DNA of 64,000 nt. It comes from Biomphalaria pfeifferi. Its lineage: Eukaryota. The notes beneath the pieces were generated by a model that worked only from the letters and a program-made list of their open reading frames with translations, did no database searches and was not told where the DNA came from. Location: contig JASAOG010000079.1 of assembly GCA_030265305.1 (NCBI GenBank), forward strand, positions 237,331 through 301,330, read 5' to 3'. Positions 1 to 64,000 of the stretch are shown here, one piece after another. Numbering within the stretch: the first letter of the stretch is position 1; each line of letters opens with the position of its first letter. The translations under genes and the position numbers were made by a program.

Positions 1-867
1 TTGCTGATCTTGTAGCACAAGTCACACCTACTGACCTTTGTCCGTTGTTTATTTTTATCAATACATATCATTACATGCCAAACAATCAGATGTAACATCT
101 GTGAGCAGGAATCACATGACTTTACCCCAATCTCATGGTTCAATGTTGCAAGGTGCTTCAGCAAGTTAGAAAGGATCCTACAAGTGCTACAGTCTAAGTA
201 GGAAGCCACATTTTTGTGTGTGTTAGAGGAAGCAAATGAAAGATCGTGTAAGGCTAAAGTTAGGCAAATGTTAAAAGCTTTTGGAATCTCAGTCCTCTCT
301 GGAACTCTGTTTGTCTGTGAATAAAATGCAACACTTATCAGAATATAAAATAGTTTATGCTTTTCTTATCAAGGCTACTTTTGTTTATTTAACATCAATC
401 ACATAAATAGCAGAAACGTTTTTTTTCTGCTTCACAGTGACATCTCTGATCTGGGCTAAGCAGAGCTCTACTGCATTTGTTTAGCTTAAAATATACTTTT
501 TCCTCAATTTTACCAATGTATGCTAGAAGTGGGTGAAATTGTTTATTTTGCATGTTTTTTTTTTTAATTAATTTTAACTAATGTACAGTGTTTTATTTGA
601 AAATAGAAAAAAAACGCTCAAGATTTTTTTTCTCTTTTGATTACAGATTAACATTTTAAAAATTACTTAAAAACATGCCTCGTCTATATTTAAGTCAATT
701 ACTATATCTATTTTTTCAGCAACTTAGTACCCTATACTAAAAATACCTTGACAATTGTAGGATAAATTTTAATTGAAAAGTAAAATCATTTATGTCACAC
801 AAAAATATTTGCTTTAAAAAAAAATCTGCAAAATGAGTTAAAAAACAAACTGAGATATTCAAGGTCA

Positions 868-1050
868 AGGATGGCTGCCTGGTCATGTGGTTTGCGCGCT
901 GGACTGTCGTTTGGATTTATTGATGGTCCCGAGTTCAAACCCTGCCCACTCACATCTCCTGTTGTCCTGCAGGAGGTTTAGACTAGGAAGTAATTATCTT
1001 CAACTCTGAAGGAACATCAGAAACAAGTAAAACAAACAAAATTTACAAAA
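868..1050 (+). mobile_element. tRNA-derived SINE, family B (ggctgcctggtc...gagttcaaaccctgcc...cttcaactctgaaggaacatc...ttacaaa)
   Basis: Five or more copies share more than 85% identity. Contains a box-B-like GGTTCAAACC. Confidence 0.85.
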
Positions 1051-1130
1051 GAATATTTTCCAAATGCAGAAATTTTTTTTATAATGAAGAGAACTAGCAA
1101 AAATAAAAAGGTAATCCATCAATGACTCAC

Positions 1131-1430
1131 TGAAGTTCCTAGCAGGTCACACAACTGCAGTATGGAAATAGCACCATGAATATTTTTAACACCATCTTGA
1201 AAAGGAGCTTCCATTTCATGGTTTGAAGTTCTTTGCTGATAAGTTCTTTCAGCCTGTTCTCTCAGTTCTTTGTGAAATGAATCTAATTTAGGAGCAGGGA
1301 GACTTGGAAAAAGTGGCAGCCTTCCAGAAAGTCTTTGTGGCCTACTTGGATCATCATCATCATCATCATCTTGTCTATTACGACCAGACTGACCATTGCT
1401 TTTTCCTCCTGAAGAAAATCTCCAAGCTCC
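1131..1430 (-). CDS. Exon of the same uncharacterised gene, 100 codons with poly-Asp tract (GAWRFSSGGKSNGQSGRNRQDDDDDDDPSRPQRLSGRLPLFPSLPAPKLDSFHKELREQAERTYQQRTSNHEMEAPFQDGVKNIHGAISILQLCDLLGTS). Continues beyond window start.
   Basis: Open frame bounded by acceptor ttttttaatag|GGA and a strong donor TCA|GTGAGT. Phase 0 to phase 0. Not in the ORF track because it lacks a start or stop codon. Confidence 0.6.
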
Positions 1431-2302
1431 CTATTAAAAAAAAAATATACCATACAGAATATCGCAATAACACAATATACTGATCAGATTATAGAAATTA
1501 AACATTTTGAAAATCATAATATAACTAATGCACAATTTAGTGATCAAAATACTGATAAAAAAGTAAAGAATTGCACATATTTTTTCAGTAATTACACAGT
1601 GTTCAAGATTTTCCAAGAAGACGCAGAAGTTGAATAAGTTAGTGGTATAAGAAGCTTGTTGCCATATGCACAGAAGAATATACTTTCTAAGTCATTATAT
1701 CCTTGAGGTAATAACATTTCTAAATGGTTTCAATTATTTCTTTGAATTTTAAATATTGATCTTTTAGGATTGTCCATAATTCTAACTCTGCTGCCAATTC
1801 TGCAATCCTGCAGGTTAGAGTTGAGACATACTCAATTTATTTATGAAGGAGTACTGAAACTTCAAACATTTAGTTAGTATTTTGTGTTAATTTTTTTGTG
1901 TTAAGCATTTTTTTCCCCAATGTTTTTTAACAATTAAGTTTTTTTGAGAAATTGTATTTGTCTTTAATTTTTTATGTTTATGAAGGCTTTTTGTTGAGGT
2001 ATTTATTTTGCAGCTATATTCTTTGCATTTCTTCAGATAACTTAATATTTATGATTAAACATTTCTTAAAATGTCATTTGTTACTTTTTATTTATATATA
2101 ATGTGATATAGATTAAAAGATTGAAGTGTAATATTTGCTGAGCATAAAATGTTAGTTTTGGTATTTATAAAATATTATATTAAGATTTTGTTATCTAAAA
2201 AACTAACTATAGATAATAAATATGCTGCTCCATTTATCATAAACAGCAACCATCAAAACAATTTAAAAAATCAATTATAAATCAGATAAAACATTGATAT
2301 AC

Positions 2303-2451
2303 CTGCTGTGTCTCATTTGATGAGCTACCACCAGAAGAATATCCTGAAGATTTGCTATTAGAACTGTTATCTCCAGTAGAATGGCCACGGACACTGAATG
2401 AGCAGTTTGTAGGCAGACCAGCTGGTTTGTCATTTGTATTCTTTAATATTC
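2303..2451 (-). CDS. Exon of the same uncharacterised gene (RILKNTNDKPAGLPTNCSFSVRGHSTGDNSSNSKSSGYSSGGSSSNETQQ)
   Basis: Within ORF 2282..2545. Acceptor tcattcag|GA, donor CAGCAG|GTATAT. Phase-compatible with the candidate donor at 2817. Confidence 0.55.
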
Positions 2452-2816
2452 CTGAATGATAAAAAAAGTAAAGATTTTTACTAATGAAGGAGTACATATA
2501 AATTACTGTAAATATAGATAGCAAAGTCTTTTTAAGACAATGCACATTTTGTGTCCATAGACAGCTTTAACTTTACAGAGTAATAGGGTGAATATATTTT
2601 TAAAATTATGCTAGACACTTTGTCTTGAAAAAGGGTATTGCTCTAAAAACATTTATTAATGATAAGCAGCATGAAAGGGAAAAAAAAAAAGGACTTGCAG
2701 TTCTAAGACAGTAAGAATAACATGTTGAGGTAACACACTAGATCAGCTAAGATAGACATCAGGACATCTTATACTAGTTTCTAACAAAGTACATTTTGAA
2801 AATAAAATAAACATAC

Positions 2817-4207
2817 TTTGAAACCATTGAAATGATGTAGTATTTCTCTTGTAGTTGTTCATTAAGTTGTGCTTGGGATGATTCATGGTTATTTTTGTGA
2901 AATAGAACTCGATATCTAGAAACATGTGTTTCTTTCTTGACCAAACTTCTCCATGGCGTTTTTTCCTAATTAAAAGCCCAAGTTTATTGCTATTACAAGA
3001 CTGCCATCTGTTATATCTTTTGTTCCAATAGGTAGTCTGTCCTCTGTATTTTTTTTTGTTGCTATTAAAAGCATGATTTCTACAATATTGCTTGTTCCTC
3101 TTAGTTGTCTGACAACCAAAATATTCCTTGCTGTCATCACCAGTCTGCTTTCTTCTATATTTCTTGTGCTTATTAATAGTCAATGCTTTGTAAAATTTTG
3201 TGTTTCTATTTGGTGTGTAACCTCTAAAATAGTTCTTGAAAAATGACATCTTTGTTTCTTTAGCATTCTTTTTAATTGAGTTTGAGCTTCTGGAACAGTG
3301 CAAACTTAATGGTTTAAGAGACTTAGATCTAGGTCTTTTAGAAATACTTTTTTTTAGAATGATTTGAACCTCTTTGATTTTCCTTATATTAACACTTGCA
3401 AGTAAAATATTAGATTTTTCTAGTGCTAAAGACTCCAGTTGTCCAGTAAAACATATCTTCTTGGAGTGATATGTCATTTTTGGTTGCACTCTAAAAACAA
3501 GATTGTTTTTCATAGTCTGATTTATTGTAGTGAAAGTGTTTAAGTCCACTGAGTCAGGCTCGTTATTAAGTTCACTCATGTAAAACGTTTGCTCCAAGCA
3601 GGTTAGATTTTCTTTTTGACTTACACTCTCTTTGTCCCAATTTTCAGTTTCTTCCAAATCTTTATTGATTTTATACTCAGGGTCATTAGATTCTTTGTTT
3701 GTAAAGAAGAAAGTTTTAATCTGAGTTTCATCTGCCCCTGGGTCATCAAATCTAATCAGCTTATCATTAAGTTCAATGCTTCCACTAGAACTAATCAGTT
3801 TGTCATTTAGATCAATGCTTTCACTAGAACTAATCAGTTTGTCATTTAGATCAATGCTCTGACTAGACCTAATCAGCTTGTCATTAATTTCAATGCTTCC
3901 ACTAGATCTTATCAACTTGCCATTTAGCTCAATGCTTTGACTAGAACTAATCAATGAGTTGTCATTCGATTCAATGATTTGTCTAGATATTTTTTGACAA
4001 TGACTATAATCTACTGCATCATAGGAATGGTGTAACATATAGTCAAATTTATGTTCTGATCTTGTGTGCAATTCTTTGTTGTCCACGTTTGTGTCATTAT
4101 GGAGCATTTGTTTTTTTATACAATTGTTAACAACATCTTTCAAACTGGAAGTCCTTTTAGCGGCATCATCTTTTGAACAGTAAATCTTCTTTGAATTGTC
4201 TTCCAAA
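2817..4207 (-). CDS. Large exon of an uncharacterised Ser/Lys-rich protein with 7 tandem 13-aa repeats (SSxSI[ED]LNDKLI[RS]) and a Lys/Arg/Cys-rich C-terminal region
   Basis: ORF track 2743..4206 (487 aa). The track's 'M' is a TTG codon, so this is not a true start. An acceptor taatacag|T lies immediately upstream and a candidate donor CAAA|GTATGT sits at about 2817. Repeat copies are about 39 nt at roughly 3760-3990. Confidence 0.55.
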
Positions 4208-6639
4208 CTGTATTACGAGAAAAAAATGTTAGAGAAATTAAGCAATATCAATTATTCAAGCATACAGTTTGAAGACAAAGTGAAATAACAAAAAACTAAA
4301 TCTCAAGCCTAGGAATACCAATAGCAATTATACCTATATGAATAATGTACCACATCACTCCATAAGACAAACCAAATTATAAGGAGAAAAAAATATTCTA
4401 ATCTAATAATAATCTAAATGATAGCTTTAGATATTTTATGATTCTTTTAGGTGGATTTCACATTTTTATAGGTAGACTATAAACTTCTGCACTCATTCTA
4501 AATTTTTGGACTTGACAAAATTAATAATAAGATGTTACACGGGTTGCGACGTGTTTGGATGTGACAATGTCAAGTTAAAATGTGACATAAATTAAAAATC
4601 AGTGTTTTCCCACTTTTTAGCTTCAATACCCCATGAGAATAAATGTCATTATATAAAAATAATTTTTCTCAAATTTAAATTCAGACATATAAACATGGAT
4701 GCAAGCAACAGAGCCCCATTTTTCCTGCAAGGGGGAGGGGGGTCGGCAACCCAAAAAAAAAAAATGCAAGCATGATGCCTCTTATATCTTCACAACATAA
4801 ATAAAACATTTAGCGCTATATATATATATATAAATATATTTATATATATATATGATATAAAGCTAATTTTCTTTTCAATAGATGTCAACCAATTAAAAAA
4901 TACTTTCAAGTATCTCTTAGGACAGAACTACTCAAAATTTTCCAGCTCAGATATCCTTTTACAACCCATACGATATTGGCAGACCCCTGACGCAGCCCGA
5001 TTTGTCTGCCTAAATCGCCTATTGGTAAAGTCACTAGCATAATCAAACTATCCGACCCCTGTGTATTTTTTGGCTCTGTGCTATTCATAATACAATAATA
5101 TACAAAGACTTTTCATTCACTGTTGTCGCATTGCTAATAATTTTCTGCTCATTTATGTATTATACATTTGTTTTACGTTCAAACTCTTTTGGTTCATAAT
5201 GATTTGTTACAAGATGACACTTCAGTTTAGCAGGTTTAAAACTTTTGTTCGATAACGCATTGAAACTGAGAAACATTGCTGCTGTTCACTGTTGCCTTTG
5301 CATGGTAGAAATACAAAATGTAAATATTCAGTAGCACATTTACATGGTGTGGCCTCTCTTACGTCATCATGTCTCATTTCATTTCCACAGTTTACATTAC
5401 ATACTTAAGCTTCAAAAATTTATCCATAATCTAACGGTTAGATGGGCATGTGAATAACAATTTAATAAACATAAATCACCACTGTATAATGTAATAATTA
5501 ATCATATAATGTGCATGATTAATAGCCAGACTGATAGTGTTGCTGAGTCTCAGGGTCATCGGTTGGAAACAGCAAAATGAAATTTGGCCTACTTTCTATG
5601 AATGGCATGATAAATATGAGAAATTAATAGAATGATGGATAAGTTTATAAAATAAGTACATTTGATTTTCATGCGCAAAATATAATTCTACTACAGGCCT
5701 GTTATTAATCATTGTTGTTTAGCCAAGATGTATCAACAATAGTCAGAATAGTTCGTAACAGACATATTAAACAGTAGTGAGTGGCGAGTTGATCATTATT
5801 CAATTTAACCGATCGGATTTAATTGGCTTTCAGTGAAGAAGTTATTATATAATTGTATAAATTTTCATCTTTCTGTGGACCCCCTCTATGGTCTTCTTGC
5901 GCTACCTCAGTGAGAACCACTGTTATAGGAAATAGCTGATTTAATTGATTGAGAAACACTGTAAAATAATGATAGTTGCTTGCAATTATCATGAAGAAAA
6001 AATTAGGAAAAAAAAAAGTTAAACTTTTAATGATGTCAAGAATAAGGTTGAAAAATTTTTTTAAAATTACCTTTGAAAATTAGTGCTACAGATGTGTACC
6101 AAAACCTTCTCATGGAATGAATGTATTATTTCGTTAGGCATGACTAACTCTGAAATCAGAAATGTTTCAAATAGAATGATTTTCTTTCTTTTTTTTTTTT
6201 TTTTAAAAAAGCTTATATCAACTAACTCTGTCTAACAGATTGAAAAATAAATTTGGTATGATCACAATACCCTTTCAAAGGCATACTATGTATGTATCAA
6301 TCAAGAACCTAGGATAACCTCTGTAATATGATAAGGCCTAAGCCAAGCCTCCTGTAGTGCCCTGGTAAAAAATCTGCCGTGTACCACGGTGCCAATTAGC
6401 TCCAATACAGTTCTAGTGACCTAACAGATATACGTCTCCCTGCAGCTTACCAAGAAAGAATTAAACAATGTTCCAATGTTCACAGCTTTATTTCACTTTT
6501 AAACACTTGACTGTGAACTGTCCATCACACTATCATAACATCTATTCTATTAAATTCTATTCCAATACATTATCTTAACATTTATTACACAGTTAACAGT
6601 CTTCCTTTCATTCTTTTTTTGACAATTTATAAAAGTGGA

Positions 6640-6850
6640 ATGTGTAGCTGAGAGGCCCAAACTGTGTGGCTATGCCGGCTTAGTCACATAACAATGGGGC
6701 TCAAGTTCAAATCCTGCATAAAGTAGAGTTGTGTTCTGAGTGCCTAATGGCAGCACAAGCACTTTCTTCCAGATACCCCCCCTTCCCCAATGGTCCACTA
6801 ATGAGACTGGACCATACTGAACATAGCACACTTACTTAGCATGCTTTAAG
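6640..6850 (+). mobile_element. tRNA-derived SINE, family A (…gtggctatgccggcttagtcac…ggctcaagttcaaatcc…cccc.tggtccac.aatgagactggaccat…agcatgct)
   Basis: Four copies or fragments in the window. Confidence 0.85.
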
Positions 6851-6879
6851 CTTCACTTGTTGACTTGATGATATAGTTA

Positions 6880-8010
6880 CCTAGTAAAGGCTAGTGTAGA
6901 GGTTATCTAATGTAGATCTAAAGAATCTAGTCAACTAGAGACAGTCTGGTCTTATTTTATATTGACTATAGATCTATAATTAAATATTGTATTATAATAT
7001 TATACTACTAGTTTAGCCTAGTAGAGTATCTATAGGTCTATATAATATAGAATAATAGATACTGAGGGAGATAATAGTAAATAGTGCTCTAGAAACTATA
7101 TATTATATAAGGGGAATATAGTAAATAAATTAGTACAAGATCTATAGGTCAGTATAAGTAATTATAATAACTATATGATCATCTTAGTCTTAGTATCTAG
7201 ATTCTAGATCTTTACTTAATCTATATTACTAGATCTAAATGATCTATATATAATATAAATAATATAAAAATCTAATTCTAACCCGGGCATGCTACCCTGC
7301 CTCATAGTGGCGCCCAGGTGGAGGAAACGATTAGGCTAAAGGGTAGCAAAACAAGACTCCCGTGGGGGTGCGAGAGCAACATGATTGCACTGCGCAGAGT
7401 TGTAAAAAAGCTCCCACAACCTTGTCACATCCAGGCGCTGTTCCTCAAGGGGCCGTTACATAAATGGCTTGTCCCGCATGGTTAGCCTGGTATAGAAAAG
7501 GAAAATGGCGGGGGTCTTAGTGTACGCTGCCTCTTGCCATGAGTCTGACCCACCTGCCAGACAGAACAGTGTACACTGTTCTCATTCAGGCCGGTGAGAG
7601 AGAGCTCTTGTTCACTTTTGCTGGCCTTCGTAGACTAGTCACTAGTGACGTAAGTCTAAGTGACAGTAAATAGATCTAGATCTATGTCATGAGTAAGCAT
7701 TAAGTTGAGTAAGACTAAGTAGATCTAGTGAGACTGGGTGTGAGTAGTGTTTTTTTTTAGAATACTGTAGACGTAGTAGAGTAGTGAAAATAGAGTCGGA
7801 CTCTAATACTAGAGACAGTTACTGACAGAATTACGGAATTACTATTATTTTATTAGCCGACTCCAGTATACTGTCAATACTGACTAGACTTATTGATCTA
7901 GATCTAGAAATCTGGGTATCGAGATGGACTAATCTAGTCTTAAGATGATAAGTTAGTCTAGATCTATATTATTATATAATCTAGATCTATACAAGACTAG
8001 TAGACTCTTA
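6880..8010. repeat. Low-complexity 'tagatcta / tagtcta / agactag' palindrome-rich block of about 1.1 kb
   Basis: Dense short palindromic words. Compositionally similar blocks occur at 33990-34330, 57420-57700 and 58060-58270. Confidence 0.6.
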
Positions 8011-8146
8011 CAAGTACAACTCTTGCAACCTGTTCGATTTCCTGTACACACATTTTCGGATAAAGATCCACATTTCCGTAAACTTTGGTGTCTAGATCTA
8101 CAAGTGCCAAGTGTAAGATTTCATGCACGGAACAATCTTTTTCTAG

Positions 8147-8149
<3 letters not shown>

Positions 8150-8216
<67 letters not shown>
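8150..8216. repeat. (AT)n microsatellite, about 33 units
   Basis: Direct reading. Confidence 0.95.
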
Positions 8217-8219
<3 letters not shown>

Positions 8220-8789
8220 CGGTTCTGTTTTTTTTTTCTATAGTGAAGATTTACAAACTTCGTGACGTGATTGAAAAGTAATTTCGCTTATAATAATACG
8301 CCATTGTTTTATAAACCAGTTATTGTAGGTTGTATTTTCACTATGAAACAACCCATAAAAATGGATCTTGAACAAAAGATGCTTATTTGCGTTATTTTTT
8401 GTGTTATTTTTGTGAATTCATTACATGTAAATGTTAATATGTAATTTTTTTTTAACTTTATCGATTAATTCACATCAATCTGATTTTAGTCCATGAACTA
8501 ATAATATGAAATTTGGTAAATCATTTATGTATATTAAAAATAGTAGTGGACCAACGATTGTTCCTTGGGGTACACCAGGTACGTGGGGGGGGGGGGGGAG
8601 GCTAAGTGTACGACATCGTTCTGACCATATTTAACGCCCAGGCTGGAGGGGTGGGGACTACCGAGTGTGCGACATCATTCTGACCATATATAACGCCCAT
8701 GCGTTCATCTCATTTCTATGAGCTATGGGTTTATTAGAGGAAATTTCTATAAATCAAATAAGAACAAAAAACTAAAATGTTATTAAACC

Positions 8790-9280
8790 TTGGTAAGCCC
8801 AATAATAGAATATGCATCCTCTGTTTGGGACCCCTCAACTCAAGAGAACATTAAGAAACTTGAGCAGACACAAAATAGAGCAGTGAGATTCATAACAAAC
8901 GAATATTCACATTTGACTAGAGTAACACCTTTAGTAAACTCACTAAATTTAGAAAGCCTTCAGGACAGAAGACTCAAAAGTAAAGTAGCAATTATACATA
9001 AAACACTGAACCATAATCTTCAAATACAAAAAACAGAATATAATAAAATACTCAGAAAGACACAAAGATAAGGGCACATTCCTCGTTCCATATTCTAGGA
9101 CAAATTTATACAAAAGCTCCTTCTTCACTAGCGCTATTAGAGCATGGAATGGGTTGCCTGAGCTAGCCAGGAAAACCAGTTTAGGTCATTGGTTAATATG
9201 CATGACTAAATGTATGACGAGTAAGACGTAATCATCTTTTTTGAAATAACGTCTGTATCATATAAGATAAGATAAGCTGA
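8790..9280 (+). mobile_element. 5'-truncated copy of the same LINE family (RT C-terminus plus 3' tail)
   Basis: ORF 8790..9071 is near-identical to the C-terminus of the 50312 ORF (PIIEYASSVWDPSTQENIKKLEQTQNRAVRFITNEYSHLTR). The tail 'atgcatgactaaatgtatgacgagtaagacgtaatcatc' is present. Confidence 0.9.
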
Positions 9281-9409
9281 TCCATAGTCATTTTGCCACT
9301 GAATGCGGCCATAGACAGACCATAAACATAGACTACTAGTAATAACAAATTAAGCCGGCCAAACAATAGGCCTACTACCGAATTTGCATTATGTCTACTT
9401 TGTATTGAT

Positions 9410-9680
9410 AGACATATACAAAAACAAAATTTAATAAAATACTCAGAAAGACACAAAGATAAAGGCACATTCCTTGTTCCATATGCTAGGACAAATTTGT
9501 ACAAATGCTCTTTCTTCCCTATGGCTATTAGAGCATGGAATGGGTTGCCTTATGAGCTAGCCAGGAAAAGTAGTGTCTTGGCAGAATTTAGGTCATTGGT
9601 TAATATGCATGACTAAATGCATGACGCGTAGGACGTAATCATCTTTTTTTGAAGTAACGTCTGTATCTATAAGATAAGAG
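9410..9680 (+). mobile_element. Another 3' fragment of the same LINE family
   Basis: Carries 'aaaatactcagaaagacacaaagataaaggcacattccttgttccatatgctaggacaaatttgtac...agagcatggaatgggttgcc...gtaggacgtaatcatc'. Confidence 0.85.
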
Positions 9681-10269
9681 ACGGAGGATTATGATTGCGA
9701 CAATGTGTACTCCATAAATAGGCCTATAGAAACCTGCGCTTTTAGGCCTACCCGCTGCCCGCAGTGCCAATGGGTGGAGATAACGGGAGGCGAAGTTGAG
9801 TTAGTGTGAAACACAAACTTTCTTTAAAATAATCTTGTTTATTTTATGTTAGCGCTATTAATCGCACTTTATGCCGAATTCTTTCTGGGAATTAAAGACC
9901 GCGTAGTTTTGTTATAATTGACATTAGCCTACACTAATAAATGACATAGGCCTAAACACGCATGCCTAGATTGACCTAGGGACACACGCAGGACGTTATC
10001 ATCATTTTTTTTGTTTAAATAGGCCTAATGTCTGTTTTTACAAAGCTTATATAAACTCACTCTGTCTGTCTGGTAAATAGTTATACACGTTATTTCTCCC
10101 ACACACAATCTCGGATCAAGCTGAAATTGTACACAATTATTTCTTTTACCTGAAAAAAAAAAGAATCAATAAAAAAAATTAACCAATTAGTTAATTAACT
10201 ATTGGTAATTAATTACTTTGTTTTGTATCTAAAAAATGGAGCCGAGATGCTAGCTACAGAAAGATCATA

Positions 10270-10660
10270 GGTGTATCGCATCACGAATGAAGAGATTAGA
10301 AACAGGATTTATACAGCTATTGGACCCCATGTTGACACTGACAAAAAAACGTAAACTCAAACTCTTGGGCCACATCATAAGGTCTTCAGAGGTCCCAAAG
10401 ACCTTCCTTCAAGGAACAATAGTAGGAAAAAGAAGAATAGGAAATGATGGGAAGACAACATCAAAGAATGGAAAGGCCTCTTATTGAATAAAATTCTATC
10501 CAAAGCAAAGGACAGAGAGGAATGGAGAAAGGCAGTTGACAGATGTTATGTGATGCCCCTACGGTTCGACGGACTAAGGGATAGGTGAAGGTATCTCGCA
10601 GAAGGGAAAGAAATTGTACTTGAATGACTGTGTTAGGTAAGGAGCTTGTATGGTGCAATT
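10270..10660 (+). mobile_element. RTE/L2-like LINE 3' terminus (…GKRRIGNDGKTTSKNGKASY…KAKDREEWRKAVD)
   Basis: Conserved 'KRR.GR…W.D…W.G…A.DR..WR' C-terminal signature. Two more copies at 17790..18000 and 44130..44385. Confidence 0.7.
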
Positions 10661-11267
10661 TTCTTGAGTGTGTTTTGAAACGTATTGTTTAGTGAGATTT
10701 GACTTCGTGTCCTGGTCACACACTTCCTACCTAAAAGTAAATATACAATGCTATACTTTGCAATTTTACAGTAGTTCTTGATGTAAAACCCAATATTTTA
10801 AAAAAATATTTCTAATCACACAGATTTATTGTTGTTTGTCTAGAATAGTCAATATCTATTACAAATTTAATTACATGACTGATCCAAACTTATTGATACA
10901 ATTTACTTCGTCTAAACTTTGTTCTTGTGTTTTTAAAGTATTTTTTGTTGTTGCTATTCTTGTTTTGTATTTTAAAAGCGATCACCGTAACATTTACGAG
11001 ATATCCCCTTCTTTCCCCCCTCTCTTTCCCAATTGGGCCAGAGCTAAAAGCATGAATTTGCGCTAAATAAAAACAAATGGTAAACTTATTTCTAATCGCA
11101 CAGATTTATTAGGCTATTGTTAGTCTATATGCCTATCTATTACACATTTAATTACATTACTGATCCAAAATAATTGATACAATTAGGCTACACTTAATAC
11201 AAGCTTTGTTGTTGTTTTTTTAGTATTATTTTAAAACATGTTTTTATTGTTTGAATGATAAACTGCG

Positions 11268-11500
11268 ATTCGCGGTGGCTGAGCTGTAGAGCACTTGGCT
11301 TCCGAAGCGGGGGTCTCGGGTTCGAATCCTGGCGAAGACTGGGATTTTTAATTTTGGTATCTTTGGGCGCCTCTGGGAAAATTAGAGGCGGTTGGTCGTT
11401 GTGCTGGCCACATAACACCCTCATTAACCATAGGCCACAGAAACAGATGACCTTCACATCATCTGCCCTATAGATCACAAGGTCTGAAAGGGGAACTTTT
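11268..11500 (+). mobile_element. tRNA-derived SINE, family C (gcggtggctgagc...gggttcgaatcc...ccctatagaccacaaggtctgaaagggga)
   Basis: Three copies. ORFs 11194..11478 and 11255..11473 are spurious. Confidence 0.9.
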
Positions 11501-13254
11501 TTTTTTAATGATAAACTGCATTAATCCTATATGGTCTTAAGGAGAAGAGACAGGAAACTAAGGTGAAGAACTATCATTTATTGTAACAAGTATAAGGACC
11601 AAAGTTTACGTAAGCCACTGCACATTATAGACCAAGCTTTAAACACACAGTTAGAAATTGCTTGTAGTAGACTCCTCCCCCATTTTTGTTCCGGTTGCCT
11701 GAATGTATAACACCAGCTAACTTTGCAATGACGCATACATTGATACATAACACGAACACATATGCGCTTAGTTCCTTGGTCATACATTTAATTGTGTAAT
11801 GATAGGCTCAAGTTGTTTTCCGAGAAAATGTATCCCCCCCCCCACCATTCTTCCCAACAGCCCTTCCTTCTTTACATTCCTCTACACAAGATCTTGGCCG
11901 ATAATCTGATCTGTGTACACAAGGTGCTTTAAAAGTAGAATTTTTGACATGATGGACACTAGGTCTTTTAATAGAGACCATTATAGGCCTACAGTAGTCT
12001 TACAATTATATTGTTATCGGTGACAAGGTTTTTGTGGGGACACGAGTTGATGTTGACCACGACTTGGCCTAAATTGTGCCGATGTGCCTAAAATCAAATC
12101 AGTTGATGTTGAGCGTAGGTGGACACACAACTGAACTGATTATGGCTTAGTGTTGGGTGAAGAGGATTACTTATTTTCTTATACCCCCCCCCCCCCCCAA
12201 AAAAAAACGTGTATCAAACCTTGTTTAATGTTCAAAGAAATTATTGCATAGTAGGCCTACAAGTGTGTCTATGAATAATTTACTTCCTTCCTTATTAGAA
12301 GAGCACACTTTCGGCTTTGTCACGCCAATGCACTAACACACACAGACTACAACACACGCGCACACCAAGTAGGCCTGCGCACACCAAGTAGGCCTACGCA
12401 CACAGAGTGGATGCAAGATGTGTATTCTGTTTAAATCTTATTTCACTTCTCTGTCATTTCTTCATTGGCCAATAATCGCATTCAAGTATGTAGCAATACT
12501 CTCCAGCCCCGGCTCGTGTACCTACTGAATTTTATTATTATTATTATTTTTGTAATACAATCATGTTGTGTGTGTGTGTGTTATTAACCATTTTTTTTTG
12601 ATGGGGGGGGGGGGGGGGGCTGAGGTCCTCAATCTTTTATGTCTTTTTTTTTTAATTAATTAATTTATTTTTCGAAATACATTTGTATAATGGTTCATTG
12701 CTATTGTAGCATGCGACTATGGATCATCTTAGAGATAAGATGAATGCCTGGGTTTTAAGCTATATGGACGAAAGGATGTCGTCATTTATTGAATTTGTTT
12801 TCATCACCTTTATGCTCTTTGCACGACTTCAACATTACTTTAGCCTAGATAGTGATGAATTAGTCTACTTTCTACTTAATTATGTCATTACACAAATCTA
12901 GATTGTGATCATAGTGATCAATACTCAGGCAATTTTTTTTCCAGCGTTTTTAGTCTACTTTAAAAATAAAATCTAGAATTAGAATTAAAACCCAAATAAA
13001 CCAAAGGCTAAAAAAAAAACACTAAAACTAATAAAAACTACTTTATTCATGGTAAGCCTGTGATGTAAGCTTAAGATTAAAAAATATCTAGTGTTATGTT
13101 AAATGAAAAGTTTTTCTAAAATCTCCATAGGCCTACTGACGAAATTATTAAAACATAATAAAGCATAACAAATAAATAAATAACAAACAAATAATAAATA
13201 AAACATCAGGGTTTGTTAAAAGATATTTTTACCAACAGAACAAGAGCAGAAAAC

Positions 13255-13445
13255 TAAAAAGCTATTTAAACTTCTAAGACCAATATTAGAATACGCGTCC
13301 TCCGTTTGGGACCCACCTACTAAAACTCTCAGAAAGACACAAAGATGAAGGCCCGTTTCTTATTCCATATGCTAGGACAAATTCGCTTCTTCTTCCCTAT
13401 TACCATAAGAGCATGGAATGGGTTATTTGAATCAGCCAAAGTACA
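13255..13445 (+). mobile_element. LINE 3' fragment of the same family
   Basis: Carries 'agaatacgcgtcctccgtttgggacccacc...agagcatggaatgggtt'. Confidence 0.7.
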
Positions 13446-14057
13446 AATCATGTTTATCGAAATCTATTTTCAGTCAGCTTTTGTTCAACGGACAAAATGA
13501 CCAAACTAGTGAGTCGTAAATTTATCATCGTTGATCTCTAGTGATTCTTGATCATCATTAGTCTAAAGAACTTCGCTCGCATGTAATCTACTCTTACATT
13601 CACTTGTTAGAACCATCTAATAAGCTAAGAATTTTTTAAAAATCTAAGTATGAAAATATGAAGCAACTGATAGGCTTACCAGGACGGCCTATAGGTATTG
13701 ATTGTTGTAACAATTTTTACTGAGTGTATTGACACTAATATATTTAACAAGAACAACAAATAAACAAAAAATACTTAAAAAAAAACAACACAACAAAACT
13801 TATCAAAAGGAAAGAACCGCAGAAATCACTGCCATATATCTCAATACTGCAAGGTTTAACTCCATTTTTTACACAATACAAAATTAATTAATTAGGCCTA
13901 CCACTAATTAATTAAACATAGATATAGTCTCATGACCAAAACAAACAGATTTATCCACTGAATCATGCTCCACACAATTTAGACGTAGGCCCCCTCAGTG
14001 GTAGAACAAGAGGAGCGAAGAGAATAAAAACGGATGTGATAATAAATTTTACCCAGC

Positions 14058-14250
14058 TTCTAGGACGGCTGCCTGGTCGTGCGATTTGCGCGCTGGACTG
14101 TCGTTCGGATTTATCGACGGTCGAGGGTTCAAACCCTGCCCGCTCCCATCCCCCGTCGTCCTGCGGGAGGTTTGGACTAGGAAGTAAACTATCTTCAACT
14201 CTGAAGGAACATCCGAAACATGTAAAACATTTTACAAACAAACACATTTT
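14058..14250 (+). mobile_element. SINE family B copy
   Basis: Near-identical to 868-1050. ORFs 14036..14323 and 13963..14265 are spurious translations of it. Confidence 0.9.
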
Positions 14251-15894
14251 GACGTTAAACGACATGGCGCAATCATTTATTCTAGGGCGCCACTCACGTC
14301 AGATCCAGGACATTACAAGGTGAGGCGTATAGCATCCCGAAATAAAAGATGAGTAATTCACGATTGAGGTAGTCACTGTATCAACATCTACAACTCACAA
14401 TTGGACTGCATCTGGGGCCTTTCTGGGCCGGACAGTCTCCACAACGACTTTTAACAAATCTAGAGACATTACTAATGGCTAATGTCCATAGTACTATAGA
14501 AGGAAGAACATTCCTCCTCCACCAATAATGCGACCAAAATCAACCGTCTTACTGCTTTCCTTGTCTCTGTCACTTGGCTATCGATTGTATACATATAATT
14601 AACTTCCCTTTTTATTACAAACCTTAAATGCACAAATTCTGTTCTAACATAAGTTGATGACAGAGAAGCCAATGGGTTGATGGTATGTAAAGTATAACTA
14701 ACCATTGACGACGTAATGGTATTGCATTAAGTAAAAAGGAAAAGAAAATGCACACGCTCTCTGCTCAGTACAAATAAAAGGTTAAGGCAGACTTTGATTC
14801 GGTTCCACATGGTTGCTAAAAACATAAGACATCCACAGAATCGACCCACGAATAAAAAAACTTATGACAGCTTATGTGAACAACAGACAAGATATCTATA
14901 CGTAAATTGTGTCAATTAAGGTACTTTTCAGGGCTGACAATATATGAAGAGATATATTCTATGGCAGTGATACCCAACCTTACTCGACCTTCGGGCCAAT
15001 TTAATTTCCGACTCTCGTGTCACAGTCACATGACCGAAAAGGTACAAAAACAAAATGAAATTGACTTAAAACTATTTGATTAGAAACTTACATTTTGTTT
15101 TACGCTTCGGAAAGTGGTTTCATTTATCTACTTAAAACCTGAGCAACATTTTAGCTAGTTTTATCATCAACTTATTCTCTTGTCTCTTTTTCATAAATAT
15201 TCCCATCAATCCTCCAATCGCTAGGCTTAGTTTAGCCATCTTTTATTTGCGGCTCAAACCAAAAATTCCTTCATATTTGTTTTAAAATAGCGTTATTTGT
15301 TTTTTCAAACAGTCAAACTTTCTTTATAAAACAAATATGTGGGCTTATTATCATATTCCAAAAGCAATGATACGTCCACTTTTCCTGGTAAATTCTACAT
15401 CCATAGCCCCATTTCATAAACACACAAATGATAATTGTCATGTTACAAACCCATCAGAGAAAAGTGAGAGCCCTAACACTGGTAATAATACATTTTTCTA
15501 CCTTTTTTTTCTGAGGTGGCGTATTTTGGGCACCACTGCTCTATGGTGTTTACGTTCTAATTCTGGCTAGCAGTTAATTTATTTTGTATCCAAATCGTTT
15601 CTTAGCAGCCTACTATAATTACACATTGTCACATTGTTCCCTGGTTTATACTAAATGCACCAGAAAGTATAACATATTGTTTGGCATCTTTAGAATTTTT
15701 CGCTTTGTAAATAAAAATGGATTTATAAATGCGAGCATATAGCCTTCTTCAGCAAAAAAGTATCTTATCTCATAGAATACAGACGTTCTTCAAAAGAGAA
15801 GACAATTACCTTCTTCGCATTTCATGTGTCAATTTAATCATGAATGTTAATCAGTGACTTAAAATCTGCTAAGTCGTTTTTTTTTCTGGCTGAT

Positions 15895-16010
15895 TCAGGC
15901 AACCCATTCCATTCTCTAATGGTATTAGGGAAGAAATAACACTTTTACGAATTTGTCCTAGCATATGGAATAAGAAATGTGCCTTTATCTTTGAGTGTTA
16001 ATTACAAATT
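15895..16010 (-). mobile_element. LINE 3' fragment of the same family, inverted
   Basis: Reverse complement of '...cctagcatatggaataagaa...agagaatggaatgggttgcctgaatcagcc'. Confidence 0.7.
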
Positions 16011-16599
16011 ATCGCCACATGAAGTAGACTACTCGACGAGAGCCAATGACCTTCTCTACTGAGATTTTAATATTGTAACGATTCTCACTATCCGGGCTCT
16101 CTGCCAAGTGCTCCACACGACACCATCAACTCAAAAAACTTGACAACTCAGAACAAATATTCTCCGTTAATAACCCTACCGCCGTTTTAACTGTAGCACT
16201 GGCCTCTCCGCCTCGCCCCGGACTTGCACTGGGTTCAACTGTTCAGGACTGATTTCACACACTGGGCTCGTTGTGTCGAAGATCAAGACGCCGTCTTATA
16301 CTCGCGAGGTGTCTTAACAGTACTCTGTATCGAACTGTCGTAATGCGCCGTACAGAGCCACACCGCTGAACCGCACTGAACTGAACCAAACCGGGCTTGT
16401 AGTGAACTGTGCATGGGACCATGCGAACCTTCGCTCTTTATAAAGGGTCCCAGTTGACCGTCCAGAAACCGATGCTCGATCATTCTGGTTGATTAATGAC
16501 TACATCCGACGTGACTGGCCTGAGTAGTGTTCACATAATATGTTTCTTGAAACATCGCCAATCATCGCCGAGGACCGACGCAACTCGTCACGGTTGACC

Positions 16600-16945
16600 G
16601 CTCATCTATACCTATCAGCACCACTACCAAAGGTATAACAATATAGACAACCCGTAGATTTCAATCGATTTGATCTAGAACTATTATTTGCTGGTACAAA
16701 CCTCGCCGAAAGCAAAAGGAATGATGCGGCTTCAGAAAAAAAAAAAGAGGAGAAAGAGAAAAAAAAGCTATCATACAAGAAAGCCCTAAAACAGGTGCAT
16801 TCACTTGCACGAACTGTGGCAAACTTTCCCGCTTATGAATCGACTTGTTTAGTCACACCAGATTTTGCCCGGACCCAAGAGCAAACCGAAACCAGTGATT
16901 CCCTGGGCACATTCGTTGTCATTTAGGACAGAAGGAGAATATATA
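16600..16945 (+). mobile_element. CR1-like 3' end fragment (ESKRNDAASEKKKRGEREKK...FTCTNCGKLSRL-IDLFSHTRFCP)
   Basis: Lys/Arg/Glu-rich block followed by a C2H2-like finger and an (AT)-rich terminus. Confidence 0.6.
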
Positions 16946-17789
16946 TATATATTCATGTAGTGGGAGAATGAGGCCTCAATACGCCTAACATTCCAGAACC
17001 CTTAAAACAATTAGCTTGGTGTTCATTATAAATGTTATTGTGCTATCCTCCAACTCAAATGGGAGCTACACACTTTTTAATGGTTTTTAAAATGCATCTT
17101 TGCCAGAATAATTCTGCGAATTAAATTCAATGTTAGAAAAAAAATTGATTTAGTTATATTATGGATCTTACTAATAACCATTGAAATATATCAATAAATA
17201 TGCATATTTCTTAGTTTATTTATTTATTTTTGTAATCATAATCTAAAAACATGAGAATAACTAATAAAAAGTGATGATTAAAAAACTGATAATAATAGTG
17301 TCACATATTTAAAAAAAAAAAGAAATAAAGCCATTGAAGAAAATGGGGAACTTTAAATTCCAGATAATACGTCGAGCTTAGTTGTGTGGCCATGGTGTGG
17401 CATATCGAACAAAATCTCCTAGGTTTCCCTTACCCAGCGATTAAAATAACTTTTAAAAAAATCAATGCCAACTCTATGTTCAAATAATAAATTAAATAGT
17501 CAAATTTTATTTTTCATAAGTTTGTAACAATTCTAATTAATATAAAAGTATGATGAAAGATGGCGTCTTACTCTTGCATGATACTGATATACTCGGTAAT
17601 AAAAAAAATAATACAATTTTTAGTTCTTCTGAGTTTCATGGATGGAACATTGGGCTTTCACAGTAAAAAAAAAAATAATTAATTAATTCAATAATTAAAA
17701 AAGGGATGTTTCTAAAATTTTAATAAAATTTGTTGTTAGAAAGACAATCACAAATGAAAAAAAAAAAAAAGAAACTGGTCCAAAGCTGT

Positions 17790-18000
17790 AATTGGAAAAA
17801 CCTTAAACTCACAAGATCCTCAGGGCTCGCAATTTTCATTCAGGGAACAGTACCAGGAAAAGACGAAGATGGGAAGACAACATAAAAGAATGGACAGGCC
17901 TGTCATTAAATGAAATTCTATCCAATACAAAAGACAGAGGAATGGAGAAAGATGGTCAATAGATCTTTGGCCTATGTGCTGCCCCATCAAATCGATAGAA
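17790..18000 (+). mobile_element. RTE/L2-like LINE 3' tail, copy 2
   Basis: Sequence similarity to 10270-10560: 'cagggaacagtaccaggaaaagacgaagatgggaagacaacataaaagaatggacaggcc...aaagacagaggaatggagaaag'. Confidence 0.7.
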
Positions 18001-18867
18001 TAATAAATGTTGTCAAAATAAATGATTCAATTTTTCTGGACTACGACGAATTAATAGTGGGAATACAAAAATTGTGGTTACATTATGTCCGTATTTGGCC
18101 ATTTTATATTATGTAATATTTATAGTTCAAAAACTATTTATTTAATCTGCATTAAATATCAGAAGTAAGACAAATGCAACTTACTTTACAGAACAGCAAT
18201 AACAAAAAGAGTTAGATTTAAACCCTTGTTTTCGAAGACTCAGTATATGTCCGACTTATCATCCGAACGAAATGAAACAGGTCACGAATCCGCTGTCAAC
18301 ATTATAGAGCTAGCGTAATGAGGAACACGGTATAGACTAGTCAAGGGTTTTATAAATTCGGAACTAAAACTGCTGTTTTTTTTTTTCCTTTCTAAATTTA
18401 GGAAGAATATTAATTTTGAAAATTGGGTCACTTGTAACCAGTGAAGGTTGCGTGTGAACACCAAGTCTTTAATATATTAAGAGTTAGGCCTATGTGTTTA
18501 ATGAAAGCTGTGCGTTCAGAGGCTGTCTTAGCAGAGCGCAGGGCCGTGGGCGAGTGTTATGTGCGGGGCCTTGAGCCTTAAGGGTAGACTTTATAGACCG
18601 TACCACTTAACTCTTTCTCTCCGTAATTATTTACCACATTCTGGTGGAATCAACGATGGTATCGTCAGTTAGGAGAGAAGGAGTTAAAGCTGACGGGCTC
18701 GTCCGCCTCTACTGATGTAGGCCTTATTTTTGTTACAAAACACACTACACTTGCTGTTGGCCGTTGGACTACTACATTACATAGACACAAAACCCCAGTG
18801 CAAAGCCTTCAGCCCCCTGGATGCCAAAAGTGGTCATCATCGAACCACATTACGTACTGTATTGTAA

Positions 18868-19005
18868 GCAGTGCTTTTTTGTGACGTACGCACCGGCACC
18901 TTTTTCAATGTGGGGAAAAATAATTTTTTTTATACGTTTATCATTAATTTATTAGTAGTTTAAAGTTAGACAATCCATCACTTAGTACCGGCATCTAAAA
19001 AAAGC
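18868..19005. mobile_element. MITE with terminal inverted repeats CAGTGCTTTTTT…AAAAAAAGCACTG and internal 'ccggcacc / gtaccggc' motifs
   Basis: Ends are inverted complements of each other. The same family occurs at 59215-59412 and, inverted and partial, at 57100-57228. Confidence 0.65.
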
Positions 19006-20367
19006 ACTGATTGTAAATGTTCTGCATGAAAGATTTAGCCTTTAATAATCAACGTTACTAATGATTCAGACAGGCTTGTCATGTATACTTCTTTTTATAA
19101 AAAAAAGGACAGTAAAACAAGAGTATAAGATTGTGTGTCAGTGCAAATAGTTTAAGATTGTTTATCACCTCAAAGTTATAAGTTTGTGTTTCTCTGTAAA
19201 GAGCATAAGATTGTGTATGTAGCTTTGAATGGAAGTGCAATAAGTGCAGACGAATTAACTAGGGAAAATATGTTTTAGTATTTTTACCTAAAGCCAACTA
19301 CAGTTGTTAATAATCCTGATAATTCAAAACTCTCAATGATAATATTTCTTTTTACTAGCCACATCCTAAAGAGAGGGGGAAAAAAAAGTCTTAAATATTT
19401 TTTTCATAATAAGAAACCACAATAAGAATTTGAAATACTCTCCAACATTTTATTCAGATGATCCAGTAACAAAGTTTTAACATTATTATAAGTTGAATCA
19501 GAAAATTATGGGATAATTCAATATTTTTATAGTCATGAGTGGAGTAGTATCAAATATAACATCTTTATTTTTTATGAATAGGCTTCAAAGTTTTGGGCAA
19601 TATATCAAATAGAATAGCACAATATGTCTTTAAAAGATATTTTTTTAGACATTAAATAGAATAATACAATGATTTTGTACAAGTCATCAAACAGAATAAC
19701 TTACAACTTTTGTACAAGACATCAAATAGTAGACAATAATTCTGTACACTACATTAAATAGAATAAAATGATAGTTCTGTACAAAACATCAAACATAAAT
19801 ATTCTAGCAATATAAATTTGGTTTTCAGTTCCAATCATATGACATAGATGACAATAATCAAGTAATAAAACAGATTTATAAAAGAAAGGTATCACACACA
19901 AAATATCTTATCTGGACAAGAATATAGAACTACATTGGTTTGCATACCAGTAATATAATTGTCAACAATTTATAAGCTCATTTAAAAGATCATTCTAAGC
20001 CTTCAGAAATGAAATAACATAGAAGACAGTCAGACTTTGTAGAAACTAAACACTGAGAGGAGGGGAAATGAAGGGAGGAAGAATAATTGTAACCAATGAT
20101 CATAGAGAAAAATCTGCATGAATCAATTCATGAATGTTTACATTCAGCTTTGATGGGTTTGTTCTCTAAGGCTTATTAAGAGATTACAAAAAAACAACAA
20201 CATGATTCTCAAGGATAAAAACATTACTATTCACATTATATAAGCATGATTGTGTATACAAGTGTTTGTAGAAGATACAGCATATTTTGACTTTTGTGTT
20301 TTAGCTTCATTTTATTTTCAGTTTATTGAACTTAAAAGGATTGATTGTATTCTAAGTGTATAGAAGA

Positions 20368-20562
20368 ATATGGCTGGTCGTGCGGTTTGCGCGCTGGACT
20401 GTCGTTCGGATTTATCGACGATTGAGGGTTCAAACCATGCCCGCTCCCATTCCCCGTCGTCCTGCAGGAGGTTTGGACTAGGAAGTAAACTATCTTCAAC
20501 TCTGAAGGAACATCCGAAACATGTAAAACATTTTACAAAACAAACAATTTACCAACAACAAT
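20368..20562 (+). mobile_element. SINE family B copy
   Basis: Near-identical. ORF 20370..20564 is a spurious translation. Confidence 0.9.
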
Positions 20563-23104
20563 GAAATTATTTCCCAAAAGGAAAACCTTCAAGAAATAGC
20601 TTGAAGTGGCATTTCTAATTTAAAAATAGAGAAATTAAGTTATCTTTTTTTTTCCAAACAAGCTTATTTTCCTAAAAAGTCTTCCTATCCAAAAAATATG
20701 AAATGGTACAATTCTTTATCACATGGCATGTAAACAAACTTGATTATTCAAAATTAGAGCTTGCAGGCTGTTTACAAAATAGTTTTTGCATAATATCAAA
20801 ATGATTTGATAGACTAATTGGGTTGTTAAACCTAAGCTAGTGTTGGTACAGACTTTTTTTTTTCATGCAATAAAGTTTGTACAGAGGTCTAGAAGGAAAA
20901 ACTGAAAAAGATTGGTAATTGTTTCAATTGTTTTTATTTTTTGATGTTGGTTAGCCTCAGGGGTAGCATCGGAAATGCAGGTGCTCATATTTTGAAGATC
21001 AAGTACAGAGCAGGAAATCAAAAAAGATGAAATGAGTAGCTAGATTTACTAAAGCTGCCTTGCATTTTGCAAAAAATATTGAATCCACAATCTACTGTAA
21101 GACAATAATGTAAAAAAAAATTAAGAAAGTGTCTGCATTAAATATTTCTTATAGACAACTAAAATCCTAGTGAAGCACTTAAATCTACAAAACTTGTCAA
21201 TGAGAATAAGTTACCCATGGGCACTACATTAATTAGTGAAATGCAAAGGAATGAAAAGGCTGAGATTCATCTGTGTCACTGAAAAATACAACTGACTAAT
21301 GTAATGATCAAACATGTGTTATCAGACTGATTAATGCAATGGCTAATGTGCAGAACATAAAGTTTATTACTTCAAATTTTCTACACAAGCAATGGTTCCA
21401 GAAGAGTTGATTTATGCTGTTCATTCAATTTTATTTTTAGCTGAAAATATTTTGTTTATTAACTTTTCACTCCTATTTGATAATGCTTTACTTGAAGAAA
21501 AAGATTTAACAAAAAAAAAAAAAGACACTAATGTAAAGATTATGCATACAAGTGTATGTTGTCCTAGTTTATGTTATTCTCCTTGGCATGGAAATTAATA
21601 TTTACATGTGTGTGTGTGTATGTCTAAAAAAGTCTGTAGATAACAACTGTCCTTAATCCAGTTTATGGTGTGGCCCTATCTTCAGTTGTTTTTTTATCTA
21701 ACACATTTTGTACTTCCTAAGATTAGTACAAGAATAATAATCAGGTAGGCTACAATTTGATAACTGCAGGTTACATGTTTTGTTTAGAAGCCTATCACTC
21801 AATGATAGTAAGAATCCATCCATCACAGTAGATTTGAACAGTGTTATTGATAATATTAGTCTAACACAAATAAAAAATTTAACAATGACATTGAATGATA
21901 TCTGACACAAAAGAAATCAATATTGCAGGTTAACACTGGAATGTAGAAATTGATTGTTTTTTCAGCAAAGACATTCAATTGGTGGAGCAGAAGGTGCTTA
22001 AAGCATTTGCATTAATTAGTGTCCTTTTTTTTGAAACACATCTAGTAGTTTATGAAATTCTAAGTTTTTCTATGCTCTTTTAGTTATTTGCTTGCATTTT
22101 TTTTCAGAAAAACTAAACAATGTATTACATTCTTTCAGCTCTGATGATTTCATTCTAAATGTTTTTTTATTCACTAAATGATGAGATTTAAAAAATACAG
22201 AAACACAAGTAACAGCTTGTATCCTCAAGCTTTCATCATTTCTCAATTCGATAAAATATGTAAAACTTTAGATTGAAACACAAAATTCTTAAGGACACAA
22301 AATATACTGCTGACATAAAATCATTGTATGCGGTCATGAGGAGACAAGTTTTTAAAATTGCTGTTGGAACTCAGCAAACACAATTCAGCTCTAGTTGAGG
22401 CTGAGCCCCTAAGTTCTCTGCCATATAGCCCACCAAACATCAAACCAAAAAAAAGCAAACACATTAAGCCCAAAACAAAACTGAATGTATCATCAAAAGT
22501 TAGGGGATTTAACATCTGAAATTGTGTTTTGTTATCTATAAATAGCAAACCAGATTTTTTCGTTCACACACATACAAAATCAATTTCATTGGTCTGTCTC
22601 AACCTCAACAACCAGTTTCTTGTGACCAGTATAAACCTGTTTCTATTTCAATAAAATATCTTATGAAAATTTTTATTTTTTGTTCTGAATTGGATGTTAT
22701 TTTGATCCAGACATATGAGTCTTTATTACAAGGAGAAATGCTTCAACTTTTTTTCTAATGAAAAAAGTGATATAAAGTTAAATGACTGACAGCAAGATAA
22801 TCACAAAGTCAGGTTGAAAGCTATTTGACTGATAGCTGGTCACAACACAGGTAACTAAAAATAGCTAAGTCACTTAGTTCTATTTGAACTTTTGAAATTG
22901 TGATTGTAGTTTTACAATCAATCAACGAGAGGAACTTACACTAAGTATGTCATAGATAAGGTACAAATTTGGGAAATTCAATTTCAACCAAACAATAGAC
23001 ATACACACTAATACATGGCTGAGAATATTACAAAACAATAAATAATACATTTCTTGATCTACAGTTCCATCCAAACTTATTCATAGCTTTATGAAAGACA
23101 AAGA

Positions 23105-23220
23105 TGTAACAAACAAGCTGTCTGTTACTCCCAAATGTTTGACAAACAAGCTGTCTGTTACTCTCAAATGTTTGACAAACAAGCTGTCTCTTACTCCCAA
23201 ATGTTTGACTAACAATGAAC
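23105..23220 (-). repeat. About 3.5 copies of a 33-bp tandem repeat (acaaacaagctgtctgttactcccaaatgtttg) in the presumed 3'UTR of the attractin-like gene
   Basis: Direct reading. It produces the repetitive spurious ORF 23028..23237. Confidence 0.8.
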
Positions 23221-23323
23221 ATATAACCAAATTGCACTAATGCTATGGCCTATAAAACGAAGCCACTTATTTCTTTCACTTTGAGTTCAACAGAAAGAAA
23301 AAACAGCTTTCAATCATGCACAT

Positions 23324-23418
23324 GTGTCAGGATGATTATACATAAGATTTTTCCTAATTTTTGGCTTATCTCCTTTGGCATGTTCAAGACTCTGTTTACG
23401 ATGTGAACCTTGAGGCAG
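23324..23418 (-). CDS. ATRN: ATRN-like terminal coding exon (GSHRKQSLEHAKGDKPKIRKNLMYNHPDTCA*), stop TGA at about 23324-23326
   Basis: Acceptor cctcaag|GT in phase with the preceding exon. The C-terminus '...PDTCA*' parallels human '...AQPGTCI*'. Confidence 0.7.
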
Positions 23419-23479
23419 AAATACAAAAACATCATTTAGTACTAAGGCATCACACTGTACACAAAATAATATTAAAATA

Positions 23480-23600
23480 TACTAAAGGTTTTAATATCGT
23501 AATATCTATCTATATATCTATCTATCTATATATTTATATATCTATATCTATCTATCTATATCTATCTATCTATATATATCTATCTATATATATTGTACTA
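23480..23600. repeat. Compound (TATC)n/(TA)n microsatellite in the last attractin intron
   Basis: Direct reading. ORF 23361..23678 is spurious. Confidence 0.9.
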
Positions 23601-23602
23601 AC

Positions 23603-23756
23603 CTATAGCAACAAATGCACTACCAACTGCAAGCCCAGACTGTCCACAAGGAGCAAACACAGCATCACCAGTTGGTAGCTGTATAAATAGGGTAAGAATA
23701 GCCGCTTTGTGGTCAGCAAGAGGCTCAATGGCAATTGCTGAAGGTTTACTCATCAT
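23603..23756 (-). CDS. ATRN: ATRN-like exon: cytoplasmic tail (MMSKPSAIAIEPLADHKAAILTLFIQLPTGDAVFAPCGQSGLAVGSAFVAIG)
   Basis: ORF 23598..23792. Acceptor ttatccag|ATG, donor ATAG|GTTAGT. Matches human 'IALEPCFGNKAAVLSVFVRLPRG...PPPGQSGLAVASALVDIS'. Confidence 0.9.
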
Positions 23757-24399
23757 CTGGATAAATATGTAAGTAATATTAATAAAATACACTTAGTAAC
23801 AGGTAGACAAAATTCACCAAATTTAGAGATGAGCACAGTTCAGCCCAGAAAGAAATATTTAGTGCTGTTCAAAATACAAGCATTATATGATCTGAAGATG
23901 TTTAAGTCAGTTACGCTAGATTTTATTGGTTCTTTGCCATAAGTGCCATTTGTATGTTTAAAAAATATAATGCAATGAGTTGTCACAATTTGAGTACTAA
24001 TCTATACTATAAAGTAGAATGTAAGGCATATGTATGTGCCGAATAGAAATAATAACCGTTTGACCAAAATAAAACTTGGCATAAATGTTCCTTGGGTACT
24101 AACTTAGACCGTAGTGTATGTATTGTAGCCCTAAAACAAACTTAAGACCCTCAAAAAAAAAGTTGACCAACTCTATGAAAGTATGCTATTTTATGAATCT
24201 AGGCTATGTTTACCATGTAGACATGAGAAAAGATTGAAAGGATTTAGATCTGGATCTAATTTTAAGAACTACATTTTGCACATATAGTTTTCTACTTTGA
24301 CACATGAAAATACAAATTATAGTCTATTGATTTCATTATTTAATAAAATTAAGCTTCAAATTTGTGTTTCAAAAGCATTTTTACATAAATTCGTTCTTC

Positions 24400-24485
24400 A
24401 TATCTGCGAATTATGCATGACGCGTAGGACGTAATCATCTTCTTTTTTGAAGTAACGTCTGTATTATATAAGAATTTAGAATTCT
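24400..24485 (+). mobile_element. LINE 3' tail remnant
   Basis: Carries 'tgcatgacgcgtaggacgtaatcatcttcttttttgaagtaacgtctgtattatataag'. Confidence 0.7.
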
Positions 24486-24893
24486 TGACGTACATGCTCT
24501 CATTAGACATTACCCGAAAGGTTACACATCTCTCTATTCCTGGGTCTAAACCTCTAATACAACTTTTAAGATGATAGAACTTCTCTTTGCTAAGATAGTT
24601 TTATACTTTAACACATGAACATACTAATTATAGTCCATTCATTTTATAATTTAATCAAATTAACATTCAAATTTGTTCTTCTAAAGCATTTTTACATGAG
24701 TGCAACTCTATTCTTAATATCGTGTGAATTCAGGTCAATTAGCTATTTTTAGCTCCATTCATAATATTTTTTATTCATGAATTCATGCATTCGCTTTACT
24801 TATAACATTAATATTTTCTTTAATTGTTTCTAATACACTATATCAGTGACTACCGTATTTTTCGCCGTATAAGACGCACTTTTTCTTCTCCAA

Positions 24894-24925
24894 AACTGGG
24901 GGGGGGGGGGGGGGGGGGGGGGGAG
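24894..24925. repeat. G30 homopolymer followed by (GA)4
   Basis: Direct reading. Confidence 0.9.
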
Positions 24926-25497
24926 AGAGTTAGTGCGTCTTATACGGCAAATACACATTTTACATGCATTAAAACTGCCCCCAACTTTGTGTGGCGCTTA
25001 CTCGCAGTCCTTTCCTTATGCAGTGTGTGCTGCGGGCTGGATTTGGGGCACGTACTGCAGGCTGTGGTGACTTCTGTGACCCTCCCTGCACGGCCAGGCT
25101 GTGTGTGTTCGGGCTTCCCTCTCCCTCCTATAGCGCGCCATGCCCCCCTCCCGACAGTCTAACCATGTGCTGCACAGGCATCATGCTGAGCTTACTGCCG
25201 GTACACACCGCCCTCCCTACGTCATAATGTGCCGTCTGGGTAGATCACAGACAACGTGTATGGTGTATGTGAGAAAGTGATCAGGCGGACCAACCAGTAC
25301 AGTATTTGGTTCAGAATCTTTTTTTTCTAGATTTTCCTCCTTTAAAATTGGGTGCGTCTTATATGCCGGAGCGTCTTATACGGCAAAAAATATGGTATAT
25401 CAGCAATATGCAAGTTAAGACCCGCGGACTGGGGGTAATATCTGTCTAGTGCATTTATAAAACTAAAATATTTTTTCTATCAAAGAATCTAGTCTAT

Positions 25498-25790
25498 GGA
25501 GGCGCGGTGGCTGAGCGGTAAAGCGCTTGACTTCCGAACCGGGGGTCCCGGGTTCAAATCCTGGTGAAGATTTGGATTTTTAATTTCGGGACCTTTGGGC
25601 GCCTCTGAGTCCACCCAGCTCTGTTGGGTACCTGACATTAGTTGGGGAAAAGTAAAGGTGGTTGGTCGTTGTGCTGGCCACATGACACCCTCGTAAACCG
25701 TAGGCCACAGAAACAGATGATCTTTACATCATCTGCCCTATAGACCACAAGGTCTGATAGGGGAACTTAACTTTTTATAATCTAGTCTAT
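25498..25790 (+). mobile_element. SINE family C copy
   Basis: Shares 5' and 3' ends with 11268. ORF 25489..25683 is spurious. Confidence 0.9.
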
Positions 25791-25954
25791 TGATGGGAAA
25801 TGATGACAGACTGAAATTTTAATGTCTTTGAAATTCACAACCACTAAACTAGTTGACAGCTCAAGAACATCCATTTTACAGTGACCTTGACATATATTAC
25901 CAAAGTCTAAGCTGTTATATACCTTACATATGATATATTACAAACATAACTTAC

Positions 25955-26095
25955 TTTTTTTCTTCTTCGTAGCACTGAATCCAGATGATCTTTTTTCTCT
26001 CCAGATATTATCTGATTGTGAGTCTTGTGATCTATTTCTACAGATATAGTGGAGAATGGGCGACTGGCCATTTGTTGCATTTCCACTATCAATTG
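25955..26095 (-). CDS. ATRN: ATRN-like exon: cytoplasmic tail with MASRPF motif (QLIVEMQQMASRPFSTISVEIDHKTHNQIISGEKKDHLDSVLRRRKK)
   Basis: ORF 25907..26092. Acceptor caacccag|CAATTG, donor AAAAAA|GTAAGT. MASRPF is the signature motif of attractin-family cytoplasmic tails. Confidence 0.9.
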
Positions 26096-26507
26096 CTGGG
26101 TTGAAACAAATAAGCAATGATGGGTTTAAAAAAAATTAAATTTACAGTATGTATAAAAAAAAATTAAGTTGAAACTAGTATTACAAAAAAAAAAGTTGAA
26201 ACAAGCTAACTATCTAAGGAGTTAAAACAAGTACATAATAATATAAACTGAGATGTATAATATTGTTAGATTTTAAATTAATTTTTCCACATAATTCTGG
26301 TTCTTTTTGTATCTAGACATAAACATTAACCTTTTGGGATATAGGATTCTTAAAAATGAGGAAACCTCATTTATGCTAATAGTTTAACTTTAAAAAAAAA
26401 AAATATGTATGCTAACATTTTTTGTTGTACTCTTAGAATTTAGAAGCACTTACAACCTGAAGGTAACTTCAAACAAAGGTTGCTGATTAAAGAATGAGAT
26501 ATTTTTG

Positions 26508-26510
<3 letters not shown>

Positions 26511-26582
<72 letters not shown>
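26511..26582. repeat. (AT)n microsatellite, about 35 units
   Basis: Direct reading. Confidence 0.95.
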
Positions 26583-26590
<8 letters not shown>

Positions 26591-26699
26591 TCTGAAATTA
26601 ATATGACTAAAATATTTTATACAAAAAGTTATGAGTTGAAAAAAAAAAAAAATTTTTCTTAAGAAGCATGAGTAAATAATATTTGATGAAATCAAATTC

Positions 26700-26920
26700 T
26701 AAGGCCTTCAGCCATGGAGCAAATATGGATCATCTCAATGAAATGGAAACATTAGCTATGTTCTGACCAATATCACCCACACAGCACTCCCTCTCTGCCC
26801 AACTGATGTATCCAAAGGAACAGTAAGTGCTGATACAGTTTAAAAGCAATGGCATTGCAGTCTCTGTCAGGGTGTATCACTGTGTGCTGCTAACTGCCAG
26901 CTCCTGATTTCTTTTAAGAT
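26700..26920. repeat. Unclassified interspersed repeat (family D)
   Basis: Shares about 200 bp with 40330-40545 ('...ctgcccaactgatgtatccaaaggaacagtaagtgctgatacag...ctgccagctcctga'). ORFs 26877..27071 and 40321..40506 are spurious translations. Confidence 0.7.
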
Positions 26921-27206
26921 TGTCTTCCGAAACCTTTTCAAGGGTAATAAGCCTCTCCTGTCTGAAGCTACTGGTGCCAGTTACAGGCATTAGCCCTTCT
27001 ACTGTTAGTGTTAGTTCAGCTGGACCCAATATCTGAGCCACATTAGGTTCAGCAGTTGGACTAGTTGTCATAGGTTATTTGAGATGCATGCCATTCGAAG
27101 CATTTTATAGGTAGTGGAGTGCTTGTATCAATTACCACTTCCAGCAATACATTTTTTTTTAGTTTTTTTTATTAAATATTAACATGTAAAATATAAGTTG
27201 TCTAAC

Positions 27207-27285
27207 CTGTCTTCTCCTATAGCTGTCATACTTATGTTTTATTTTCCATAATGCAGCTGCAATCAGGAGCAAAGATAAAAAGCAG
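27207..27285 (-). CDS. ATRN: ATRN-like exon: transmembrane C-terminal half plus stop-transfer (CFLSLLLIAAALWKIKHKYDSYRRRQ)
   Basis: Within ORF 27159..27470. Acceptor gtttgtttcag|C, donor GACAG|GTTAGA. Matches human 'SCFLSLLLVAAVVWKIKQSCWASRRREQ'. Confidence 0.85.
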
Positions 27286-27504
27286 CTGAAACAAACAAAA
27301 AAATCAATATATCCCAAAATTGGCAAAGTTAAAAATAAAATAATCAGAAAAAGTAGCCTAAGTATTTTTGCTTGTTGATTGATTTGAAAAGGGAATAACC
27401 TTATGTAAATCCATAGTGTAATTTTTTTTTTTGGCAGAAACACTAACCAAGAAAATAAATGATAATACATTAATGATTTACATTTTTTGGTTATTTATTT
27501 TGTT

Positions 27505-27652
27505 TATTTATATATGTTTTGAATGTTCCTTCAGAATTGAAGTATATTACACAAAACCTCCACCACGATGGTGGGGAATATGAGGTTGGGTAGGGTTCAA
27601 ACATGGGGCTATCAGAATGACAGTCCAGAGCACATGACAAGGTAGCCATACA
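27505..27652 (-). mobile_element. SINE family B copy (inverted, truncated)
   Basis: 'gttttgaatgttccttcagaattgaag...gggttcaaacatgggg...gtccagagcacatgacaaggtagcc'. Confidence 0.75.
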
Positions 27653-30535
27653 AATATATTTGCACTAACTTGAAAATAATAATACCCCCCCGCCCTCCAA
27701 AACTAGTTTTCATATTTTTCCCACAGAGTATCATTCCATGGATAATCATCATAAATTTAAGATAAACTTTTAAACATTAGTATACACATAATGTTTTAAC
27801 AAATGATAATTTTATCAAATCTATTAGAAAGATTAATTTATTTTAAAAAAAGGTTCTTCAAAAATAGAATACTATGTATTTTACACAACTTTATCATAAA
27901 AAGCTAATCAACTAATCAAGAATAAAGTCATCACAACTAATAGGAATTCTGCTTTATGATACATATTATATATAATTTATTTTTATGTTTAATTGACTTG
28001 CTTTGATTTTAAATTTGTTATGGCTAAAATAATTTTGAATGGAACATCATCATTTACAACAGCAACAGGTCACTTATCTATAGTGACACATGGAAATACC
28101 AACACATGCAATATATAGAAACATCAACCTTACTATACAATGAAAACAAAAATTAAACACAACTATCAGCCAACCAAGGAAAGAACACAAAGGTCAAGGT
28201 TAAAAAAAATTACACTAGCAAGGTGTCAACGGACAGTTCTAGGAGCACAAGCTAATGTTCAGTTCTGAGGTCACATAATTAATGAAGCACAGTTTTCAGG
28301 AAAACATACTAATTAACAGTTTTTAAGTCAAAGGAACATGAACATGGTAATTGTTGACAAACAGTTTGCTCTAGTCACATACTAAAGGACAATGCCCAAG
28401 GAAAAGGGTTATGGTCATTCTCAAGTTCATAAGTTATTAAGCCAATAATCAGTTCCAAGGACACAAGTGACCTAGTTTCCAGGCCATTGACTAACAAAAA
28501 AGTTCACCTGTTCCCAGGTCAAATGTTAATAGATCTTGGATCACATGTTAAAAATGTTCCTAGGTCAAAAGCTATTATTTAAAATTAATTCATTTTTTTT
28601 ATTTTCTAAGGAATGTTATTAAAAATATTATTTTCTTGGTGTGTATATATATATATTTAGATAAATGATAGTTTTGAAAAATAATATGAAAGATAAACAC
28701 CTTAAAAAAATATAAATTTTTAAACTAATTTGTCGAAAAATACAAGTAAAAAATAATCAAGCAAAGATTTAAGCAAGACTTTATTTTAATCATTATAGTT
28801 TAAGACTTTATTTTAATCATTATAGTTTTCTTACTAATAGTTACACCAAAATAGTGGTTTAATTCTTCAGTTATTTATGATCAATGTGGTCCTACCCATC
28901 TTTCATTAATTATAGTTAAATTTTAAAGAATTGAACATTGTAAACTATTTATCAAATGATTGTAAAGAAAACTTAAATGTAGGATTCTGTCAGCACTTAC
29001 CTAAAGAAAATAATAAAAAACCTAAGCAGATTGATTTTTTCAGGCTGAACAAAAGAAATCTGTAAAATAAGGCAAACAATTGAACAAATGGACACATGCA
29101 ATGGTGTGTTAGTAGAAAGCATGGATTGAGGGCATTTATCTAGGACTGATTCCATTCTCAATTAGCAAGTTTGAAAGAAATAAAAATACCAGTATTGTTG
29201 AAGTTTTATCACATTTAAAAAAATTAATTAATTTTCTTTGGGCATATAAGTGCATAAAGGAAATAATATCAAGAAAAAGGTAATTTAAAAAAATGAATTT
29301 CAAATTTTCATGATAATGGATGCGGAAGGGCGTTTTTATGACTTCTTTTGAGAAGGATTGCTAAGACTTGTGTTGGTTTCTCATTATGTCTGTTATTTAA
29401 AAAATAGCAATTGCTTGTGTACAGAGTAAAATAAATGAAATGAATCCAAGATAAAGCTTAGTTTATTGCATGGATGGGTTTTTGTAGCCAACTCAAAAGT
29501 TTACAGACACAGATACATTTTCCATTTTCTTTACTGGTAAGCAATGTGTGTATGTGTGTAGGGGGAGTGTAAAAGCCCACACCCAACTCAAACACACACA
29601 CACACTTCAACTTTAAAATGCAACCAATCACCTACATGCAGTAAACTAAGCCATGCCACAATCATGGAAACAATAATGTCACAATCATGGAAATAATAAT
29701 GCCAAAATGATGGAAACAAAAACATGAAAAGAAAATAGCAAACACAACAATAACTGGGAAGTCAGAGCAATGGGAAATCAGCCTTTGACAAACACATTGA
29801 AAAAAAAACAACTGTTTGCCAAGGTTGTCATCCCAGTTTACCTACCTAAAAAATGTTACAAAAAAGTGAACTAGATCTATTTTTGGAAACTGTGAAAAAG
29901 ATATCTGAAAAAATATATCCAATAGAGAGTATTATGTTCAGTGATGTACCTTTAGTTTAACTGTTTCAGACATAGATCAAGGATGAATAGCTGACAAAGA
30001 CCAAAGGAAATATGAAATAAAGGCAAATCATAAAATCGGAAAAACAGAGCCAAAATCAAAGGCATCCTTTTTTTTAAAGCCTTAAAGTTGTTTGTACACT
30101 CTTTGGTTAAGGAATTGCAGTCAATATACAGTTGTTAAAAAAATTAATTTAAGGATTATTTTACAAATATTCTCAATAAACAGAAAATTCCCAACAGATC
30201 TATTCTGAAATATGCCCTGAAACAGGGTGGGGCTTTAAGATCCCAACAGATATTTTAAAATATGCCCTGAAACAGTATAGGGATTTAAGCAGATCTATTC
30301 TAGATTAGCCCTAGTAGGGATTTAAGCAGATCTATCAAAAAGTGTCAGACTTTCATATCACAACAGGTCTATTAAAAGAAAACTTTTGTTTTACAGAGTG
30401 AATAATCCATTTAGGTGCATTCTTGGCCATAATTTTATTTGTTTTCTAAAGAAGTCTTAATTTGAAAAAAAAATAATTTTAAAGGCAGTTTCAAGATTCT
30501 AAGATGGTCAGTATGAAATAAGTCTACAATTTTAC

Positions 30536-30687
30536 CTGCAACATAAAAGGTGTTTTAAAGTTGAAGACATAGACCAAAAAAGTTGTGTTCTCCTTGCCTC
30601 CAAACACATGATTCTTATGTTCAAACTTAGTGCGGAAATATTCACAGGGTTTCATAGAAGTGTATTCTTTTTCCTCTGGAAATGTTT
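30536..30687 (-). CDS. ATRN: ATRN-like exon (KTFPEEKEYTSMKPCEYFRTKFEHKNHVFGGKENTTFLVYVFNFKTPFMLQ)
   Basis: Within ORF 30524..30724. Acceptor tgtgtttcag|AA, donor TTGCAG|GTAAAA. Matches human 'IKEYKDSFSNEKFDFRNHPNITFFVYVSNFTWPIKIQ'. Confidence 0.8.
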
Positions 30688-30798
30688 CTGAAACACATTT
30701 GTAAACATTAATAATAACAGCCAAGTTATTTTATTGTCATGTATGCATAGAATATTTCAAGTAACAAAGCTACATAAATGTGTAAAAAATATACTTAC

Positions 30799-30868
30799 TA
30801 GATTTATATGTTATGTTTATTAAGGCCCCAGTTGAACAATTTAAAGTAAAGTCAACATCTCTGTCACT
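30799..30868 (-). CDS. ATRN: ATRN-like exon (SDRDVDFTLNCSTGALINITYKS)
   Basis: Acceptor ttgactcag|A, donor TCTA|GTAAGT. Matches human 'NRDLDMFINASKNFNLNITWAAS'. Coordinates ±3. Confidence 0.65.
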
Positions 30869-32199
30869 CTGAGTCAAGTAAAATAGAAATAAAGTCAATA
30901 TTAAATTTATGCTCTAACAATTTCTACTCTAGCATATTTCAAAATGTGCATTTATATGTGTTTAATGGATTAATTTGAAACGATTTAACTTAGATCAACT
31001 TCATATTGATATTGTTGTCAAGAGCGGGGGTGTGTAAGATGTGAGATTGTGTGTGTGTTTTGTTTATTTTGTTGGTTAGTGTGTGAATTGTTTTTATCAC
31101 GGGATTTTCAAGGGGGGAACAATTAGGTTTCTAGCGGTCAGTCTAACAGTTGGAGAGCTGACCTGGTCTGAGTAGGGTGCTTGTTTTTTGTTTACCAGTT
31201 TTATGCCTAGCGTAAGGAGATAATATAACTTATATTTCTATTCATTGTTATGTATGAGAACTGATTATTTGTAAGTAATATTATGTATGGCATTGATAGC
31301 CTTTTGTTCAATGAATCTAGTCTAAGCGCCCTGTAGTATGTCAGTTGGGCACATTTTAGTATTTCAGTATTGATGATTTACGCATTCAATATTATATGTG
31401 TACTTGCTGTTGGCTGTAAATAAATACTAATTTTATACTCCTTCGTTGAGTGATACTTTGTAATAGTTACACATGTTAAGGTCTGCATGTGGGAGTCATA
31501 CCCTAGATTATCGAGCCATATGTATGTAGTAAAGGACTCAACCCCAGAGTTTCCCCTTACAATTGTGTCACTTCAGTGTATTTTAATTATTAAAGAGAAT
31601 AGAACAGAATACACATACTTATACTCTAAAAAAAAATGCCACCATCCACTTCATAATCTAGCACACAACTTCAACTCTTATATACATTGTGTATTCTATA
31701 GTGCCCCAACAGTTTGACTGACTATGAGATGTAGAAGAGGGGAGCTTAAATTTCAAAAAAGGTAAATCCTACATGACATTTTTTAAAAAGCAGAAGATTT
31801 ATATCAAGTTAATAGAGGTATAAAAAAAAAAATTTAAGTATTTCTTAAAGTTATTAAAAATAAACAACATTAAGAGAGTCAACAAATCAATCGTTCACTT
31901 GAATCTAATTCATATTTTGTAAGCACTCAAAAGCAAAAAGAAAAAATTTAGGCAGTCAGATTATATTTGTTCAAATTTACACCAGAACACAACACACATT
32001 AAACATCTTATCAAGAAAGCCAAAGGCCCTTGATATTAAATACTGCCATCTTTATAATCCTAATCTGGGAAATCAATTATTAATCAGGCAAAACAACTGA
32101 TTAATATTTTTCATACAAAAGAGAAGATAATTATGTGTAAGGCATATCCTGTATTATTCTAGCTGTGCATGTTAATTTAGAAACTTAAACACACTAAGT

Positions 32200-32650
32200 T
32201 ATTGGTTTTCCTGGCCAGGCTTCCCATTCCATGCTCTAATGTCACTAGGTAAGAATTTAAGGCTTATAAACACTTTCACAGATTTTGTTCTTAATGTAAT
32301 TTCATTTCTTTTAGCCAATGTAGTAAAACCATCAAATGCTCTGCTGGTGTTAATGCCTTAGAAATGATGACAGGATCCAAGCACTTTTCAAAACTGGAAA
32401 TCAAATTGTAATGAAGCCCATGCAAAAACTCCTGAGCTACTGTTTTGTGGCATTTTACTTCTCAAGAAATTTCTCCCTTTGCAACATCTCATGTGACTAA
32501 AGAAGCCAATCCTTGATACACAGCTGCAGTCACAGTTTGGACATCTGTAATCACAAGACACTGTAGTATTTTCCCCCTTTTTTCTACTTCTGGTATGTAT
32601 GCCATGTGCAATCCAGATGTTTCCTTTATGCATGCTCTCCATCTGGATCT
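32200..32650 (-). mobile_element. LINE 3' fragment with C-terminal zinc finger (CPNCDCSCVSRIGFFSHMRCC) and a family tail
   Basis: ORF 32388..32642. The tail 'ccattccatgctctaatgtcactagg' at about 32215-32260 is the reverse complement of the LINE-family tail. Confidence 0.75.
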
Positions 32651-32739
32651 ATCCAGTGCCTCATTTTCCCAACTGTTGGTTTACATTTTGGCTGAGCTAC
32701 TTTTATAAACAATAATACTTTAAGCATCAACCACTTTAA

Positions 32740-33015
32740 TATTGGGAGGAGTGGTCACTGAGTGGTAAACCGCTTGGCTTCCAAACCGGGGGTCCCGGGT
32801 TTGAGTCCTGGTGAAAACTAGAATTTTTAGTTTTAGGATCTTAGGGCACCTCAGAGTCCACCCAGCTCTAATCGGTACCTGACATTTGTTGGGGAAAAGT
32901 AAAGGCGGATGGTCGTTGTGCTGGCCACATGACGCCCTCGTTAACTGTAGGCATATAAACAGATTTCCTTAGATCAATGCCCTATAGACCATAAGGTCTG
33001 AAAGGGAAACTTTCC
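32740..33015 (+). mobile_element. SINE family C copy
   Basis: 'ggaggagtggtcactgagtggtaaaccgcttggcttccaaaccgggggtcccgggtttgagtcc...ccataaggtctgaaagggaaac'. Confidence 0.9.
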
Positions 33016-33189
33016 TTTTTTTTTTAACACTTAAATATTAAATGAGATAACTAAAGAGTTAGAAACACTGAGCATTAGTATATTATAGAAAAAGCTAGAA
33101 TTTTAGAGTTAATTAATAATATCGTTTTTAGTGCTGGCACTTTAAAAAAAAAAATGTATTTAAGAAATTCATTGAAGCAAAGCACTTAC

Positions 33190-33284
33190 AGACAAAGGTA
33201 TATTTAAAAAGTTGATTTGAGTGAAATTGATGTCTTCTTTCTTGGACAAGTTGAATGTATACTGAAAATCTGTATTCAATGGAT
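33190..33284 (-). CDS. ATRN: ATRN-like exon (YPLNTDFQYTFNLSKKEDINFTQINFLNIPLS)
   Basis: Acceptor ttttttcag|AT, donor TCT|GTAAGT. Matches human 'YTLLIDYQFTFSLSQEDDRYYTAINFVATP'. Confidence 0.75.
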
Positions 33285-33454
33285 CTGAAAAAATCAGAAC
33301 ACTGAAATGTAATTAGGATAATATATTTTTTTTTTTTTTAAATCTGAAATAAACTGATATATGTTGGGATTGATGTTTTTTTTTTAAAATCTATCATGAT
33401 TTTTTTTTTTTCAAACGTTAAGTTGTTTAAGTTTAAAAAATCACCATGGAATGG

Positions 33455-33600
33455 GTTGCCTGAGCTAGCCAGGAAAACCAGTGACTTGGCAGAATTTAAG
33501 TCATTGGTTAATATGCATGACTAAATGCATGACGCGTGGGACGTAATCATCTTCTTTTTTGAAATAACGTTTGTATTATATAAGATAAGATAAGATAGAG
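33455..33600 (+). mobile_element. LINE 3' tail copy
   Basis: Carries 'ccatggaatgggttgcctgagctagccaggaaaaccagtgacttggcagaatttaagtcattggttaatatgcatgactaaatgcatgacgcgtgggacgtaatcatc...(gataa)n'. Confidence 0.85.
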
Positions 33601-34957
33601 ATCTTTGGAAAATACAGTACAGGAAGGAATAGCTATTTTAATTTCTAGATGTAACTATGGTAAAATAAACATGTTATTTTTATGAAAATTTTAACATCTT
33701 ATTCTTTGTCGCAGTTATCTATGTAACTGTATAGTAGAATTATTTCTCTATTTGATAGTGCGGCGTTGTTCACTATATTGATGACGTCATTACACTATTT
33801 CTTGTGTAGACTAGGAGAAGGAACTTTTGTTGCTTGTCACAACTTCTAGTGACGTAAAGTTAGTGTGTGTGTGTGATTTGCGTCATTTATCGTCAAGTTC
33901 AGTCTCTCCATCTTGTGCTGTATAGGGGCAAGCCATGTTTTGAGAGCTCTTGAATTTCTCCTTGGTTATTGTTACTGGATAGCCTTACGTTTGCCATGGA
34001 CATGTTCTTGTTGGATTATCTTGACCCCTGTTTAGGGTGAGTTTTATTTTTTATGGTATAGTTTTTCTATTTGAATTCGTTCGTATTTGTAAGTCTATAT
34101 TTAGACTAGATCTAGATGATTAGAAGAATCCTTTTCTTTTATCTTCTATAGGGTTTTAGCGACAAGTCTAGGTTTTGGTCGTAGTCTCAGTCAAGACTCT
34201 ATTTCCAGTTTTGGCGTCAAGTCTAAGTAGTGATCTTAGCTTGGTGTCAAGTCTATGTGTAAGACTTGTTTATCCAGTCTCAATTTTCTATATTGAGAAT
34301 ACAACTTTAGGTCTACAGTCTACAGGACTGAGGCCTTCATCTCACTAATGTCAATTAATCGTCTGGTGTTCAAGTTGACTTTTTCATGAGTCTGAGGTTC
34401 AAGATGCCAGATTGCGGGTTGCCTTGGTCAGACCTGATGTTGCAGTGTGAACTGTGAATTTTTTGGAATTATCGTCAGTGAACAGTATTGGATTTACAGA
34501 CTAGATCTATGTGGATTACCAGTTGTTGCGTTGAAAGAATGTTTGAACAACTTATGATGAATATGTTGAGGTAATGATATTGTTCAAATAATTGATCATT
34601 GATATATCACAAAGAAAATAACTATATCATATTGGATTAGAGATATTATACATATATTTATGGATATTGATACTATTATTATCATTCATCATACATCAGT
34701 TCATTTGTAAATATATCACTATAATAAATGTTTATTGTTATTTAACATTATACACTTAGTTTATTAATTTAATACAACTGTATGTGTATGGTGTGCTTGT
34801 CAGGCTGAACTTGGGCCAAAATATTATAAGTTCAGAAAAAGAATAACAATAACACACATTGAATTAAAACTATGATAGATACAATAAAACACAAGAACCT
34901 GACATTCTTCAAAACTTTTTTTTTGGACACTTTACATTATATGGACAAAATACTTAC

Positions 34958-35013
34958 AATAACAAGTGCCTCCATCTTTTGGGTTGCCAGAATACTTATT
35001 GCTGTCATCACAC
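34958..35013 (-). CDS. ATRN: ATRN-like exon (KCDDSNKYSGNPKDGGTCY)
   Basis: Acceptor ctcttttag|G, donor TATT|GTAAGT. Matches human 'CEVENRYQGNPLRGTCY'. Confidence 0.75.
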
Positions 35014-35264
35014 CTAAAAGAGCAATACATCATTTTAGAAATTCTTATTCTTTCTTTCCAATGGCAACCAAAATGAACAGAGTGTTTATATATACCATAC
35101 TTTTAAATCTCATGTCAAATATTATTTAAATACATATGCAGTTTAATTGTCAACTAATATTTTCAACTTTAAATCTAGATATATATGCAATCTTAGTGAC
35201 AAATACATTTGTCCTTAATGGTCTTACAGATAGAAACCTTCAGTGTTAACATTTTTGTACTTAC

Positions 35265-35358
35265 TTTTCACAATTTTTCCCAGTAACACCACGAGTCCTA
35301 CAGAAACATTCTCCACTACTTGGGTTACATGTATCAGCTTGACCATTACAGGAGCATG
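35265..35358 (-). CDS. ATRN: ATRN-like exon: laminin-type EGF 2 (ACSCNGQADTCNPSSGECFCRTRGVTGKNCEK)
   Basis: Acceptor ttgttttcag|CA, donor GAAAA|GTAAGT. Matches human 'PCKCNGHASLCNTNTGKCFCTTKGVKGDECQL'. Confidence 0.8.
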
Positions 35359-35404
35359 CTGAAAACAAAGTGCTATTTAAGTCACATTTAATCTTTAAAC
35401 AGAA

Positions 35405-35880
35405 CTGTGGCCTCGGAACGAGACAGCTGGAGGTCACTCACAAAGGCGGTGGGATAAACATTTGAGACCAAAAGAGAATCCGCTGCTGAGGACAGACGCA
35501 CACGGTGAAAAGAAAATCTTAATCAACCACTAGTGGACAATGGTTATGTTTGCCCTGTATGTGGCAAAATATGTAGGTCACAGCTGGGGCTGCATAGCCA
35601 CAGGAAATACTGCATTCCTCATTAATCTTTGGACTCTTTGTAACATTTCCCACTATGCAGGCTCTCTGCAAACTGCACCACACGACATGTACTGTCACTG
35701 GTTGCAGTTGACCGCTCGTCTAGCACTGGCCTGTGGCAATTTGCAAAGTCTAAAAACACATACAGCAACACCCCCATCAGTGTGACCCCCAGGTTTATAA
35801 CAATATGTTTATGTGTGAGTAAGAAAGCAGAAGGGCAGACTTTCAACTATATCATTTTAGTAAATTTGTCTTTTATTTTC
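35405..35880 (+). mobile_element. CR1-like LINE 3' terminal fragment with C-terminal C2H2 zinc finger, inserted in an attractin intron
   Basis: Translates to '...RRTRRKENLNQPLVDNGYVCPVCGKICRSQLGLHSHRKYC', the canonical CR1 ORF2 C-terminus. Confidence 0.85.
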
Positions 35881-36366
35881 ACTTGATGGCATTAAGAAGT
35901 TAATTTGACCATTATCAAAATATATATTCTTTGTCTAGGACACAGCATATAAGAAAAAAAGAACTTCATAGACAACAGTGTTTCTGTTTCGCAATAAGGG
36001 AATTATTGCCAAGTATGGATACTACACCTATTACATTAGTTATATATTATTTAAGGTGTTTACTAACCCTCTCAACACTGTTTGGATAACTGGAAGCCCC
36101 CTCCATGACAACATGTGGCATTGATGTCGCTGTTTGGTATCTGAATTTTGTTTGGTATCAAATGGTGCTAATTTTTGATGAAATTAAATTTTTCTGTGTT
36201 ATCTAACATGTTCATTATCGAAGGCATTCACTAGCTGAGTGTCCTCTTAGTATGATATTGTGCTACTTTATAGCTATTACAGTGTTGATGAGCAGTCCTA
36301 CATTATGTTTTAGTGTGTTTATTACATGATAGGACTGAGATGTTTAGAATATGAGGTCATACTTAC

Positions 36367-36432
36367 CAGAACACTGGCCTCCATTTTTAGCATCTCCATA
36401 GAAACCATTGCTACATTCTTCACACTCATCAC
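36367..36432 (-). CDS. ATRN: ATRN-like exon: laminin-type EGF continuation (GDECEECSNGFYGDAKNGGQCS)
   Basis: Acceptor attgatcag|GT, donor TCTG|GTAAGT. Matches human 'KHCETCISGFYGDPTNGGKCQ'. Confidence 0.8.
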
Positions 36433-36606
36433 CTGATCAATGAATAAATGACTTAAAAACATGATCAAAAAGTCTACTTGCTTAGTCAAAGATCATTACC
36501 AAATTACATGACTGTATCAATTATAAGTCTATAACTTGTATAATTCATATTTCATAACCAAATCACTTAACTCATCAGTTTTAAGTTCATAAGAAATCTC
36601 TATTAC

Positions 36607-36681
36607 CTGTAGTGTTTCCTTTACATTCTGTGCAGATATTAGTACCGTTAAAACACTTGGAGTGACCATTGCACTGACACA
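36607..36681 (-). CDS. ATRN: ATRN-like exon: laminin-type EGF 1 (LCQCNGHSKCFNGTNICTECKGNTTG)
   Basis: Acceptor tttaaacag|TG, donor ACAG|GTAATA. Matches human 'ACQCNGHSKCINQSICEKCENLTTG'. Confidence 0.85.
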
Positions 36682-37004
36682 CTGTTTAAAAACAAAAATA
36701 TTTCTTAGATATATGTCTCCAAATCAACAATTAATTAAGTTCCTAAGAACCTTGAGAAATATTAATAATTTTATATGAAAGGAAAAAGTAAAGAAATTTT
36801 AAACTCTTTATCAACCAAAGCAATTTAATAAGTATTCTTTGAAATAAAGAAAAATATGCAAAACGCAAGTAAAAATAAAGCAATTCAAAATATTATACTT
36901 TGATTATATTTTGTTCAAAAAAAATATTTTCGAAAATAAATAAGTGTTTTACATTTTTAAACTATGAACTGAATATAAATAATCTTAAAGGTTTTGAGAC
37001 ATAC

Positions 37005-37181
37005 ATGGACACTTCAGGAATGACCATCTCTCTGCTGCTGGACAGGAAGCTGGAATGACAGGACCAGTGGCACCTCCATCCATGCACTTGCCAGTGCCAG
37101 TCTCAGTTTCATCATTGCACCAACCACACTGAGGCTTGCTCTGACACTCTGAGCATGTCTTCTGCTGACTACAGACCATTG
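37005..37181 (-). CDS. ATRN: ATRN-like exon: PSI-like segment (AMVCSQQKTCSECQSKPQCGWCNDETETGTGKCMDGGATGPVIPASCPAAERWSFLKCP)
   Basis: ORF track 36985..37179. Acceptor tgtttag|CA, donor CCAT|GTATGT. Matches human 'CTCSHCLEQPGCGWCTDPSNTGKGKCIEG...RYNWSFIHCP'. Confidence 0.85.
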
Positions 37182-37855
37182 CTAAACATACAATACAGAT
37201 AATTTAACAACTACAATGATAATGTTACTTAAAAACTAGTACCAATCTTTAAAATCTCTTATTATACCAGTAACCAGCATATTCATAGATACTTAGGATG
37301 AAAAAGCCTAAACAGATAAATAAAATTTGAAAGACATTAAAGAAAAAAACTTAAAAAATGAATACAAAAAGAAAAACCTTATATTTTACACTCTGTATTT
37401 GATAACTAGCCACATTTACCAGAAAGGATCAAGCTACAGCTTCACATTTAATGAGTTTCACTTGGTCCTATACATTCCCAGAGGTAAGAAGGTACTAAAT
37501 ATGGCCAAATATTACTAAAAAGAGGTTATGTGGCCAGTAAAAGTGATTTGTAGAGCAACTTTTATCACTAAAAGATAAGGATATACATGGTTTTATGTTT
37601 GCCACACACAGTACATATTTATAGTACCTAGTCATAAGTAATATAATTCTAGAAGCTTAACTGACAATCAATAGTAGTCAGTAATAATAGTAGAATCTTG
37701 TATCTAGTTTTTGTGAATTTCCCTAGTGTTTTAACAGTGATACAAAAAGTTTGTATACAAAGCTTCAACATTTTAATTTGATGTCCAGTCAGGTGCACCA
37801 GAGTTTAAATGGTCAGTGTTACTACATCAGTTAGTGTATGTTAATGAAAACTCAC

Positions 37856-38029
37856 CTTGACATTCCATATTTTTAGTTGTCCAGTCCATACACTGGGCAT
37901 AATGAAACGCCACAACATAGGCATTGGTTTCCACACACTTAGCTGTGTTGCTACACCACATACATGAGCTACTTGTACAGTTCTGACAATTGCTGTGTTC
38001 ACTACAAGGTTTTTGAGGGCAGCCTGTTG
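37856..38029 (-). CDS. ATRN: ATRN-like exon: PSI domain 4 (TTGCPQKPCSEHSNCQNCTSSSCMWCSNTAKCVETNAYVVAFHYAQCMDWTTKNMECQ)
   Basis: ORF track 37827..38048. Acceptor ttaactccag|CA, donor CAAG|GTGAGT. Matches human 'CRTPCALRTACGDCTSGSSECMWCSNMKQCVDSNAYVASFPFGQCMEW'. Confidence 0.85.
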
Positions 38030-38666
38030 CTGGAGTTAACACACACACAAAAAATGGTGAATGTACTTGATAGTGTAGCAGGATTTTGACAGTCTACAGT
38101 TTTTGAAGGATAGTGTTTAAAACTGTGGCTGCAAAGGTGTTATCAATTGTATGAAAATGTGTGCAGCAAGGCCTGTGAAGTTGTTTGCAGAGTCATTTCA
38201 GCATTTGTGTTTGTAAGTTTATGTGAAGTTGTGTCATAAGTTATGAGACATTGTATTTATACCGAATATATGTAAATGTACTTTGAATTAGAAAGGTATG
38301 TGGAGTCATGTTATGACATGTAAAGTAATTTTTGTAGTTAAGTTTTTCAATACAATGGTAATGTATGTCATCAAGAAGTCAGATGTATGGTGACAATTGG
38401 CTGAAACATTAAAGAGAGATGTTTCAGGAGGAAACAATGGAAGAACATGAGCTGGAAGGACAAGAGAGTGGCTCAAATAAGTTAAGTTTAACGGATAGAA
38501 ATTTAAGAAATGAGCTTTACAAAGCACTTAGTATTTCTGAAAAAAAGTAATCATAAAAATAGAAGCACAATAAGTAAAATAGATTTTTTTTCTATTTTAA
38601 GCAAAGAATGATTTATCTTATTTCATTCAGTTTTTTAAGGGTAAAAATGATAATAAATGTACATAC

Positions 38667-38781
38667 TGCCATTTCCTGGAACACAAACATTATTTTGCCA
38701 GCTACAAGCAGTGTTGATAGCACAACTATTACATGAAGAGTAAATGCTACATGTGTCTTTTTCTGTACAGTTGCTAGGACC
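38667..38781 (-). CDS. ATRN: ATRN-like exon: PSI domain 3 (GPSNCTEKDTCSIYSSCNSCAINTACSWQNNVCVPGNG)
   Basis: Acceptor ttgatccag|G, donor GGCA|GTATGT. Matches human '[36 protein letters not shown]'. Confidence 0.75.
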
Positions 38782-39014
38782 CTGGATCAAAAACAACAAA
38801 ACTCAAAACATATTGACTAGATGGATCTCAATAATATTAATTAAAACGTATATACTGAGCATAGGTTAAAAGAAAAGATGCTATAATAATCGTTCAGTGC
38901 TCATTATAGTTCAAACTGAGAAACTCAAAAACTTTTTATTGAATGTATTTTAAATAAGTGAAAAATTATAATAGCTCTAGCCATAGCTGTAAATTTAGTT
39001 TTTGAATTCCACTG

Positions 39015-39140
39015 GGATGTGTGGCTAAAGGCAGCATGGAAACCTTCTCCCAGATATCTCTTCTAGGATGGGTCCACACAAGAGATTGGACCACAGTGCA
39101 CTGAGCATGGTATAGCATGAAAGATGGGCTATTTGAAAAA
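39015..39140 (+). mobile_element. SINE family A fragment
   Basis: 'ggcagcatggaaaccttctcccagat...gggtccacacaagagattggaccacagtgcactgagcatg'. Confidence 0.7.
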
Positions 39141-39901
39141 AAAGTGTTCCATGAACTTCAACAATGTCCAGAGTTAATTGATGTCTAATGTTTCAGTAGG
39201 TAACTTAACCCTTTTATAGCTATAATCACTTGGCATCACTAATTTCAGATTGTTTCGTTGCTGCCTACTTATTTATTAGTTACTAACTGTGGCCTCAAAG
39301 GGTAATAGTGATCCTACTTTTACTTGTTATTTGGTATTTTTAGCACTTTTGAACAGATTTATGCAAAACAAAAATATTTGTTCCCACTGCCAATGAATGG
39401 CTAATGTCCAAAGGAAAATTGGAAGTAAGCTCCTCCTTCATATCCAATGAACTTGAAGAAGTCTGTTCTTAGCTTTATTTAGATAATTTCAAACTAGGCA
39501 CAGGTATGTTGGGTCTACTGTTTTTTTAAATTTTGTTTTAGCGGCTATCCTTTTTTTGTTTTGTTTAGTTCATTAAAATACAGACACTCATGGCTTTATG
39601 AAAAGATAAGCAAATATGCTTAGCATTTCCCTGTCAAGAATGATGATTTTGCACCTTACTTGATTTTTTTTCATTTTCTTACATAGAAATTTCTAAAAAA
39701 GTATAGTGTGATGACAAAATAGAGAATTATGCCCCTTTTCTTTAGGAATGGATAGATTTTTGTCAGACAACTGATTAGTGAAATAAGTGTTCATTAGATA
39801 AGACAAGGTACTAACTAGGAAAAAAAAATGGAAGGATAAATTATGATAACAGCTAATAGCCAAATCAAGACAGAATGAAATGATATTCATAATTAAAATA
39901 C

Positions 39902-40011
39902 CTGGGAACACTTGGAGGTGGAAGTGCATTGATTACCACACCAATGACACTGGGCAATGTGACATGCTTGACAGCTGGTGTAAGTCGTACATGTTGAATT
40001 GGAATCTTTGA
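39902..40011 (-). CDS. ATRN: ATRN-like exon: PSI domain 2 (VKDSNSTCTTYTSCQACHIAQCHWCGNQCTSTSKCSQ)
   Basis: Acceptor tttcag|TC, donor CCCAG|GTATTT. Matches human '[25 protein letters not shown]'. Confidence 0.8.
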
Positions 40012-40125
40012 CTGAAACAAAAAGAAATCATGTTTAACTGCATACATATGCAGTAGTACCTAAAACTTAGGCACAAAATTTGTGTTTTCATACCTACAAA
40101 ATTCATAATATTTGATATGACTCAC

Positions 40126-40227
40126 CAGAAGTACAAGAAGTGTCCCTGATGCAGGTATTATTAGACCACTTACACTTAATGACATTCGAAGTACACAGTG
40201 TCTCATTTTGAAACATATCACAAGAAT
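40126..40227 (-). CDS. ATRN: ATRN-like exon: PSI domain 1 (DSCDMFQNETLCTSNVIKCKWSNNTCIRDTSCTS)
   Basis: Acceptor ctcttcag|A, donor TCTG|GTGAGT. Cys spacing C..C..C.W..C matches a PSI domain. Confidence 0.8.
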
Positions 40228-40329
40228 CTGAAGAGAAATTTTTAAAAAACTAATATATCCATTAGTGTTTAACTGTCAGTAGAAACACTAACATTGTTGC
40301 ACTCCTTCAGTCACAGAGAACTATTGTTC

Positions 40330-40545
40330 ATCCCATAGAAAAGAGATAAAAGCCTGGGAATTAGCCATGGTCAGAAGGATGTCCCCCACACTGCAGTTCA
40401 CCTTCTCTCCATGCAGCTGATGTGTCCAAAGCAACTGCGGTTGTTGATACAGCTTGAGATCAGCAGCACAACAGGTTCTGCCAATGTGTAGCACTGTGTT
40501 ATGCAAGCTGCCTAAGGGTTACCAGCTCCTGAATTTTACTGTGTT
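40330..40545. repeat. Unclassified interspersed repeat (family D), second copy
   Basis: See the 26700 copy. Confidence 0.7.
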
Positions 40546-40705
40546 GACTCCCTTAGCCTTTGGTGTGTTGGGTATAGAGTGAGCAAAAAGTGGTTTGGAG
40601 TCAGAGTTTTTTTCTTCCTATAAACAACCATATTAAGAATTGTTTCTGACAGCATTATAAACATACAAAGTTAAATTGTTTATGACTACACATATAGACA
40701 CCTAC

Positions 40706-40770
40706 CTAATGTAATTTTAATTAGATCTTTTAGCAGCACAGAATTGAAGCCACCAAATATATAGGCAGTG
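40706..40770 (-). CDS. ATRN: ATRN-like exon: kelch 6 end (NTAYIFGGFNSVLLKDLIKITL)
   Basis: Acceptor ttgttttcag|C, donor TTAG|GTAGGT. Matches human 'NSTMYVFGGFNSLLLSDILVFT'. Confidence 0.8.
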
Positions 40771-41869
40771 CTGAAAACAAAAGTGAATGCGACAATGAAA
40801 ACAAAAACAAAATTCTAATGGTTGTGTCTACATTTACATTCGTTAAATTCAAGTGTTATTCTGTTTTCCTTTACTTCTGGGCATTCTACATAGTAAAAAA
40901 TGGGCTTTATAAACTATATCAAACAACTAGAGTAGAAAAAACATTTTTGCACACCCCCTAGTTCCATGTACTGACCAAACATCTCATCATCTTTGTTTCC
41001 ATACTTGTTTATTTTGATAGTAATGGCAAAACTTCTTATTGGATATTGCACAAGCTCTATTTTTTTGTATATCTTCAACACATTTTTTGTTCTTCTGCAA
41101 GAAAGGAGTTCCACTATGGGGTCATAGTGATCTGGTATGAAAACATCGTTTTTGTTCCTCCCCCCAGAAAAAAAATAATGTAGGTCCAGGGTTAAAGGGA
41201 TTGTTTTGAACCCATGGTGCATCAGACTATTGAAATCCTTAAAGTAGGTTTCTTAAATAGCATTTATGTCACATGCATAAAAGCAGAGGAAAGATATAGC
41301 CTATGGAACATAGGAAATGTGTAAACCAATCAATGACCTCTGTATGATCCCAGCTATAGAGTTGCTAAAAGCACAACTAAAGTCATGCTTGCCGATATTG
41401 ACCATACTCTTCTTTGACATCAACTTTATATTTAACTATATATTACGTTATATGTTATAGACGAATGGACAAGGGTTTCTATTGATACTTTGCTTTTTTT
41501 TTTCTTGGTTTAACTATTATGTTAACTAGGCTTATCGGTGTGCAGAACTGTGGTTGTCTGACATGACATTTATATAATGAATAATATTAAATGTAATGAG
41601 AAGCATAGCAAAAAATACTGAAAAGAAAGCATAATAAGTAATTGTCTAGTATTTGTCTCAATAAATGTAAAAAAAAACAACAAAAGTCTAAAATTCACAT
41701 TTGAATAATAAGAACAGAGCTTTATGTCAATATGTGAAGAGAAAAATGTGAATTTTATGCAAATAAGTGATGATGGCCCAGTGAATTGTATGTATAAAAA
41801 CTTATGCCATTATGTTATAATAGCTTGAAGAATAATGTGATAATAATGTGGGACATGGGACTGAGAAGC

Positions 41870-42055
41870 AAAACTGCTTGGCTACAGCTTGGAAACTTAA
41901 CAAGGTGGGCTCAAATCTGAATTCCAACAAGAGCAGAGTTGTATTCGGTGAGTACCTTCTCCCAGATACCCCCTCCTACCACTGGTCCACAAAAGAAATT
42001 GGATCATAGCGCACTGAGCATGCTATAAACATGAAAGATGCGCTATATAAAAACA
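41870..42055 (+). mobile_element. SINE family A copy (5'-truncated), in an attractin intron
   Basis: Sequence similarity to 52805-53045. Confidence 0.8.
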
Positions 42056-42420
42056 ATTAAAACAACAACAAAAAACATCTGCTAATATATAAAGGTCAGA
42101 TGAGATTAAATTCTTTGTATAAAATAAGCATGTGAAAAAAAAAACTTTTAAATATATTGTGATTTCAAAAGTATTGTTATGTATAAATAAATAAGAAACC
42201 CTAACTAGGTACTTTTTTTTCACTATCACAAACTTTTGCTAAGATATAAGCTAATGTGAAAGTACAAAACTTTGCACCTGATATACTGATTTTAGATTTT
42301 CTCAAACCAATGAAATCTCTTCAAGATAATGATTAGAAATTAATTAGGTCAATATCAGCAATATAAAGTTTAAAATATTAAACTTAATACATGAAACAAT
42401 GTGAAAAGATAATTACTTAC

Positions 42421-42508
42421 TTGTTGACTGCAATCATGGAATGGCCAAAGCGATCCAAATATTCCAAATGGAGAGAAGTTGTATTGACTTTCTGCCACTG
42501 GTCACACT
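42421..42508 (-). CDS. ATRN: ATRN-like exon: kelch repeat 6 start (ECDQWQKVNTTSLHLEYLDRFGHSMIAVNK)
   Basis: Acceptor attttag|AG, donor AACAA|GTAAGT. Matches human 'ACDRWSVLPRPDLHHDVNRFGHSAVLHNS'. Confidence 0.8.
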
Positions 42509-42784
42509 CTAAAATAATAAAAATCATTCAACTAAATATAAGTCTTAAGTTTTATTGACACATTTAAAAAATATGAAATACATGGATTTTACTGACATTA
42601 CAAAATATATGACTATTTAGTAATTAAACCAAGACATTAAAAATGAAGATTGTGTTTTAAGGTTCACATTAAAAATAAAAAAAGAAAGAAAGAAAAATAA
42701 AATGCAGACAGATTCATACAAATTGACAAGACACAATGAGTATAAAATAACATTTTTATGTAATTATATACTGACAAAACTAAC

Positions 42785-42939
42785 CTATATCATACAGCAT
42801 AAAATCAGACACAAAACATTTCAGTAATGTATTATTCACAGTGTTACTGCCAAAACTGCCACCAAATGTCAATATAAAACCATTAAGAATTGCAGCAGAA
42901 TGCAAGTAACGAGGCATGCCACTACTCTGCAATTTAAAC
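42785..42939 (-). CDS. ATRN: ATRN-like exon: kelch repeat 5 (FKLQSSGMPRYLHSAAILNGFILTFGGSFGSNTVNNTLLKCFVSDFMLYDI)
   Basis: Acceptor cttatcccag|G completes the split Trp codon. Donor ATATAG|GTTAGT. Near-identical spacing to human 'FFRYLHTAVIVSGTMLVFGGNTHNDTSMSHGAKCFSSDFMAYDI'. Confidence 0.8.
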
Positions 42940-43373
42940 CTGGGATAAGACAAAATGTAATTTTATTTCATTTAGTGACATATTTAAAAATCTAGAATTA
43001 GTTCCCTTAGCAAAAAATTCAGATTATAAATTTTAGTTTCCATAATCAAAGTAATACTGCATTTATGAACATACATAACCCTTTAACCTATATGAAAAGT
43101 TTCATTAAAAAATACAAGAAAATGAAGTTGCGGAACATTAAGCATGTAAAAGTAGTCCATTACAAATGAAATTAATTAATTATTTTAGTAAAAATTTAAA
43201 ATTATTTAGACGAAAAGGAGCTTAAATAAATGCTTTATGTTAAACATAGACAAAGGTATATAATCTTATTATAAACTTTCCTTCAAAGAATAAAGAACTT
43301 AAAATTTTTGTTTTATATTGAACCTTTCTAAAAAAAATAACATCATTTGTGCAAAAAGCTTACCATTCATGGT

Positions 43374-43544
43374 TTTCAGGATCATAACTGTAGAGCTTGT
43401 CTGTCAATATGGCAGTGTTGCTCGAAGAAGTCTGGTAGCCAGCATACACAAAGAACCTATTGCTCTTCTCATCATACACACTAGTATGGGCATAGGTACC
43501 TTGGACAACACCTCTTGTGGGCACATGACTCCAATTTCTGCTTG
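43374..43544 (-). CDS. ATRN: ATRN-like exon: kelch repeat 4 (TSRNWSHVPTRGVVQGTYAHTSVYDEKSNRFFVYAGYQTSSSNTAILTDKLYSYDPENHEW)
   Basis: ORF track 43360..43605. Acceptor gtccag|C, donor GAATG|GTAAGC. Confidence 0.8.
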
Positions 43545-43846
43545 CTGGACATGAAAATATATAGCTTTGTTCAGCATCAATGTATATCAATATATATGAA
43601 GTCATTTTAAAACAATTTTTAAAAGCAATACAAAATGTCAGTGCTATACCAACAAAAACACGAGTTCCTTAACTCTTTGACTCTGGTATTATTTTCCATA
43701 TTAGGATGGAATTAATATTTTTGTCCTCTTGTTTGTTATTAGAAAATGATATATTTGTTATAGAACTATGTTATAGATGAAGCATTCATATATTATGATT
43801 AACTGCACAACACAAGAAATTAGTATAAAAAAATGATTAGACTCAC

Positions 43847-44060
43847 TAAAGTTATACTGCATAACTTCATTGATGTAACCATAGGTGTTGCTGTAGCCAA
43901 AGAAAACCAGCATTGTGTCCTGATAAATGTGAGCTGTGTGACCTGTCACATTCCAAATACCAGGCATTAGCAGAGTCCAAATATGGGTTCCCAGATTGTA
44001 AGTCCAAAAGTCATTGGCTATGTCACCTTTGTAAGTGCCACCATATAAATAGAGTGAATT
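43847..44060 (-). CDS. ATRN: ATRN-like exon: kelch repeats 2-3 (NSLYLYGGTYKGDIANDFWTYNLGTHIWTLLMPGIWNVTGHTAHIYQDTMLVFFGYSNTYGYINEVMQYNFS)
   Basis: Extends ORF 43758..43967. Acceptor tcaacag|A, donor TTTA|GTGAGT. Matches human 'KIYMYGG...VGHSAHIV...LVIFGHCPLYGYISNVQEYD'. Confidence 0.8.
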
Positions 44061-44129
44061 CTGTTGATGAAAAAAAAAATTACTAATTAATAAATGTTAT
44101 TAATTTGGGCCACAATGACCTGCTGACCA

Positions 44130-44385
44130 TTTGAAAAAAGGAAAACTAAAACTTAATGACTATTTCACAGAGCTCGAAAATATCTTCCTTCAGGGAACAG
44201 TGCCAGGTAAGAAGAGGAAGACAGAAAGTGAAGGGAAGACAATATTGAAGAATGGATGGCATGTCATTGAAAGAGATTCTATCCTAGGCAAAAGACAGGA
44301 ATGGAGAAATACAGTTGCCAGTTCAAGTGTGGTTCCCCAATGGTACAACAGACTAAGGAAAAGGTGAAGTTCAAAATACATTCAA
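44130..44385 (+). mobile_element. RTE/L2-like LINE 3' tail, copy 3, in an attractin intron
   Basis: ORF 44131..44367 (LQGTVPGKKRKTESEGKTILKNGWHVIERDSILGKRQEWRNTVAS). Confidence 0.7.
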
Positions 44386-45631
44386 ACTCATTGTTGGCAA
44401 CCAATATTTCTATTTGCAATTCTCCAATCATAAACTTTATAGAACTATTAGGCACTATGTTCCTACAATGTACTTAGCAACAGCCTGTTTCTACTATAGA
44501 TATAGTTGCTGGAATAACCTGCCCAATGTGCAACCAACAAAAATTCTGGGCTCACATAGGTCTTTCTCATCAGCCACACGGAGAGGCACAAAATTGGAGT
44601 GTGACGCCTCAGCATTACAAAAGTGGTCCTCATTGAAACACAATGGATGGACTATATTTAGCATAATTTCCTATGAAATAGAAGATGTTAAGTCTGATCA
44701 TTCCTTTAAAAGATGATTACACACAAGATATTGGTAAGTTGATCCTATTACAGTAATGCTGTTTGTTTGTTTTTTTAACTATATTAACCGGTTTTACACC
44801 AGCTATCTCAATGAGATCAATGACATCCATGCCACCATCTTTACTTTGACTAAAATAGGTTAAGCATGCCTGCTCCAGGTAATTTCTTGCTAAAAACTTT
44901 GATTGAAGGTAAAATTTATATATCTTTTCTAATTTTGTTTTAGAAAGGTGTGTTTGATGAAATACTTACAAATCAATTACCATTTTTGTTGTAAGATATT
45001 AAATTTTGAAGTGCGAAATTGACTGGTCTCATTTGATACCGCTGGTACTATTCATTAGCAAGATTGGTCATTAGGCTTATATTATGATATAGCTCACATA
45101 GAAGAAAGCACCTGGCTAATATTTCTCTTACTCTATAGTTTTAAGATTATTCTAAAAAAAAAATTTATTCTAAACAATGCTGTTAAACATAATGTAGGCA
45201 CTAGACGTTTTGAGCACATAAAAAAGCACAAAATTGAGCCAAAAAGAAAAACTAAACTAGATCTAGTATGTTTTGAAAAGAATGGCTTATTATTACTGAA
45301 AGGGAAGCAAATGCCCCAAATTAGTCTCATGAAGACCCTCAGGTTCTAATTTTTTAGGTAAAAGTATGACAAAACTAAAAGAAAAGACCCCAATGACATG
45401 TGGAACATGTGAAGTGATTAGTTATTTAAGTACAGTATTTCATCATTACAGATGCACTGATGACAAAATGCATCAATTCTATAAGTAAAATTTTAAAATC
45501 ATCAAATAATGTGTTCCATCACAAGTGACTTAAAAATATTATATTTATAAGTTATGTCCTTAGACTACATCTAGCCATGCTAAATTGAACAGCATTATAA
45601 AAAATGAAGCAATAACACACTTGTACACACA

Positions 45632-45707
45632 CCTTGTAATATACAGTTGAGTGTCCATATCTCAGCCACAATTCATGTTTAGACTGATTACCTTGAATCC
45701 ATTTGTT
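45632..45707 (-). CDS. ATRN: ATRN-like exon: kelch (INKWIQGNQSKHELWLRYGHSTVYYK)
   Basis: Acceptor tttaatttaacaag|C, donor TACAAG|GTGTGT. Phase 2 to phase 0 links the flanking exons. Contains the RYGHS...YK kelch motif. Confidence 0.6.
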
Positions 45708-45839
45708 GCTTGTTAAATTAAATCTAAAGGGGAAAAAATAGAAAAAGAATTATAATTTTAGTTATTTAAAACAAATAATAATAATAATAATAATAACAAG
45801 GCTAGTCTTCAAGTAGAAGATTAGTGAGGAATGCAATAT

Positions 45840-46990
45840 TTCCCGTGGTTGAACAGTGTCAGTCCCAGCTGTGACCTACATATTTTGCCACATCCAGGGC
45901 AAGCATAACCATTGTCCGCAGGTGGTCAATTTAGATTTTCTTTTCGCCGTCTGCGTTTGTCCTCGGCAGCAGATTTTCTTTTGGTCTCAAATGTGTATCC
46001 CATGGCCTTCGTGAGTGACCTCCAGCTGTCTCGTTCTGAGGCCGCATGCAACCAGGTGCTCTCTTCTATGTCAGACAAGGAAAGTTGACGCCTACGCTAG
46101 TCTTTGAAGCGTTTCCTTTTGGCGCCTCTGTTAGGTCAACCACCTTTTAGCTCACCAAAAAAGAAGGCTTTTGGCATACGTTTGTCTCCCATATGGGATA
46201 CGAGCCCTACCCAGCGTAACTGTCGGACCAAAAGAAGTCCCTCTATTCTGTCCATACCAACGTTCGCAAGGACATCGCTGTTTGTAGTGCGGTCTTGCCC
46301 CCGTATGTCCATGATGGAGCGCAAGCATCTTTGGTGGAAGCGCTCAAGAAGTCTTAGATGTTTCCTGTATTGTGTCCATGTCACAGAGCCATACAGAAGG
46401 GTTGACAGAACCACCGCCTGGTAGACAATGATTTCTGTAAGCAGGCGGAGCGATCTGTTCCGCCAAACTCTCGCCTGAAAGCGCCCAAAAGCGCTACTGG
46501 CCCTGGCCAAAGGTTTATCAACTTACCTTGAAAGTGAGGCGTCATTTGAAACTATCCTACCTAGATATATGAAGTGGTCTACCACATTAAGGGGCTGTGT
46601 TGTTTTATTGGGCGACTTCTGTTTTCCCGAGGTTTATAGATAGACCAAAAGAGGCGGCAGCGTATGCAAATTCATTTACCGCTTTCTGGAGGTCATGTTC
46701 ATTGTGAGCTAGCAGGGCGCAATCATCGGCATAGAGAAGCTCCGTTATGACCATCTCCTTTGCCTCTCTGTTAGGGCGACACCACCCATTTTAAATATTT
46801 CAGCGAGAAATCCATCAGAGCCAAGTGCCTTGTGTTTTTTTAGTTTAGATATTGCTGTCTCAATTTCCTCAGATGTCAGTGGGTCGTCGAGCTCCTCTCT
46901 CATAGTTTTCTGGGGGACATTTGCCAGCAATTCCTCCGATACGTGCCTTTTATCCCCAAACAGCATACTTAACAAAATAAATATAAATTA
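45840..46990 (-). mobile_element. CR1-like LINE, internally deleted: RT N-terminal region, then C-terminal conserved region, then 3' end
   Basis: ORF 46136..46510 (YGSVTWTQYRKHLRLLERFHQRCLRSIMDIRGQDRTTNSDVLANVGMDRIEGLLLVRQLRWVGLVSHMGD) is a typical CR1/L2 C-terminal block. ORF 46745..46975 is the RT N-terminus. The 3' end is the reverse complement of the CR1 tail seen at 35405. Confidence 0.85.
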
Positions 46991-47917
46991 TCTATGTTGG
47001 TCACACTCTGTACTGCAGTGCTAAACAACTGAAGAGAACAGGACACTATATTTCCTTGGCACAGTCTGCAAAAGAGCTTACAGCTCAGCAGCAAAAAGCT
47101 GGCTAGAAGAAGAAGAAGAATCTTTGTTGGTCATAGCTTAAAACATTTTAAATTATATCTATTCTATCTCCATTTACAATCATAAGAGAAAAAGAGAAAG
47201 AACCATCCTTTTTTGTGTGTTCCCTTTCCTGTGTTAACAAATAGTTTAAAAAAATTAATTTAAGTGCCCTTTCAGACCTTGTGATCTATGTGGCAGATGA
47301 TGCAAAGCTAAGCTGTTTCTATGGCCTATGTGTTAACATAGGGTCTCATATAAACAGCACACCAAAAGCCTTTAATTTCCTGAACTAATTACAGGTACCC
47401 AGCAGAGTTGGAGTTTCCTAAAAAATCCAGACTATATAAAAATCCCAGAATTGAACTCAGGTTAAGCACTTTATCACTAGACCATCATGCCTATTTAACA
47501 AATTGTATTACTTTTTTGTATACATAGAAATAGTGAAATAATTTGCATGTTGTTTTTTTTCAAAATACTATTTGTAGCCAACCAGACATTCTCTTCAAGG
47601 AAAGAGGTCAGGGTTGTCATTGAATTTTATAAAATAATGTGACACTAAAGATGAATAACTCAATAAACAACAACCAGAAATAATAATATAGAAAAGAAGT
47701 GCTAGAACAAATGTTATCAGAAATTAAGAAGCAAACTAGCGAACAGAGTGATCTAGTAAAAATTTTTTTAACAAATGTAAAGAAGAAAAAATGCTAATAT
47801 GATGATATTTAAAAACATGAGTACCATCTCTCTAATGTTCACAAGTCTAAAAAAAAACCATACAAAGCTATAGTCGATACAAGGTGTCTGTACATGCTAA
47901 AAGTCCTTAATACTTAC

Positions 47918-48092
47918 ATAAACATATTGTTACTTTCATTGTAATCTCTCATTCTGTAACCACCCAATATAAACAATAAATCTGATTGGTCAAAGACAAG
48001 GGAGAGTGAAGCTCTTCCTGTAAGTCCCTCAGGCTGAAAAGGTTTCAGCACTTGAATATTGAGACCACCACTACTAAGGTTACAGCTATTAC
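47918..48092 (-). CDS. ATRN: ATRN-like exon: kelch repeat 1 (GNSCNLSSGGLNIQVLKPFQPEGLTGRASLSLVFDQSDLLFILGGYRMRDYNESNNMF)
   Basis: Part of ORF 47914..48321. Acceptor ctcag|GT, donor TTTAT|GTAAGT. Aligns to human 'LPRASHKAVVNGNIMWVVGGYMFNHSDYN'. Confidence 0.75.
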
Positions 48093-48639
48093 CTGAGACA
48101 AACATAAAAAACAATAACTTTAATAAATCATATAGAATAAAACAAATAATATAATTTAAAAAAAAGATAATAAATAATGTATAATGATTCATATTGATAA
48201 AAAATTTTTCAAAAATTATAATATATGTACAAGGGAGCCTCTGCAAGCAACCACAATCCATTCTGGAAAGTTGGTCGGTACCCGAAATGTTTAGTATCCA
48301 AAACATTTTTCCACATAACAAATAGAGAAAATAGATTTAATTGGTTCCCAGCTTGCTAATATATGAAAGTTACAAGCTATATAGGTTTATTTTTTAAATA
48401 AGAACAGTTACAATACAATATATATGTAGTTAAACATTAAAAAAGACATTTAAGCATGACAAAACATTAACTACGATGCTAACACCTTTTAACTGTTTCT
48501 TACGTTCAACACATTTCTACATAATCCATAATATGGTGTCTTTGCTTTGTTTAAGTACTCACTCCTTTAATACAAGATAAGTGATGCTAAACCACAGATA
48601 ACTTCTGTTAACAGACACCCTAAGCTTTAAAATACTTAC

Positions 48640-48818
48640 CAGTATAACCAGGGTTACAGATACAGCTGTCTTGAATACAATGACCCCTGTCAGAACAATT
48701 GTTTGGACAATAAGTAATTGGTATGTCACAGTGGATACCAGTCCACCCAGCAACACAATTACAGGAGCCATTGGTACATTGTCCATTTTCAGAACACTCC
48801 AAGTCACAATCATCAATG
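48640..48818 (-). CDS. ATRN: ATRN-like exon: tandem EGF-like modules (IDDCDLECSENGQCTNGSCNCVAGWTGIHCDIPITYCPNNCSDRGHCIQDSCICNPGYTG)
   Basis: ORF track 48620..48802. Acceptor ttcttatag|C, donor ATACTG|GTAAGT. Matches human 'FDMCPNNCSGRGEC...ECSENWKGEACDIPHCTDNCGF...CSCFSDWQG'. Confidence 0.8.
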
Positions 48819-49049
48819 CTATAAGAACCACAAAAGCAAAATAAAACTTAGTGATGTACAGATAAACACATGATATTTAATCACAATATGCAATTATGAA
48901 GAGTTTGTTATTTAATGTCTACTTTTATTTAATTGTAACTGATGCCATAAAAGTAGAATATTTTAAGTTAATAATAAGATATATATACACTCTGGACACT
49001 GATATGGAAGCTTTTTATTTTTTGCTAACACCTTTGCTTAATGTAAAAA

Positions 49050-51750
49050 AAAAATGCAACAGTCTAGTATTGACTCATCTGGAGTTTTTTTTTTATCTTC
49101 CATCGAGCACCTCCCCAGGTGGCGTACAGGAAAATGCCCTCCAGATATGGGAGGTACCAGAGAAATAAAATATCCAGAGAGGACCAAAGTCAATTTTGTC
49201 GCCTTACAGGAAGTAGAGGGACCAATAAAGGCTAGGCCACCTTACCCAAAAGTAAAAACAGCTATCCAGAGAGCTGAAAGGGGCAGCCCCCAGGTGGTTG
49301 TGTGCAGGGCTAACAACCTAGTCATATAAAAAATATTGTTACAAAACCTAAAACACATGAAAAACCAGACAGATCACAATGGAAAACTACCTATGCCTGG
49401 AAATGGACATGATTTTTGTTTTGCAACATGGAACATGCTAAACCCGTTTAGAGCTGGTATGCTAGCCCAACTCACGGAAGTGTTGAAGAAATATATTATA
49501 CCTCTTGTAGCACTACAGGAAATAAGTTGCAATCTTAGAACTAAGGAATACACAATATTTTGCAGTGGTGGCAACACCAACAATTTAGGCATGGGATTTG
49601 CTGTCGAAAAGGAATTGGAAGGAAAACCTATAAATGATAGACTCTGTTTACAATGTGTAAGAGGGAAATTTTAAACATTTCAATGTTAATGCCCCTACTG
49701 ATATTGCAGACCATTACATTAAAGAAATAAAGCATACTATTAAAAGAAGAGCAGAAGCGGGATTAAGCAGGAGAACCAGTTAATATGGTGACAAATGCAG
49801 ACGTGTGACCAATGAGAAAAACAATGCTCAGATAATAATGATACTGAGAGTAACCTGAAACACCAAATAGCAATACAATGAAACAAGAAGGGACACAAAA
49901 GTTGTCAGAAAGAAAAAAATGGGAATGGGAAAAATCTAAAATTACTTGAAGACTTACCAAGAGAGGGGGATGTGCGAGGAATGTACATAAAAATAAAGAT
50001 GAAAAGAATGGATTTCAAGCTAGATTACACATATGAGAACTGATCACATAAAGCAGCTGGATAATGGAGATATGTTCCGAATACTTTGAGGAGATCCTAA
50101 ATGCAATTAAAGATGTAGCCAATGGAGAATATGAACTGCCTCATGGAGGACCGGATGTGTTAGTAAACCTACCAATACTGAGTGAAACATCAGAAATAAT
50201 TAGGACCATTTAGAACCACAAAGCACCAGGAGATAATCAAATTACAGTAGAACTAATTAAATATGGAGGAAAAGACCTCCATTCACAAATACATGGAACA
50301 AGATCAAGAATTTGGGAAGAAATAGTTCCAACAAAATGGGAAACAGCACTAATATGTGCTGCAAAGGAGAAAAATCTGACCCAGGAAACTACAGACCAGT
50401 ATCACTTACCAGCATCACATGTAAAATCCTAGAACACATAATATGTAGCAACATCATAAACCACTTAGACAAACAAAATGTCCTCACACCATACCATCAT
50501 GGCTTTAGGAAATATAGATCATGTGAAACACAACTAATGGGACTAATTGATGATTTTTCTAAAGGTTTAGATAATAGTGAACAAATAGATGCTATCTTAC
50601 TAGATTTTTCTAAGGCTTTAGACAAAGTTCACCACCATAGTTTGCTTAAAAAATTAAAATATTTTGGCATTAATGGTCCACTACATCAGTGGATTAAAGA
50701 TTTTCTGATAGGGAGAGAACAAACTGTAATAATAAATGGCTCTAAATCAACACCAATAACAGTAAACTCAGGTGTACCTCAAGGAACAGTCTTGGGTCCA
50801 CTACTATTTTTAATTTACATAAATGATTTACCAAATTGCATTACTTCAGGAACAAAAGTCAGATTATTTGCAGACGATTGCATAATATATAGAACAATAA
50901 AAATAACACAAGACACAGATATTTTACAAAGAGAATTAGATGAATTACAGAAATGGGAATCAAATTGGAGCATGTCTTTCCACCCAGAAAAATGTCAGTT
51001 GTTAGGAGTAACAAAAAAACTAAAACAAATTAATTCCACTTATCTTATTCATGGCAAACCAGTAACACAGACTAAAAACGCAAAATACCTAGGTGTTATA
51101 ATGAATGAAAAACTGTCATGGAATCCACATATTGATGAAACTATAAAAAAATCAAACAAAGCATTAGGATTTATTAAAAGAAATTTCTATAAATCAAATA
51201 AGAACATAAAACAAAAATGTTATTTAACCTTGGTTAGGCCAATAATAGAATATGCATCCTCTGTTTGGGACCCCTCAACTCAAGAAAACATTAAGAAACT
51301 GGAACAGACACAAAATAGAGCAGTGAGATTCATAACAAATGAATATTCACATTTGACTAGAATAACACCTATAGTAAAATCACTAAATTTAGAAAGCCTT
51401 CAGGACAGAAGACTCAAAAGTAAAGTAGCAATTATACATAAAACACTGAACCATAATCTTCAAATACAAAAACAAAATTTAATAAAATACTCTGAAAGAC
51501 ACAAAGATAAAGGCACATGCCTCGTCCCATTTGCTAGGACAAATTTGTAGAAATACTCCTTCTTCCCTAGTGCTATTAGAGCATGGAATGGGTTGCCTGA
51601 GCTGGCCAAGAAAACCAGTGACTTGGCAGAATTTAAGTCATTGGTTAATATGCATGACTAAATGCATGACGGGTAGGACGTAATCATCTTCTTTTTTGAA
51701 GTAACGTCTGTACTATATAAGATAAGAGAAGATAATAATCTTAATACACA
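49050..51750 (+). mobile_element. Non-LTR retrotransposon (LINE) with APE-like endonuclease remnant, frameshifted RT N-terminus and an intact 412-aa RT ORF. The 3' end carries the tail '...agagcatggaatgggttgcctgagctggcc...gtaggacgtaatcatcttcttttttgaagtaacgtctgtactatataagataag'.
   Basis: ORF 50312..51550 carries RT motifs (YRPVSLTSI, FRKYRSCETQL, ILLDFSKALDKV, VPQGTVLGPLLF, LFADDCIIY). ORF 49336..49674 is endonuclease-like. Frameshifted RT-N 'APGDNQITVELIKYGG' lies at about 50220. Confidence 0.9.
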
Positions 51751-51779
51751 AAAAAAGATCCTAACTAAAGTGCTGTAAT

Positions 51780-52800
51780 TACAGATGAATCTCTATCTTA
51801 AATGTAACTTATTAAGTAGTTATAAGACCCTTACTAAGCTTATTACTAAGAGACTTGACAAGAATGAAGAAATCTTAGGTGACTACTAATGTGGTTTCAA
51901 GCCTAATAGATCCACTAGTGATCACATTTTCACCCTAAAATGTATACTAGAAAAATGCTATGAATATAGTATACCAGTACACCACCTCTATGTAGACTAT
52001 AAAATGACACAGACAACATAAAAAGGAAATATCTCTATGAGAAACAAAAGGATTGTGGAATACCCAATAAACTGTTAAACATATGACATTAAACAACTCA
52101 AAAAGTAGTCATAATACAGGAAGAACTTTCATGAGAATTTATTAATTAAATGAGGATTAAGGCAAGGAGACTAACTTTGATGCACTCACTTAATCTGACT
52201 CCAGAGAAAGTAATAAGGAATATACATATAAGCACAGGAGGAACAACTACTAATACTTCAGAAGAGAAAACAGGTCTGCAACCAAAAGGAACGATATACA
52301 GCCAATCTCTACAATATCTCTACTTATACAGATGACATTGCCTTATTGAGTAAAGACATATCTGATCTTACTAGAGCTTTCACACAATAGGAAGAAGCAT
52401 ATCAACCAGCTGGACTTGAGATAAATGAGAGGAAAACCAAGTATATGATATAATGACAAGAGCCGATCAGGCAGAACAATATATTAAAAATTACTGACCA
52501 CAAGTTTGAAAGAATACTTAGTAAATACAATACATTCTAAAAATGACCTTGTGACAGAAATAAAGGAATGACTAGCAGCAGGCGACAGGGTATTCTAAAG
52601 TAACCAGCACATACTTAAAAGTAAATGTATATCAAGGAAAACAAAGAAAACTATTTACAAAAGCATCATAAAACCAGTGAAACCTGGACAAAAACAACAG
52701 AAAATCAGCTAAGTACTTTGGAAAAGAAAATTTTTTTAGAAAAAATGCTACACAAGATGAAACTGGATGGACATCATGTACCAGTCAGGAGATATACCTA
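51780..52800 (+). mobile_element. Fragment of a different non-LTR retrotransposon (RT C-terminal region, frameshifted)
   Basis: Frameshifted translation shows '...YADDIALLS...AFHTIG...INERKTKYM...KCISRKTKKTIYKSIIKPV...'. Abuts a family-A SINE at 52805. Confidence 0.6.
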
Positions 52801-52804
52801 TTAC

Positions 52805-53045
52805 CAGGTGGGAAGTGTGGTCGAGTGGCTAAGTACGCTTAAACTTGGCTTAGCTTGCCTACCTATTAAGAGGGCTCGAGGTTCGACACCCGACTCAAGC
52901 AGAGTTGTGTTTACTGAGTGCCCAAAGGCAGCACGGAAAACCTTCTCAAGTTACTCCCTCCCCCCACTGGTCCACAAATGAGATTGGACCATAGCGCTCT
53001 GAGCATGCTATATAAGCATGAAAGTAGCGCTGTATAAAAGCTATA
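52805..53045 (+). mobile_element. SINE family A copy (full length)
   Basis: ORF 52625..52981 is partly a spurious translation of it. Confidence 0.85.
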
Positions 53046-53599
53046 ATTATTATTATATGAAGACGGAAAAAAAAATTATGTCACAAACAACCATCCATCA
53101 TGTGTATTGTAGCAAATTCACTTGTTTTTCTTTATATTCCTTTGCTTTGAAGTCAGCCTAATATCATAACAAGATAACTTGGTCTACATTCTTTTTAATC
53201 TTTATTAGTCAGGAGTAAATTCAATATGGCAAATCAATAATTTTATAACTTGTTCCTGTTACACTCTCTTATTTATGCTTATTTACACATTTACTTGTTA
53301 TTTCTTGGTCACAAGATAAATAGACATATTATAAATAGATAGTAACAAAATTACTGAATGCTTTACCTTGATTGTGAGCAATAAGTCACTATAATGTGGT
53401 GAACAATGTTATGATTTTGATGGTTCTAGTACAAATTGAGCAATGGGACATATTAAGAAATGAAAGTTTGATGTAGTATAATTTATAAAAGTGCATTATA
53501 TTGTTATAATTATTGCTAATAGCAAAGTGATGAATTTAAATTTGGATTTTTTATTTGTACATATGTTCTTGATTTTCTAATGTGAGGAGTATCTGTTTG

Positions 53600-53772
53600 T
53601 TTGTTTTACATGTTTTGGATGTTCCTTCAGAGTTGAAGATAGTTTACTTCCTAGTCCAAACCATTCGCATGATGACGGGGGATGGGAACGGGCAGGGTTT
53701 GAACCCGAGACCATCGATAAATCTGAACAACAGTCCAGAGCGCAAACCGCATGACCAGGCAGTCATCTTATC
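53600..53772 (-). mobile_element. SINE family B copy (inverted)
   Basis: Reverse complement matches family B. ORF 53582..53782 is spurious. Confidence 0.85.
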
Positions 53773-56501
53773 TTATTTATAATAATTAAAAAAATATTTA
53801 CTACAAGAGAAGACTGTAAAGTAATTCCACTATTTTATATTGTCATCCTCTATACTGTCTAAAAACCAGTCAAACAATAAGCTATTGTGCCTCTAATTGC
53901 TGTCATCCTGCAACAGTCTAATTGAATCATTTGTCAATGCTAACTTGTTTTAAAAATCATCCCTCACTACATTAAAAACCAATCTCATTTCAATCCAAAT
54001 TTTTTTTGGCCTTCACAATTTTCTCTTATTAGGTATATAAGACACCTGGTTGCTTTGTGAAAAAAGTTTCTTTATAAAGTTAGTTGTTTTTTTTCATGAG
54101 TTTATTTATAATGTCACATACTTGTAATTAAAGGATAAATATTTAAAATGTTAACTTGTTTCTATTAAGTATGGTGACTTGTTTGAATTTTTCTTTAAAT
54201 GGCCAGTAATTTTTAACTTTTTCTTTGTATGTTTCTTTCTTTCAAAGTATGGATGTTCGTTTAAAAAAAAAAAAGATTGTTGGATAATACTGCCTCATTC
54301 TCAAAAAAGATGAATACAAAAATGTTACTGTTTAAAACTATGTTATATTCTATCCAGTGAGACCATGTTTTAAGAATGAGAAACATAACAAGAACTTACA
54401 TGTATGATATATTAAAACCTGGTAATGTGAAGGCAGCATCACTATAAAAGTGAATAAACACATACTGGCTTGACATTTTAAACTTTAATTCAGGATTTGA
54501 CTTTATCTCACCACTGAAAGAAAGAAATCAGTTGATATGTTTTGGAAACCAAATATAATTAATAATTTGTTTATGAATAAGTTAAAAAATTACACTATAA
54601 AAATCATTTATAAATTTCAAATTAAACTTTTATAGTTTGGAACATATTTGAAAGATAAAATACTGTTAATTACTAATAGTTGAAGGTTCAACAGGATCTT
54701 ATATTGTCTACAATGAAATTTATAACCAATTACCTTAATATAACATTGGCTTTTTAGTAGGAAATTTAGTAGAGTAACTATTAAACAATAGTTTCATAAA
54801 AAAAATATATATAAATATATTTATTTATTTGAAGATTATTATATCCCTACCCAAACCTGATGCAGGAACACAGGGGATGGTGGTGGGCGGGGTTTGAACC
54901 CGGTTTCTTTAAATAAATGTATAGAATGGGTCTTACCCATTTAATTCAACAAATTCTGTCATCTTGAATCTTTACAGCTGATTGTCAACAGGCTATTTCA
55001 GGAAGTCATAAATTGTGCACCCTAATAAAACTCACCTCTATTTAAAAGAACACACCAACAGGCATGATTTATGTTGTCACCAGAGTCAATCCCTCTAGAT
55101 GACATTAGTTTTATTATTTAAATATCCATATTTTTTTAACTTTTGTGTCTGAACAAATTTTTGCCAATAGGGTAGAGTTATTATTTGCCAATAGTTAGAA
55201 GTATTATTATTTATTTGTTGCTATTGTATGGAAATCTCTAAACATAAATATGAGACCCTGTCTCAATGTACCGAGGCTGCAAATATCTTTTTTCTTTCCT
55301 TATAGCTGTTATTTTCTTTCTATTTTATAATGCAACTGTTCGTAGCACAACTATCCTCAATGGTATTAGCCCATTTATGCTGACTGATCCATTATTGACA
55401 CACCAACCCCAAGGTAGTTATTTATACCTTACTGCAAGGCCACTACGGGAATGGGATTTTTGTTTATTCATGTAAGCAAGCGTTCTTGGGATACTGATAC
55501 CCCTTATCATGCTGTGCACGGTTTGTCACAGCATTCCAGAGATTGGTGCCCTGTGGCTTCCTAAAAAAAATAATGAAATTTTCTGTGTATCTAAAGGCAA
55601 AGGAAATATAAATTTCCTGAATTATGTCATGTACTAACTATTTCTTTTCCAATTATTTATATGTAATAGTGATGCTGTCATGCCGTAAAAAGAACCTAAA
55701 TAAGTTATCATCATTGTATTAGTTATAAGCTTCTAATTTTGCATGTTCCATTTTTGGAACACTAGGCAAATCCAGTACCAGTATTACTAATAACAGCTAT
55801 TTCATTTAAACCTATAGAATCTCTCTAAAATCTCTGTCTACACCTCCCATGAAATGATTGTAGACTCTGATTATGTTTTCATCAGCTTTGTCTACACCTC
55901 ATATGAAGCACTAGTACAAATTTTTCCACCTAGAATAGAAAGCTACAGTAATTCTTTAACATGACTTGTTTGTCAAGAATTCTCACATACTTTTGCATGT
56001 GTTTGTTTTTGTTGTTTATATTATAGAAAAATCATTTTTCCATTTGTATAGATCAATCTAATTATCATGCACACAACTATATTTTATAATAAATTATACA
56101 AATAAATTGTAAAAACATAGTCCTTTAAATGTCTAAAAACATGACTTGTTTATTTCACTCATACTAAAATTTATTTAAAGACAGTTTGATCATTAATGTT
56201 ATTTGTCTTTAAAATACAAAACAAATAACATCAATAAAACATTAAAATGTTAAACTAGTAAAATTTGAAAGTTTGCTTTTTTTCACCAGTTGAAACTGGA
56301 ACACTTATTTAATGTCAAATTAAGCTTCAATGTCATCATAATATAAATGTAATTTTTTAAATGACTGTATCTTATCTTATATTATGCAGATGTTACTTCA
56401 AAAAAGAAGATGATTACATATAATTTATTTTTTTCATAGTGTTTTTATTTATTTATGAGTCATGTATTTACTTAAGTGCTTATGTAGTGACTCATTGTTA
56501 C

Positions 56502-56714
56502 CTGTATGCTGCTACTAAAGGAGAAAATGATGAATCTCCATCATGTATGTACAAGTGATCCCAAATACATTCTGTTATAAACTCATTCAATTTAAAATGC
56601 ACTCTAGAATGTTCTTTTTCTGCTTTCAGAAGCCAACTGCAAGTTGACTCTTGAGAATAGTTTCCAGAACCATCATAGAGAACACCTTGGACCCTAAACT
56701 TGCCATCTCTTGAG
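56502..56714 (-). CDS. ATRN: ATRN-like exon 2: CUB domain N-terminal half (SSRDGKFRVQGVLYDGSGNYSQESTCSWLLKAEKEHSRVHFKLNEFITECIWDHLYIHDGDSSFSPLVAAYS)
   Basis: Acceptor cttttag|C, donor TACAG|GTAACA. Phase is continuous with exon 1. Matches human 'GPGNYKYKTKCTWLIEG...FNHFATECSWDHLYVYDGDSIYAPLVAAFSG'. Confidence 0.85.
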
Positions 56715-57099
56715 CTAAAAGAAATGATAAAAAGTTATGGTTTGGGATTCTGTGGAGTACTTTAAATAATGTTAAATTTAAAAGAAAATATAATTATATA
56801 TATACTAGGTCACAGTTTAGATTAAAAGACATTTTAATTAAACATTTTTTTCCCAAGCACCCTTACACTGAACAGATTGTAGAGCTATAGCAACAAAATG
56901 AAAGACTTGGAATATTTATAAATATACAGTTTAAGTCTTATATTTATATAGAAATATAATATATGTATATAACATATATTAATTATTATATAACATCTAA
57001 AATTTAGAAGTTATTTATATATTCTATTAAAATTTTTATATTATATTATTATTATTAGAATAGATCTAGAATAGAATCTTAGTATTAGTTATTGCCTAA

Positions 57100-57228
57100 C
57101 TTTTAACTACTAAAAATTAATAATTTAATATTATAAGTTAAAATATATGAAAAGTAATAATTTTTTCGAAGAGGTGTCGGTATGCCGAACCGGTGCTTAC
57201 CGGCACAAAAAAAGCCCTGTGTATATAC
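57100..57228. mobile_element. MITE, same family (inverted, partial), 0.6 kb downstream of attractin exon 1 in intron 1
   Basis: The reverse complement aligns to 59250-59345 (…gtgccggtaagcaccggttcggcataccgacacc…aaaagttaggcaat). Confidence 0.6.
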
Positions 57229-57801
57229 ATATATATTGTTACTTGTAATAAAAAAAAAACACAAGAAAACGTGCACAGGCATCTGTGTCTTGCAGCTGTC
57301 AATTCTTTTTTTTTTAAGTTGCATTGAAAAAAAAACAACTTCTTTGGTCACTACCAGATCGGCCCATTTGGTGCCGGCCCACCTGGCATTTGCCCATATA
57401 GTTATAGCCAGTCCGCCCCTGTATTAGTATAGGAATATAAATATAGAGTCTAGCAACTAGCAGGAGTCTAGTATAGACTCAAGACTAGTCAAGACAATTA
57501 AAGACTGACTAAACTCACTAACCCTAAACTCGCTTTAAACTAGAAGTAGTCAGTTACACTAAAGTTACAGACAGTAGAGGTAGTTAGGTAGAAGACTTTA
57601 AGTTTAAGAAAAAAAAAAGCCTCTTTGACTCTATAACTAAACTATAACTCTAAGTCTAGTTTCTCTAGTCTAGATCTTTCTAAAATCTAAGTCTGGTTAC
57701 ACTAATTACAGTGACAGTGTAAGTGATCATCATCATGATAGTTTACATTTACAAGTAACGCTAACACGGTGTATTGACGGTATTTAGATCTAGTAATTTA
57801 C

Positions 57802-58037
57802 CTGACTTTTCCTTTGCATTTGTTACACAACTCTCCATCCCATCCTGGATCACAAAAGCATTTACTCTTATTACAAATACCTTGTTCACAATTTACACAG
57901 CTGGATGACTGAGAATTAACAAATTCCAGGAATATTGATACAAATATTATCCCTACAATAATGTGTGAGAAATATAATACATCCAAAGTCCTTTTGCACT
58001 TTCGTCTATTATTTGGTAAACATATTGAGGCAGCCAT
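57802..58037 (-). CDS. ATRN: ATRN-like exon 1: start codon, signal/anchor and first EGF (MAASICLPNNRRKCKRTLDVLYFSHIIVGIIFVSIFLEFVNSQSSSCVNCEQGICNKSKCFCDPGWDGELCNKCKGKV)
   Basis: ORF track 57798..58037 on the minus strand. Hydrophobic stretch followed by a 6-Cys EGF. Donor AAAGTCAG|GTAAAT, phase 2. Matches human 'CDRPCVNGGRCNPGTGQCVCPAGWVGEQCQHCGGRF'. Confidence 0.8.
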
Positions 58038-59214
58038 TTTGAAATAAAATTAGGAAAGTTAAATTTAGTAGTTACTAGGTTTTTAGTTATCCTAGTTTCT
58101 CTAACAAATCTAGACTAGACTAGATCTAGATTTAAATAGACTGATAGATTTAGACCAAGACTAAACTCGAGTTGAGACAGAATTTTACTGTACGCTATCT
58201 AGTGTATAAACAGAGATTCTAGATTCTATGTGTATTTTAGACCTAGAAACTAGATCTATATTAATATATCATGATATTTTTTTACTTGCAGCAACATAGT
58301 TCATTAGATAAGAAGATTTACTACAAACATTCACCGTTCATTTCCCACAGCTGTCGAGTCAAGACTTGGGATTTCTCCTCATATCTTGGGATTTGGGTGT
58401 TGCACAATTGAGATCTTGGAACCGCGAATCAGTAAAATCCAATAACCATTATAATAAATTATATGATAAAAAACTCATCAAAATTGTATTTACAACAATA
58501 ACCGCCATATAATAATAAAAATATGGCTTGTCTTTTATCTCATACTTGATAGTCTACAATAAATAGCCTATAGAGACATTTCTGAAATTTTATACAAAAT
58601 AAGGTGCGTTAAAAATATGAGACGGCGAAGATCTTCAGAAATCAATCATTAAATGATTACTACGGAAAAGGATATAAATGGTAAGGAACATATAATGAAG
58701 AATTAAGATAAATAGAAATATATTTGAAAACTGAAATGGGTACCTTTGAACATTATGTAGTGCGAATGTCAGTGCGGAGAACGGTCATTTTGTAAAATTA
58801 AATTGTTTAAAGTTATCCAAAATTAACAATCTCACTACTAGCGTAAGCATTAATTGAAAGCAAGGTCGAAGAAGTGTTCAATTTTTGTTGTTGTTGTTTT
58901 ATTTAAAATTATTAAATAATAGTGTAGTTTCGCTAACCCATAGTGAAAATGTGAATTTTGATTAGACATTTGCATAACTATTTTATCTAATAATTGAACA
59001 TTATTAAACGTTCAAAGTTTTTGCTAGATCTATTACCTAATTTCCTAACATCGAACCAAACTCGAACTTTAGATCTGAATGAACCGAATCGTCATCGAAT
59101 CGAACCGGAACTTAAGTCTGACCAATCTCTAATTTTTTTTCTGCTTTCATTTTTTTAAACCATATGCCGAGGAAGTCTTGTCAATGCATGACTCTACTGT
59201 CGACCTACGCCCAT

Positions 59215-59412
59215 GGCTTTTTTTTTTGTGACGGTACGCACCGGTACGGCGTACCGGCACCTTTTTGAAAAAATATTACTTTTCTTTTTTAGTTTAACGT
59301 ATATTATTAATTTTTAGTTGTTAAAAGTTAGGCAATCAACTACTGAGTACCGGCACCTTATCAATGAGTACCGCACCTCGGGCGGCGGTTTACAAAAAAA
59401 AAAAAAAAGCAC
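59215..59412. mobile_element. MITE, same family
   Basis: 'ttttttttgtgacggtacgcaccggtacggcgtaccggcacc...gagtaccggcaccttatcaatgagtaccgcacc...aaaaaaaaaaaaaagcactgcc'. Confidence 0.65.
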
Positions 59413-59449
59413 TGCCTACGACTATTATTCGACTAGTGAGGCGACTGGC

Positions 59450-61500
59450 TTGTTACTAGTATTTATTATTAAAGATACTGGACGAACATAGATTTAATTG
59501 ATAACACTGCTAATAGGCCTACACATGAGCTTTACTACAAAAACTTTATTGTTATAGTTAAAAAAATCACTCAAACATCATATAACTTCAATATTATACT
59601 TCTGGCCTTACTTGATCTAATTGGACTTAAACTGGGACTAATTCAGAATTCCACCCTAATTACCCCTACCTGACCTACCCTTGCTCTCTCCCCTCCCCTG
59701 TCAGTCTCTAGTGTTTGGGCAAATAGTTGTCTCCCCGCAGTTGTCCCTCTTGTGCAGATGTGACTTCTGCTACTTGTGATGTTTCTAAATGCTAACAATG
59801 GCAGTAACACACATCACAAAGTCAGCTAGCTCTATAATACGCGGCTCTACGCCTGTTTCTGCTTCACTAGGACTACTGGAGCTGAGTACGAGGATGTAGA
59901 CGTCGTAATACTCCCCATTTCTAATAATGTGTCAATTTTTAAAAATATCCCTTCATGATGTAGGAAAACTGGATAAATCTTGGCTCTTGTGGGCTTTGTA
60001 TCAGTAAGTTGAATAGTCTGTGTTATAGCGGTCATCTACCTGGTCGGTCTGTAAATATTGGTGCCCATTGTACCAGCAATTTATCGATCTCTTGTCGAAC
60101 TGGATATTGAAGATGTGATGTGTCGATATCTTTCACAGTTTCACCGCTTTCAATAACTGGGCATGGCATTTCCTCTGTTTCATCTCTTGTTTCTGTCACC
60201 CAGACTCTTTATTATCGTGTGTGTCTTGCTTAGCATTAAGATGAATTTCTTTTACATAGATACCTTCTTCGCCTATCTTGATTAAATCACGTATTGTTGA
60301 GGCTTCACTATTTATAATTTTTCTTAGATTTGGATCATTCATCTGTTCATTGATAAATATTTGTTTTAATTTGACTTTCAGTGAAGTTTTCATTCGTCAC
60401 TTTTATTGATTATCATTCATTATTTCGTTATTTTCTGTTTCTGTATCTTCATTTTCATCGTTTGAACGAGTTTGTGTCTTATCTTATGTATCCATCTTCT
60501 GGTTTGTTTGTAAATTTTGTACTTGTTCTGCTTTCGTCTGTTGTAATTATAAAACATTTATCGGTGCAGTTTGCTTTCCACTTGTTTAAATCATCTTCTG
60601 TGCACAGTTTAGCACTCTTGATACAGCCAATGTTGTCTGTTTTATTATCTAGTACTTAAGCATCGTGCCAACCACTGATGCATGGCGTGTGTATGTTGAC
60701 ATGAGCGACCAAATGTGTTGTTACTTGGCCAGTATAACTAACACATTCTTATCTTCTTCCAGTGTATTCTTGTAGTTTGACAAATTCTTTTGCAACTAAA
60801 ATTGCGGTTGCGCCTGTGTCGTATAGCACGTTTGTCATCTGTTCTCACACGAAGCCTGGATAGATTTGCGGTGTATTGGTGTGTTTAGCAGCCAAGGCTC
60901 GATCTCTCGGTTTGTTGTTCCAACTTTTACTGCGTCGATTGTGGAAGCAAGTCTCGGTAGTGTGGTTTGTTCTTCCAAAGATTTGACACTGCAAGTGAAC
61001 TTTCTGTCGGTTCATCCTGTATTCTTTGTCTTTGTAAATGTTTGTTGGCTCTTTTCTCTATCTTTCTCTATTCTATATCAAGGGGGTTGCACTTTGCATT
61101 CTGGGATTGTTGCTAGCCATAAAAGCTGATGCAATATCCGTATTGTCTTGTTCATACTTCATTGGGGTGAGCAGCTTTATACTGTCGCAACGGCGATATC
61201 AAGTGGTTGATGGTCTTTGGTTCTCGTTCCGTGACGTATGTTCTAACATTGTTGTTAAATGCTTCTAACACTGCGTCCATGATGATGTGTTCTCTCAGAT
61301 TTTGTTGTGGTGCTCAACTTTTGACAGATCCACCCATTGGTTGAAGAACATTGACATGTTGGTGACGAATAGGTATTGTGGATCGTCATTCGGCAATGGC
61401 GTTGTTTATTTCCGCTTCTTTCTGTATTCATGGTTTGTGGAGCCAAATTGTATCAGCAAGGCTTCTTTCACAGCGGCATAGTCTTTCCTTTCGTCTTCTC
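59450..61500 (-). mobile_element. Degraded LTR-retrotransposon (Ty3/gypsy- or BEL-like) pol fragment: aspartic protease plus RT N-terminus
   Basis: Minus-strand translation at about 60700-60860 gives 'LYDTGATAILVAKEFV' (DTGA protease active site). ORF 59847..60035 gives 'LLEMGSITTSTSSYSAPVVLVKQK' (RT entry motif). Plus-strand ORFs in 60381..61841 are antisense. Confidence 0.6.
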
Positions 61501-61699
61501 ATAGTTCATAGCTCTTCCTTTAAGACGCCCCATAAGGCTTCTTGTCCAGTCTGTTTGTGGCAGGTAGCAGGCTCTTGCAAGGTCTTCAAATCTTAGTCGA
61601 TTCACTCTTTATTGTTTTCATCATATTTTGACATCTTGTCCATTTGTTTGTATCTGTCAAATTTTCTGATTTTGCTGTTATTTCTGTGTTGTTTGTTTC

Positions 61700-62660
61700 A
61701 CTTTTAATTCTAGCTCCAAGATTTCTTTCTTTTTATTATCTTCTTGTCTTCTCCTTTCAGAAAGCATTGAAGTTGGTAAACGATATCGCACTGATGCAAG
61801 TGTATTCAACGCTCAGAGACTCAAGTCAAGGACCAAGGTAAACTATGACTGCATCAGAGACCTGCTATTCGCAGATGAATGTGCCCTAAATGCCTCAAAC
61901 GAAGAAGACATTTAAAAGAGCATGCCAACGCCTGCACAAAATTTGGCCTCACTATAAATGTAAAAAAGACAGAAGTGCTGCACCAACCACCTCCAAATAA
62001 ATCTGTCACAGAACCAGACATTCTAAAAAAGTTTGTCTATCTGGGAAGCACTATATCAGCAAACGCTAACCTAGAAGATTAGGTAGACTTCAGTATTGCG
62101 CGTACCAGTGCTGCTGTTGGCAGACTTCAAGAACAAGTGTGGCAACGAAGAGAACTCAGCATATCCACAAAACTGAAAGTCTACAGTGCTGTAATTCTCC
62201 CGTCTTTCTTATATGCATCCTGAGTCCTGGACCCTATACTCCCGTCACATTAAAAAGTTAAATCCTTCCATACACGCAGTCCATAAGGTGCGTTGGTCTG
62301 ACCATATACCAGACACAGAAATCTTAGAGGTGTCCAACATGAACAGTATCAATGCGACAGTGAAAAGGTCCCAACTTCCATGGGCGGGACATGTCTGCAT
62401 GCCGGACAATCGCCTTCCCAAACGACTTCTACAGCTGAGAAGCACTAGCTCTTGATCGCTCCTCAATGCGTGAAGATTTGAAACAAGAAGAGTGGCAAGG
62501 GTGAAAGAGCACTGAACCAACAAAAAGCTGAGGGATGAAGCAGGTCTATCTGCAGCTGACCAAATCTACCCATGTCACGTATGCGGCAGTCATCTTCGAG
62601 TCCATAGGAAATGAGAAATGTGCTCATCTTCGTTCACGAAGGAGGAGCTATAGATATATA
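61700..62660 (+). mobile_element. CR1-like LINE 3' portion, degraded
   Basis: ORFs 61879..62082 and 62213..62455 (KLNPSIHAVHKVRWSDHIPDTEILEVSNMNSINATVKRSQLPWAGHVCMPDNRLPKRLL). Terminal 'YPCHVCGSHLRVH' zinc finger. Confidence 0.75.
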
Positions 62661-63424
62661 CTTTGTAGCAGTTTCAATATATTCGTAAGCTAAGGCCAAA
62701 GTCGCCGCACTAGCTCTAGTTAGCCGTAACAAAAAGTCGGGAATTAAATACCCTTGTTGCTCCACCCGTACCATTTCACATGTTCAAACACACCACGTAG
62801 ACACTTTGATTGCCTTGCGTCTCAGTCACGCACCCGTATCGTATCAACAAACATTCTTCTCTCATCCAGACATTGACACATGCGCCCTCTCCAGTCCTCA
62901 CAATAACAATAAAACAAAAACATGCATAATCTTCTCTTATACTGCACTTTTACTTCGCTTACAAATTATTATTATTAAAAATCTTAAGTTCGATTTTAAT
63001 GAAACGCTGTACCAACAATTTGTTCCTCATATAGAGCTCATACTACGGAAATAAGATTTAGGCCTACATCTATTGGTTATTTTGCTTGGACAGAAATATA
63101 TAATATAAGAAAAACAAATATACATTAATTTTTTAACCCTTAAGGCGCGTGTGGTAGTTAGCCTCCATTGTTTATGCATTCATTGTAAAACAGCTCAGCA
63201 CTTTAAGGGTTAAGCAAATTAATGTAATAATTTGAAACATTTAAATTCTTATTGTCAACAATTTTCCCTTACAAGAGCCAGTTTGAGCCCCTATCGGTCG
63301 TGGGTCCGGGCTCAATGAACCCCTATTCGTTCTATGGTTGATACGGCACTGTATATATATATACAGATATTCGCATATATGCCTATTTATAAAATACAAT
63401 AATGAGCTAACAGCGTGTAGATAT

Positions 63425-63545
63425 GATCGGCCAGGCAAACCAATGACTGGGCAGAATGTAAGTCAATGATTAACATGCATGACTAGATTGACAGAGACAC
63501 GCGTTGGACGTAATCACGTAGGCTATATAATCATCTATGTTAGCG
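63425..63545 (+). mobile_element. Divergent LINE 3' tail remnant
   Basis: Carries 'gactgggcagaatgtaagtcaatgattaacatgcatgactagattgacagagacacgcgttggacgtaatcac'. Confidence 0.55.
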
Positions 63546-64000
63546 GCCCCCCGAAAGACGCTATTAGTTTTGTGTGGTCTGTCTGTCCGTCCCGTTTAGA
63601 TCTCAGAAACTAGAAGAGAAAATGAAAATCGGATATTATGATATTTAAGATCATTCAAAGTTCTGATGCAACGGCTACTTTTTTTTCCACAAAAGTGAAT
63701 CATTTACTTTAAAAAATTATCTATGGAAGCAAAAAAAAAAAACACCACTTTTATATAAAAAACTTCATGGGAGGTAAGTTTTTTAAAAAAGGTCACAGAC
63801 CTCTTCATTAATAACTCAAGCTATTCATTCATAGATTCGCACATTGGTACAAAAACTTTGCATATAAGGTCGCAATGGGAAAAGTATCAATGTATTATTA
63901 TAAAATACATTCTCCATTTATTAACTAACTCAAGGTATTAAATACTGATTGAATTGTTTTAAAAAAATAAATTTACAGGAACTTCGCTTTAGTTTTAAGT

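Follow-up and report, generated by a model that had tools for sequence, protein, structure and literature searches.

The long open frame analysed here belongs to the N-terminal coding exons of an annotated, very large NIK/Tpl2-like kinase and is no new gene. The segment at positions 1131 to 4207 of the window, by which we mean the whole 64,000-nt stretch of Biomphalaria pfeifferi DNA, very probably represents coding exons 2–4 of one annotated B. pfeifferi gene, whose product is a serine/threonine kinase of 1821 aa from the NIK/Tpl2 (MAP3K14/MAP3K8) clade. The conceptual protein of 741 aa that is encoded by the five exons in the window is 100% identical to residues 1–741 of GenBank entry KAK0054209.1, the annotated 1821-aa B. 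pfeifferi protein, and about 94–96% identical to RefSeq LOC106050931, its B. glabrata counterpart. Gene identity and exon structure of the KAK0054209.1 locus are thereby established. A sequence-only reading of this DNA had described a novel gene of unrecognised family. For the gene this label fails, because the exons belong to KAK0054209.1 with its NIK/Tpl2-clade kinase domain; for the N-terminal region it stands, as no described family was matched there. The finding is therefore mostly a clarification, the “novel gene” being the N-terminus of an annotated kinase. LOC106050931 is mentioned nowhere in the literature searched.

All five exons are located on the minus strand. Coding exon 1 (6071..6141) runs from the ATG to MPNEIIHSFHEKVLVHICSTNFQ plus two nucleotides of a Ser codon and ends at the donor AG|GTAATT; its translation is identical to residues 1–23 of KAK0054209.1. 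An acceptor (tttcag|AGTTAGTC) is found directly upstream of the ATG, and therefore one more 5′ exon is implied. The window and the locus in B. glabrata are collinear, and by comparison with the B. glabrata gene start the 5′ end of the gene would lie near window position 6.8 kb. For this reason a CpG-rich block at 16.0–16.9 kb was dropped as promoter of the kinase gene. An assignment of the exons to the 3′ end of an upstream attractin-like gene was also given up; the cytoplasmic tail exons of that gene end at about 23.6 kb. No Rfam family was matched in the window.

Coding exon 2 (2817..4207; acceptor aatacag|T, donor AAA|GTATGT) corresponds to the 487-codon open frame at 2743..4206 that had been noticed from the sequence, and contributes 463 codons plus split codons (residues 24–488). 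With 489 codons from stop to stop it is the longest open stretch in the window; in mononucleotide shuffles (n = 50) the longest stretch averaged 126 codons and never exceeded 163, and a stop-free run of this length has a chance of about 2e-15 at the stop frequency of the window. Exon 2 is followed by the Ser/Gly/Asn-rich exon 3 (2303..2451, residues 488–537), exon 4 (1131..1430, residues 538–637), which holds a poly-Asp tract and in which a conserved region predicted to be helical begins, and exon 5 (1..314, residues 638–741+), which is cut by the window start and, by comparison with B. glabrata, lacks about 60 nt. The junctions 2817→2451 and 2303→1430 proposed earlier are in phase, use canonical AG/GT sites and reproduce the annotated protein exactly. 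The TTG that opens the frame was rightly rejected as a start codon, since an acceptor occupies 4208–4209 and an ATG exon lies upstream; exon 1 at 6141..6071 thus supplies the upstream coding sequence that had been postulated. The gene is indeed partial, as exon 5 runs off the window start. The chain does not end at “…LLGTS” as had been assumed, but goes on into the exon starting at 314 and past the window start. Exon 1 lies at 6.1 kb, exon 5 reaches the edge of the window, and the kinase domain and the C-terminal region are located past the window start.

In the B. glabrata orthologue the Pfam domain Pkinase (PF00069) was detected with an E-value of 1.7e-42 at residues 1035–1289, outside the window, and KAK0054209.1 carries the same domain. 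The best PDB matches of the full-length B. glabrata orthologue were NIK (7e-39) and MAP3K8 (3e-35), the next kinase being MAP3K2 with about 88 bits. When the kinase domain alone was used, MAP3K8 (129.6 bits) and eleven NIK sequences (127–129 bits) were the only matches below 1e-25. Judged by these kinase-domain scores, the protein belongs to the NIK/Tpl2 clade of MAP3Ks. As to the closer relative within the clade, the scores of NIK and MAP3K8 are tied (best 129.0 vs. 129.6 bits). The GenBank name of the B. pfeifferi protein is of the Tpl2/MAP3K8 type, an automatic best-hit label. As to a NIK-type helical extension directly N-terminal of the kinase domain, alignments of the full-length orthologue to NIK constructs take in query residues 972–1035 and thus begin some 60 residues ahead of the kinase domain; the pre-kinase segment alone found no NIK match among PDB sequences at E ≤ 1, and the C-terminal 182 aa matched no PDB sequence.

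NIK (MAP3K14) of vertebrates has a length of roughly 950 aa; its N-terminal arm is long, non-catalytic and includes a basic tract, and its C-terminal region is long as well. The snail kinase shares this layout, but it is about twice as long, its N-terminal arm resembles nothing outside Biomphalaria in sequence, and its first 741 residues lack a canonical TRAF-binding motif. The stretch AISILQL in exon 4 may resemble ISIIAQA, the TRAF3-binding motif of NIK. Vertebrate Tpl2 (COT, MAP3K8) measures about 470 aa, is compactly built and has a short N-terminus. Its kinase domain scores level with that of NIK, but neither the 1000-aa extension of the snail protein nor its 13-aa repeats nor its C-terminal region of 550 aa has a counterpart in Tpl2. 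The snail architecture (1821 aa) is thus far from the compact Tpl2, although length alone does not decide orthology.

The N-terminal region was compared to sequence databases by several approaches. A Pfam scan of the N-terminal 741 residues revealed no family, and PDB sequence searches gave no match for exon 2 or for the region of exons 4–6. In a phmmer search of exon 2 against 1.84e9 representative proteins the sole real match was a Biomphalaria cluster, while the other four matches were unrelated repeat proteins. Among them, homology with a bacterial protein carrying 13-aa repeats (E = 1.2e-4) was considered and dropped; this match is most likely due to convergence of short repeats. At the level of sequence similarity the large exon is consequently detectable in Biomphalaria only, among 1.84 billion representative proteins. 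Further homologue searches with the 717-aa conceptual protein and with 136 aa of exons 4–5 stayed empty, and these negatives are unreliable because near-identical Biomphalaria proteins were missed as well. A search with full-length KAK0054209.1, in which the 8000 candidates sharing most words were scored, returned the B. glabrata orthologue only, and we suspect that low-complexity words had swamped the candidate list.

As described earlier, the C-terminal part of exon 2 is rich in K, R, N and Y (residues 301–487, net charge +40, pI 10.6). This basic segment (2818..3378, minus strand) contains four K[KR]x[KR] motifs, compared to 1.8 expected. At about 3129..2986 a stretch of 24 aa is duplicated in tandem in degenerate form; the duplication scored 50, and none of 500 shuffles exceeded 44. 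In the 741 residues none of the TRAF-binding, beta-TrCP-degron, SIM or bipartite-NLS motifs was enriched. The generic TRAF2/3 consensus and that of TRAF6 had 0 matches, and the beta-TrCP motif was likewise absent. AF2 assigned exon 2 a mean pLDDT of 31.5, in a single-sequence run that does not separate disorder from an orphan fold. The region of exons 4–6 reached a pLDDT of 46 (single-sequence); both values are too low for fold inference, and exon 4 was modelled as all-helical with low confidence. A Foldseek search of the exons 4–6 model against the PDB found designed helical repeats only (E ≥ 0.18) and was disregarded.

Comparison with B. glabrata revealed that exon 2 is the fastest-evolving part of the protein, with dN 0.026, dS 0.083 and an omega of about 0.31. 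Within the exon, omega was 0.16–0.17 in the repeat and mid segments and 0.49 in the basic segment. At the amino-acid level the pre-kinase segment is fully identical (100%) and the kinase domain nearly so (99.6%), compared to 94% identity for exon 2, and dN in exons 4–5 is about six times lower than in exon 2. At the nucleotide level exon 4 is 99.7% and exon 5 99.0% identical, exon 3 differs by 4 substitutions in 149 nt and the introns are 93–98% identical. The aligned coding sequences contain three indels (12, 39 and 3 nt), all in frame (3/3), two of which (12 and 39 nt) are located in exon 2. By these substitution and indel patterns the large exon qualifies as translated sequence under relaxed purifying selection.

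The 13-aa repeat in exon 2 is encoded by a minisatellite of 39-nt units that keeps the reading frame; according to the gene models, species and strains differ in the number of its units. Instead of the seven repeats reported from the sequence, the window holds five full 39-nt units at 3751..3945 on the minus strand (SSQSIELNGKLIR, SSGSIEINDKLIR, SSQSIDLNDKLIS, SSESIDLNDKLIS and SSGSIELNDKLIR), preceded by one degenerate unit, RQIIESNDNSLIS, at 3946..3984. The perfect spacing was confirmed, with a period of 39 nt and zero indels (TRF: 3752..3953, 5.2 copies, 84% matches); TRF takes the array to 3953, and a second repeat search agrees. The consensus S-S-x-S-I-[EDK]-[LI]-N-[DG]-K-L-I-[RSG] holds as well. 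Whether the repeat number varies had been raised as a question, and 5, 6 or 7 units were indeed found across Biomphalaria gene models. B. pfeifferi has 5, the models from two assemblies of B. glabrata have 6, and that of B. glabrata BB02 has 7; the last is an older draft-assembly model with one unit of 12 aa, so that an assembly artefact is possible. The DDDDDDD tract corresponds to (ATC)7 at 1350..1370 in exon 4, and poly-Asp length across gene models is 7, 8 or 9 residues. In DNA, units 1 and 2 match those of B. glabrata exactly; B. glabrata has one unit more, and the arrays of the two species differ by only 5 substitutions. Divergence between units ranges from 3 to 23%, and the array is therefore old and slow-moving rather than hypervariable. 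Variable columns among the units are distributed 3/2/7 over codon positions 1/2/3 (p ~0.07, hand binomial calculation), and units up to 9/39 nt apart share the encoded core SIxLNxKLI. Together these patterns hint weakly at constraint on the repeat peptide itself.

Several other readings of the locus have to be weighed. The N-terminal exons might make up a gene of their own or yield a separate short product of about 900 aa, in which case the long models would be chimeras of the annotation pipeline. Such a product is suggested by KAI8777110.1 of B. glabrata BS90 (902 aa, “hypothetical protein”), which ends just past exon 6 by reading into the intron. However, both parts are joined by three gene-model sources, namely RefSeq, where three isoforms are listed, the GenBank annotation of B. 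pfeifferi and the UniProt model of BB02. In addition, the frame stays open across the exons, about 18 tblastn segments across the B. glabrata locus connect the N-terminal to the kinase exons with contiguous residue ranges, and neither a stop codon nor another called gene is located between them there. We consider a separate product very improbable. The N-terminal exons and the kinase exons appear to constitute one gene, a join that rests on gene models. The initial idea of a stand-alone, novel Ser/Lys-rich structural or mucin-like repeat protein of unknown family has in its favour that the N-terminal 741 residues match neither a Pfam family nor a PDB sequence, but it is extremely improbable, as the exons are identical to the N-terminus of the annotated kinase and a cytoplasmic-type kinase domain follows downstream. 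Nor does the proposed mucin-like module agree with the sequence: by inspection, residues 1–23 with MPNEIIHSFHEKVLVHICSTNFQ do not resemble a hydrophobic signal peptide, and the array consists of just 5 short units with 4 Ser in 13 residues and no Pro or Thr. A satellite or transposable-element frame is contradicted by the absence of a second copy in the first 7 kb and of Pfam matches, by the collinear, single-copy B. glabrata locus and by the omega of 0.31. An intronless retrogene does not fit an exon 2 that is spliced in phase at canonical sites.

A different question is what exon 2 does within the kinase gene. The repeat array and most of the exon could be a functionally indifferent spacer, kept open only for the downstream kinase, in which copy number drifts neutrally and no binding or regulatory role exists. 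This is a serious though minority possibility. Indeed, the substitution identity of exon 2 (96.5%) does not exceed that of the flanking introns (93–98%), exon 2 is the least conserved part of the protein, has neither homologues outside the genus nor a confident predicted structure nor known short motifs, and the unit number varies freely among gene models. On the other hand, omega is not 1 but 0.31 overall and about half of that in the repeat and mid segments, differences between units concentrate at third codon positions (7/12 variable columns), and the encoded core is kept by units that differ considerably in DNA. At the opposite end, the minisatellite and the poly-Asp run might act as a functional, polymorphic docking or regulatory module, with copy number tuning the output of a NIK/Tpl2-like immune kinase. 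We regard this as very unlikely at present; if true, the differences of 5, 6 and 7 units among B. pfeifferi and B. glabrata strains would feed into differences in NF-kappaB/MAPK immune signalling and possibly into schistosome compatibility.

Returning to the kinase gene as a whole, the N-terminal extension of about 1000 aa may be viewed as a non-catalytic regulatory arm. The N-terminus of mammalian NIK contains a negative-regulatory and a basic region, and by analogy the snail arm would govern stability, localisation or autoinhibition rather than catalysis. The exon 2 product is probably largely disordered. It would open with an acidic, Ser-rich part bearing the 5–7 copies of a short hydrophobic/Ser motif, which could serve as multivalent docking or phospho-regulated sites, followed by the +40 basic tract with its NLS-like K[KR]x[KR] motifs, while exons 4–5 would start a conserved helical domain. 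A regulatory or docking role of the extension and its repeats is what we infer from this arrangement. Slippage during replication or unequal exchange would presumably account for changes in repeat number, and variants that break the frame would not be tolerated, given that the kinase is encoded further downstream.

Biomphalaria snails transmit Schistosoma mansoni, and their immune signalling is therefore studied for vector control. To our knowledge NIK/Tpl2-type MAP3Ks have hardly been described in gastropods. In an in-silico survey of Aplysia neither NIK nor Tpl2 could be identified (PMC9334734). The present locus indicates that Biomphalaria possesses a NIK/Tpl2-type kinase whose N-terminal arm, about 1000 aa in length, is restricted to the genus and evolves fast, and the copy-number-variable repeat of this arm offers a handle for strain genotyping and for dissecting the regulation of the kinase.

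The array resembles coding minisatellites (in-frame VNTRs) in disordered regions of regulatory proteins in that the 39-nt unit is a multiple of three, the units are without internal indels, copy number differs between closely related genomes (5, 6, 7), and a neighbouring homopolymeric codon run, here poly-Asp with 7, 8 or 9 residues, varies too. It differs from them by being short (5–7 units) and by its age and slow turnover in place of hypervariability.

The longest open stretch of the window lies in AT-rich animal DNA (GC about 30-38%) with SINE and LINE debris. It spans 489 codons from stop to stop and includes an ORF of 487 codons (2743..4206, minus strand). In 50 mononucleotide shuffles the longest open stretch averaged 126 codons and never exceeded 163, and the chance of a 489-codon open run is ~2e-15 at the observed 0.067 stops per codon. 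Most of this frame is exon 2 of a minus-strand gene. The ATG exon (6141..6071) encodes MPNEIIHSFHEKVLVHICSTNFQ and is followed by the donor AG/GTAATT, while exon 2 (4207..2817) is bounded by the acceptor aatacag/T and the donor AAA/GTATGT. Exon 3 (2451..2303) and exon 4 (1430..1131) show canonical splice sites with consistent phase, and exon 5 begins at 314 (acceptor tcacag/ACAAAC) and runs off the window start, ending ~60 nt past it as judged from the B. glabrata mapping. The junctions proposed by the sequence-only reading were thus borne out, having canonical sites and consistent phases and agreeing with the deposited gene model; that reading was largely correct, but the chain continues beyond the end it had suggested. 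Compared with B. pfeifferi, B. glabrata has ~800 nt inserted just 5′ of the ATG exon (6142..6300 vs. 10413..11192 of the B. glabrata locus L001). RefSeq isoform X1 of B. glabrata begins two codons further 5′, in an additional exon (MLK/LVMPNET), and the window retains the matching acceptor, tttcag/AGTTAGTCATG, intact.

The five-exon conceptual protein (741 aa) matches residues 1-741 of the B. pfeifferi protein KAK0054209.1 without a mismatch, which marks the window as DNA of this species or of one that cannot be told from it. The gene is already annotated, and the genome was described previously (PMC10075465). An exhaustive phmmer search with exon 2 (2818-4206, minus strand) against 1.84 billion representative proteins gave one real match (E 6e-276, 93% identity), the 1839-aa B. 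glabrata orthologue, which is the RefSeq ‘uncharacterized protein LOC106050931’ and is not mentioned in the literature searched. The other four matches (E 1e-8 to 3e-4) were unrelated repeat proteins touching the repeat zone. Exon 2 is thus restricted to the genus as far as public proteins show, on the strength of one phmmer search and depending on the planorbid proteomes in that protein set. A word-based homologue search, in which the 8000 candidates sharing most words were scored, a list probably swamped by low-complexity words, returned the orthologue alone; two other searches by this method missed even near-identical Biomphalaria proteins.

The full-length orthologue contains a single Pfam domain, Pkinase (residues 1035-1289, 1.7e-42). 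Compared with PDB sequences, it matched human and mouse NIK/MAP3K14 best (7e-39), followed by MAP3K8/Tpl2 (3e-35), with the remaining kinases at ≤88 bits. The kinase domain alone gave a tie (MAP3K8 129.6 bits, NIK 129.0 bits). Based on these matches the protein is placed by sequence in the NIK/Tpl2 clade, with no assignment of orthology to either, and the GenBank name ‘MAP3K8’ is an automatic label. The NIK alignment of the full-length query opens ~60 residues ahead of the kinase domain; this segment alone did not retrieve NIK from the PDB sequences, and the C-terminal 182 residues had no match there. In a survey of Aplysia neither NIK nor Tpl2 was identifiable (PMC9334734). The protein maps to B. 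glabrata in ~18 tblastn segments across ~21.6 kb, which together with the end of exon 5 just off the window puts the kinase domain outside it. Our finding covers only the non-catalytic N-terminal arm. The region holds the second to fourth exons of a MAP3K gene in the NIK/Tpl2 clade. Its reading as a new gene without a recognised family was right only in part: the kinase is annotated and belongs to a known clade, and its arm is uncharacterised and lineage-specific.

Tandem Repeats Finder detected a single array at 3752..3953 (period 39 nt, 5.2 copies, 84% matches, no indels), and a separate repeat search recovered the same spacing. In reading-frame register the array comprises five full units at 3945..3751 (minus strand), in order SSQSIELNGKLIR, SSGSIEINDKLIR, SSQSIDLNDKLIS, SSESIDLNDKLIS and SSGSIELNDKLIR, preceded by a degenerate unit, RQIIESNDNSLIS, at 3984..3946 (minus strand). 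The repeat consensus proposed from sequence was right, but the seven units claimed are five full units and one degenerate unit in this window. The poly-Asp run is (GAT)7 at 1350..1370. Five units are present in B. pfeifferi (window and KAK0054209 alike), six in the RefSeq isoforms of B. glabrata and the BS90 model, and a provisional seven, one of them of 12 aa, in the UniProt BB02 model A0A2C9M6T7 from an older draft assembly; poly-Asp length is 7, 8 and 9 in these models, respectively. Units 1 and 2 have the same DNA sequence in both species, orthology extends to units 3, 4 and the last, which differ at 1-2 positions, and the extra unit of B. glabrata is closest to the last unit. The array is thus a coding minisatellite that stays in frame and differs in copy number. 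Slippage or unequal exchange is the standard mechanism of copy-number change in such arrays, and the unit number here would shift in this way.

From 15228 down to 1 the window is collinear with L001. The split between B. pfeifferi and B. glabrata has been dated to ~3 Myr ago (PMC10075465). Substitution identity is 96.2, 97.8, 93.3 and 96.4% in the four introns and 96.5, 97.3, 99.7 and 99.0% in exons 2, 3, 4 and 5, respectively. By the Nei-Gojobori method exon 2 has a dN of 0.026 and a dS of 0.083 (omega 0.31), with omega of about 0.16-0.17 in its repeat and middle parts and 0.49 in its basic part; dN is 0.004 in exons 4-5. All three indels of the aligned CDS (12, 39 and 3 nt) are in frame, and protein identity is 94% for exon 2, 99.6% for the kinase domain and 100% for the pre-kinase segment. 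These values indicate that exon 2 truly codes for protein and evolves under relaxed purifying selection, translated and weakly constrained as read from the comparison. No other part of the protein changes as fast, and almost all of the protein's length variation falls in this exon; exons 4-5 open a well-conserved region.

The repeat and the next 125 residues are acidic (pI 4.6-4.8), and residues 301-487 form a strongly basic tract (net +40, pI 10.6), with four K[KR]x[KR] motifs vs. 1.8 expected. The basic tract contains a degenerate tandem duplication of ~24 aa (~3129..2986, minus strand; KEYFGCQTTKRNKQYCRNHAFNSN and KKYRGQTTYWNKRYNRWQSCNSN) with a local alignment score of 50 vs. a shuffle maximum of 44 (n=500). 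Exon 3 consists of 34% Ser+Thr. Single-sequence AlphaFold gave a mean pLDDT of 31.5 for exon 2 with no residue above 70, which is compatible with disorder and, lacking an alignment, is no proof of it. The region opened by exons 4-5 was modelled as all-helical at a mean pLDDT of only 46, and Foldseek found nothing better than E 0.18 for this model in the PDB.

The N-terminal part of mammalian NIK carries degradation and TRAF3-binding motifs, a basic nuclear-targeting tract and a negative-regulatory domain. The layout of the snail arm is comparable, with a basic tract and then a conserved, predicted helical region before the kinase, but the arm lacks sequence similarity to the NIK part, and a consensus scan of the 741 residues for TRAF2/3, TRAF6 and beta-TrCP motifs found none. 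We infer that this extension of the kinase serves regulation or docking. The main alternative, with a real though smaller chance of being true, treats the repeat as a neutral spacer. The repeat units diverge within the array by up to 9/39 nt and keep the core S-I-x-[LI]-N-x-K-L-I; third codon positions account for 7 of the 12 variable columns (p ~0.07, binomial calculation by hand), an excess that suggests constraint on the repeat peptide, short of establishing it. By reasoning alone, the unit resembles a pair of short beta-prone stretches (SIEL, KLIR) with an Asn-Gly/Asn-Asp turn between them and a Ser-rich linker. A 252-aa, putatively bacterial protein (P0003) matched marginally (E 1.2e-4, whole library) through a 13-aa tandem repeat, NNELLTVSGSVTL, of equal period and similar pattern to the snail unit NDKLIRSSGSIEL (3751..3945); convergence of a short strand-turn-strand repeat is probably the better explanation than homology. 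A separate product of the N-terminal exons, of the kind given by the BS90 model (902 aa), is a minor and improbable alternative.

Directly upstream of the kinase gene lies a large multi-exon attractin/MEGF8-like gene (~58050..23600, minus strand). Its open stretches, all on the minus strand, include EGF, a CUB-like exon (56734-56501), a beta-propeller of Kelch type (44.1-42.8 kb), PSI domains in several copies (40.2-37.0 kb) and laminin-type EGF (35.4 kb). A transmembrane segment (~27.3 kb) is followed by the motif ‘MASRPFS’ of the cytoplasmic part (~26.0 kb) and by a tail exon (23792-23601). Pfam reported Beta-prop_ATRN-LZTR1 (2.9e-46) as well as EGF and PSI. A CpG-rich block at 16000..16900 (GC 0.43-0.48 vs. 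~32% background) with a TATAAAG-like element and no obvious coding exon lies ~9 kb upstream of the inferred 5′ end of the kinase gene, outside L001 as compared. A non-LTR retrotransposon ORF of 412 aa (50312..51550, plus) was judged by inspection to encode reverse transcriptase (RT); related RT fragments occur elsewhere (46136..46990, minus), and the C-terminal peptide turns up again at 8790..9071 (plus). One short interspersed element is found at 865..1034 (kinase intron 4), 14063..14244, 20371..20572 and 53580..53762, and in L001 at 1374-1564, 2531-2694, 16187-16386 and 41192-41324. A second family lies at 25498-25775 and 11375-11522 and takes in a tRNA-like sequence called by ARAGORN at 25491-25573; both families look like tRNA-derived SINEs. 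Beyond the window, the next gene called downstream of the kinase in B. glabrata (L001, 38797..42925) carries the Pfam domains QTMAN_N and glycosyltransferase-1.

Follow-up and report, generated by a model that had tools for sequence, protein, structure and literature searches.

Attractin belongs to group XI of the vertebrate CTLD proteins, and no group of CTLD proteins was found to be common to vertebrates and C. elegans or Drosophila (PMC514892). ATRN and ATRNL1 are MGRN1 adapters for MC1R and MC4R (PMC12752501). Binding of Drosophila Distracted (Dsd) to dMgrn1 requires the MASRPF motif (PMC8254101), whose role is also described together with the cryo-EM architecture of MEGF8-MOSMO-MGRN1 (bioRxiv 10.1101/2025.09.11.675358).

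The initial annotation of the window, a 64,000-nucleotide stretch of Biomphalaria pfeifferi DNA, proposed a lectin-less attractin gene of 27 exons spanning 23324-58037. Our rebuilt model confirmed the locus and strand; the gene runs on the minus strand from an ATG at 58037 to 23314, so that the lower bound given earlier was 10 nt short of the end of the stop codon. The model has 28 constitutive exon positions rather than 27, exon 24 also exists in a second, alternative copy (Table 1), and the two exons previously drawn on either side of the expected lectin position coincide exactly with exons 14 and 15. The frame is clean, yielding an uninterrupted CDS of 3525 nt (1174 aa) with GT donors and AG acceptors throughout, and a sequence check of the whole window disclosed no N. 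The predicted protein comprises a signal/EGF region, CUB, two EGF modules, the kelch propeller, five PSI-like modules, two laminin-EGF modules, the GBD/stem, TM, and the MASRPF tail. This preserves the domain order first described, CUB included, but the attractin GBD/stem between the laminin-EGFs and the TM had been omitted, and the four PSI domains become five cysteine-rich PSI-like modules. A Pfam search of the conceptual translation matched attractin-type domains.

Table 1. Features of the attractin gene in the window, with the domain encoded and the supporting evidence.
Feature	Coordinates	Strand	Evidence
Exon 1: start codon 58037, hydrophobic signal/anchor, first EGF-like module, aa 1-79	57802..58037	-	Donor CAG/GTAAAT; cysteine pattern read directly
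Exon 2: CUB, first part, aa 79-150	56502..56714	-	PF00431 E 4.6e-14 (CUB segment alone)
Exon 3: CUB, second part, aa 150-188	54400..54513	-	Model + PF00431
Exon 4: two EGF modules, aa 188-248	48640..48818	-	PF23106/PF25024 EGF, aa 191-253
Exon 5: kelch beta-propeller start	47918..48092	-	PF24981 Beta-prop_ATRN-LZTR1, aa 287-566, E 1.6e-86
Exon 6: kelch propeller	45633..45723	-	tblastn, model, Pfam
Exon 7: kelch propeller	43847..44060	-	tblastn, model, Pfam
Exon 8: kelch propeller	43364..43544	-	tblastn, model, Pfam
Exon 9: kelch propeller	42785..42939	-	tblastn, model, Pfam
Exon 10: kelch propeller	42421..42508	-	tblastn, model, Pfam
Exon 11: kelch propeller end	40706..40770	-	tblastn, model, Pfam
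Exon 12: PSI-like module 1, aa 571-605	40126..40227	-	tblastn, Xenopus P0001 residues 293-319
Exon 13: PSI-like module 2, aa 605-641	39902..40011	-	Aplysia segment, 42% identity, E 4e-6
Exon 14: PSI-like module 3, aa 642-680	38667..38781	-	Weak donor GCA/GTATGT; matches PSI preceding lectin in Xenopus + fish
Intron 14: 637 bp, phase 1; vertebrate ATRN/ATRNL1 lectin position, empty here	38030..38666	-	tblastn, Pfam, dedicated HMM
Exon 15: PSI module 4, aa 680-738	37856..38029	-	Perfect donor AAG/GTGAGT; PF01437 PSI, aa 688-736, E 4.9e-6; tblastn 51% identity to Xenopus
Exon 16: PSI-like module 5, aa 738-797	37005..37181	-	tblastn + model
Exon 17: laminin/attractin EGF 1, first half	36607..36681	-	PF24973 EGF_LMN_ATRN, aa 798-842, E 6.2e-14
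Exon 18: laminin/attractin EGF 1, second half	36367..36432	-	tblastn, model, Pfam
Exon 19: laminin EGF 2	35265..35358	-	Model; 100% identical to B. glabrata P0007
Exon 20: laminin EGF 2 end	34958..35013	-	Model + tblastn
Exon 21: attractin GBD/stem start	33190..33284	-	PF24972 GBD_ATRN, aa 893-1004, E 4.3e-38; tblastn
Exon 22: GBD/stem	30799..30868	-	Model, Pfam, tblastn
Exon 23: GBD/stem	30536..30687	-	Model, Pfam, tblastn
Exon 24a: 59 nt, stem end + TM start, ISFSQFPKIDLVHFFVTFF, ancestral version	29846..29904	-	20/20 identical to P0006, P0008, P0016, P0025
Exon 24b: 59 nt, alternative copy, ISFVQPEKINLLRFFIIFF	29001..29059	-	39/59 nt identical to 24a
Exon 25: TM helix + basic stop-transfer stretch (…LLLIAAALWKIKHKYDSYRRRQ)	27207..27285	-	Solved MEGF8 chains 9qty_B/9qqs_B (PDB) match TM/tail, aa 1007-1064
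Exon 26: cytoplasmic helix end + MASRPF motif	25955..26095	-	Motif read directly
Exon 27: conserved cytoplasmic domain (…IEPL…AAILTLFIQLPTGD…)	23603..23756	-	tblastn + model
Exon 28: C-terminus (…HPDTCA), stop codon 23316-23314	23314..23408	-	DTCA/DTCV ending common to P0006 and P0008

Comparison with annotated proteins bore out the proposed attractin-family orthology and the collinearity with vertebrate ATRN/ATRNL1. By blastp, model residues 47-1174 fell into one alignment with Aplysia XP_012937027.2 (55.7% identity, 1168 columns), and identity reached 44% with scallop, 42% with Octopus, and 40% with amphioxus attractin-like 1. Exons 19-26 are joined identically in P0007, the UniProt model of B. 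glabrata, at 98.4% identity over 251 aa. Three of the four differences are conservative (K/R, T/S, I/L), and the fourth, M/V, is the last aligned residue, where this chimeric model departs from attractin. Judged by its sequence, the gene represents attractin in the snail as a single-copy orthologue, corresponding to vertebrate ATRN/ATRNL1, Drosophila Distracted, and C. elegans TAG-53, and its source is a planorbid very close to B. glabrata.

The Aplysia pheromone also called attractin (a peptide of <100 aa) is an unrelated small secreted peptide that has the name alone in common. The B. pfeifferi genome paper queried XP_012937027.2 and obtained the hits BP16290 and BP22349, which are far too large for the pheromone (PMC10075465); the query is the large attractin of the ATRN family, not the pheromone.

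At the stem/TM boundary, exons 24a and 24b form a conserved pair of equal length and the same phase, and are candidates for mutually exclusive use. The four proteins in which the 24a peptide is fully preserved are hits of ~60% identity, the B. glabrata model P0007 uses exon 24b, and scallop isoforms X1 and X2 diverge in the segment corresponding to exon 24. The stem/TM segment of Mizuhopecten isoform X1 is ISFSQFPKIDLVHFFVTFFS, identical to that of the snail.

The site at which a lectin would be expected had been correctly located, as the CLECT of Xenopus, fish ATRNL1, and fish ATRN is directly flanked by the counterparts of the exon 14 and exon 15 PSI modules. A tblastn search (E<=10) with fish ATRNL1 P0042 left its lectin, residues 222-364, unmatched anywhere in the window, and tblastn placed no CLECT exon in 38030-38670. 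Pfam, run at E<=10 on 37750-40060 in each of its three minus-strand frames, returned the exon-15 PSI as its sole match and no lectin; this negative carries little weight alone because Lectin_C is insensitive to attractin lectins, having failed to flag the lectin-bearing fish ATRN P0089 in a whole-protein scan. We also built an attractin-CLECT HMM from 39 vertebrate attractin CLECTs and ran it with --max on 2832 stop-free six-frame pieces; in a control run, every 30-50-aa piece of a fish CLECT kept out of the model was recovered at E<=2.4e-4. Across all six frames of the window this HMM found no lectin, its best match (E 0.034) falling within a retroelement and on the strand opposite to the gene. 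Inside intron 14, described earlier as ~640 bp without a lectin-like frame and indeed of that size, the best piece had an E of 27. The absence of a C-type lectin domain from the gene, as first proposed, therefore rests on three lines of evidence that agree: tblastn, the attractin-CLECT HMM, and end-to-end collinearity with the Aplysia attractin, which leaves no space for such a domain.

In an alignment of the family, the PSI3-PSI4 interval measured 51-169 residues and held no CLECT in 38 of 38 full-length non-vertebrate representatives, compared with 216-220 residues, including a CLECT, in the complete vertebrate representatives, Labeo ATRN and Acipenser. These two and the truncated P0093 were its lectin-bearing members (n = 3). 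Lectin-less proteins came from molluscs (Aplysia, scallops, Octopus), arthropods (Ixodes), a nematode (Caenorhabditis TAG-53), a priapulid (Priapulus), a sea urchin (Diadema), amphioxus (Branchiostoma), four tunicates, cnidarians (Hydra, Nematostella), and two unicellular holozoans (Capsaspora, Corallochytrium). The insect homologues P0010 and P0017, which make up the insect sample, also have no lectin. CLECT carriers in the sample were vertebrate ATRN and ATRNL1 only, a distribution consistent with PMC514892.

The initial annotation had likened the snail protein to some invertebrate members or to a lectin-less ATRNL1/MEGF8 branch. The lectin-less relatives exist, but "some" understates them, and the branch has to be abandoned, because vertebrate ATRN and ATRNL1 alone carry the lectin (fish ATRNL1 P0042 and P0034 both do) and the snail gene is not MEGF8-like. 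Lacking the lectin is the general non-vertebrate state, not the mark of a special branch; a lectin-less snail attractin is thus correct yet ordinary, since all non-vertebrate attractins sampled lack the domain. For the same reason, the question of lectin gain or loss, on which the gene had been thought to bear, is already settled by public annotated proteins, and the snail brings nothing further. We infer that the C-type lectin domain was added once, in the vertebrate lineage, between PSI3 and PSI4, and that the snail attractin never possessed one, with intron 14 as the corresponding, still empty site.

It is highly improbable that a lectin exon is present but was missed, whether within intron 14, in another part of the gene, or through an assembly gap. 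Such an oversight could draw on the insensitivity of Lectin_C and on the weak exon 14 donor, owing to which the exon 14-15 junction is held by frame, phase, and homology; a highly divergent lectin exon could in principle evade the HMM, as its training set comprised vertebrate lectins. Yet the window has no N, the lectin residues of ATRNL1 found no match even at a permissive threshold, the HMM was empty on the coding strand while picking up control fragments of 30 aa, and the Aplysia, scallop, and Octopus orthologues run straight across the junction. An ancestral lectin lost secondarily in the snail or mollusc lineage, a logical alternative to vertebrate gain for which we found no support, is only slightly less improbable: the lectin is missing in protostomes, sea urchin, amphioxus, tunicates, cnidarians, and unicellular holozoans alike, which would require many independent losses against one gain on the vertebrate stem.

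That the locus is instead a MEGF8 orthologue or a decaying pseudogene, not a working attractin, also seems extremely unlikely. MEGF8 is built from the same kinds of domain and has a motif resembling MASRPF (PMC8254101), but the snail protein has a single CUB-kelch-PSI-EGF unit within 1174 aa, and its best matches carry the names attractin or attractin-like 1. The candidate MEGF8 hits P0084 and P0086, flagged as differing from the attractin consensus in a TM-segment scan (threshold >=8/20 positions identical), reached only E 1e-17 and 1e-12. Decay is contradicted by the intact frame over 28 exons, the canonical splice sites, and the few, mostly conservative changes relative to B. glabrata. We are highly confident in the full reading of the locus as a single-copy attractin orthologue that is lectin-less, never had a CTLD, and is probably an MGRN1 adapter.

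As to function, by analogy with the systems described above, the snail attractin most likely serves the ubiquitin ligase MGRN1 as a membrane-spanning adapter. The gene encodes a type I membrane protein with a six-bladed kelch propeller, a CUB-like GBD/stem, and one TM helix. The cytoplasmic tail, in which MASRPF is present verbatim, would hold the RING E3 ligase MGRN1 beneath the membrane through the MASRPF hinge and the following domain, while the large ectodomain, stem, and TM may pick cell-surface receptors for ubiquitylation and down-regulation. Gene structure, domain content, lack of the lectin, and orthology are shown by the sequence analysis; MGRN1 binding and receptor clearing in the snail are most likely, by extension from the literature.

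Aplysia californica attractin (XP_012937027.2) has the same full-length collinear architecture, and the stretch linking its PSI3 to PSI4 is free of a lectin; it and the Mizuhopecten, Pecten, and Octopus attractin/attractin-like protein 1 models are among the nearest counterparts of the snail gene. The snail PSI1-PSI3 region is tighter, with the propeller end and the PSI4 CxWC motif 142 aa apart as against 184-276 in the other protostomes compared, and the alternative PSI3 module of scallops has no counterpart in the snail gene. MEGF8, at about 2,700 aa, is only distantly similar in sequence. It has a layout in common with the snail protein (stem, TM, single alpha-helix, MASRPF(A) hinge, and ICD), but its ectodomain consists of two tandem repeats (bioRxiv 10.1101/2025.09.11.675358) in place of one unit. 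Vertebrate ATRN (mahogany) and ATRNL1 have their domains in the same order as the snail protein, beginning with EGF-CUB and ending with the MASRPF tail; they differ in a C-type lectin domain of ~130 aa, absent in the snail, and in being two paralogues instead of one gene. Drosophila Dsd and C. elegans TAG-53, about 32-45% identical to the snail protein, are like it each encoded by one gene in place of the vertebrate pair, and share with it an exact MASRPF motif and, after this, a conserved cytoplasmic domain.

A six-frame reading of the window, which is AT-rich (GC about 0.32) and has zero N, revealed short cysteine-rich or kelch-like open stretches on the minus strand from 58049 to 23317. Exons were assembled by splice-site and phase bookkeeping combined with tblastn searches with homologues, giving 28 exons with AG acceptors and GT donors throughout. 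The resulting CDS of 3525 nt runs from an ATG at 58037 to a stop codon at 23316-23314 and encodes 1174 aa. The initial annotation had counted 27 exons, compared with 28 plus one alternative exon 24 copy here, and its lower bound of 23324 misses the stop codon by 10 nt; its exons at 38667-38781 and 37856-38029 are exactly exons 14 and 15 of our model. Between them lies intron 14 (637 bp, phase 1), next to which exons 15-18 are phase 1-1 symmetric. A stop-free stretch at 40518-40324 was considered as an extra PSI exon and rejected, as its splice phases are incompatible and exons 11 and 12 join in-frame directly.

The N-terminal EGF, CUB, EGF-EGF cassette of the attractin family is present in the model, and so is another family feature, a PSI run followed by laminin/attractin-type EGFs. 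Cysteine pattern and homology assign five Cys-rich PSI-like modules to exons 12-16, where four had been proposed. A single transmembrane (TM) segment is followed by a cytoplasmic MASRPF motif, found verbatim in exon 26; the CUB domain and the MASRPF tail of the previously described domain order were verified, and the GBD/stem domain before the TM segment had been left out of it. The model is end-to-end collinear with annotated orthologues, aligning with the Aplysia attractin XP_012937027.2 in one HSP (aa 47-1174, 55.7% identity), and two solved MEGF8 chains in the PDB, 9qty_B and 9qqs_B, match its TM-to-MASRPF segment (aa 1007-1064). The locus is an ordinary orthologue whose architecture is already shown by annotated attractins of other invertebrates.

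Features of the attractin model (aa) and of the window (nt)
Feature	Position	Strand	Profile or description	E value
CUB	aa 75-195 (segment scanned alone)		PF00431	4.6e-14
EGF pair	aa 191-253		EGF_Teneurin/EGF_TEN (Pfam on model)	
Six-bladed attractin-type kelch propeller	aa 287-566		PF24981 Beta-prop_ATRN-LZTR1, full-length profile	1.6e-86
PSI	aa 688-736		PF01437	4.9e-6
Laminin/attractin EGF	aa 798-842		PF24973 EGF_LMN_ATRN	6.2e-14
GBD/stem, juxtamembrane	aa 893-1004		PF24972 GBD_ATRN	4.3e-38
Exon 24a	29904-29846	-		
Exon 24b	29059-29001	-		
Reverse-transcriptase-like ORF	50261-51547	+	429 aa, FADD motif; antisense in intron 3	
Degraded retroelement copy	46139-46987	-	YADD motif; intron 5	
SINE-like repeats (examples)	14070-14249; 20371-20550; 53602-53762; 865-1034			
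Open stretch	2746-4212	-	489 aa, internal tandem repeat	
Long (TA/AT)-type microsatellite	about 26490-26616	-	intron 25; translates YIYIYI…	
Similar (TA/AT)-type microsatellite	about 8150-8230			

Inspection by eye and self-blast disclosed retroelement debris and short interspersed repeats in the attractin introns, and SINE-like repeats of 160-560 bp with 85-95% identity both in and outside the gene. The tandem repeat of the 489-aa open stretch reads …SSQSIELNGKLIR SSGSIEINDKLIR SSQSIDLNDKLIS…, and this stretch may belong to an adjacent gene as one of its exons.

In vertebrate attractins, a lectin block of ~130 aa, from CGEGW… to …CEKP, sits between the PSI modules that align to exons 14 and 15, as read from a Xenopus protein (P0001), two fish ATRNL1 proteins (P0042 and P0034), and a fish ATRN (P0089). 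According to these alignments, the exon 14/15 intron, pointed out in the initial annotation as the lectin site, is the homologous position, and the reported absence of a C-type lectin domain (CTLD) there was confirmed by tblastn, Pfam, a dedicated HMM, and collinearity with Aplysia. Residues 222-364 of P0042 gave zero tblastn matches in the whole 64 kb at E<=10, and a Pfam scan of the three coding-strand frames of 37750-40060, with stops X-masked, returned the exon-15 PSI alone at E<=10. The Pfam Lectin_C profile proved unreliable, since the lectin of P0089 (aa 788-925) was unflagged in a whole-protein scan, though seen by blastp; the CUB domain (model aa 79-188) is likewise absent from the whole-model Pfam table, yet scores on its segment alone. 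With two real domains missed, a whole-protein scan that comes up empty says little about these cysteine-rich proteins. Lectin_C was therefore not relied on, and an HMM was built from 39 vertebrate attractin lectins and used, with every filter disabled, to scan all 2832 stop-free pieces of the six frames. As a control, a fish lectin excluded from the HMM was cut into 30-50-aa fragments, each of which scored E<=2.4e-4. The top match in the window (E 0.034) is on the opposite strand, within a retroelement, and the best piece inside intron 14 reaches E 27. Nor is there space for a missing domain in the single Aplysia HSP.

To survey the family, lectin-bearing P0042 was queried against 1.84 billion representative proteins, and the model was aligned with 41 near-full-length family members (42 sequences); PSI modules were mapped by motif anchors and by this alignment, a piecewise blastp mapping having been dropped because of cross-matches among PSI repeats and meaningless negative gaps. 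From PSI3 to the CxWC motif of PSI4, the model has an interval of 70 aa. It measures 51-169 aa, without a CTLD, in 38/38 non-vertebrate representatives and 216-220 aa in both complete lectin-bearing representatives, and another lectin bearer (P0093) is truncated at 155 aa. Cluster look-ups identified lectin-less attractins in molluscs (Aplysia, Mizuhopecten/Pecten, Octopus), other protostomes (Ixodes, Priapulus, Caenorhabditis TAG-53), deuterostomes (the sea urchin Diadema, Branchiostoma, Ciona, Phallusia, Styela, Clavelina), cnidarians (Hydra, Nematostella), and unicellular holozoans (Capsaspora, Corallochytrium). The named lectin bearers are Labeo ATRN, an Acipenser protein, fish ATRNL1, and a Xenopus protein. 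The lectin is not a defining feature of the wider attractin family.

The feature of CTLD group XI, a lectin between PSI3 and PSI4, is absent from the model, and the negative lectin test together with the short PSI3-PSI4 interval indicates that the snail gene does not encode a protein of that group. The lectin-less state had been likened to that of some invertebrate family members or of an ATRNL1/MEGF8 branch. For ATRNL1 this is wrong, as the fish protein carries the lectin. MEGF8, a protein of ~2,700 aa, is composed of two tandem CUB/EGF-kelch-PSI-EGF repeats, whereas the snail gene has one unit of 1174 aa and is not MEGF8-like; the matches with a divergent TM segment (P0084 and P0086) are weak, falling far below the attractin matches. 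The original observation was correct and carefully made and its interpretation half right; the lectin-less form is the rule in the non-vertebrates sampled. The simplest reading of the sequences compared is one lectin gain on the vertebrate stem, with the snail in the ancestral state. This agrees with the placement of attractin in vertebrate CTLD group XI and with the remark that no CTLD-protein group was found in common with C. elegans or Drosophila (Zelensky and Gready, PMC514892), which is the nearest the literature came to an explicit statement that invertebrate attractins lack the lectin; no such statement was found. The point on gain or loss can already be read from public RefSeq and UniProt proteins, and a further mollusc without the lectin adds nothing to it.

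Among public proteins, the searches returned a single close match, a fragment from B. glabrata (P0007; UniProt A0A2C9JPB1_BIOGL), a chimeric gene model named 'Tubulin beta chain'. Its residues 1 to about 257 correspond to attractin exons 19-26 (window 35368-25943), with 98.4% identity over 251 aa to the model containing exon 24b; the remainder is beta-tubulin and has no match in the window. The match places the window in Biomphalaria or a planorbid very near to it. No contig encoding P0007 is on record. The locus provides a clean full-length attractin model from a schistosome-vector snail, of significance little beyond annotation, and helps to separate receptor-type attractin from the Aplysia pheromone that shares its name but is unrelated. 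The B. pfeifferi genome paper searched for the pheromone with XP_012937027.2, finding two large genes, BP16290 and BP22349, that were judged non-pheromone (PMC10075465). The query itself is a large receptor-type attractin, a case of name collision, and this locus probably has its orthologue in one of the two genes.

Exon 24 occurs in two tandem 59-nt copies of the same phase with good splice sites, identical at 39/59 nt and encoding ISFSQFPKIDLVHFFVTFF (24a) or ISFVQPEKINLLRFFIIFF (24b) at the stem/TM boundary. Inclusion of both would shift the frame, making them candidate mutually exclusive exons. Copy a agrees at 20/20 residues with four unnamed ~60%-identical matches, as it does with Mizuhopecten isoform X1, and P0007 uses copy b. 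It is exactly in this 20-aa segment that the RefSeq X1 and X2 isoforms of Pecten and Mizuhopecten diverge, the scallop alternative version being 60% like copy b versus 43% like copy a. The 24a/24b pair looks like an old molluscan mutually exclusive one. Scallop isoforms differ further in swapping the whole PSI3 module (P0223 versus P0226 in Pecten, P0227 versus P0097 in Mizuhopecten), adjacent upstream to the vertebrate lectin site; a tblastn search of the window for another PSI3-like exon was negative (compare introns 13-14, 39901-38030).

Intron 14 would be the ancestral, still vacant landing site into which a phase-1/1 lectin module was shuffled on the vertebrate stem; if true, the snail locus shows how the gene stood before an exon-shuffling event that can be dated. 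Independently, the choice between 24a and 24b could switch the membrane partner or receptor engaged by an attractin-MGRN1 ligase. We hold these two proposals, weighed as one, to be tentative, with somewhat less than an even chance of being right. The conserved exon pair is the sole mildly interesting by-product. In the MEGF8 complex of known structure, partners bind through the stem/TM region.

The stem, the TM/cytoplasmic helix, and MASRPF are all kept in the snail protein. By analogy, its most probable role would be that of a membrane-tethered ligase adapter, which would bind MGRN1 via MASRPF/ICD, as Distracted (Dsd), ATRN/ATRNL1, and MEGF8 do, and would act on receptor substrates. Dsd is the sole fly ATRN/ATRNL1 orthologue, and its MASRPF motif is needed for association with dMgrn1 in vivo (PMC8254101), while ATRN and ATRNL1 are transmembrane adapters enabling MGRN1 to ubiquitylate MC1R/MC4R (PMC12752501). 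In the cryo-EM structure of MEGF8-MOSMO-MGRN1, the stem domain engages the tetraspan partner, an unbroken TM/cytoplasmic helix holds the ligase at a distance from the membrane, and MASRPFA forms the hinge to the ICD-MGRN1 unit (bioRxiv 10.1101/2025.09.11.675358).

Follow-up and report, generated by a model that had tools for sequence, protein, structure and literature searches.

The island at positions 24851-25397 of the window, the whole 64-kb stretch of Biomphalaria pfeifferi DNA analyzed here, is very probably a non-autonomous, MITE-like copy of a Passer transposon that has lost internal sequence, measures 547 bp, and was inserted at a TA within an intron of the snail attractin gene. Passer has been placed in the pogo superfamily of the IS630-Tc1-mariner group (PMC7386202; PMC9976928), and the element is a previously undescribed copy within this already known family. 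Annotators should mask the island as a non-autonomous DNA transposon of the Passer/pogo type and should treat it neither as a gene or novel structure nor as a problem of the assembly.

Boundaries and Internal Structure of the Element

A sequence-only reading of the region had described an inserted, mobile-element-like island rich in GC. This description was borne out: the GC content was 0.56-0.605 across positions 24900-25300, compared with 0.25-0.35 on either side, and the island was bounded by terminal inverted repeats (TIRs). The outer inverted repeat that defines the element was absent from that reading. It was detected by repeat search (I1, 24851-24877 and 25371-25397), with arms of 27 nt that are 93% complementary and bound the island exactly. 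When both 28-nt TIRs were compared with each other, 24/28 positions agreed. The window copy has the dinucleotide TA at each end with no further flanking repeat, and this TA may equally be the tip of the TIR.

Four copies of the motif GTGCGTCTTATACGGC (allowing up to three mismatches) were found in the 64-kb window, all of them in the island, while 0.05 copies were expected from shuffled sequence. The inverted motif copies reported in the sequence-only reading were thus real, but their number had been given as three and their coordinates were off by 3-7 nt. In its 12-16-nt form (GTGCGTCTTATA...), the motif occurs once in each 27-nt TIR, with an additional tandem copy at the right end and an inverted copy approximately 37 nt inside the left end. 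The features of the element are as follows (window coordinates, strand, description and support); L125 denotes a second copy of the family, described in the next section.

24851-24852, no strand: left TA, putative target-site duplication; L125 and the full related copies start with TA-CCGTA and end with TACGG-TA
24853-24879, plus: left TIR CCGTATTTTTCGCCGTATAAGACGCAC, holding motif copy 1; I1 and the Centruroides sculpturatus Passer terminus
24864-24879, minus: GTGCGTCTTATACGGC copy 1, 0 mismatches
24880-24932, plus: hairpin spacer, consisting of a T-run, CCAAAACT, G26 (24898-24923) and AGAGAGTTA; L125 spacer, with G7
24933-24948, plus: GTGCGTCTTATACGGC copy 2, 0 mismatches
24933-24951, plus: inner inverted motif copy 2, GTGCGTCTTATACGGCAAA; inverted repeat I2, motif scan and fold
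24957-25297, plus: GC-rich, non-coding, family-specific interior; approximately 93% identical to L125, indels excluded
25298-25397, plus: right subterminal region and TIR; homologous to the Passer stretch from stop codon to terminus
25352-25367, plus: GTGCGTCTTATACGGC copy 3, 2 mismatches
25352-25384, plus: tandem motif copies 3 and 4 at 17-nt spacing; direct repeat D1 and motif scan
25369-25384, plus: GTGCGTCTTATACGGC copy 4, 1 mismatch
25369-25395, minus: right TIR; I1, 93% complementary to the left TIR
25396-25397, no strand: right TA, putative target-site duplication; L125 and related full copies

With a length of 547 bp (below about 800 bp), TIRs and no coding capacity, the element corresponds to a MITE in size, ends and non-coding character. 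The observed/expected CpG ratio was 0.57 in the GC-rich core and 0.22 in the intronic flanks (20000-30000), which points to a gene body strongly depleted of CpG in comparison with the element core. The interior (24957-25345) had no second copy within the 64-kb window, in agreement with its earlier description as unique there.

Protein-level searches of the element gave consistently negative results. A tblastn search of the window with a related Passer transposase returned nothing below E = 4.8, and the missing DD35D transposase is expected of a non-autonomous derivative. Likewise, an autonomous Passer with exactly these TIRs was encountered neither in the window nor in any sequence demonstrably from this snail. 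The interior ORFs had been considered spurious, a judgment that was upheld: in a word-index protein search they matched only an ORF of L125, another copy of the same element, and the L125 ORF used as query matched only itself. An exhaustive HMMER search of the interior ORFs yielded three low-complexity, multi-stretch matches that were judged irrelevant, and the protein searches found no recognizable gene fragment in the GC-rich core.

At the nucleotide level, matches of the hairpin region to miRNA- and lncRNA-like Rfam families were far below threshold (19-23 bits, compared with gathering scores of 55-230). A literature search for the motif strings returned unrelated primers only. A scan of viral contigs with GCGTCTTATACGGCRAAA gave one match, a chance one inside a GC-rich phage coding region.

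A Second Copy of the Family

The contig L125 (ENA ERZ27259963:k141_3976, 926 bp) was found as the sole match in a protein search with a spurious 112-aa ORF of the island. Its positions 68-832 (765 bp) constitute another copy of the family, with unrelated flanks and with ends of the form TA-CCGTA...TACGG-TA. The parts follow in the same order as in the window: left TIR, hairpin spacer, inner motif, GC-rich interior, right subterminal region, tandem motifs, and right TIR. Identity to the window copy was approximately 93% in the left block (gaps excluded) and 97% over the right 99 bp, and L125 carries G7 at the position of the G26 of the window.

The copies seen are thus the window element and L125, of unequal length (547 and 765 bp): approximately 260 bp of L125 are missing from the window copy, and a 44-bp segment of the window copy is missing from L125. 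Since the GC-rich interior is common to both, it is family sequence rather than locus-specific sequence. The first 21 nt of L125, AGATGTGTATAAGAGACAG, are presumably an untrimmed Nextera transposase adapter, so these 21 nt are not genomic.

Relationship to Passer

Passer is defined by a DD35D transposase with BrkDBD and HTH_Tnp_Tc5 domains, TIRs under 30 bp, and a TA target-site duplication (Gao et al. 2020 Mob DNA PMC7386202; Wang et al. 2023 NAR PMC9976928). The supplementary tables of these studies give CCGTA/CCGTA termini and TA/TA duplications for elements from oomycetes to vertebrates, and their tabulated hosts include 26 mollusc species, among them Lymnaea stagnalis and Radix auricularia (PMC7386202; PMC9976928). 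The snail element shares with Passer the TA-CCGTA termini, TIRs of approximately 27-28 nt containing TATAAG(A/G)CGCAC, and the TA flanks, as well as tandem motif copies at the right end and, at the left end, a hairpin that includes an inverted motif copy. The teleost Passer ConsTIR used in vectors, TA-CCGTATTTTCCGCACTATAAGGCGCACC (PMC9976928), was matched at 23/28 positions by the left TIR and at 21/28 by the right TIR.

The nearest listed Passer is that of a scorpion, whereas the host of the present element is a hygrophilan snail. The Centruroides sculpturatus entry AXZI02010594.1:28354-33625 is a 1951-bp element encoding a 441-aa transposase (PMC9976928, Table S1). Its first 28 nt were identical to the left terminus of the window copy including the TA (28/28), and its first 101 nt were 90% identical to window positions 25298-25397. 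For L125, identity to the scorpion element was 87% over 228 bp.

The homology to the Centruroides Passer ends approximately 45 nt beyond the transposase stop codon. Being confined to the region between stop codon and terminus, it identifies the right part of the snail element with that region of Passer, and the element as an internal-deletion derivative. In contrast to intact Passer elements of 1.6-4.0 kb, the snail copy has 547 bp and no transposase gene, and it carries the G26 tract and a GC-rich interior of no established origin. Strings from the interior were not found in the Passer supplement, whose entries give approximately 400 nt of sequence each.

As a short, non-coding, TIR-bounded deletion derivative, the element resembles pogo-derived MITEs such as Emigrant, which derives from Lemi1 in Arabidopsis (Feschotte & Mouches 2000, as cited in PMC7386202). 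A TA target and a transposase supplied in trans are features shared with pogo-derived MITEs and with the Stowaway-like MITEs derived from Tc1/mariner. Unlike Emigrant and the Stowaway-like MITEs, however, its parent is Passer and not Lemi or mariner.

Relatives in Metagenome Contigs

Relatives were sought by scanning metagenome contigs for the tandem pair GCGYCTTATA-N7-GCGYCTTATA, which occurred at at least 120 loci, with a rough chance expectation of a few. A scan of the metagenome contigs with the exact 27-nt TIR consensus gave no match. Most of the listed loci had the layout ...GGGT-GCGTCTTATA-n7-GCGYCTTATA, followed after approximately 10 nt by TACGGTA and then by unrelated flank, and the right end of the window element, GGGTGCGTCTTATATGCCGGAGCGTCTTATACGGCAAAAAATATGGTA, shows the same layout. 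Among the matches listed, both ends were present in 17 contigs; these elements ranged from 108 to 2720 bp, had the form TACCGTA...TACGGTA, and showed no duplication beyond the terminal TA.

Transposase ORFs, split by frameshifts or introns, were found in L070, L078, L124 (2397 bp), and L098 (2720 bp). The joined protein of L070 matched the Pfam domains DDE_1 (1.8e-27), HTH_Tnp_Tc5 (1.6e-13), and BrkDBD (5.9e-7), and 35 residues, counted by hand, separate its second and third catalytic aspartates (VWD...QPLD).

The orientation of the transposase gene relative to the asymmetric ends was opposite in L070 (1193-3589, coral-type) and in the Centruroides Passer entry. The gene of L070 starts near the double-motif end, while that of Centruroides stops approximately 270 nt from the double-motif end.

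Satellite-like arrays of a 17-nt unit containing GCGYCTTATA were also noted, in L066 (6-100), L008 (~3880-3990), L028 (~20-130), L038 (~6300-6420), L077 (~1990-2110, minus strand), and L106 (~2530-2640). Such arrays may have arisen by expansion of Passer subterminal repeats, or they may be unrelated repeats that happen to match the scan pattern.

Left-End Hairpin and G Run

The left TIR and the inner motif copy form an inverted pair (I2, 24861-24880 and 24932-24951; 20 nt, 95%) with the G run in its loop. Folded as single-stranded DNA, the subterminal hairpin 24861-24951 reached -23.3 kcal/mol (z = -8.3), so the strong hairpin anticipated for the island was confirmed. The foldback-like appearance arises because the inner motif copy is inverted relative to the copy in the left TIR. 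The G run, previously given as 30 nt, comprises 26 nt (24898-24923) and is the longest in the window; when 19 Gs are subtracted, the spacing in the window becomes 38 nt, which is the family norm.

Among the metagenome matches listed, the left-end hairpin, with the inverted copy 36-57 nt inside the TIR motif, was present in 22 of the 27 distinct single-motif ends. The inverted copy in these 22 ends was usually directly preceded by GGG or GGGG, and the remaining five ends carried decayed versions of the hairpin. The same left-end layout was found in the Passer entries of Anguilla, Cepaea, and Hydrolagus, with G6 in Hydrolagus. Judged by these sequence comparisons, the Passer family has conserved the hairpin and its G-tract in subterminal position. 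Since relatives have a native G-tract at the same position, G26 is an expanded form of it. The expansion from a G3-G7 tract may have occurred by replication slippage, or the length may have been over-called by sequencing.

A quadruplex-aware fold placed a G4 in the hairpin loop at -97.7 kcal/mol, with parameters that are not calibrated for DNA. Formation of a G4 by G26 in the hairpin loop is thus feasible as a model prediction.

In coral-type lineages, both ends carry the terminal motif GCGCCTTATA and the subterminal motif GCGTCTTATA. This pattern would favor position-specific protein-binding sites over selection for perfect hairpin pairing.

Other runs of 14-17 G or C occur in the window at 8585-8598, 12184-12198 (minus strand), and 12603-12619. 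They are non-coding and lack the Passer motif, and they show that long G runs are not peculiar to the site at 24898-24923.

Alternative Explanations

A Pack-type or composite origin was considered, in which a complete mini-MITE of 107 bp (24851-24957) would form the left part and the core would be host or foreign DNA captured between it and a second right end, the whole being mobilized as a unit. The inner motif is indeed followed by CGGCAAATACAC, which resembles the right terminus CGGCAAAAAATATGGTA in degenerate form; however, the inner inverted copy at approximately 37 nt is conserved in full-length autonomous Passer elements, which identifies it as something other than a second terminus. 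A 108-bp minimal family member exists (L039). The core has a GC content of 60% in a genome of 30% GC and matches no available Passer sequence, but it lacks a recognizable gene fragment and is also present in L125. As the core is common to both copies, any capture would be older than the amplification of the family and not peculiar to this locus. Such an origin is considered unlikely.

The sequence-only reading had proposed a foldback element or a chimeric assembly joint, and neither proposal held. Long poly-G runs are a known class of artefact, the G26 tract exceeds every other G run in the window, and L125 has G7 in its place. That an assembly joint or a sequencing artefact (e.g., two-color Illumina poly-G) created the island is nevertheless very improbable, as matched TIRs and TA bound it and the G-tract is native to the family at exactly that position, so that at most the run length is wrong. 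Moreover, L125 was assembled independently and shows the same architecture and interior between unrelated flanks, which rules out a local assembly chimera. Foldback (FB) elements have in common with the island inverted repeats able to form a hairpin, here a stable one between the inverted motif copies. The arms of FB elements, however, are long, internally repetitive, and make up most of the element, whereas the TIRs of the snail element have 27 nt and no long array of tandem subrepeats, its arms measure 20-27 nt, its inverted copies account for less than 20% of its length, and its interior of approximately 390 bp is unique. The Passer family, unlike FB elements, has a DDE transposase parent, and the island is a conventional Passer/pogo transposon with 27-nt TIRs and TA flanks. 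A hAT-type element was suggested by the 8-bp sequence TATATCAG, present at 24839-24846 and 25396-25403 (direct repeat D4). As a target duplication it was rejected, since neither copy abuts the TIRs: a gap of 4 nt separates the left copy from the TIR, and the right copy runs across the terminal TA. No 8-bp duplication was found in L125 or in the 17 full relatives among the metagenome matches listed, and the termini are unlike hAT ends and match Passer. A true foldback or a hAT-type origin is thus regarded as extremely improbable.

Mechanism, Age, and Origin

For a non-autonomous Passer copy, a Passer DD35D transposase acting in trans would bind the ends, excise the element, and re-insert it at another TA. 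The insertion would duplicate the TA, as in IS630-Tc1-mariner/pogo transposition, and the repeated motif is most likely a putative transposase-binding site. On the Passer interpretation, the autonomous partner would be a DD35D gene flanked by TACCGTATTTTTCGCCGTATAAGACGCAC. The GC-rich core could be parental non-coding sequence from upstream of the transposase gene, filler that the family took up before it amplified, or captured foreign DNA.

The two TIRs differ from each other by 7%, as do the two copies, a level that points to an insertion of moderate age that is probably no longer mobile. The identity of 87-90% to the scorpion element in non-coding sequence suggests horizontal transfer, which would be plausible for this superfamily. 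The likeness to the scorpion Passer is one more candidate example of transfer across phyla in a family under development as a gene-delivery tool.

Going by the vector sequences in the supplement (PMC9976928), published Passer donor constructs contain 28-bp TIRs only. Transposition therefore does not strictly depend on the subterminal motif copies, which would be accessory at most. The Passer ends are conserved in their asymmetry, one having the hairpin with its G-tract and the other the tandem sites; minimal 28-bp TIR vectors leave this architecture out, with a possible effect on transposition efficiency.

A broader proposal is put forward tentatively, with more doubt than confidence. A Passer lineage may have crossed recently between chelicerates and gastropods, the phylum-spanning left-end module of TIR motif, spacer of about 37 nt, G-tract, and inverted motif may be a functional second transposase-binding or hairpin-forming unit, and its expanded, quadruplex-capable G26 may then alter the mobility of the element or the local replication and transcription of the attractin intron.

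Host Locus

The attractin exons were located by alignment to the Bulinus truncatus locus L002, which aligns to the window at these four exons only, with 77-87% identity.

27201-27291, minus: attractin exon; alignment to L002
25952-26099, minus: attractin exon before the tail exon; alignment to L002
23587-23759, minus: attractin cytoplasmic-tail exon; 77% DNA identity to L002
23312-23411, minus: attractin exon; alignment to L002

The joined peptide of the transmembrane exon (~27.2 kb) and the tail exon (23.6-23.8 kb) was 86% identical to a Bulinus truncatus protein. The intron that contains the element, between 25952-26099 and 23587-23759, measures approximately 2193 bp here and approximately 636 bp in Bulinus. 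The earlier placement inside an attractin intron was therefore correct; the position downstream of the tail exon was not, because attractin lies on the minus strand and the element is upstream of that exon in gene orientation. Neither an empty site nor a copy of the element was found in L002-L004 (Bulinus truncatus and two other snail contigs), where the alignment was restricted to exons. No evidence was found for an effect of the Passer copy on attractin.

The same intron contains, beside the Passer copy, a tRNA-derived SINE at 25485-25790 (plus strand), and the adjoining SINE of the sequence-only reading was thus recovered. Its tRNA-like head (25491-25573) scored 27.8 bits against the Rfam tRNA model, just below the gathering score, and was reported by ARAGORN as a tRNA of undetermined type. 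Elsewhere in the window, the SINE recurs in at least three copies with 76-84% identity, at 32745-33020, 11271-11507, and 47257-47411 (minus strand).

ORFs resembling retrotransposon remnants, as judged by eye from their translations, were noted at 50312-51550 (plus strand), 8790-9071 (plus strand), 46136-46510 (minus strand), and 49336-49674 (plus strand). One of them, a 412-aa ORF, looks by eye like a reverse transcriptase; a nearly identical copy of its C-terminal 93 aa is found at 8790-9071.

Follow-up and report, generated by a model that had tools for sequence, protein, structure and literature searches.

A predicted 114-nt exon supplying the end of the CUB domain in an attractin-like gene of Biomphalaria pfeifferi

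On its minus strand, the window analysed here (the whole 64,000-nt stretch of Biomphalaria pfeifferi contig JASAOG010000079.1, to which all positions refer) carries an exon encoding the beginning of a CUB domain and, further along the gene, an exon encoding EGF repeats, which raises the question of where the remainder of the CUB domain is encoded. The original prediction placed some 40 missing CUB residues between these two exons, in what was taken for a single 7.7-kb transposon-packed intron, and named a micro-exon and a strong donor as weak candidates. We located a coding segment for these residues at 54400-54513; its splice sites are canonical, its phases are those required on both sides, and its peptide ...YVFIHFYSDAAFTLPGFNISY displays the F-[FS]-S-D...G-F...Y signature anticipated for it. 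As this segment (hereafter exon 3) lies between exons 2 and 4, the interval corresponds to two introns rather than one (Table 1).

Table 1. Exons, introns and transposon-derived features at the CUB-encoding part of the attractin-like gene.
Feature	Positions	Strand	Description
Exon 1, attractin-like gene	57802-58037	-	Attractin profile 11-80, 44.8 bits
Exon 2	56502-56714	-	213 nt; N-terminal two thirds of CUB (...GNYSQESTCSWLL...WDHLYIHDGDSSFSPLVAAY)
Intron 2	54514-56501	-	1,988 nt, gt...ag
Exon 3 (formerly missing CUB exon)	54400-54513	-	114 nt; C-terminal third of CUB domain
Intron 3	48819-54399	-	5,581 nt, gt...ag; mostly transposon-derived
Exon 4	48640-48818	-	179 nt; two teneurin-type EGF repeats (IDDCDLECSENGQC...CICNPGYTG)
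LINE-type retrotransposon	~49054-51742	+	Antisense to gene; 5' boundary approximate
Second reverse transcriptase fragment	52307-52450	+	RVT_1 E 6.7e-8, YTDDIALLS box
tRNA-derived SINE copy	53596-53770	-	B box GGTTCAAACCC; orientation as the gene
Short interspersed repeat	52915-53039		Recurs twice more in the window, at 41954-42052 and 39018-39123

The gene is an orthologue of attractin/ATRNL1 (attractin-like-1) and runs on the minus strand from ~58037 to ~23300. The window segments found by the profile, once crudely concatenated, matched the attractin-type Kelch beta-propeller (PF24981, 243 bits; 326.9 bits for the scallop orthologue), the attractin GBD-like domain (PF24972, 112.9 bits) and the laminin/attractin EGF (PF24973, 44.7 bits). 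The N-terminal order is EGF-CUB-EGF-EGF, colinear with that of the orthologues, and a single transmembrane helix (SCFLSLLLIAAALWKIKHKYDSYRRRQ, 27207-27290) is followed by the conserved cytoplasmic MASRPF segment (QQMASRPFSTISVEI, 25982-26110), the two segments sharing 54-77% identity with the scallop and octopus proteins. Attractin profile positions ~577-715 found no more than weak matches in the window. The exons for scallop residues ~248-330 and ~524-733 (XP_033756927) are tentative, and would be expected at roughly 48640-44069 and 42423-38021, respectively. Vertebrate attractin has a C-type lectin domain between PSI repeats; Lectin_C matched neither the crude window translation nor, at E<=1e-4, the scallop orthologue. 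A tandem pair of 59-nt exons (29846-29904 and 29001-29059), which scallops share and which are probably mutually exclusive, adjoins the transmembrane helix, and a literature search on attractin and mutually exclusive exons returned nothing relevant.

The DNA flanking exon 3 provides a polypyrimidine tract with AG on one side and AT/GTAAGT on the other (slashes mark splice junctions), both splice sites being canonical and strong: the acceptor reads tttctttctttcag/T, or at greater length tgatttctttctttcag/TGGTGAG, and the donor AT/gtaagt, or in its wider context TCATACAT/gtaagt. The exon is contained in a stop-free frame spanning 54527-54399 on the minus strand that reads FLSFSGEIKSNPELKFKMSSQYVFIHFYSDAAFTLPGFNISYM; it translates as (S)GEIKSNPELKFKMSSQYVFIHFYSDAAFTLPGFNISY(I), free of stops and frameshifts, and has zero overlap with the repeats of the window. 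Consistent with the phases originally read, exon 2 (acceptor ttttag/C, donor ACAG/gtaac) closes with ...SSFSPLVAAY(S) and carries over two codon bases, and exon 4 opens with a base that completes a codon, namely the Ile codon started in exon 3, and encodes EGF repeats of the teneurin type. Joined, exons 2, 3 and 4 form a single open frame in which the split codons are AG/T (Ser) and AT/C (Ile). Upstream, the start codon (ATG) lies at 58037 in exon 1, which also encodes a signal/hydrophobic segment as well as the first EGF and ends in ...AAAGTCAG/gtaaat, again with two bases carried over.

Profile searches assigned this segment to the CUB domain. The CUB match of exon 2 alone stops at position 75 of the 110 in the Pfam profile, so that ~38 aa are really absent from that exon. 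Without exon 3, the Pfam CUB profile (PF00431) scored 29.1 bits (29 bits when rounded) over positions 1-75; with it, the 247-aa spliced N-terminus matched all 110 positions with 52.5 bits (E 7.2e-14), above the gathering score of 21.4 bits. CUB was listed by Pfam neither for the 1,092-aa crude concatenation nor for the full-length scallop protein; since the 247-aa N-terminus gives the full match, this omission seems to stem from the length and multi-domain make-up of the scanned proteins and not from the gene model. Solved neuropilin CUB domains also align over the exon junction (query 18-126).

From 33 distinct orthologue segments we further built an HMM, which was run against every stop-free segment of the window in six frames (2,832 in all). 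Exon 3 was its sole match (41.4 bits, E 1.5e-11), the runner-up scoring E 0.078 at another place in the window. Searches by tblastn with the scallop, octopus and amphioxus proteins matched the exon as well, with single-protein E values of 2.5e-4 to 5e-3. An attractin profile of 1,200 positions maps colinearly on the window, its positions 84-146 falling at 56692-56504 (exon 2), 147-188 at 54515-54402 (exon 3) and 186-248 at 48829-48635 (exon 4), which leaves no position unassigned across this part. The alignment of the spliced N-terminus to the scallop, octopus and amphioxus proteins and to a vertebrate-type fragment runs from one end to the other, and residues S150, G151, F172, S174, D175, A177, G182, F183, N184, S186 and Y187 are invariant in this alignment. 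It had been conceded that the CUB domain might be truncated in orthologues, or exon 2 not used; the orthologues have a full CUB, and among the matched pieces of the attractin profile exon 2 has the highest score (94 bits).

The transposon content that had been described for the interval was borne out in part. The LINE contains an intact 412-aa reverse transcriptase ORF at 50312-51550 (RVT_1 E 5.9e-36), and its 3' end recurs at least eight more times in the window, including 8727-9276, 9413-9681, 33445-33605 and 15763-15999; that it is a full element, as was claimed, is unproven, its 5' part being frame-shifted, with an endonuclease-like motif seen by eye that a Pfam scan did not recover. The further reverse transcriptase fragment that had been reported is present (residues 189-236 of frame +0 from 51743), and degraded motifs of the same kind lie upstream of it from ~51830. 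SINE sequence was likewise found: the tRNA-like copy has three more copies in the window (14061-14229, 20371-20530 and 870-1040; 84-89% identity), and a diverged related piece occupies 54829-54902 in intron 2, which also holds a 48-nt LINE-tail fragment (56370-56417). Rfam returned no match at E<=1 across 48000-57500 and ARAGORN no tRNA in the interval, so the tRNA-like head of the SINE is known only from its B box and its copies. On the other hand, the proposed LTR-pol remnant did not hold up, as none of the typical families (integrase, RNase H, protease) was matched at E<=0.05 in six X-masked Pfam-searched frames of 51743-56501. A piggyBac-like motif, YNHFMGGVD, spotted by eye at ~55800-55930 on the minus strand, was dropped after Pfam gave no match.

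We consider it very probable that 54400-54513 is a constitutive coding exon of the attractin/attractin-like-1 orthologue. Exon 3 would be spliced between exons 2 and 4, supplying the last ~38 CUB residues, which are predicted to form the final beta-strands with the conserved F-Y-S-D-A-A-[FY]-x-x-x-G-F-N-I-S-Y motif, and the flagged interval would consist of two ordinary introns that LINE and SINE insertions have lengthened. What we observe is the sequence of the exon with its splice signals and phases, its homology, its uniqueness and the conserved intron positions; its inclusion in transcripts is inferred from these. Alternatively, a real exon 3 might be a cassette skipped in some transcripts, which would then encode an attractin with a truncated CUB. 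Skipping would keep the frame (114 nt, with junction AG/C still encoding Ser), so reading frame alone is no proof of constitutive use, and the gene appears to employ alternative exons elsewhere, at its tandem 59-nt pair. Yet the CUB, a beta-sandwich domain, would probably misfold if it lost a third of its length; all 49 retrieved orthologues in which a motif search located the segment carry it in full; the compared scallop isoforms differ only beside the transmembrane helix and not in the CUB segment; and the splice sites of exon 3 are strong. These points render a cassette improbable, and its regulated form, in which skipping would generate an isoform with a disabled CUB and for which frame compatibility is the sole evidence, slightly more so.

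Much less probable is a true truncation of the CUB domain in this lineage, or an origin of 54400-54513 as a chance ORF or decayed pseudo-exon. Short ORFs are indeed common in AT- and repeat-rich intronic DNA of the kind that surrounds this short exon, but such an origin would hardly account for a unique profile match across the window, correct phases and canonical splice sites at both ends, intron positions conserved in two distant orthologues, and the lack of any stop or frameshift. The lowest probability falls to the two candidates named originally, that is, a micro-exon 'SDLLLTIK' near 53360-53385 and/or an exon ending at a strong donor AGAG/GTGAGT near 55020, both of which have splice-like signals. 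The micro-exon (53367-53388 on the minus strand, 22 nt, ag/TGACTTATTGCTCACAATCAAG/gtaaag) exits in phase 0, whereas exon 4 needs two carried bases, and its score against the orthologue profile (0.4 bits, E 94) indicates no homology. The donor 10-mer does exist, at 55030-55039 on the minus strand, but the ORF preceding it has no CUB similarity and no match in the profile search. Moreover, neither candidate is needed to complete the CUB profile.

With exon 3 in place as a constitutive exon, no part of the attractin-like gene would be missing. The structure is an ordinary one of an already known kind and brings no new biology; its value is for annotation, in that a gap in the gene model is closed and the CUB domain appears intact. 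Among transposon insertions, a short exon can easily escape both visual inspection and gene prediction, especially as the frame is preserved when it is skipped.

In its order of domains (EGF, CUB, two EGF, Kelch, PSI, laminin/attractin EGF, GBD-like, transmembrane helix and MASRPF), the gene conforms to the attractin/ATRNL1 proteins, the mouse 'mahogany' family. Its closest named relatives are the attractin-like protein 1 of Pecten maximus (XP_033756927) and Mizuhopecten yessoensis (XP_021361113), an Octopus attractin-like 1 and a Branchiostoma ATRNL1, with identities over the aligned exons of ~49% to the scallop and ~42% to the amphioxus protein. Among 5.8 billion proteins searched, none was closer than these attractin-like proteins, and the spliced 168-aa protein recovered one relative, a 150-aa fragment (P0001) with 44% identity. 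With exon 3, the window protein matches the full profile of the CUB domain as it occurs in neuropilins, cubilin and tolloid, a generic domain whose match says nothing specific on function. At the scallop (XP_021361113) and amphioxus (XP_078668926) loci, the C-terminal CUB segment likewise has an exon to itself, 129 nt long in scallop and 126 nt in amphioxus. In the alignment with the orthologues, the window exon is five to six codons shorter, the gap falling in the loop that precedes the last strands. The entry phase (AG/N-GG, Ser-Gly) and the exit phase (two bases after ...SY) are the same in scallop, amphioxus and the window gene, whereas the intron that follows this exon spans 5.6 kb here as compared with 0.65 kb in scallop and 0.29 kb in amphioxus.

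Splice-site and phase reading, together with translation, bore out the original prediction as regards the two exons flanking the supposed gap in the CUB domain of this attractin-like gene, i.e., exons 2 and 4 (see table). The proposed shortfall was likewise real, since exon 2 by itself reaches no further than position 75/110 of the Pfam CUB profile, which leaves ~35-40 CUB residues unaccounted for. For the exon hunt, we listed every minus-strand stretch in 48819-56501 that stays free of stops for 30 codons or more, and the CUB signature whose scanning had been suggested was found in one of them, at 54527-54399 (-), which reads FLSFSGEIKSNPELKFKMSSQYVFIHFYSDAAFTLPGFNISYM. An acceptor with a pyrimidine tract (tgatttctttctttcag/TGGTGAG) and a consensus donor (TCATACAT/gtaagt) set the bounds of exon 3 in this stretch. 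Splicing of exons 2, 3, and 4 renders a single open frame with split codons AG/T (Ser) and AT/C (Ile), reading ...PLVAAYSGEIKSNPELKFKMSSQYVFIHFYSDAAFTLPGFNISYIIDDCDLEC... Exon 3 is predicted to be a normal internal coding exon, from which the CUB domain obtains its last beta-strands. The apparent gap is the product of a by-eye search for a 114-nt exon in a 7.7-kb transposon-rich and AT-rich intron, and the result is an ordinary one, devoid of novelty.

Coordinates and characteristics of the features in the attractin-like gene and its introns
Feature	Position	Strand	Characteristics
Exon 2	56502-56714	-	ttttag before, gtaac after; reads ...GNYSQESTCSWLLKAEKEHSRVHFKLNEFITECIWDHLYIHDGDSSFSPLVAAY; exits with 2 bases (AG) of a split codon
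Intron 2	54514-56501	-	diverged SINE-like piece and LINE-tail fragment
LINE-tail fragment	56370-56417		48 nt; inverted relative to 51680-51727; intron 2
Diverged SINE-like piece	54829-54902		intron 2
Exon 3 (predicted)	54400-54513	-	114 nt; stop-free frame, acceptor, and donor
Intron 3	48819-54399	-	LINE, second RT fragment, short repeat, SINE
SINE	53596-53770		tRNA-derived, ~170 nt; copies at 14061-14229, 20371-20530, and 870-1040; 84-89% identity; B box GGTTCAAACCC
Short repeat	52915-53039		self-comparison
Second RT fragment	52307-52450	+	RVT_1 E 6.7e-8
LINE	~49054-51742	+	antisense to gene; open 412-aa reverse-transcriptase ORF 50312-51550, RVT_1 E 5.9e-36
Exon 4	48640-48818	-	ttatag before; first base C completes codon; two teneurin-type EGF repeats
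Tandem exon, first	29846-29904	-	59 nt; ISFSQFPKIDLVHFFVTFF
Tandem exon, second	29001-29059	-	59 nt; ISFVQPEKINLLRFFIIFF

Inclusion of exon 3 extended the Pfam CUB match from profile positions 1-75 (29.1 bits) to 1-110/110 (52.5 bits, E 7.2e-14). An exon-specific HMM, built with the orthologous segment from 33 distinct attractin-type proteins, was run against a six-frame translation of the whole window, split at stops into 2,832 segments (88,029 aa); its sole significant match was 54399-54527 (-) (E 1.5e-11, 41.4 bits), with the runner-up at 15489-15557 (+) (E 0.078). A 1,200-position profile derived from 15 full-length attractin-like proteins mapped colinearly on the minus strand (84-146 to 56692-56504, 147-188 to 54515-54402, and 186-248 to 48829-48635), so that the interval between exons 2 and 4 would require no exon beyond exon 3. 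Scallop, octopus, and amphioxus proteins also matched at exon 3 in tblastn searches, and this exon is free of overlap with any repeat from the window self-comparison.

The two weak candidates put forward at the outset both failed. The 'SDLLLTIK' micro-exon (ag/TGACTTATTGCTCACAATCAAG/gtaaag, 53367-53388, 22 nt) would exit in phase 0, incompatible with the EGF exon, whose entry requires two carried-over bases, and it scored 0.4 bits (E 94) against the exon-specific profile. The donor-like AGAG/GTGAGT, with a single occurrence at 55030-55039 (-), is preceded by an ORF without CUB similarity, as judged from the ORF listing and the exon-profile search. That exon 3 is a cassette exon, skipped in some transcripts, is highly improbable: the segment is complete in all 49 retrieved orthologue proteins where the motif search located it, and skipping has no positive support, even though omission would preserve the frame (114 nt; junction AG/C, Ser). 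A gene predictor could leave out exon 3 without frame error.

The original prediction had also populated the interval with a full LINE, another RT fragment, two SINEs, and an LTR-pol remnant. The reverse-transcriptase ORF of the LINE was confirmed. The element is at most a candidate full LINE: in its 5' portion, from ~49054, the frames are broken, and an endonuclease-like motif there was seen by eye only, Pfam giving no endonuclease support. Self-comparison revealed the LINE 3' end (to 51742) many times elsewhere in the window. The other RT fragment is present, as is one SINE, of which the copy tested matched neither Rfam nor ARAGORN; the second SINE is a diverged SINE-like piece, and Pfam detected no LTR-retroelement pol domain in the six frames of 51743-56501 (E<=0.05). 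Short, isolated copies of the last ~50 nt of the LINE (51680-51727), in either orientation, lie at 56370-56417, 33543-33592, 24431-24473, 9231-9274, 9635-9682, and 15760-15809; candidate explanations are LINE copies truncated at the 5' end and SINE tails with a 3' end in common with the LINE. At ~55800-55930 (-), the translation GVDKADE...VYNHFMGGVDRDF resembles by eye the piggyBac-transposase motif YNxxMGGVD, without Pfam support.

The gene as a whole extends from the ATG at 58037 to near 23317 (end by tblastn) and encodes a transmembrane helix and a cytoplasmic MASRPF segment. Its nearest named relatives are attractin-like protein 1 from scallops, Octopus, and Branchiostoma, with ~49% identity to the scallop proteins over aligned pieces; a search of 5.8 billion proteins found no closer relative. 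Going solely by the best-scoring proteins, the DNA probably comes from a lophotrochozoan. A crude concatenation of the profile-matched window segments (1,092 aa) returned Beta-prop_ATRN-LZTR1 (243 bits), GBD_ATRN (112.9 bits), EGF_LMN_ATRN, and PSI in Pfam, a set identical to that of the scallop attractin-like protein. Pfam listed CUB for neither the full-length scallop protein nor the concatenation, and the isolated N-terminus scored 52.5 bits; the missing CUB line in long-protein scans appears to be tool behaviour. The attractin profile was weak or unmatched at ~249-298 (first Kelch blades) and ~577-715, i.e., window 48640-44069 and 42423-38021 (-), stretches that should harbour additional, still unplaced exons of a short or diverged kind. 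In vertebrate attractin, a C-type lectin domain occupies the profile region ~577-715. Within one of the gene's introns, ARAGORN reported one tRNA-like sequence with undetermined anticodon (25491-25573, +), probably a pseudogene or the head of a SINE.

The tandem 59-nt exons have identical splice phases and encode alternative versions of the segment directly preceding the transmembrane helix. A 59-nt exon does not comprise whole codons, so a transcript with both exons or with neither would be out of frame, as is typical of mutually exclusive exons. It is precisely here that scallop isoforms X1 and X2 diverge; both versions occur, ordered as in the window, in the genomic locus of scallop, whereas a single one was found in that of amphioxus. 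Sequence comparison therefore points to a probably conserved mutually exclusive pair.

Finally, the Mizuhopecten and amphioxus proteins were each mapped to their own genomic locus. The CUB C-terminal segment is a separate exon in both the scallop (SGLIK...GFNLSY, 129 nt) and amphioxus (SGLLT...GFNISY, 126 nt), entered after ...[YF] plus AG/ and left 2 bases past ...SY, with the same phases as exon 3 of the window. The latter lacks 5-6 codons with respect to these exons, the shortening falling in a loop, and the intron before it measures 1.99 kb (2.5 kb in scallop, 0.46 kb in amphioxus), the one after it 5.58 kb (0.65 kb in scallop, 0.29 kb in amphioxus).

Follow-up and report, generated by a model that had tools for sequence, protein, structure and literature searches.

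The 64,000-nucleotide stretch of Biomphalaria pfeifferi DNA analysed here (the window) carries an attractin-like gene on its minus strand. Attractins combine an N-terminal EGF-CUB-EGF arrangement with a kelch-type beta-propeller, PSI repeats, laminin-type EGF, GBD_ATRN and a single transmembrane segment. When minus-strand exons from selected open reading frame pieces were joined by hand, Pfam identified EGF families, CUB (7.7e-14), Beta-prop_ATRN-LZTR1 (5.1e-65) and PSI (3.4e-14), along with a GBD_ATRN match (1.6e-3) that lies below the curated cutoff, and a transmembrane-like exon was read at 27162-27494. By its domains, the hand-joined product is an attractin or attractin-like protein. No orthologous locus was recovered by protein searches with exon 1 plus CUB or with the beta-propeller, or by exact matching of open reading frames. 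Vertebrate ATRN has a C-type lectin domain between its PSI repeats; there was no Pfam match to Lectin_C among the selected pieces submitted.

The original prediction had placed the first coding exon at 57802-58037, and these coordinates proved exact, in agreement with the translation, the donor site and the Pfam domains. Read from 58037 to 57802, exon 1 encodes 78 amino acids, made up of the initiator Met, a hydrophobic signal or anchor stretch and a first EGF-like cysteine pattern. An in-frame stop lies four codons upstream of the ATG (58050-58052), and the exon joins in frame to the CUB exon that starts at 56714. A simple-sequence tract, B1, lies in intron 1, as do a truncated MITE and an unpaired terminus of a second hAT-like element (Table 1).

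Table 1. Features of the attractin-like 5' end and of related tracts and MITEs elsewhere in the window.
Feature	Positions	Strand	Description
Tract A1	6880-7285		Vocabulary as in B1 and B2; 10 CTAG vs 1.2 expected
Core between A1 and A2	7286-7624		53% GC, unique; perfect 18-bp palindrome GAACAGTGTACACTGTTC; candidate ATG-plus-donor on both strands
Tract A2	7625-8010		Vocabulary as in A1, B1 and B2; 12 CTAG vs 1.1 expected
MITE, third copy	18869-19009	+	141 bp; perfect 12-bp TIRs; duplication ATTGTAAG/ATTGTAAA
Tract C (weaker)	34040-34330		AGTCTA / GTCAAGTCTA units; inside attractin intron
Exon 2	56501-56714	-	N-terminal part of CUB domain; lower boundary approximate
Intron 1	56715-57801	-	1,087 nt; splice sites read by eye; frame continues into CUB exon
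MITE, truncated	57086-57219	-	In intron 1; sole TIR CAGGGCTTTTTT at 57219; homology fades by ~57070-57097
Solitary hAT-like terminus	57408-57421	-	CAGGGGCGGACTGG; directly abuts tract B1; no partner end in window
Tract B1	57420-57700		Cryptically simple DNA rich in CTAG/AGTCTAG/AGAC; within intron 1, starting ~100 bp downstream of exon 1 donor
Exon 1, first coding	57802-58037	-	ATG 58037-58035; donor AG/GTAAAT; 78 codons + 2 nt
Tract B2	58060-58270		CTAGATCTAG/TAGAC-rich cryptically simple DNA; starts 23 bp upstream of ATG
Unique upstream DNA	58271-59211	-	CpG o/e 1.16; presumed unmethylated promoter region
MITE, complete	59212-59414	+	203 bp; TIRs CATGGCTTTTTT / CAGTGCTTTTTT; subterminal GTACCGGCACC repeats; 8-bp TSD

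The CTAG-rich blocks predicted on both sides of exon 1 are real and far beyond chance, with 8 CTAG observed against 0.8 expected in B1 (57420-57700; P 2e-6) and 10 against 0.6 in B2 (58060-58270; P 1e-9). Relative to background, the tracts are enriched 10-13 fold in CTAG, 6.6 fold in TAGA and 3-6 fold in AGTC/AGAC, a vocabulary common to the loci. Just three loci in the 64 kb carried this composition in a 4-mer scan, and in cross-trained 4-mer models, training on one locus recovered the other. A block of the same composition had been described at 6880-8010; the composition was confirmed, but the single block was found to be two tracts, A1 and A2, around a ~340 bp core of 53% GC. For the block described at 33990-34330, the composition model does flag the locus, but its CTAG count alone is weak (P 0.05). 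This tract, C, follows a CRE-rich, CpG-replete segment (33500-34040) inside an attractin intron. A gene start at the A1-A2 core found no support from Pfam, which detected no domains in neighbouring open reading frames (2746-4212 and others). Rfam returned nothing at the gathering threshold in the window and nothing at E ≤1 in 7150-7750, and no tRNA lies nearby.

Within the tracts, the spacing of TAG/CTA pairs peaks at 5-6 bp, and no helical or nucleosome-phased periodicity of 10-11 bp was detected. TRF reported arrays at 58108-58131 (period 5, consensus ATCTAG, 4.3 copies), 57479-57506 (period 10, 2.8 copies) and 58214-58228 (period 7, 2.1 copies). Being short, degenerate and of at most 4.3 copies, these are not strict microsatellites, in which a unit of 1-6 bp is repeated head to tail in several perfect copies. 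The tracts are cryptically simple sequence, in which a handful of short motifs, and permutations of them, are locally enriched in no regular tandem order, a concept reportedly introduced by Tautz, Trick and Dover in 1986. As in other DNA of this kind, the motif permutations recur at short periods (5-7 bp), defined ends and coding capacity are lacking, and there is no homology between loci beyond the common vocabulary. Unlike usual cryptically simple DNA, the unit is self-complementary (CTAGAT, giving TCTAGA, AGATCT and CTAG), an unusual motif class, and the tracts are paired around unique cores. At both bipartite loci, asymmetric TAGAC-type words reverse direction from one side to the other (8:17 vs 27:8; Fisher P 6e-4, calculated on words that are not independent), which hints at an organising centre between paired tracts.

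The tracts lack the alignable similarity between copies that marks a dispersed repeat or satellite. Self-BLAST of the window (word 11, E 1e-5) produced no match between the three loci, apart from low-complexity self-overlap, and no alignable match to the CTAG tracts was present in 506 kb of metagenome contigs fetched via the MITE, which also contained no CTAG tracts of their own. A shared repeat family was rejected on these two grounds.

The two MITEs near exon 1 lie in opposite orientation and are 83% identical over 129 bp; with copies 17% diverged, both insertions would be expected to be fixed. In the original prediction, the upstream copy was located at 59215-59412, about 1.2 kb 5' of the ATG and inverted relative to the intronic one, and we recovered it as a complete element (59212-59414) beginning 1,175 bp from the ATG. 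Both of its TIRs are present, and it is flanked by an 8-bp duplication, CCTACGCC (59204-59211) and CCTACGAC (59415-59422). The presence and orientation of the intron 1 copy, predicted at 57100-57228, also held, with the correction that it is a fragment (57086-57219) with one TIR. Complete copies carry the 12-bp TIR CAGTGCTTTTTT at both ends. Related ends were found in 76 other contigs (invertebrate-type metagenome contigs), and among 18 TIR pairs from the window and the metagenome contigs, 12 had 8-bp flanking duplications that matched at 7-8 of 8 positions.

hAT TIRs begin with 5'-YARNG, and the terminal CAGTG of the MITEs fits this rule. The family also resembles hAT MITEs in its 8-bp TSD, its length of 141-203 bp, the lack of an ORF, the subterminal GTACCGGCACC repeats and its many dispersed copies in several genomes; unlike typical hAT MITEs, the intron copy is one-ended. 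No transposase ORF with matching ends was found in the window or the fetched contigs and, with no autonomous partner identified, assignment to the hAT superfamily relies on the TSD and TIR only. On these features, hAT-like is the better name for the family, and the intron copy is a fragment. A non-autonomous hAT-type transposon would have inserted at both sites long ago, and its copies would be passive, the upstream one having stayed intact and the intronic one having lost an end.

An LTR-pol remnant had also been proposed upstream of the gene, and it was not confirmed: translations of 59.6-61.6 kb matched nothing in Pfam at E ≤0.1 and nothing in the PDB by phmmer at E ≤1, and the interval showed no recognisable protease, reverse transcriptase (RT) or integrase domain. 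Inspection of its minus strand by eye picked out only gag-, protease- and RT-like motifs (DTGA, zinc-knuckle-like, SAPVVLVKQK-like). Further along, 62195-62452 on the plus strand is similar to the end of a different retroelement ORF within the window.

The unique DNA upstream of B2 (58271-59211) differs from the gene body in CpG content, with an o/e of 1.16 vs 0.25, and carries four extra AGATCT sites vs 0.18 expected. Gardiner-Garden islands have an o/e of at least 0.6 and a G+C content of at least 50% over at least 200 bp; this region has the former but is only 31% G+C, making it a CpG-replete patch in a CpG-depleted gene and not a canonical island. Exon 1 lies just downstream of this ~1 kb region, which is presumably unmethylated and most likely bears the promoter. 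B2 has no sense-strand ATG over ~230 nt (0 CAT on the plus strand) and so could be 5'UTR or immediate 5' flank.

Exon 1 might instead be the second exon of the gene, preceded by a non-coding exon at ~58.3-58.5 kb or beyond, and both CTAG tracts would then be intronic and unrelated to the transcription start site. This arrangement is unlikely, if quite conceivable. The CpG-replete zone extends over 58.3-59.5 kb, upstream of B2, and a possible donor (CAA/GTAAAA, read by eye) is present near 58290, as such an exon would predict. However, there is no AG acceptor between the in-frame stop and the ATG, the nearest AG upstream lacks a pyrimidine tract, and the ATG-free sequence of B2 is compatible with 5'UTR. 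The nature of the tracts would be the same in either case.

A second question is whether the tracts have a function at the 5' ends of genes. The palindromic 8-mer TAGATCTA occurs 20 times in the window compared to 1.4 expected, a 14-fold excess over shuffles, and 0 of 100 shuffles exceeded 5. Three neighbourhoods that make up ~6% of the window contain 17 of the 20 sites, and all but two of the 20 (18/20) belong to the 9-mer CTAGATCTA, equivalent to 1.5 hexamer units. Eight sites lie outside the tracts, where 1.4 would be expected, as isolated copies in unique DNA near them (for example at 57785, 59025, 8093 and 34502). Each neighbourhood adjoins a CpG-replete patch in CpG-depleted DNA, an association with a permutation P of ~0.04 under thresholds chosen post hoc, and only one of the three has a proven gene start. 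Arrays of SMAD-binding elements were considered and rejected, with zero perfect GTCTAGAC sites. A literature search for CTAG, TCTAGA or AGATCT tracts at promoters returned just cloning-site noise and general reviews.

From these data, tracts based on CTAGATCTA could act in cis at the 5' ends of genes in this species, either as homotypic palindromic arrays for a dimeric factor or as very flexible DNA that sets flanking nucleosomes or a boundary separating an unmethylated promoter from the methylated body of the gene. We regard this as doubtful. The clustering of TAGATCTA, the AGATCT enrichment in unique upstream DNA, the CpG-replete patch beside each locus, the bracketing of a proven first coding exon and the flip in TAGAC-type words are all in its favour, as is the position of another locus, which comes after a cluster of CREs, including a perfect TGACGTCA, together with an ATG and a consensus donor. 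Against it, there are three loci in all and a single verified start, the link to CpG-replete DNA is marginal, helical periodicity and perfect SMAD-type sites are lacking, and a low-complexity context can cluster motifs without selection. In addition, TAGATCTA was not enriched in 223 kb of other-species contigs with the same MITE family (1 vs 2.5 expected). A more specific version, still harder to credit, is that the tracts form a lineage-specific, promoter-flanking class that brackets first exons at the unmethylated, CpG-replete edge, acting as a binding array or boundary, with the orientation flip marking a point of transcription or replication initiation. The idea that the tracts reflect a bias tied to promoter architecture has some support within this one window: three loci in 64 kb, each beside a CpG-replete patch, and one of them at a real first coding exon.

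Known systems offer partial parallels. DRE/DREF involves palindromic 8-mers (TATCGATA) of insect housekeeping promoters, and TAGATCTA would be comparable as a perfect 8-bp palindrome that occurs far more often than expected and clusters close to a gene start; it differs from DRE in sequence, in sitting in low-complexity DNA, in having no known binding factor and in its single verified gene start. Microsatellites act on transcription factor binding, nucleosomes and boundaries, and regulatory effects are documented for those proximal to promoters, 5'UTRs and first introns, including boundary activity of GATA repeats (PMC5622345). Like these, the tracts adjoin a first exon and presumed promoter, and their words TAGA, AGAT and ATAG are rotations of GATA. 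Unlike them, the tracts are too degenerate for TRF (at most 4.3 copies) and are known here from sequence alone.

Transposition offers two further origins for the tracts. hAT excision resolves via hairpins that leave short palindromic footprints, and hAT elements such as Hermes prefer nucleosome-free 5' regions. With two copies of one hAT-like MITE and a solitary second hAT-like terminus within 2.3 kb of exon 1, the tracts could be scars left as hAT elements repeatedly inserted into and excised from a hotspot of open chromatin, which such footprints and 5' preference would suit. We consider this very improbable: target duplications of the MITE family show no preference for CTAG or AGATCT, footprints would copy varied flanks and not one fixed vocabulary common to three distant loci, and the tracts extend over hundreds of bp and have a 5-6 bp unit structure.

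The suggestion that the tracts make up a family of short elements of foldback or MITE-like type, with each pair forming inverted arms around exon 1 or the 7286-7624 core, is largely refuted and scarcely tenable: palindromic words are abundant, asymmetric words are oppositely oriented at both bipartite loci and B2 folds modestly better than shuffles as a single strand (z -2.6), but B1 folds no better (z +0.49), no TIR- or TSD-bounded units were seen in the tracts, the loci share no homology, and a coding first exon with a signal sequence and EGF would be an implausible loop. An inverted-repeat search of the tracts gave matches of at most 35 nt with 71-93% complementarity, all seeded by one 8-mer; the longest arm pair was 35 nt at 71%, with no collinear complementarity between arms. 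In Drosophila foldback (FB) elements, arms of short degenerate subrepeats flank an unrelated centre, superficially like the tract-core-tract layout, but the arms of FB elements form long, collinear inverted repeats, end at defined termini and come with target duplications, none of which the tracts have.

Collectively, these findings point to an ordinary attractin-like 5' end as the probable explanation, with tracts of cryptically simple, non-coding DNA grown by slippage and MITEs that are old, passive hAT-type insertions. The tracts would be scrambled, degenerate runs of the self-complementary hexamer CTAGAT, with CTAGATCTA as the recurrent word, and of the pentamer TAGAC/GTCTA. They probably grew in place through replication slippage and small local duplications and then decayed through point mutation; on this reading they are not mobile elements and would have no required function. 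Isolated TAGATCTA copies in unique DNA near the tracts are not obviously predicted by pure in-place slippage, and the CpG-replete patches at all three loci and the flip in TAGAC-type words also weigh against this reading. For a gene 5' end in an AT-rich animal genome, a first exon set between two simple tracts, with a pair of old copies of a small transposon around it, is ordinary. The one lead here, a minor one that can be tested, is the unusual concentration of TAGATCTA at this gene start and at two further candidate starts.

At present the result carries little weight: the gene start was read correctly, the hAT-like MITE family is common to other invertebrate-type genomes, and the simple tracts have an unusual self-complementary motif. 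If TAGATCTA and CTAG tracts were to cluster beside CpG-replete patches genome-wide, regions of transcription start could be marked cheaply from sequence in an invertebrate genome that is AT-rich, methylated and poorly annotated, and a new DNA-binding factor or a mechanism for chromatin boundaries would be indicated.

An attractin gene had been called on the minus strand, with exon 1 at 57802-58037, in AT-rich, CpG-depleted eukaryotic DNA (G+C 33%, CpG o/e 0.44 across the window) that also carries a LINE-type reverse transcriptase (RVT_1 6.6e-36), SINE-like repeats, and long introns. Pfam searches of hand-joined minus-strand stop-free stretches returned EGF families, CUB (7.7e-14), the attractin/LZTR1 beta-propeller (5.1e-65), and PSI repeats, together with a weak match to GBD_ATRN, and this domain set shows that the gene call was right. 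An attractin-like gene extends from ~58 kb to 27 kb or beyond. Its exon 1 ends in the donor AG|GTAAAT, and because a stop lies in frame 4 codons 5' of the ATG with no AG between them, this is the first coding exon. The start of exon 2 in turn sets the limits of intron 1.

Features of the attractin-like gene 5' end, MITE copies, and other recurrent elements (window positions, except for the metagenome loci)
Feature	Position	Strand or orientation	Details
Exon 1	58037->57802	minus	78 residues: Met, basic stretch, hydrophobic segment, EGF-like cysteine pattern
Exon 2 (CUB start)	begins 56714	minus	after TTTTAG acceptor
Intron 1	56715-57801	minus	between exon 1 donor and exon 2 acceptor
Upstream MITE	59212-59414		203 bp; TIRs CATGGCTTTTTT and CAGTGCTTTTTT; internal GTACCGGCACC repeats; 8-bp duplication CCTACGCC/CCTACGAC
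Intron 1 MITE copy	57086-57219	opposite to upstream copy	83% identity over 129 bp; one end kept
Third MITE copy	18869-19009		perfect 12-bp TIRs; flanks ATTGTAAG/ATTGTAAA
Example metagenome MITE loci	L011 1457-2104; L042 1412-1698; L097 1214-1591; L109 2075-2522		
~250 bp dispersed repeat, further sites	11271-11507; 32753-33020; 47246-47378		
TAGATCTA, example sites	6913, 7671, 7899, 8093, 29872, 34107, 34502, 45258, 57061, 57785, 58121, 58251, 59025		

CTAG-rich blocks do lie on both sides of exon 1, as the original prediction held: the word occurs 8 times in 57420-57700, within intron 1, and 10 times in 58060-58270, just 5' of the ATG, where the remainder of the window would predict 0.8 and 0.6 (P 2e-6 and 1e-9). 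Over background, CTAG was enriched 10-13 fold in these tracts, TAGA/TCTA ~6.6 fold, and AGTC, AGAC, and ACTA 3-6 fold. The vocabulary is common to tracts at 6.9-8.0 kb, and 4-mer log-odds models trained on either set recovered the other. Leaving out (TATC)n and (AT)n arrays, which are ordinary microsatellites and were also flagged, both models pointed to the same three loci in 64 kb (6.8-8.1, 34.0-34.3, and 57.4-58.3 kb). Like composition had been reported at 6880-8010 and 33990-34330; the former is in fact split by a unique core of 53% G+C into two tracts (6880-7285 and 7625-8010), the strongest of all the CTAG tracts, and the latter is weaker (CTAG alone P 0.05) and is made of AGTCTA / GTCAAGTCTA units.

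The commonest long words in the tracts were AGATCTAG, the 8-bp perfect palindrome TAGATCTA, and GATCTAGA. Spacing of TAG/CTA pairs peaked at 5-6 bp, with none of the 10-11 bp periodicity that would suggest nucleosome phasing; TRF detected just short degenerate arrays of period 5, 7, and 10, and no Rfam families were found in the tracts. We picture these tracts as cryptically simple DNA, that is, scrambled and decayed runs of a self-complementary hexamer and the related pentamer TAGAC/GTCTA, which would have grown in place through slippage and small duplications.

A functional reading draws on the distribution of TAGATCTA, which occurs 20 times in the window compared to 1.4 +/- 1.2 in dinucleotide-preserving shuffles (at most 5 in any shuffle). 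Eighteen of the 20 sites are the 9-mer CTAGATCTA (1.5 CTAGAT units), and 17 fall within 6.88-8.10, 33.99-34.52, or 57.05-59.10 kb, ~6% of the window. Eight are found beyond the tracts themselves (P 1e-4), five of these <1 kb from a tract, and some copies are isolated within otherwise unique DNA; AGATCT occurs four times in unique DNA upstream of attractin (0.18 expected). At both bipartite loci, most of the asymmetric TAGAC-type words read GTCTA in the left tract and TAGAC in the right one (8:17 vs 27:8, Fisher P 6e-4, counting overlapping and hence non-independent words), giving an inverted symmetry of composition around the core or exon at the centre; in the single 34 kb tract they fit no simple orientation rule. 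A genuine cis-motif, or an organising centre lying between tracts, would fit this clustering and orientation, and they are equally expected if one self-complementary simple sequence had spread and decayed. Neither TAGATCTA enrichment (223 kb searched) nor CTAG tracts were found in MITE-bearing metagenome contigs from other species. We consider it improbable that the tracts of CTAGATCTA form a promoter-flanking element specific to this lineage.

CpG content bears on the same question. CpG o/e is 0.25 over the attractin body (27.0-56.7 kb), 0.0-0.3 in bins just inside the gene (0.0 in 56001-57000), 1.16 in unique 58271-59211, and 1.2-1.6 in the 58.5-59.5 kb bins. We infer that this sharp step is the footprint expected of an unmethylated promoter beside a methylated gene body. 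CpG-replete bins also adjoin the other two loci, at 8001-8500 (o/e 1.27) and 33501-34000 (o/e 0.86). Three randomly placed intervals all adjoined such bins in ~4% of trials, with thresholds set after looking and part of the CpG contributed by MITEs themselves. The proposed tie between compositional bias and promoter architecture finds weak support within the window and is unproven.

Within an attractin intron, the CpG-replete patch at 33500-34040 (o/e 0.86 vs 0.25 in the surrounding gene body) holds a cluster of CRE-like sites preceding the 34 kb tract, including the window's only perfect TGACGTCA (33782), TGACGTAA (33850), and additional TGACG half-sites. An ATG at 33996 (+ strand) reads into the consensus donor AGG|GTGAGT; no compatible second exon was found for it. 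The patch may be an enhancer, or else a promoter, either nested or alternative. Each strand of the 7286-7624 core offers ATG-plus-donor candidates, and a perfect 18-bp palindrome, GAACAGTGTACACTGTTC (~7565-7582), lies inside a larger imperfect one (7538-7610). Rfam gave no match for this core, it is not repeated elsewhere in the window, and the fetched contigs contained nothing that matched it; neighbouring ORFs had no Pfam domains, and as an exon it is an unproven candidate. On the minus strand, 2746-4212 is a 489-codon stop-free stretch in 30% G+C DNA, with a 39-bp tandem repeat (3752-3953, 5.2 copies) encoding 13-aa units such as SSQSIELNDKLIR. Pfam assigned this ORF no domain, and the public gene collection contained no identical entry. 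A neighbouring gene on the minus strand may include it as a large exon, with the 7.3-7.6 kb core as that gene's possible 5' end.

The suggestion that the tracts are short foldback elements failed: every inverted-repeat arm pair was seeded on a single 8-mer, arms were <= 35 nt (71-93%), and no bounded units with target duplications were visible. In single-strand folding, 57420-57700 scored z +0.49 and 58060-58270 scored z -2.6, a value that stems from local hairpins such as ATCTAGACTAGACTAGATCTAGAT. A dispersed repeat family was rejected, as sensitive self-BLAST of the window found no similarity between the three loci and 506 kb of fetched metagenome contigs contained no tract matches.

Two same-family MITEs in opposite orientation had been placed around exon 1; both are real, but the intron copy is one-ended. 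A pattern scan of metagenome contigs yielded 120 loci, 76 of which carry the terminal 45-110 nt (CAGTGCTTTTTT...GTACGGCGTACCGGCACC), often at 85-98% identity. These elements are 147 to 725 bp long with 8-bp duplications, in DNA of ~34-49% G+C that clearly belongs to other host species, from a handful of JGI samples (Ga0081606, Ga0209339, Ga0209149, Ga0056108, Ga0056133, and Ga0049107). The family is common to several host species. Across window and metagenome contigs, 8-bp flanks matched at 7-8 of 8 positions in 12 of 18 TIR pairs. An 8-bp duplication with a CAGTG (YARNG) terminus is the hAT-superfamily signature; because no transposase partner was found, we label the family hAT-like. Copies differ by 17% and one is truncated, both signs that the insertions are old, and we would not expect haplotype polymorphism. 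A solitary GC-rich segment (57262-57421), wedged between the truncated MITE and the intron 1 tract, terminates with CAGGGGCGGACTGG (minus strand, 57421->57408), a second hAT-like end that has no partner within the window.

Farther upstream, the proposed LTR-pol remnant was not upheld: neither Pfam nor PDB returned a match for the best translations of 59.6-61.6 kb, leaving only degenerate DTGA, zinc-knuckle-like, and SAPVVLVKQK-like motifs seen by eye on the minus strand (60.8-59.7 kb; gag-, protease-, and RT-like). A retroelement ORF tail at 62195-62452 (+) matches the tail of another such ORF in the window, at 46139-46522 (E 2e-10), which by eye resembles a non-LTR reverse-transcriptase C-terminus. 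The flank at 59600-62450 is degenerate retroelement debris. Elsewhere, ARAGORN detected a tRNA-like structure (anticodon undetermined) at 25491-25573, heading a ~250 bp dispersed repeat that is most likely a tRNA-derived SINE family.

Collectively, these findings uphold the original observation with minor corrections, and they are probably best explained by an ordinary gene 5' end that carries cryptically simple DNA of CTAGAT/TAGAC units together with old insertions of hAT-like MITEs.
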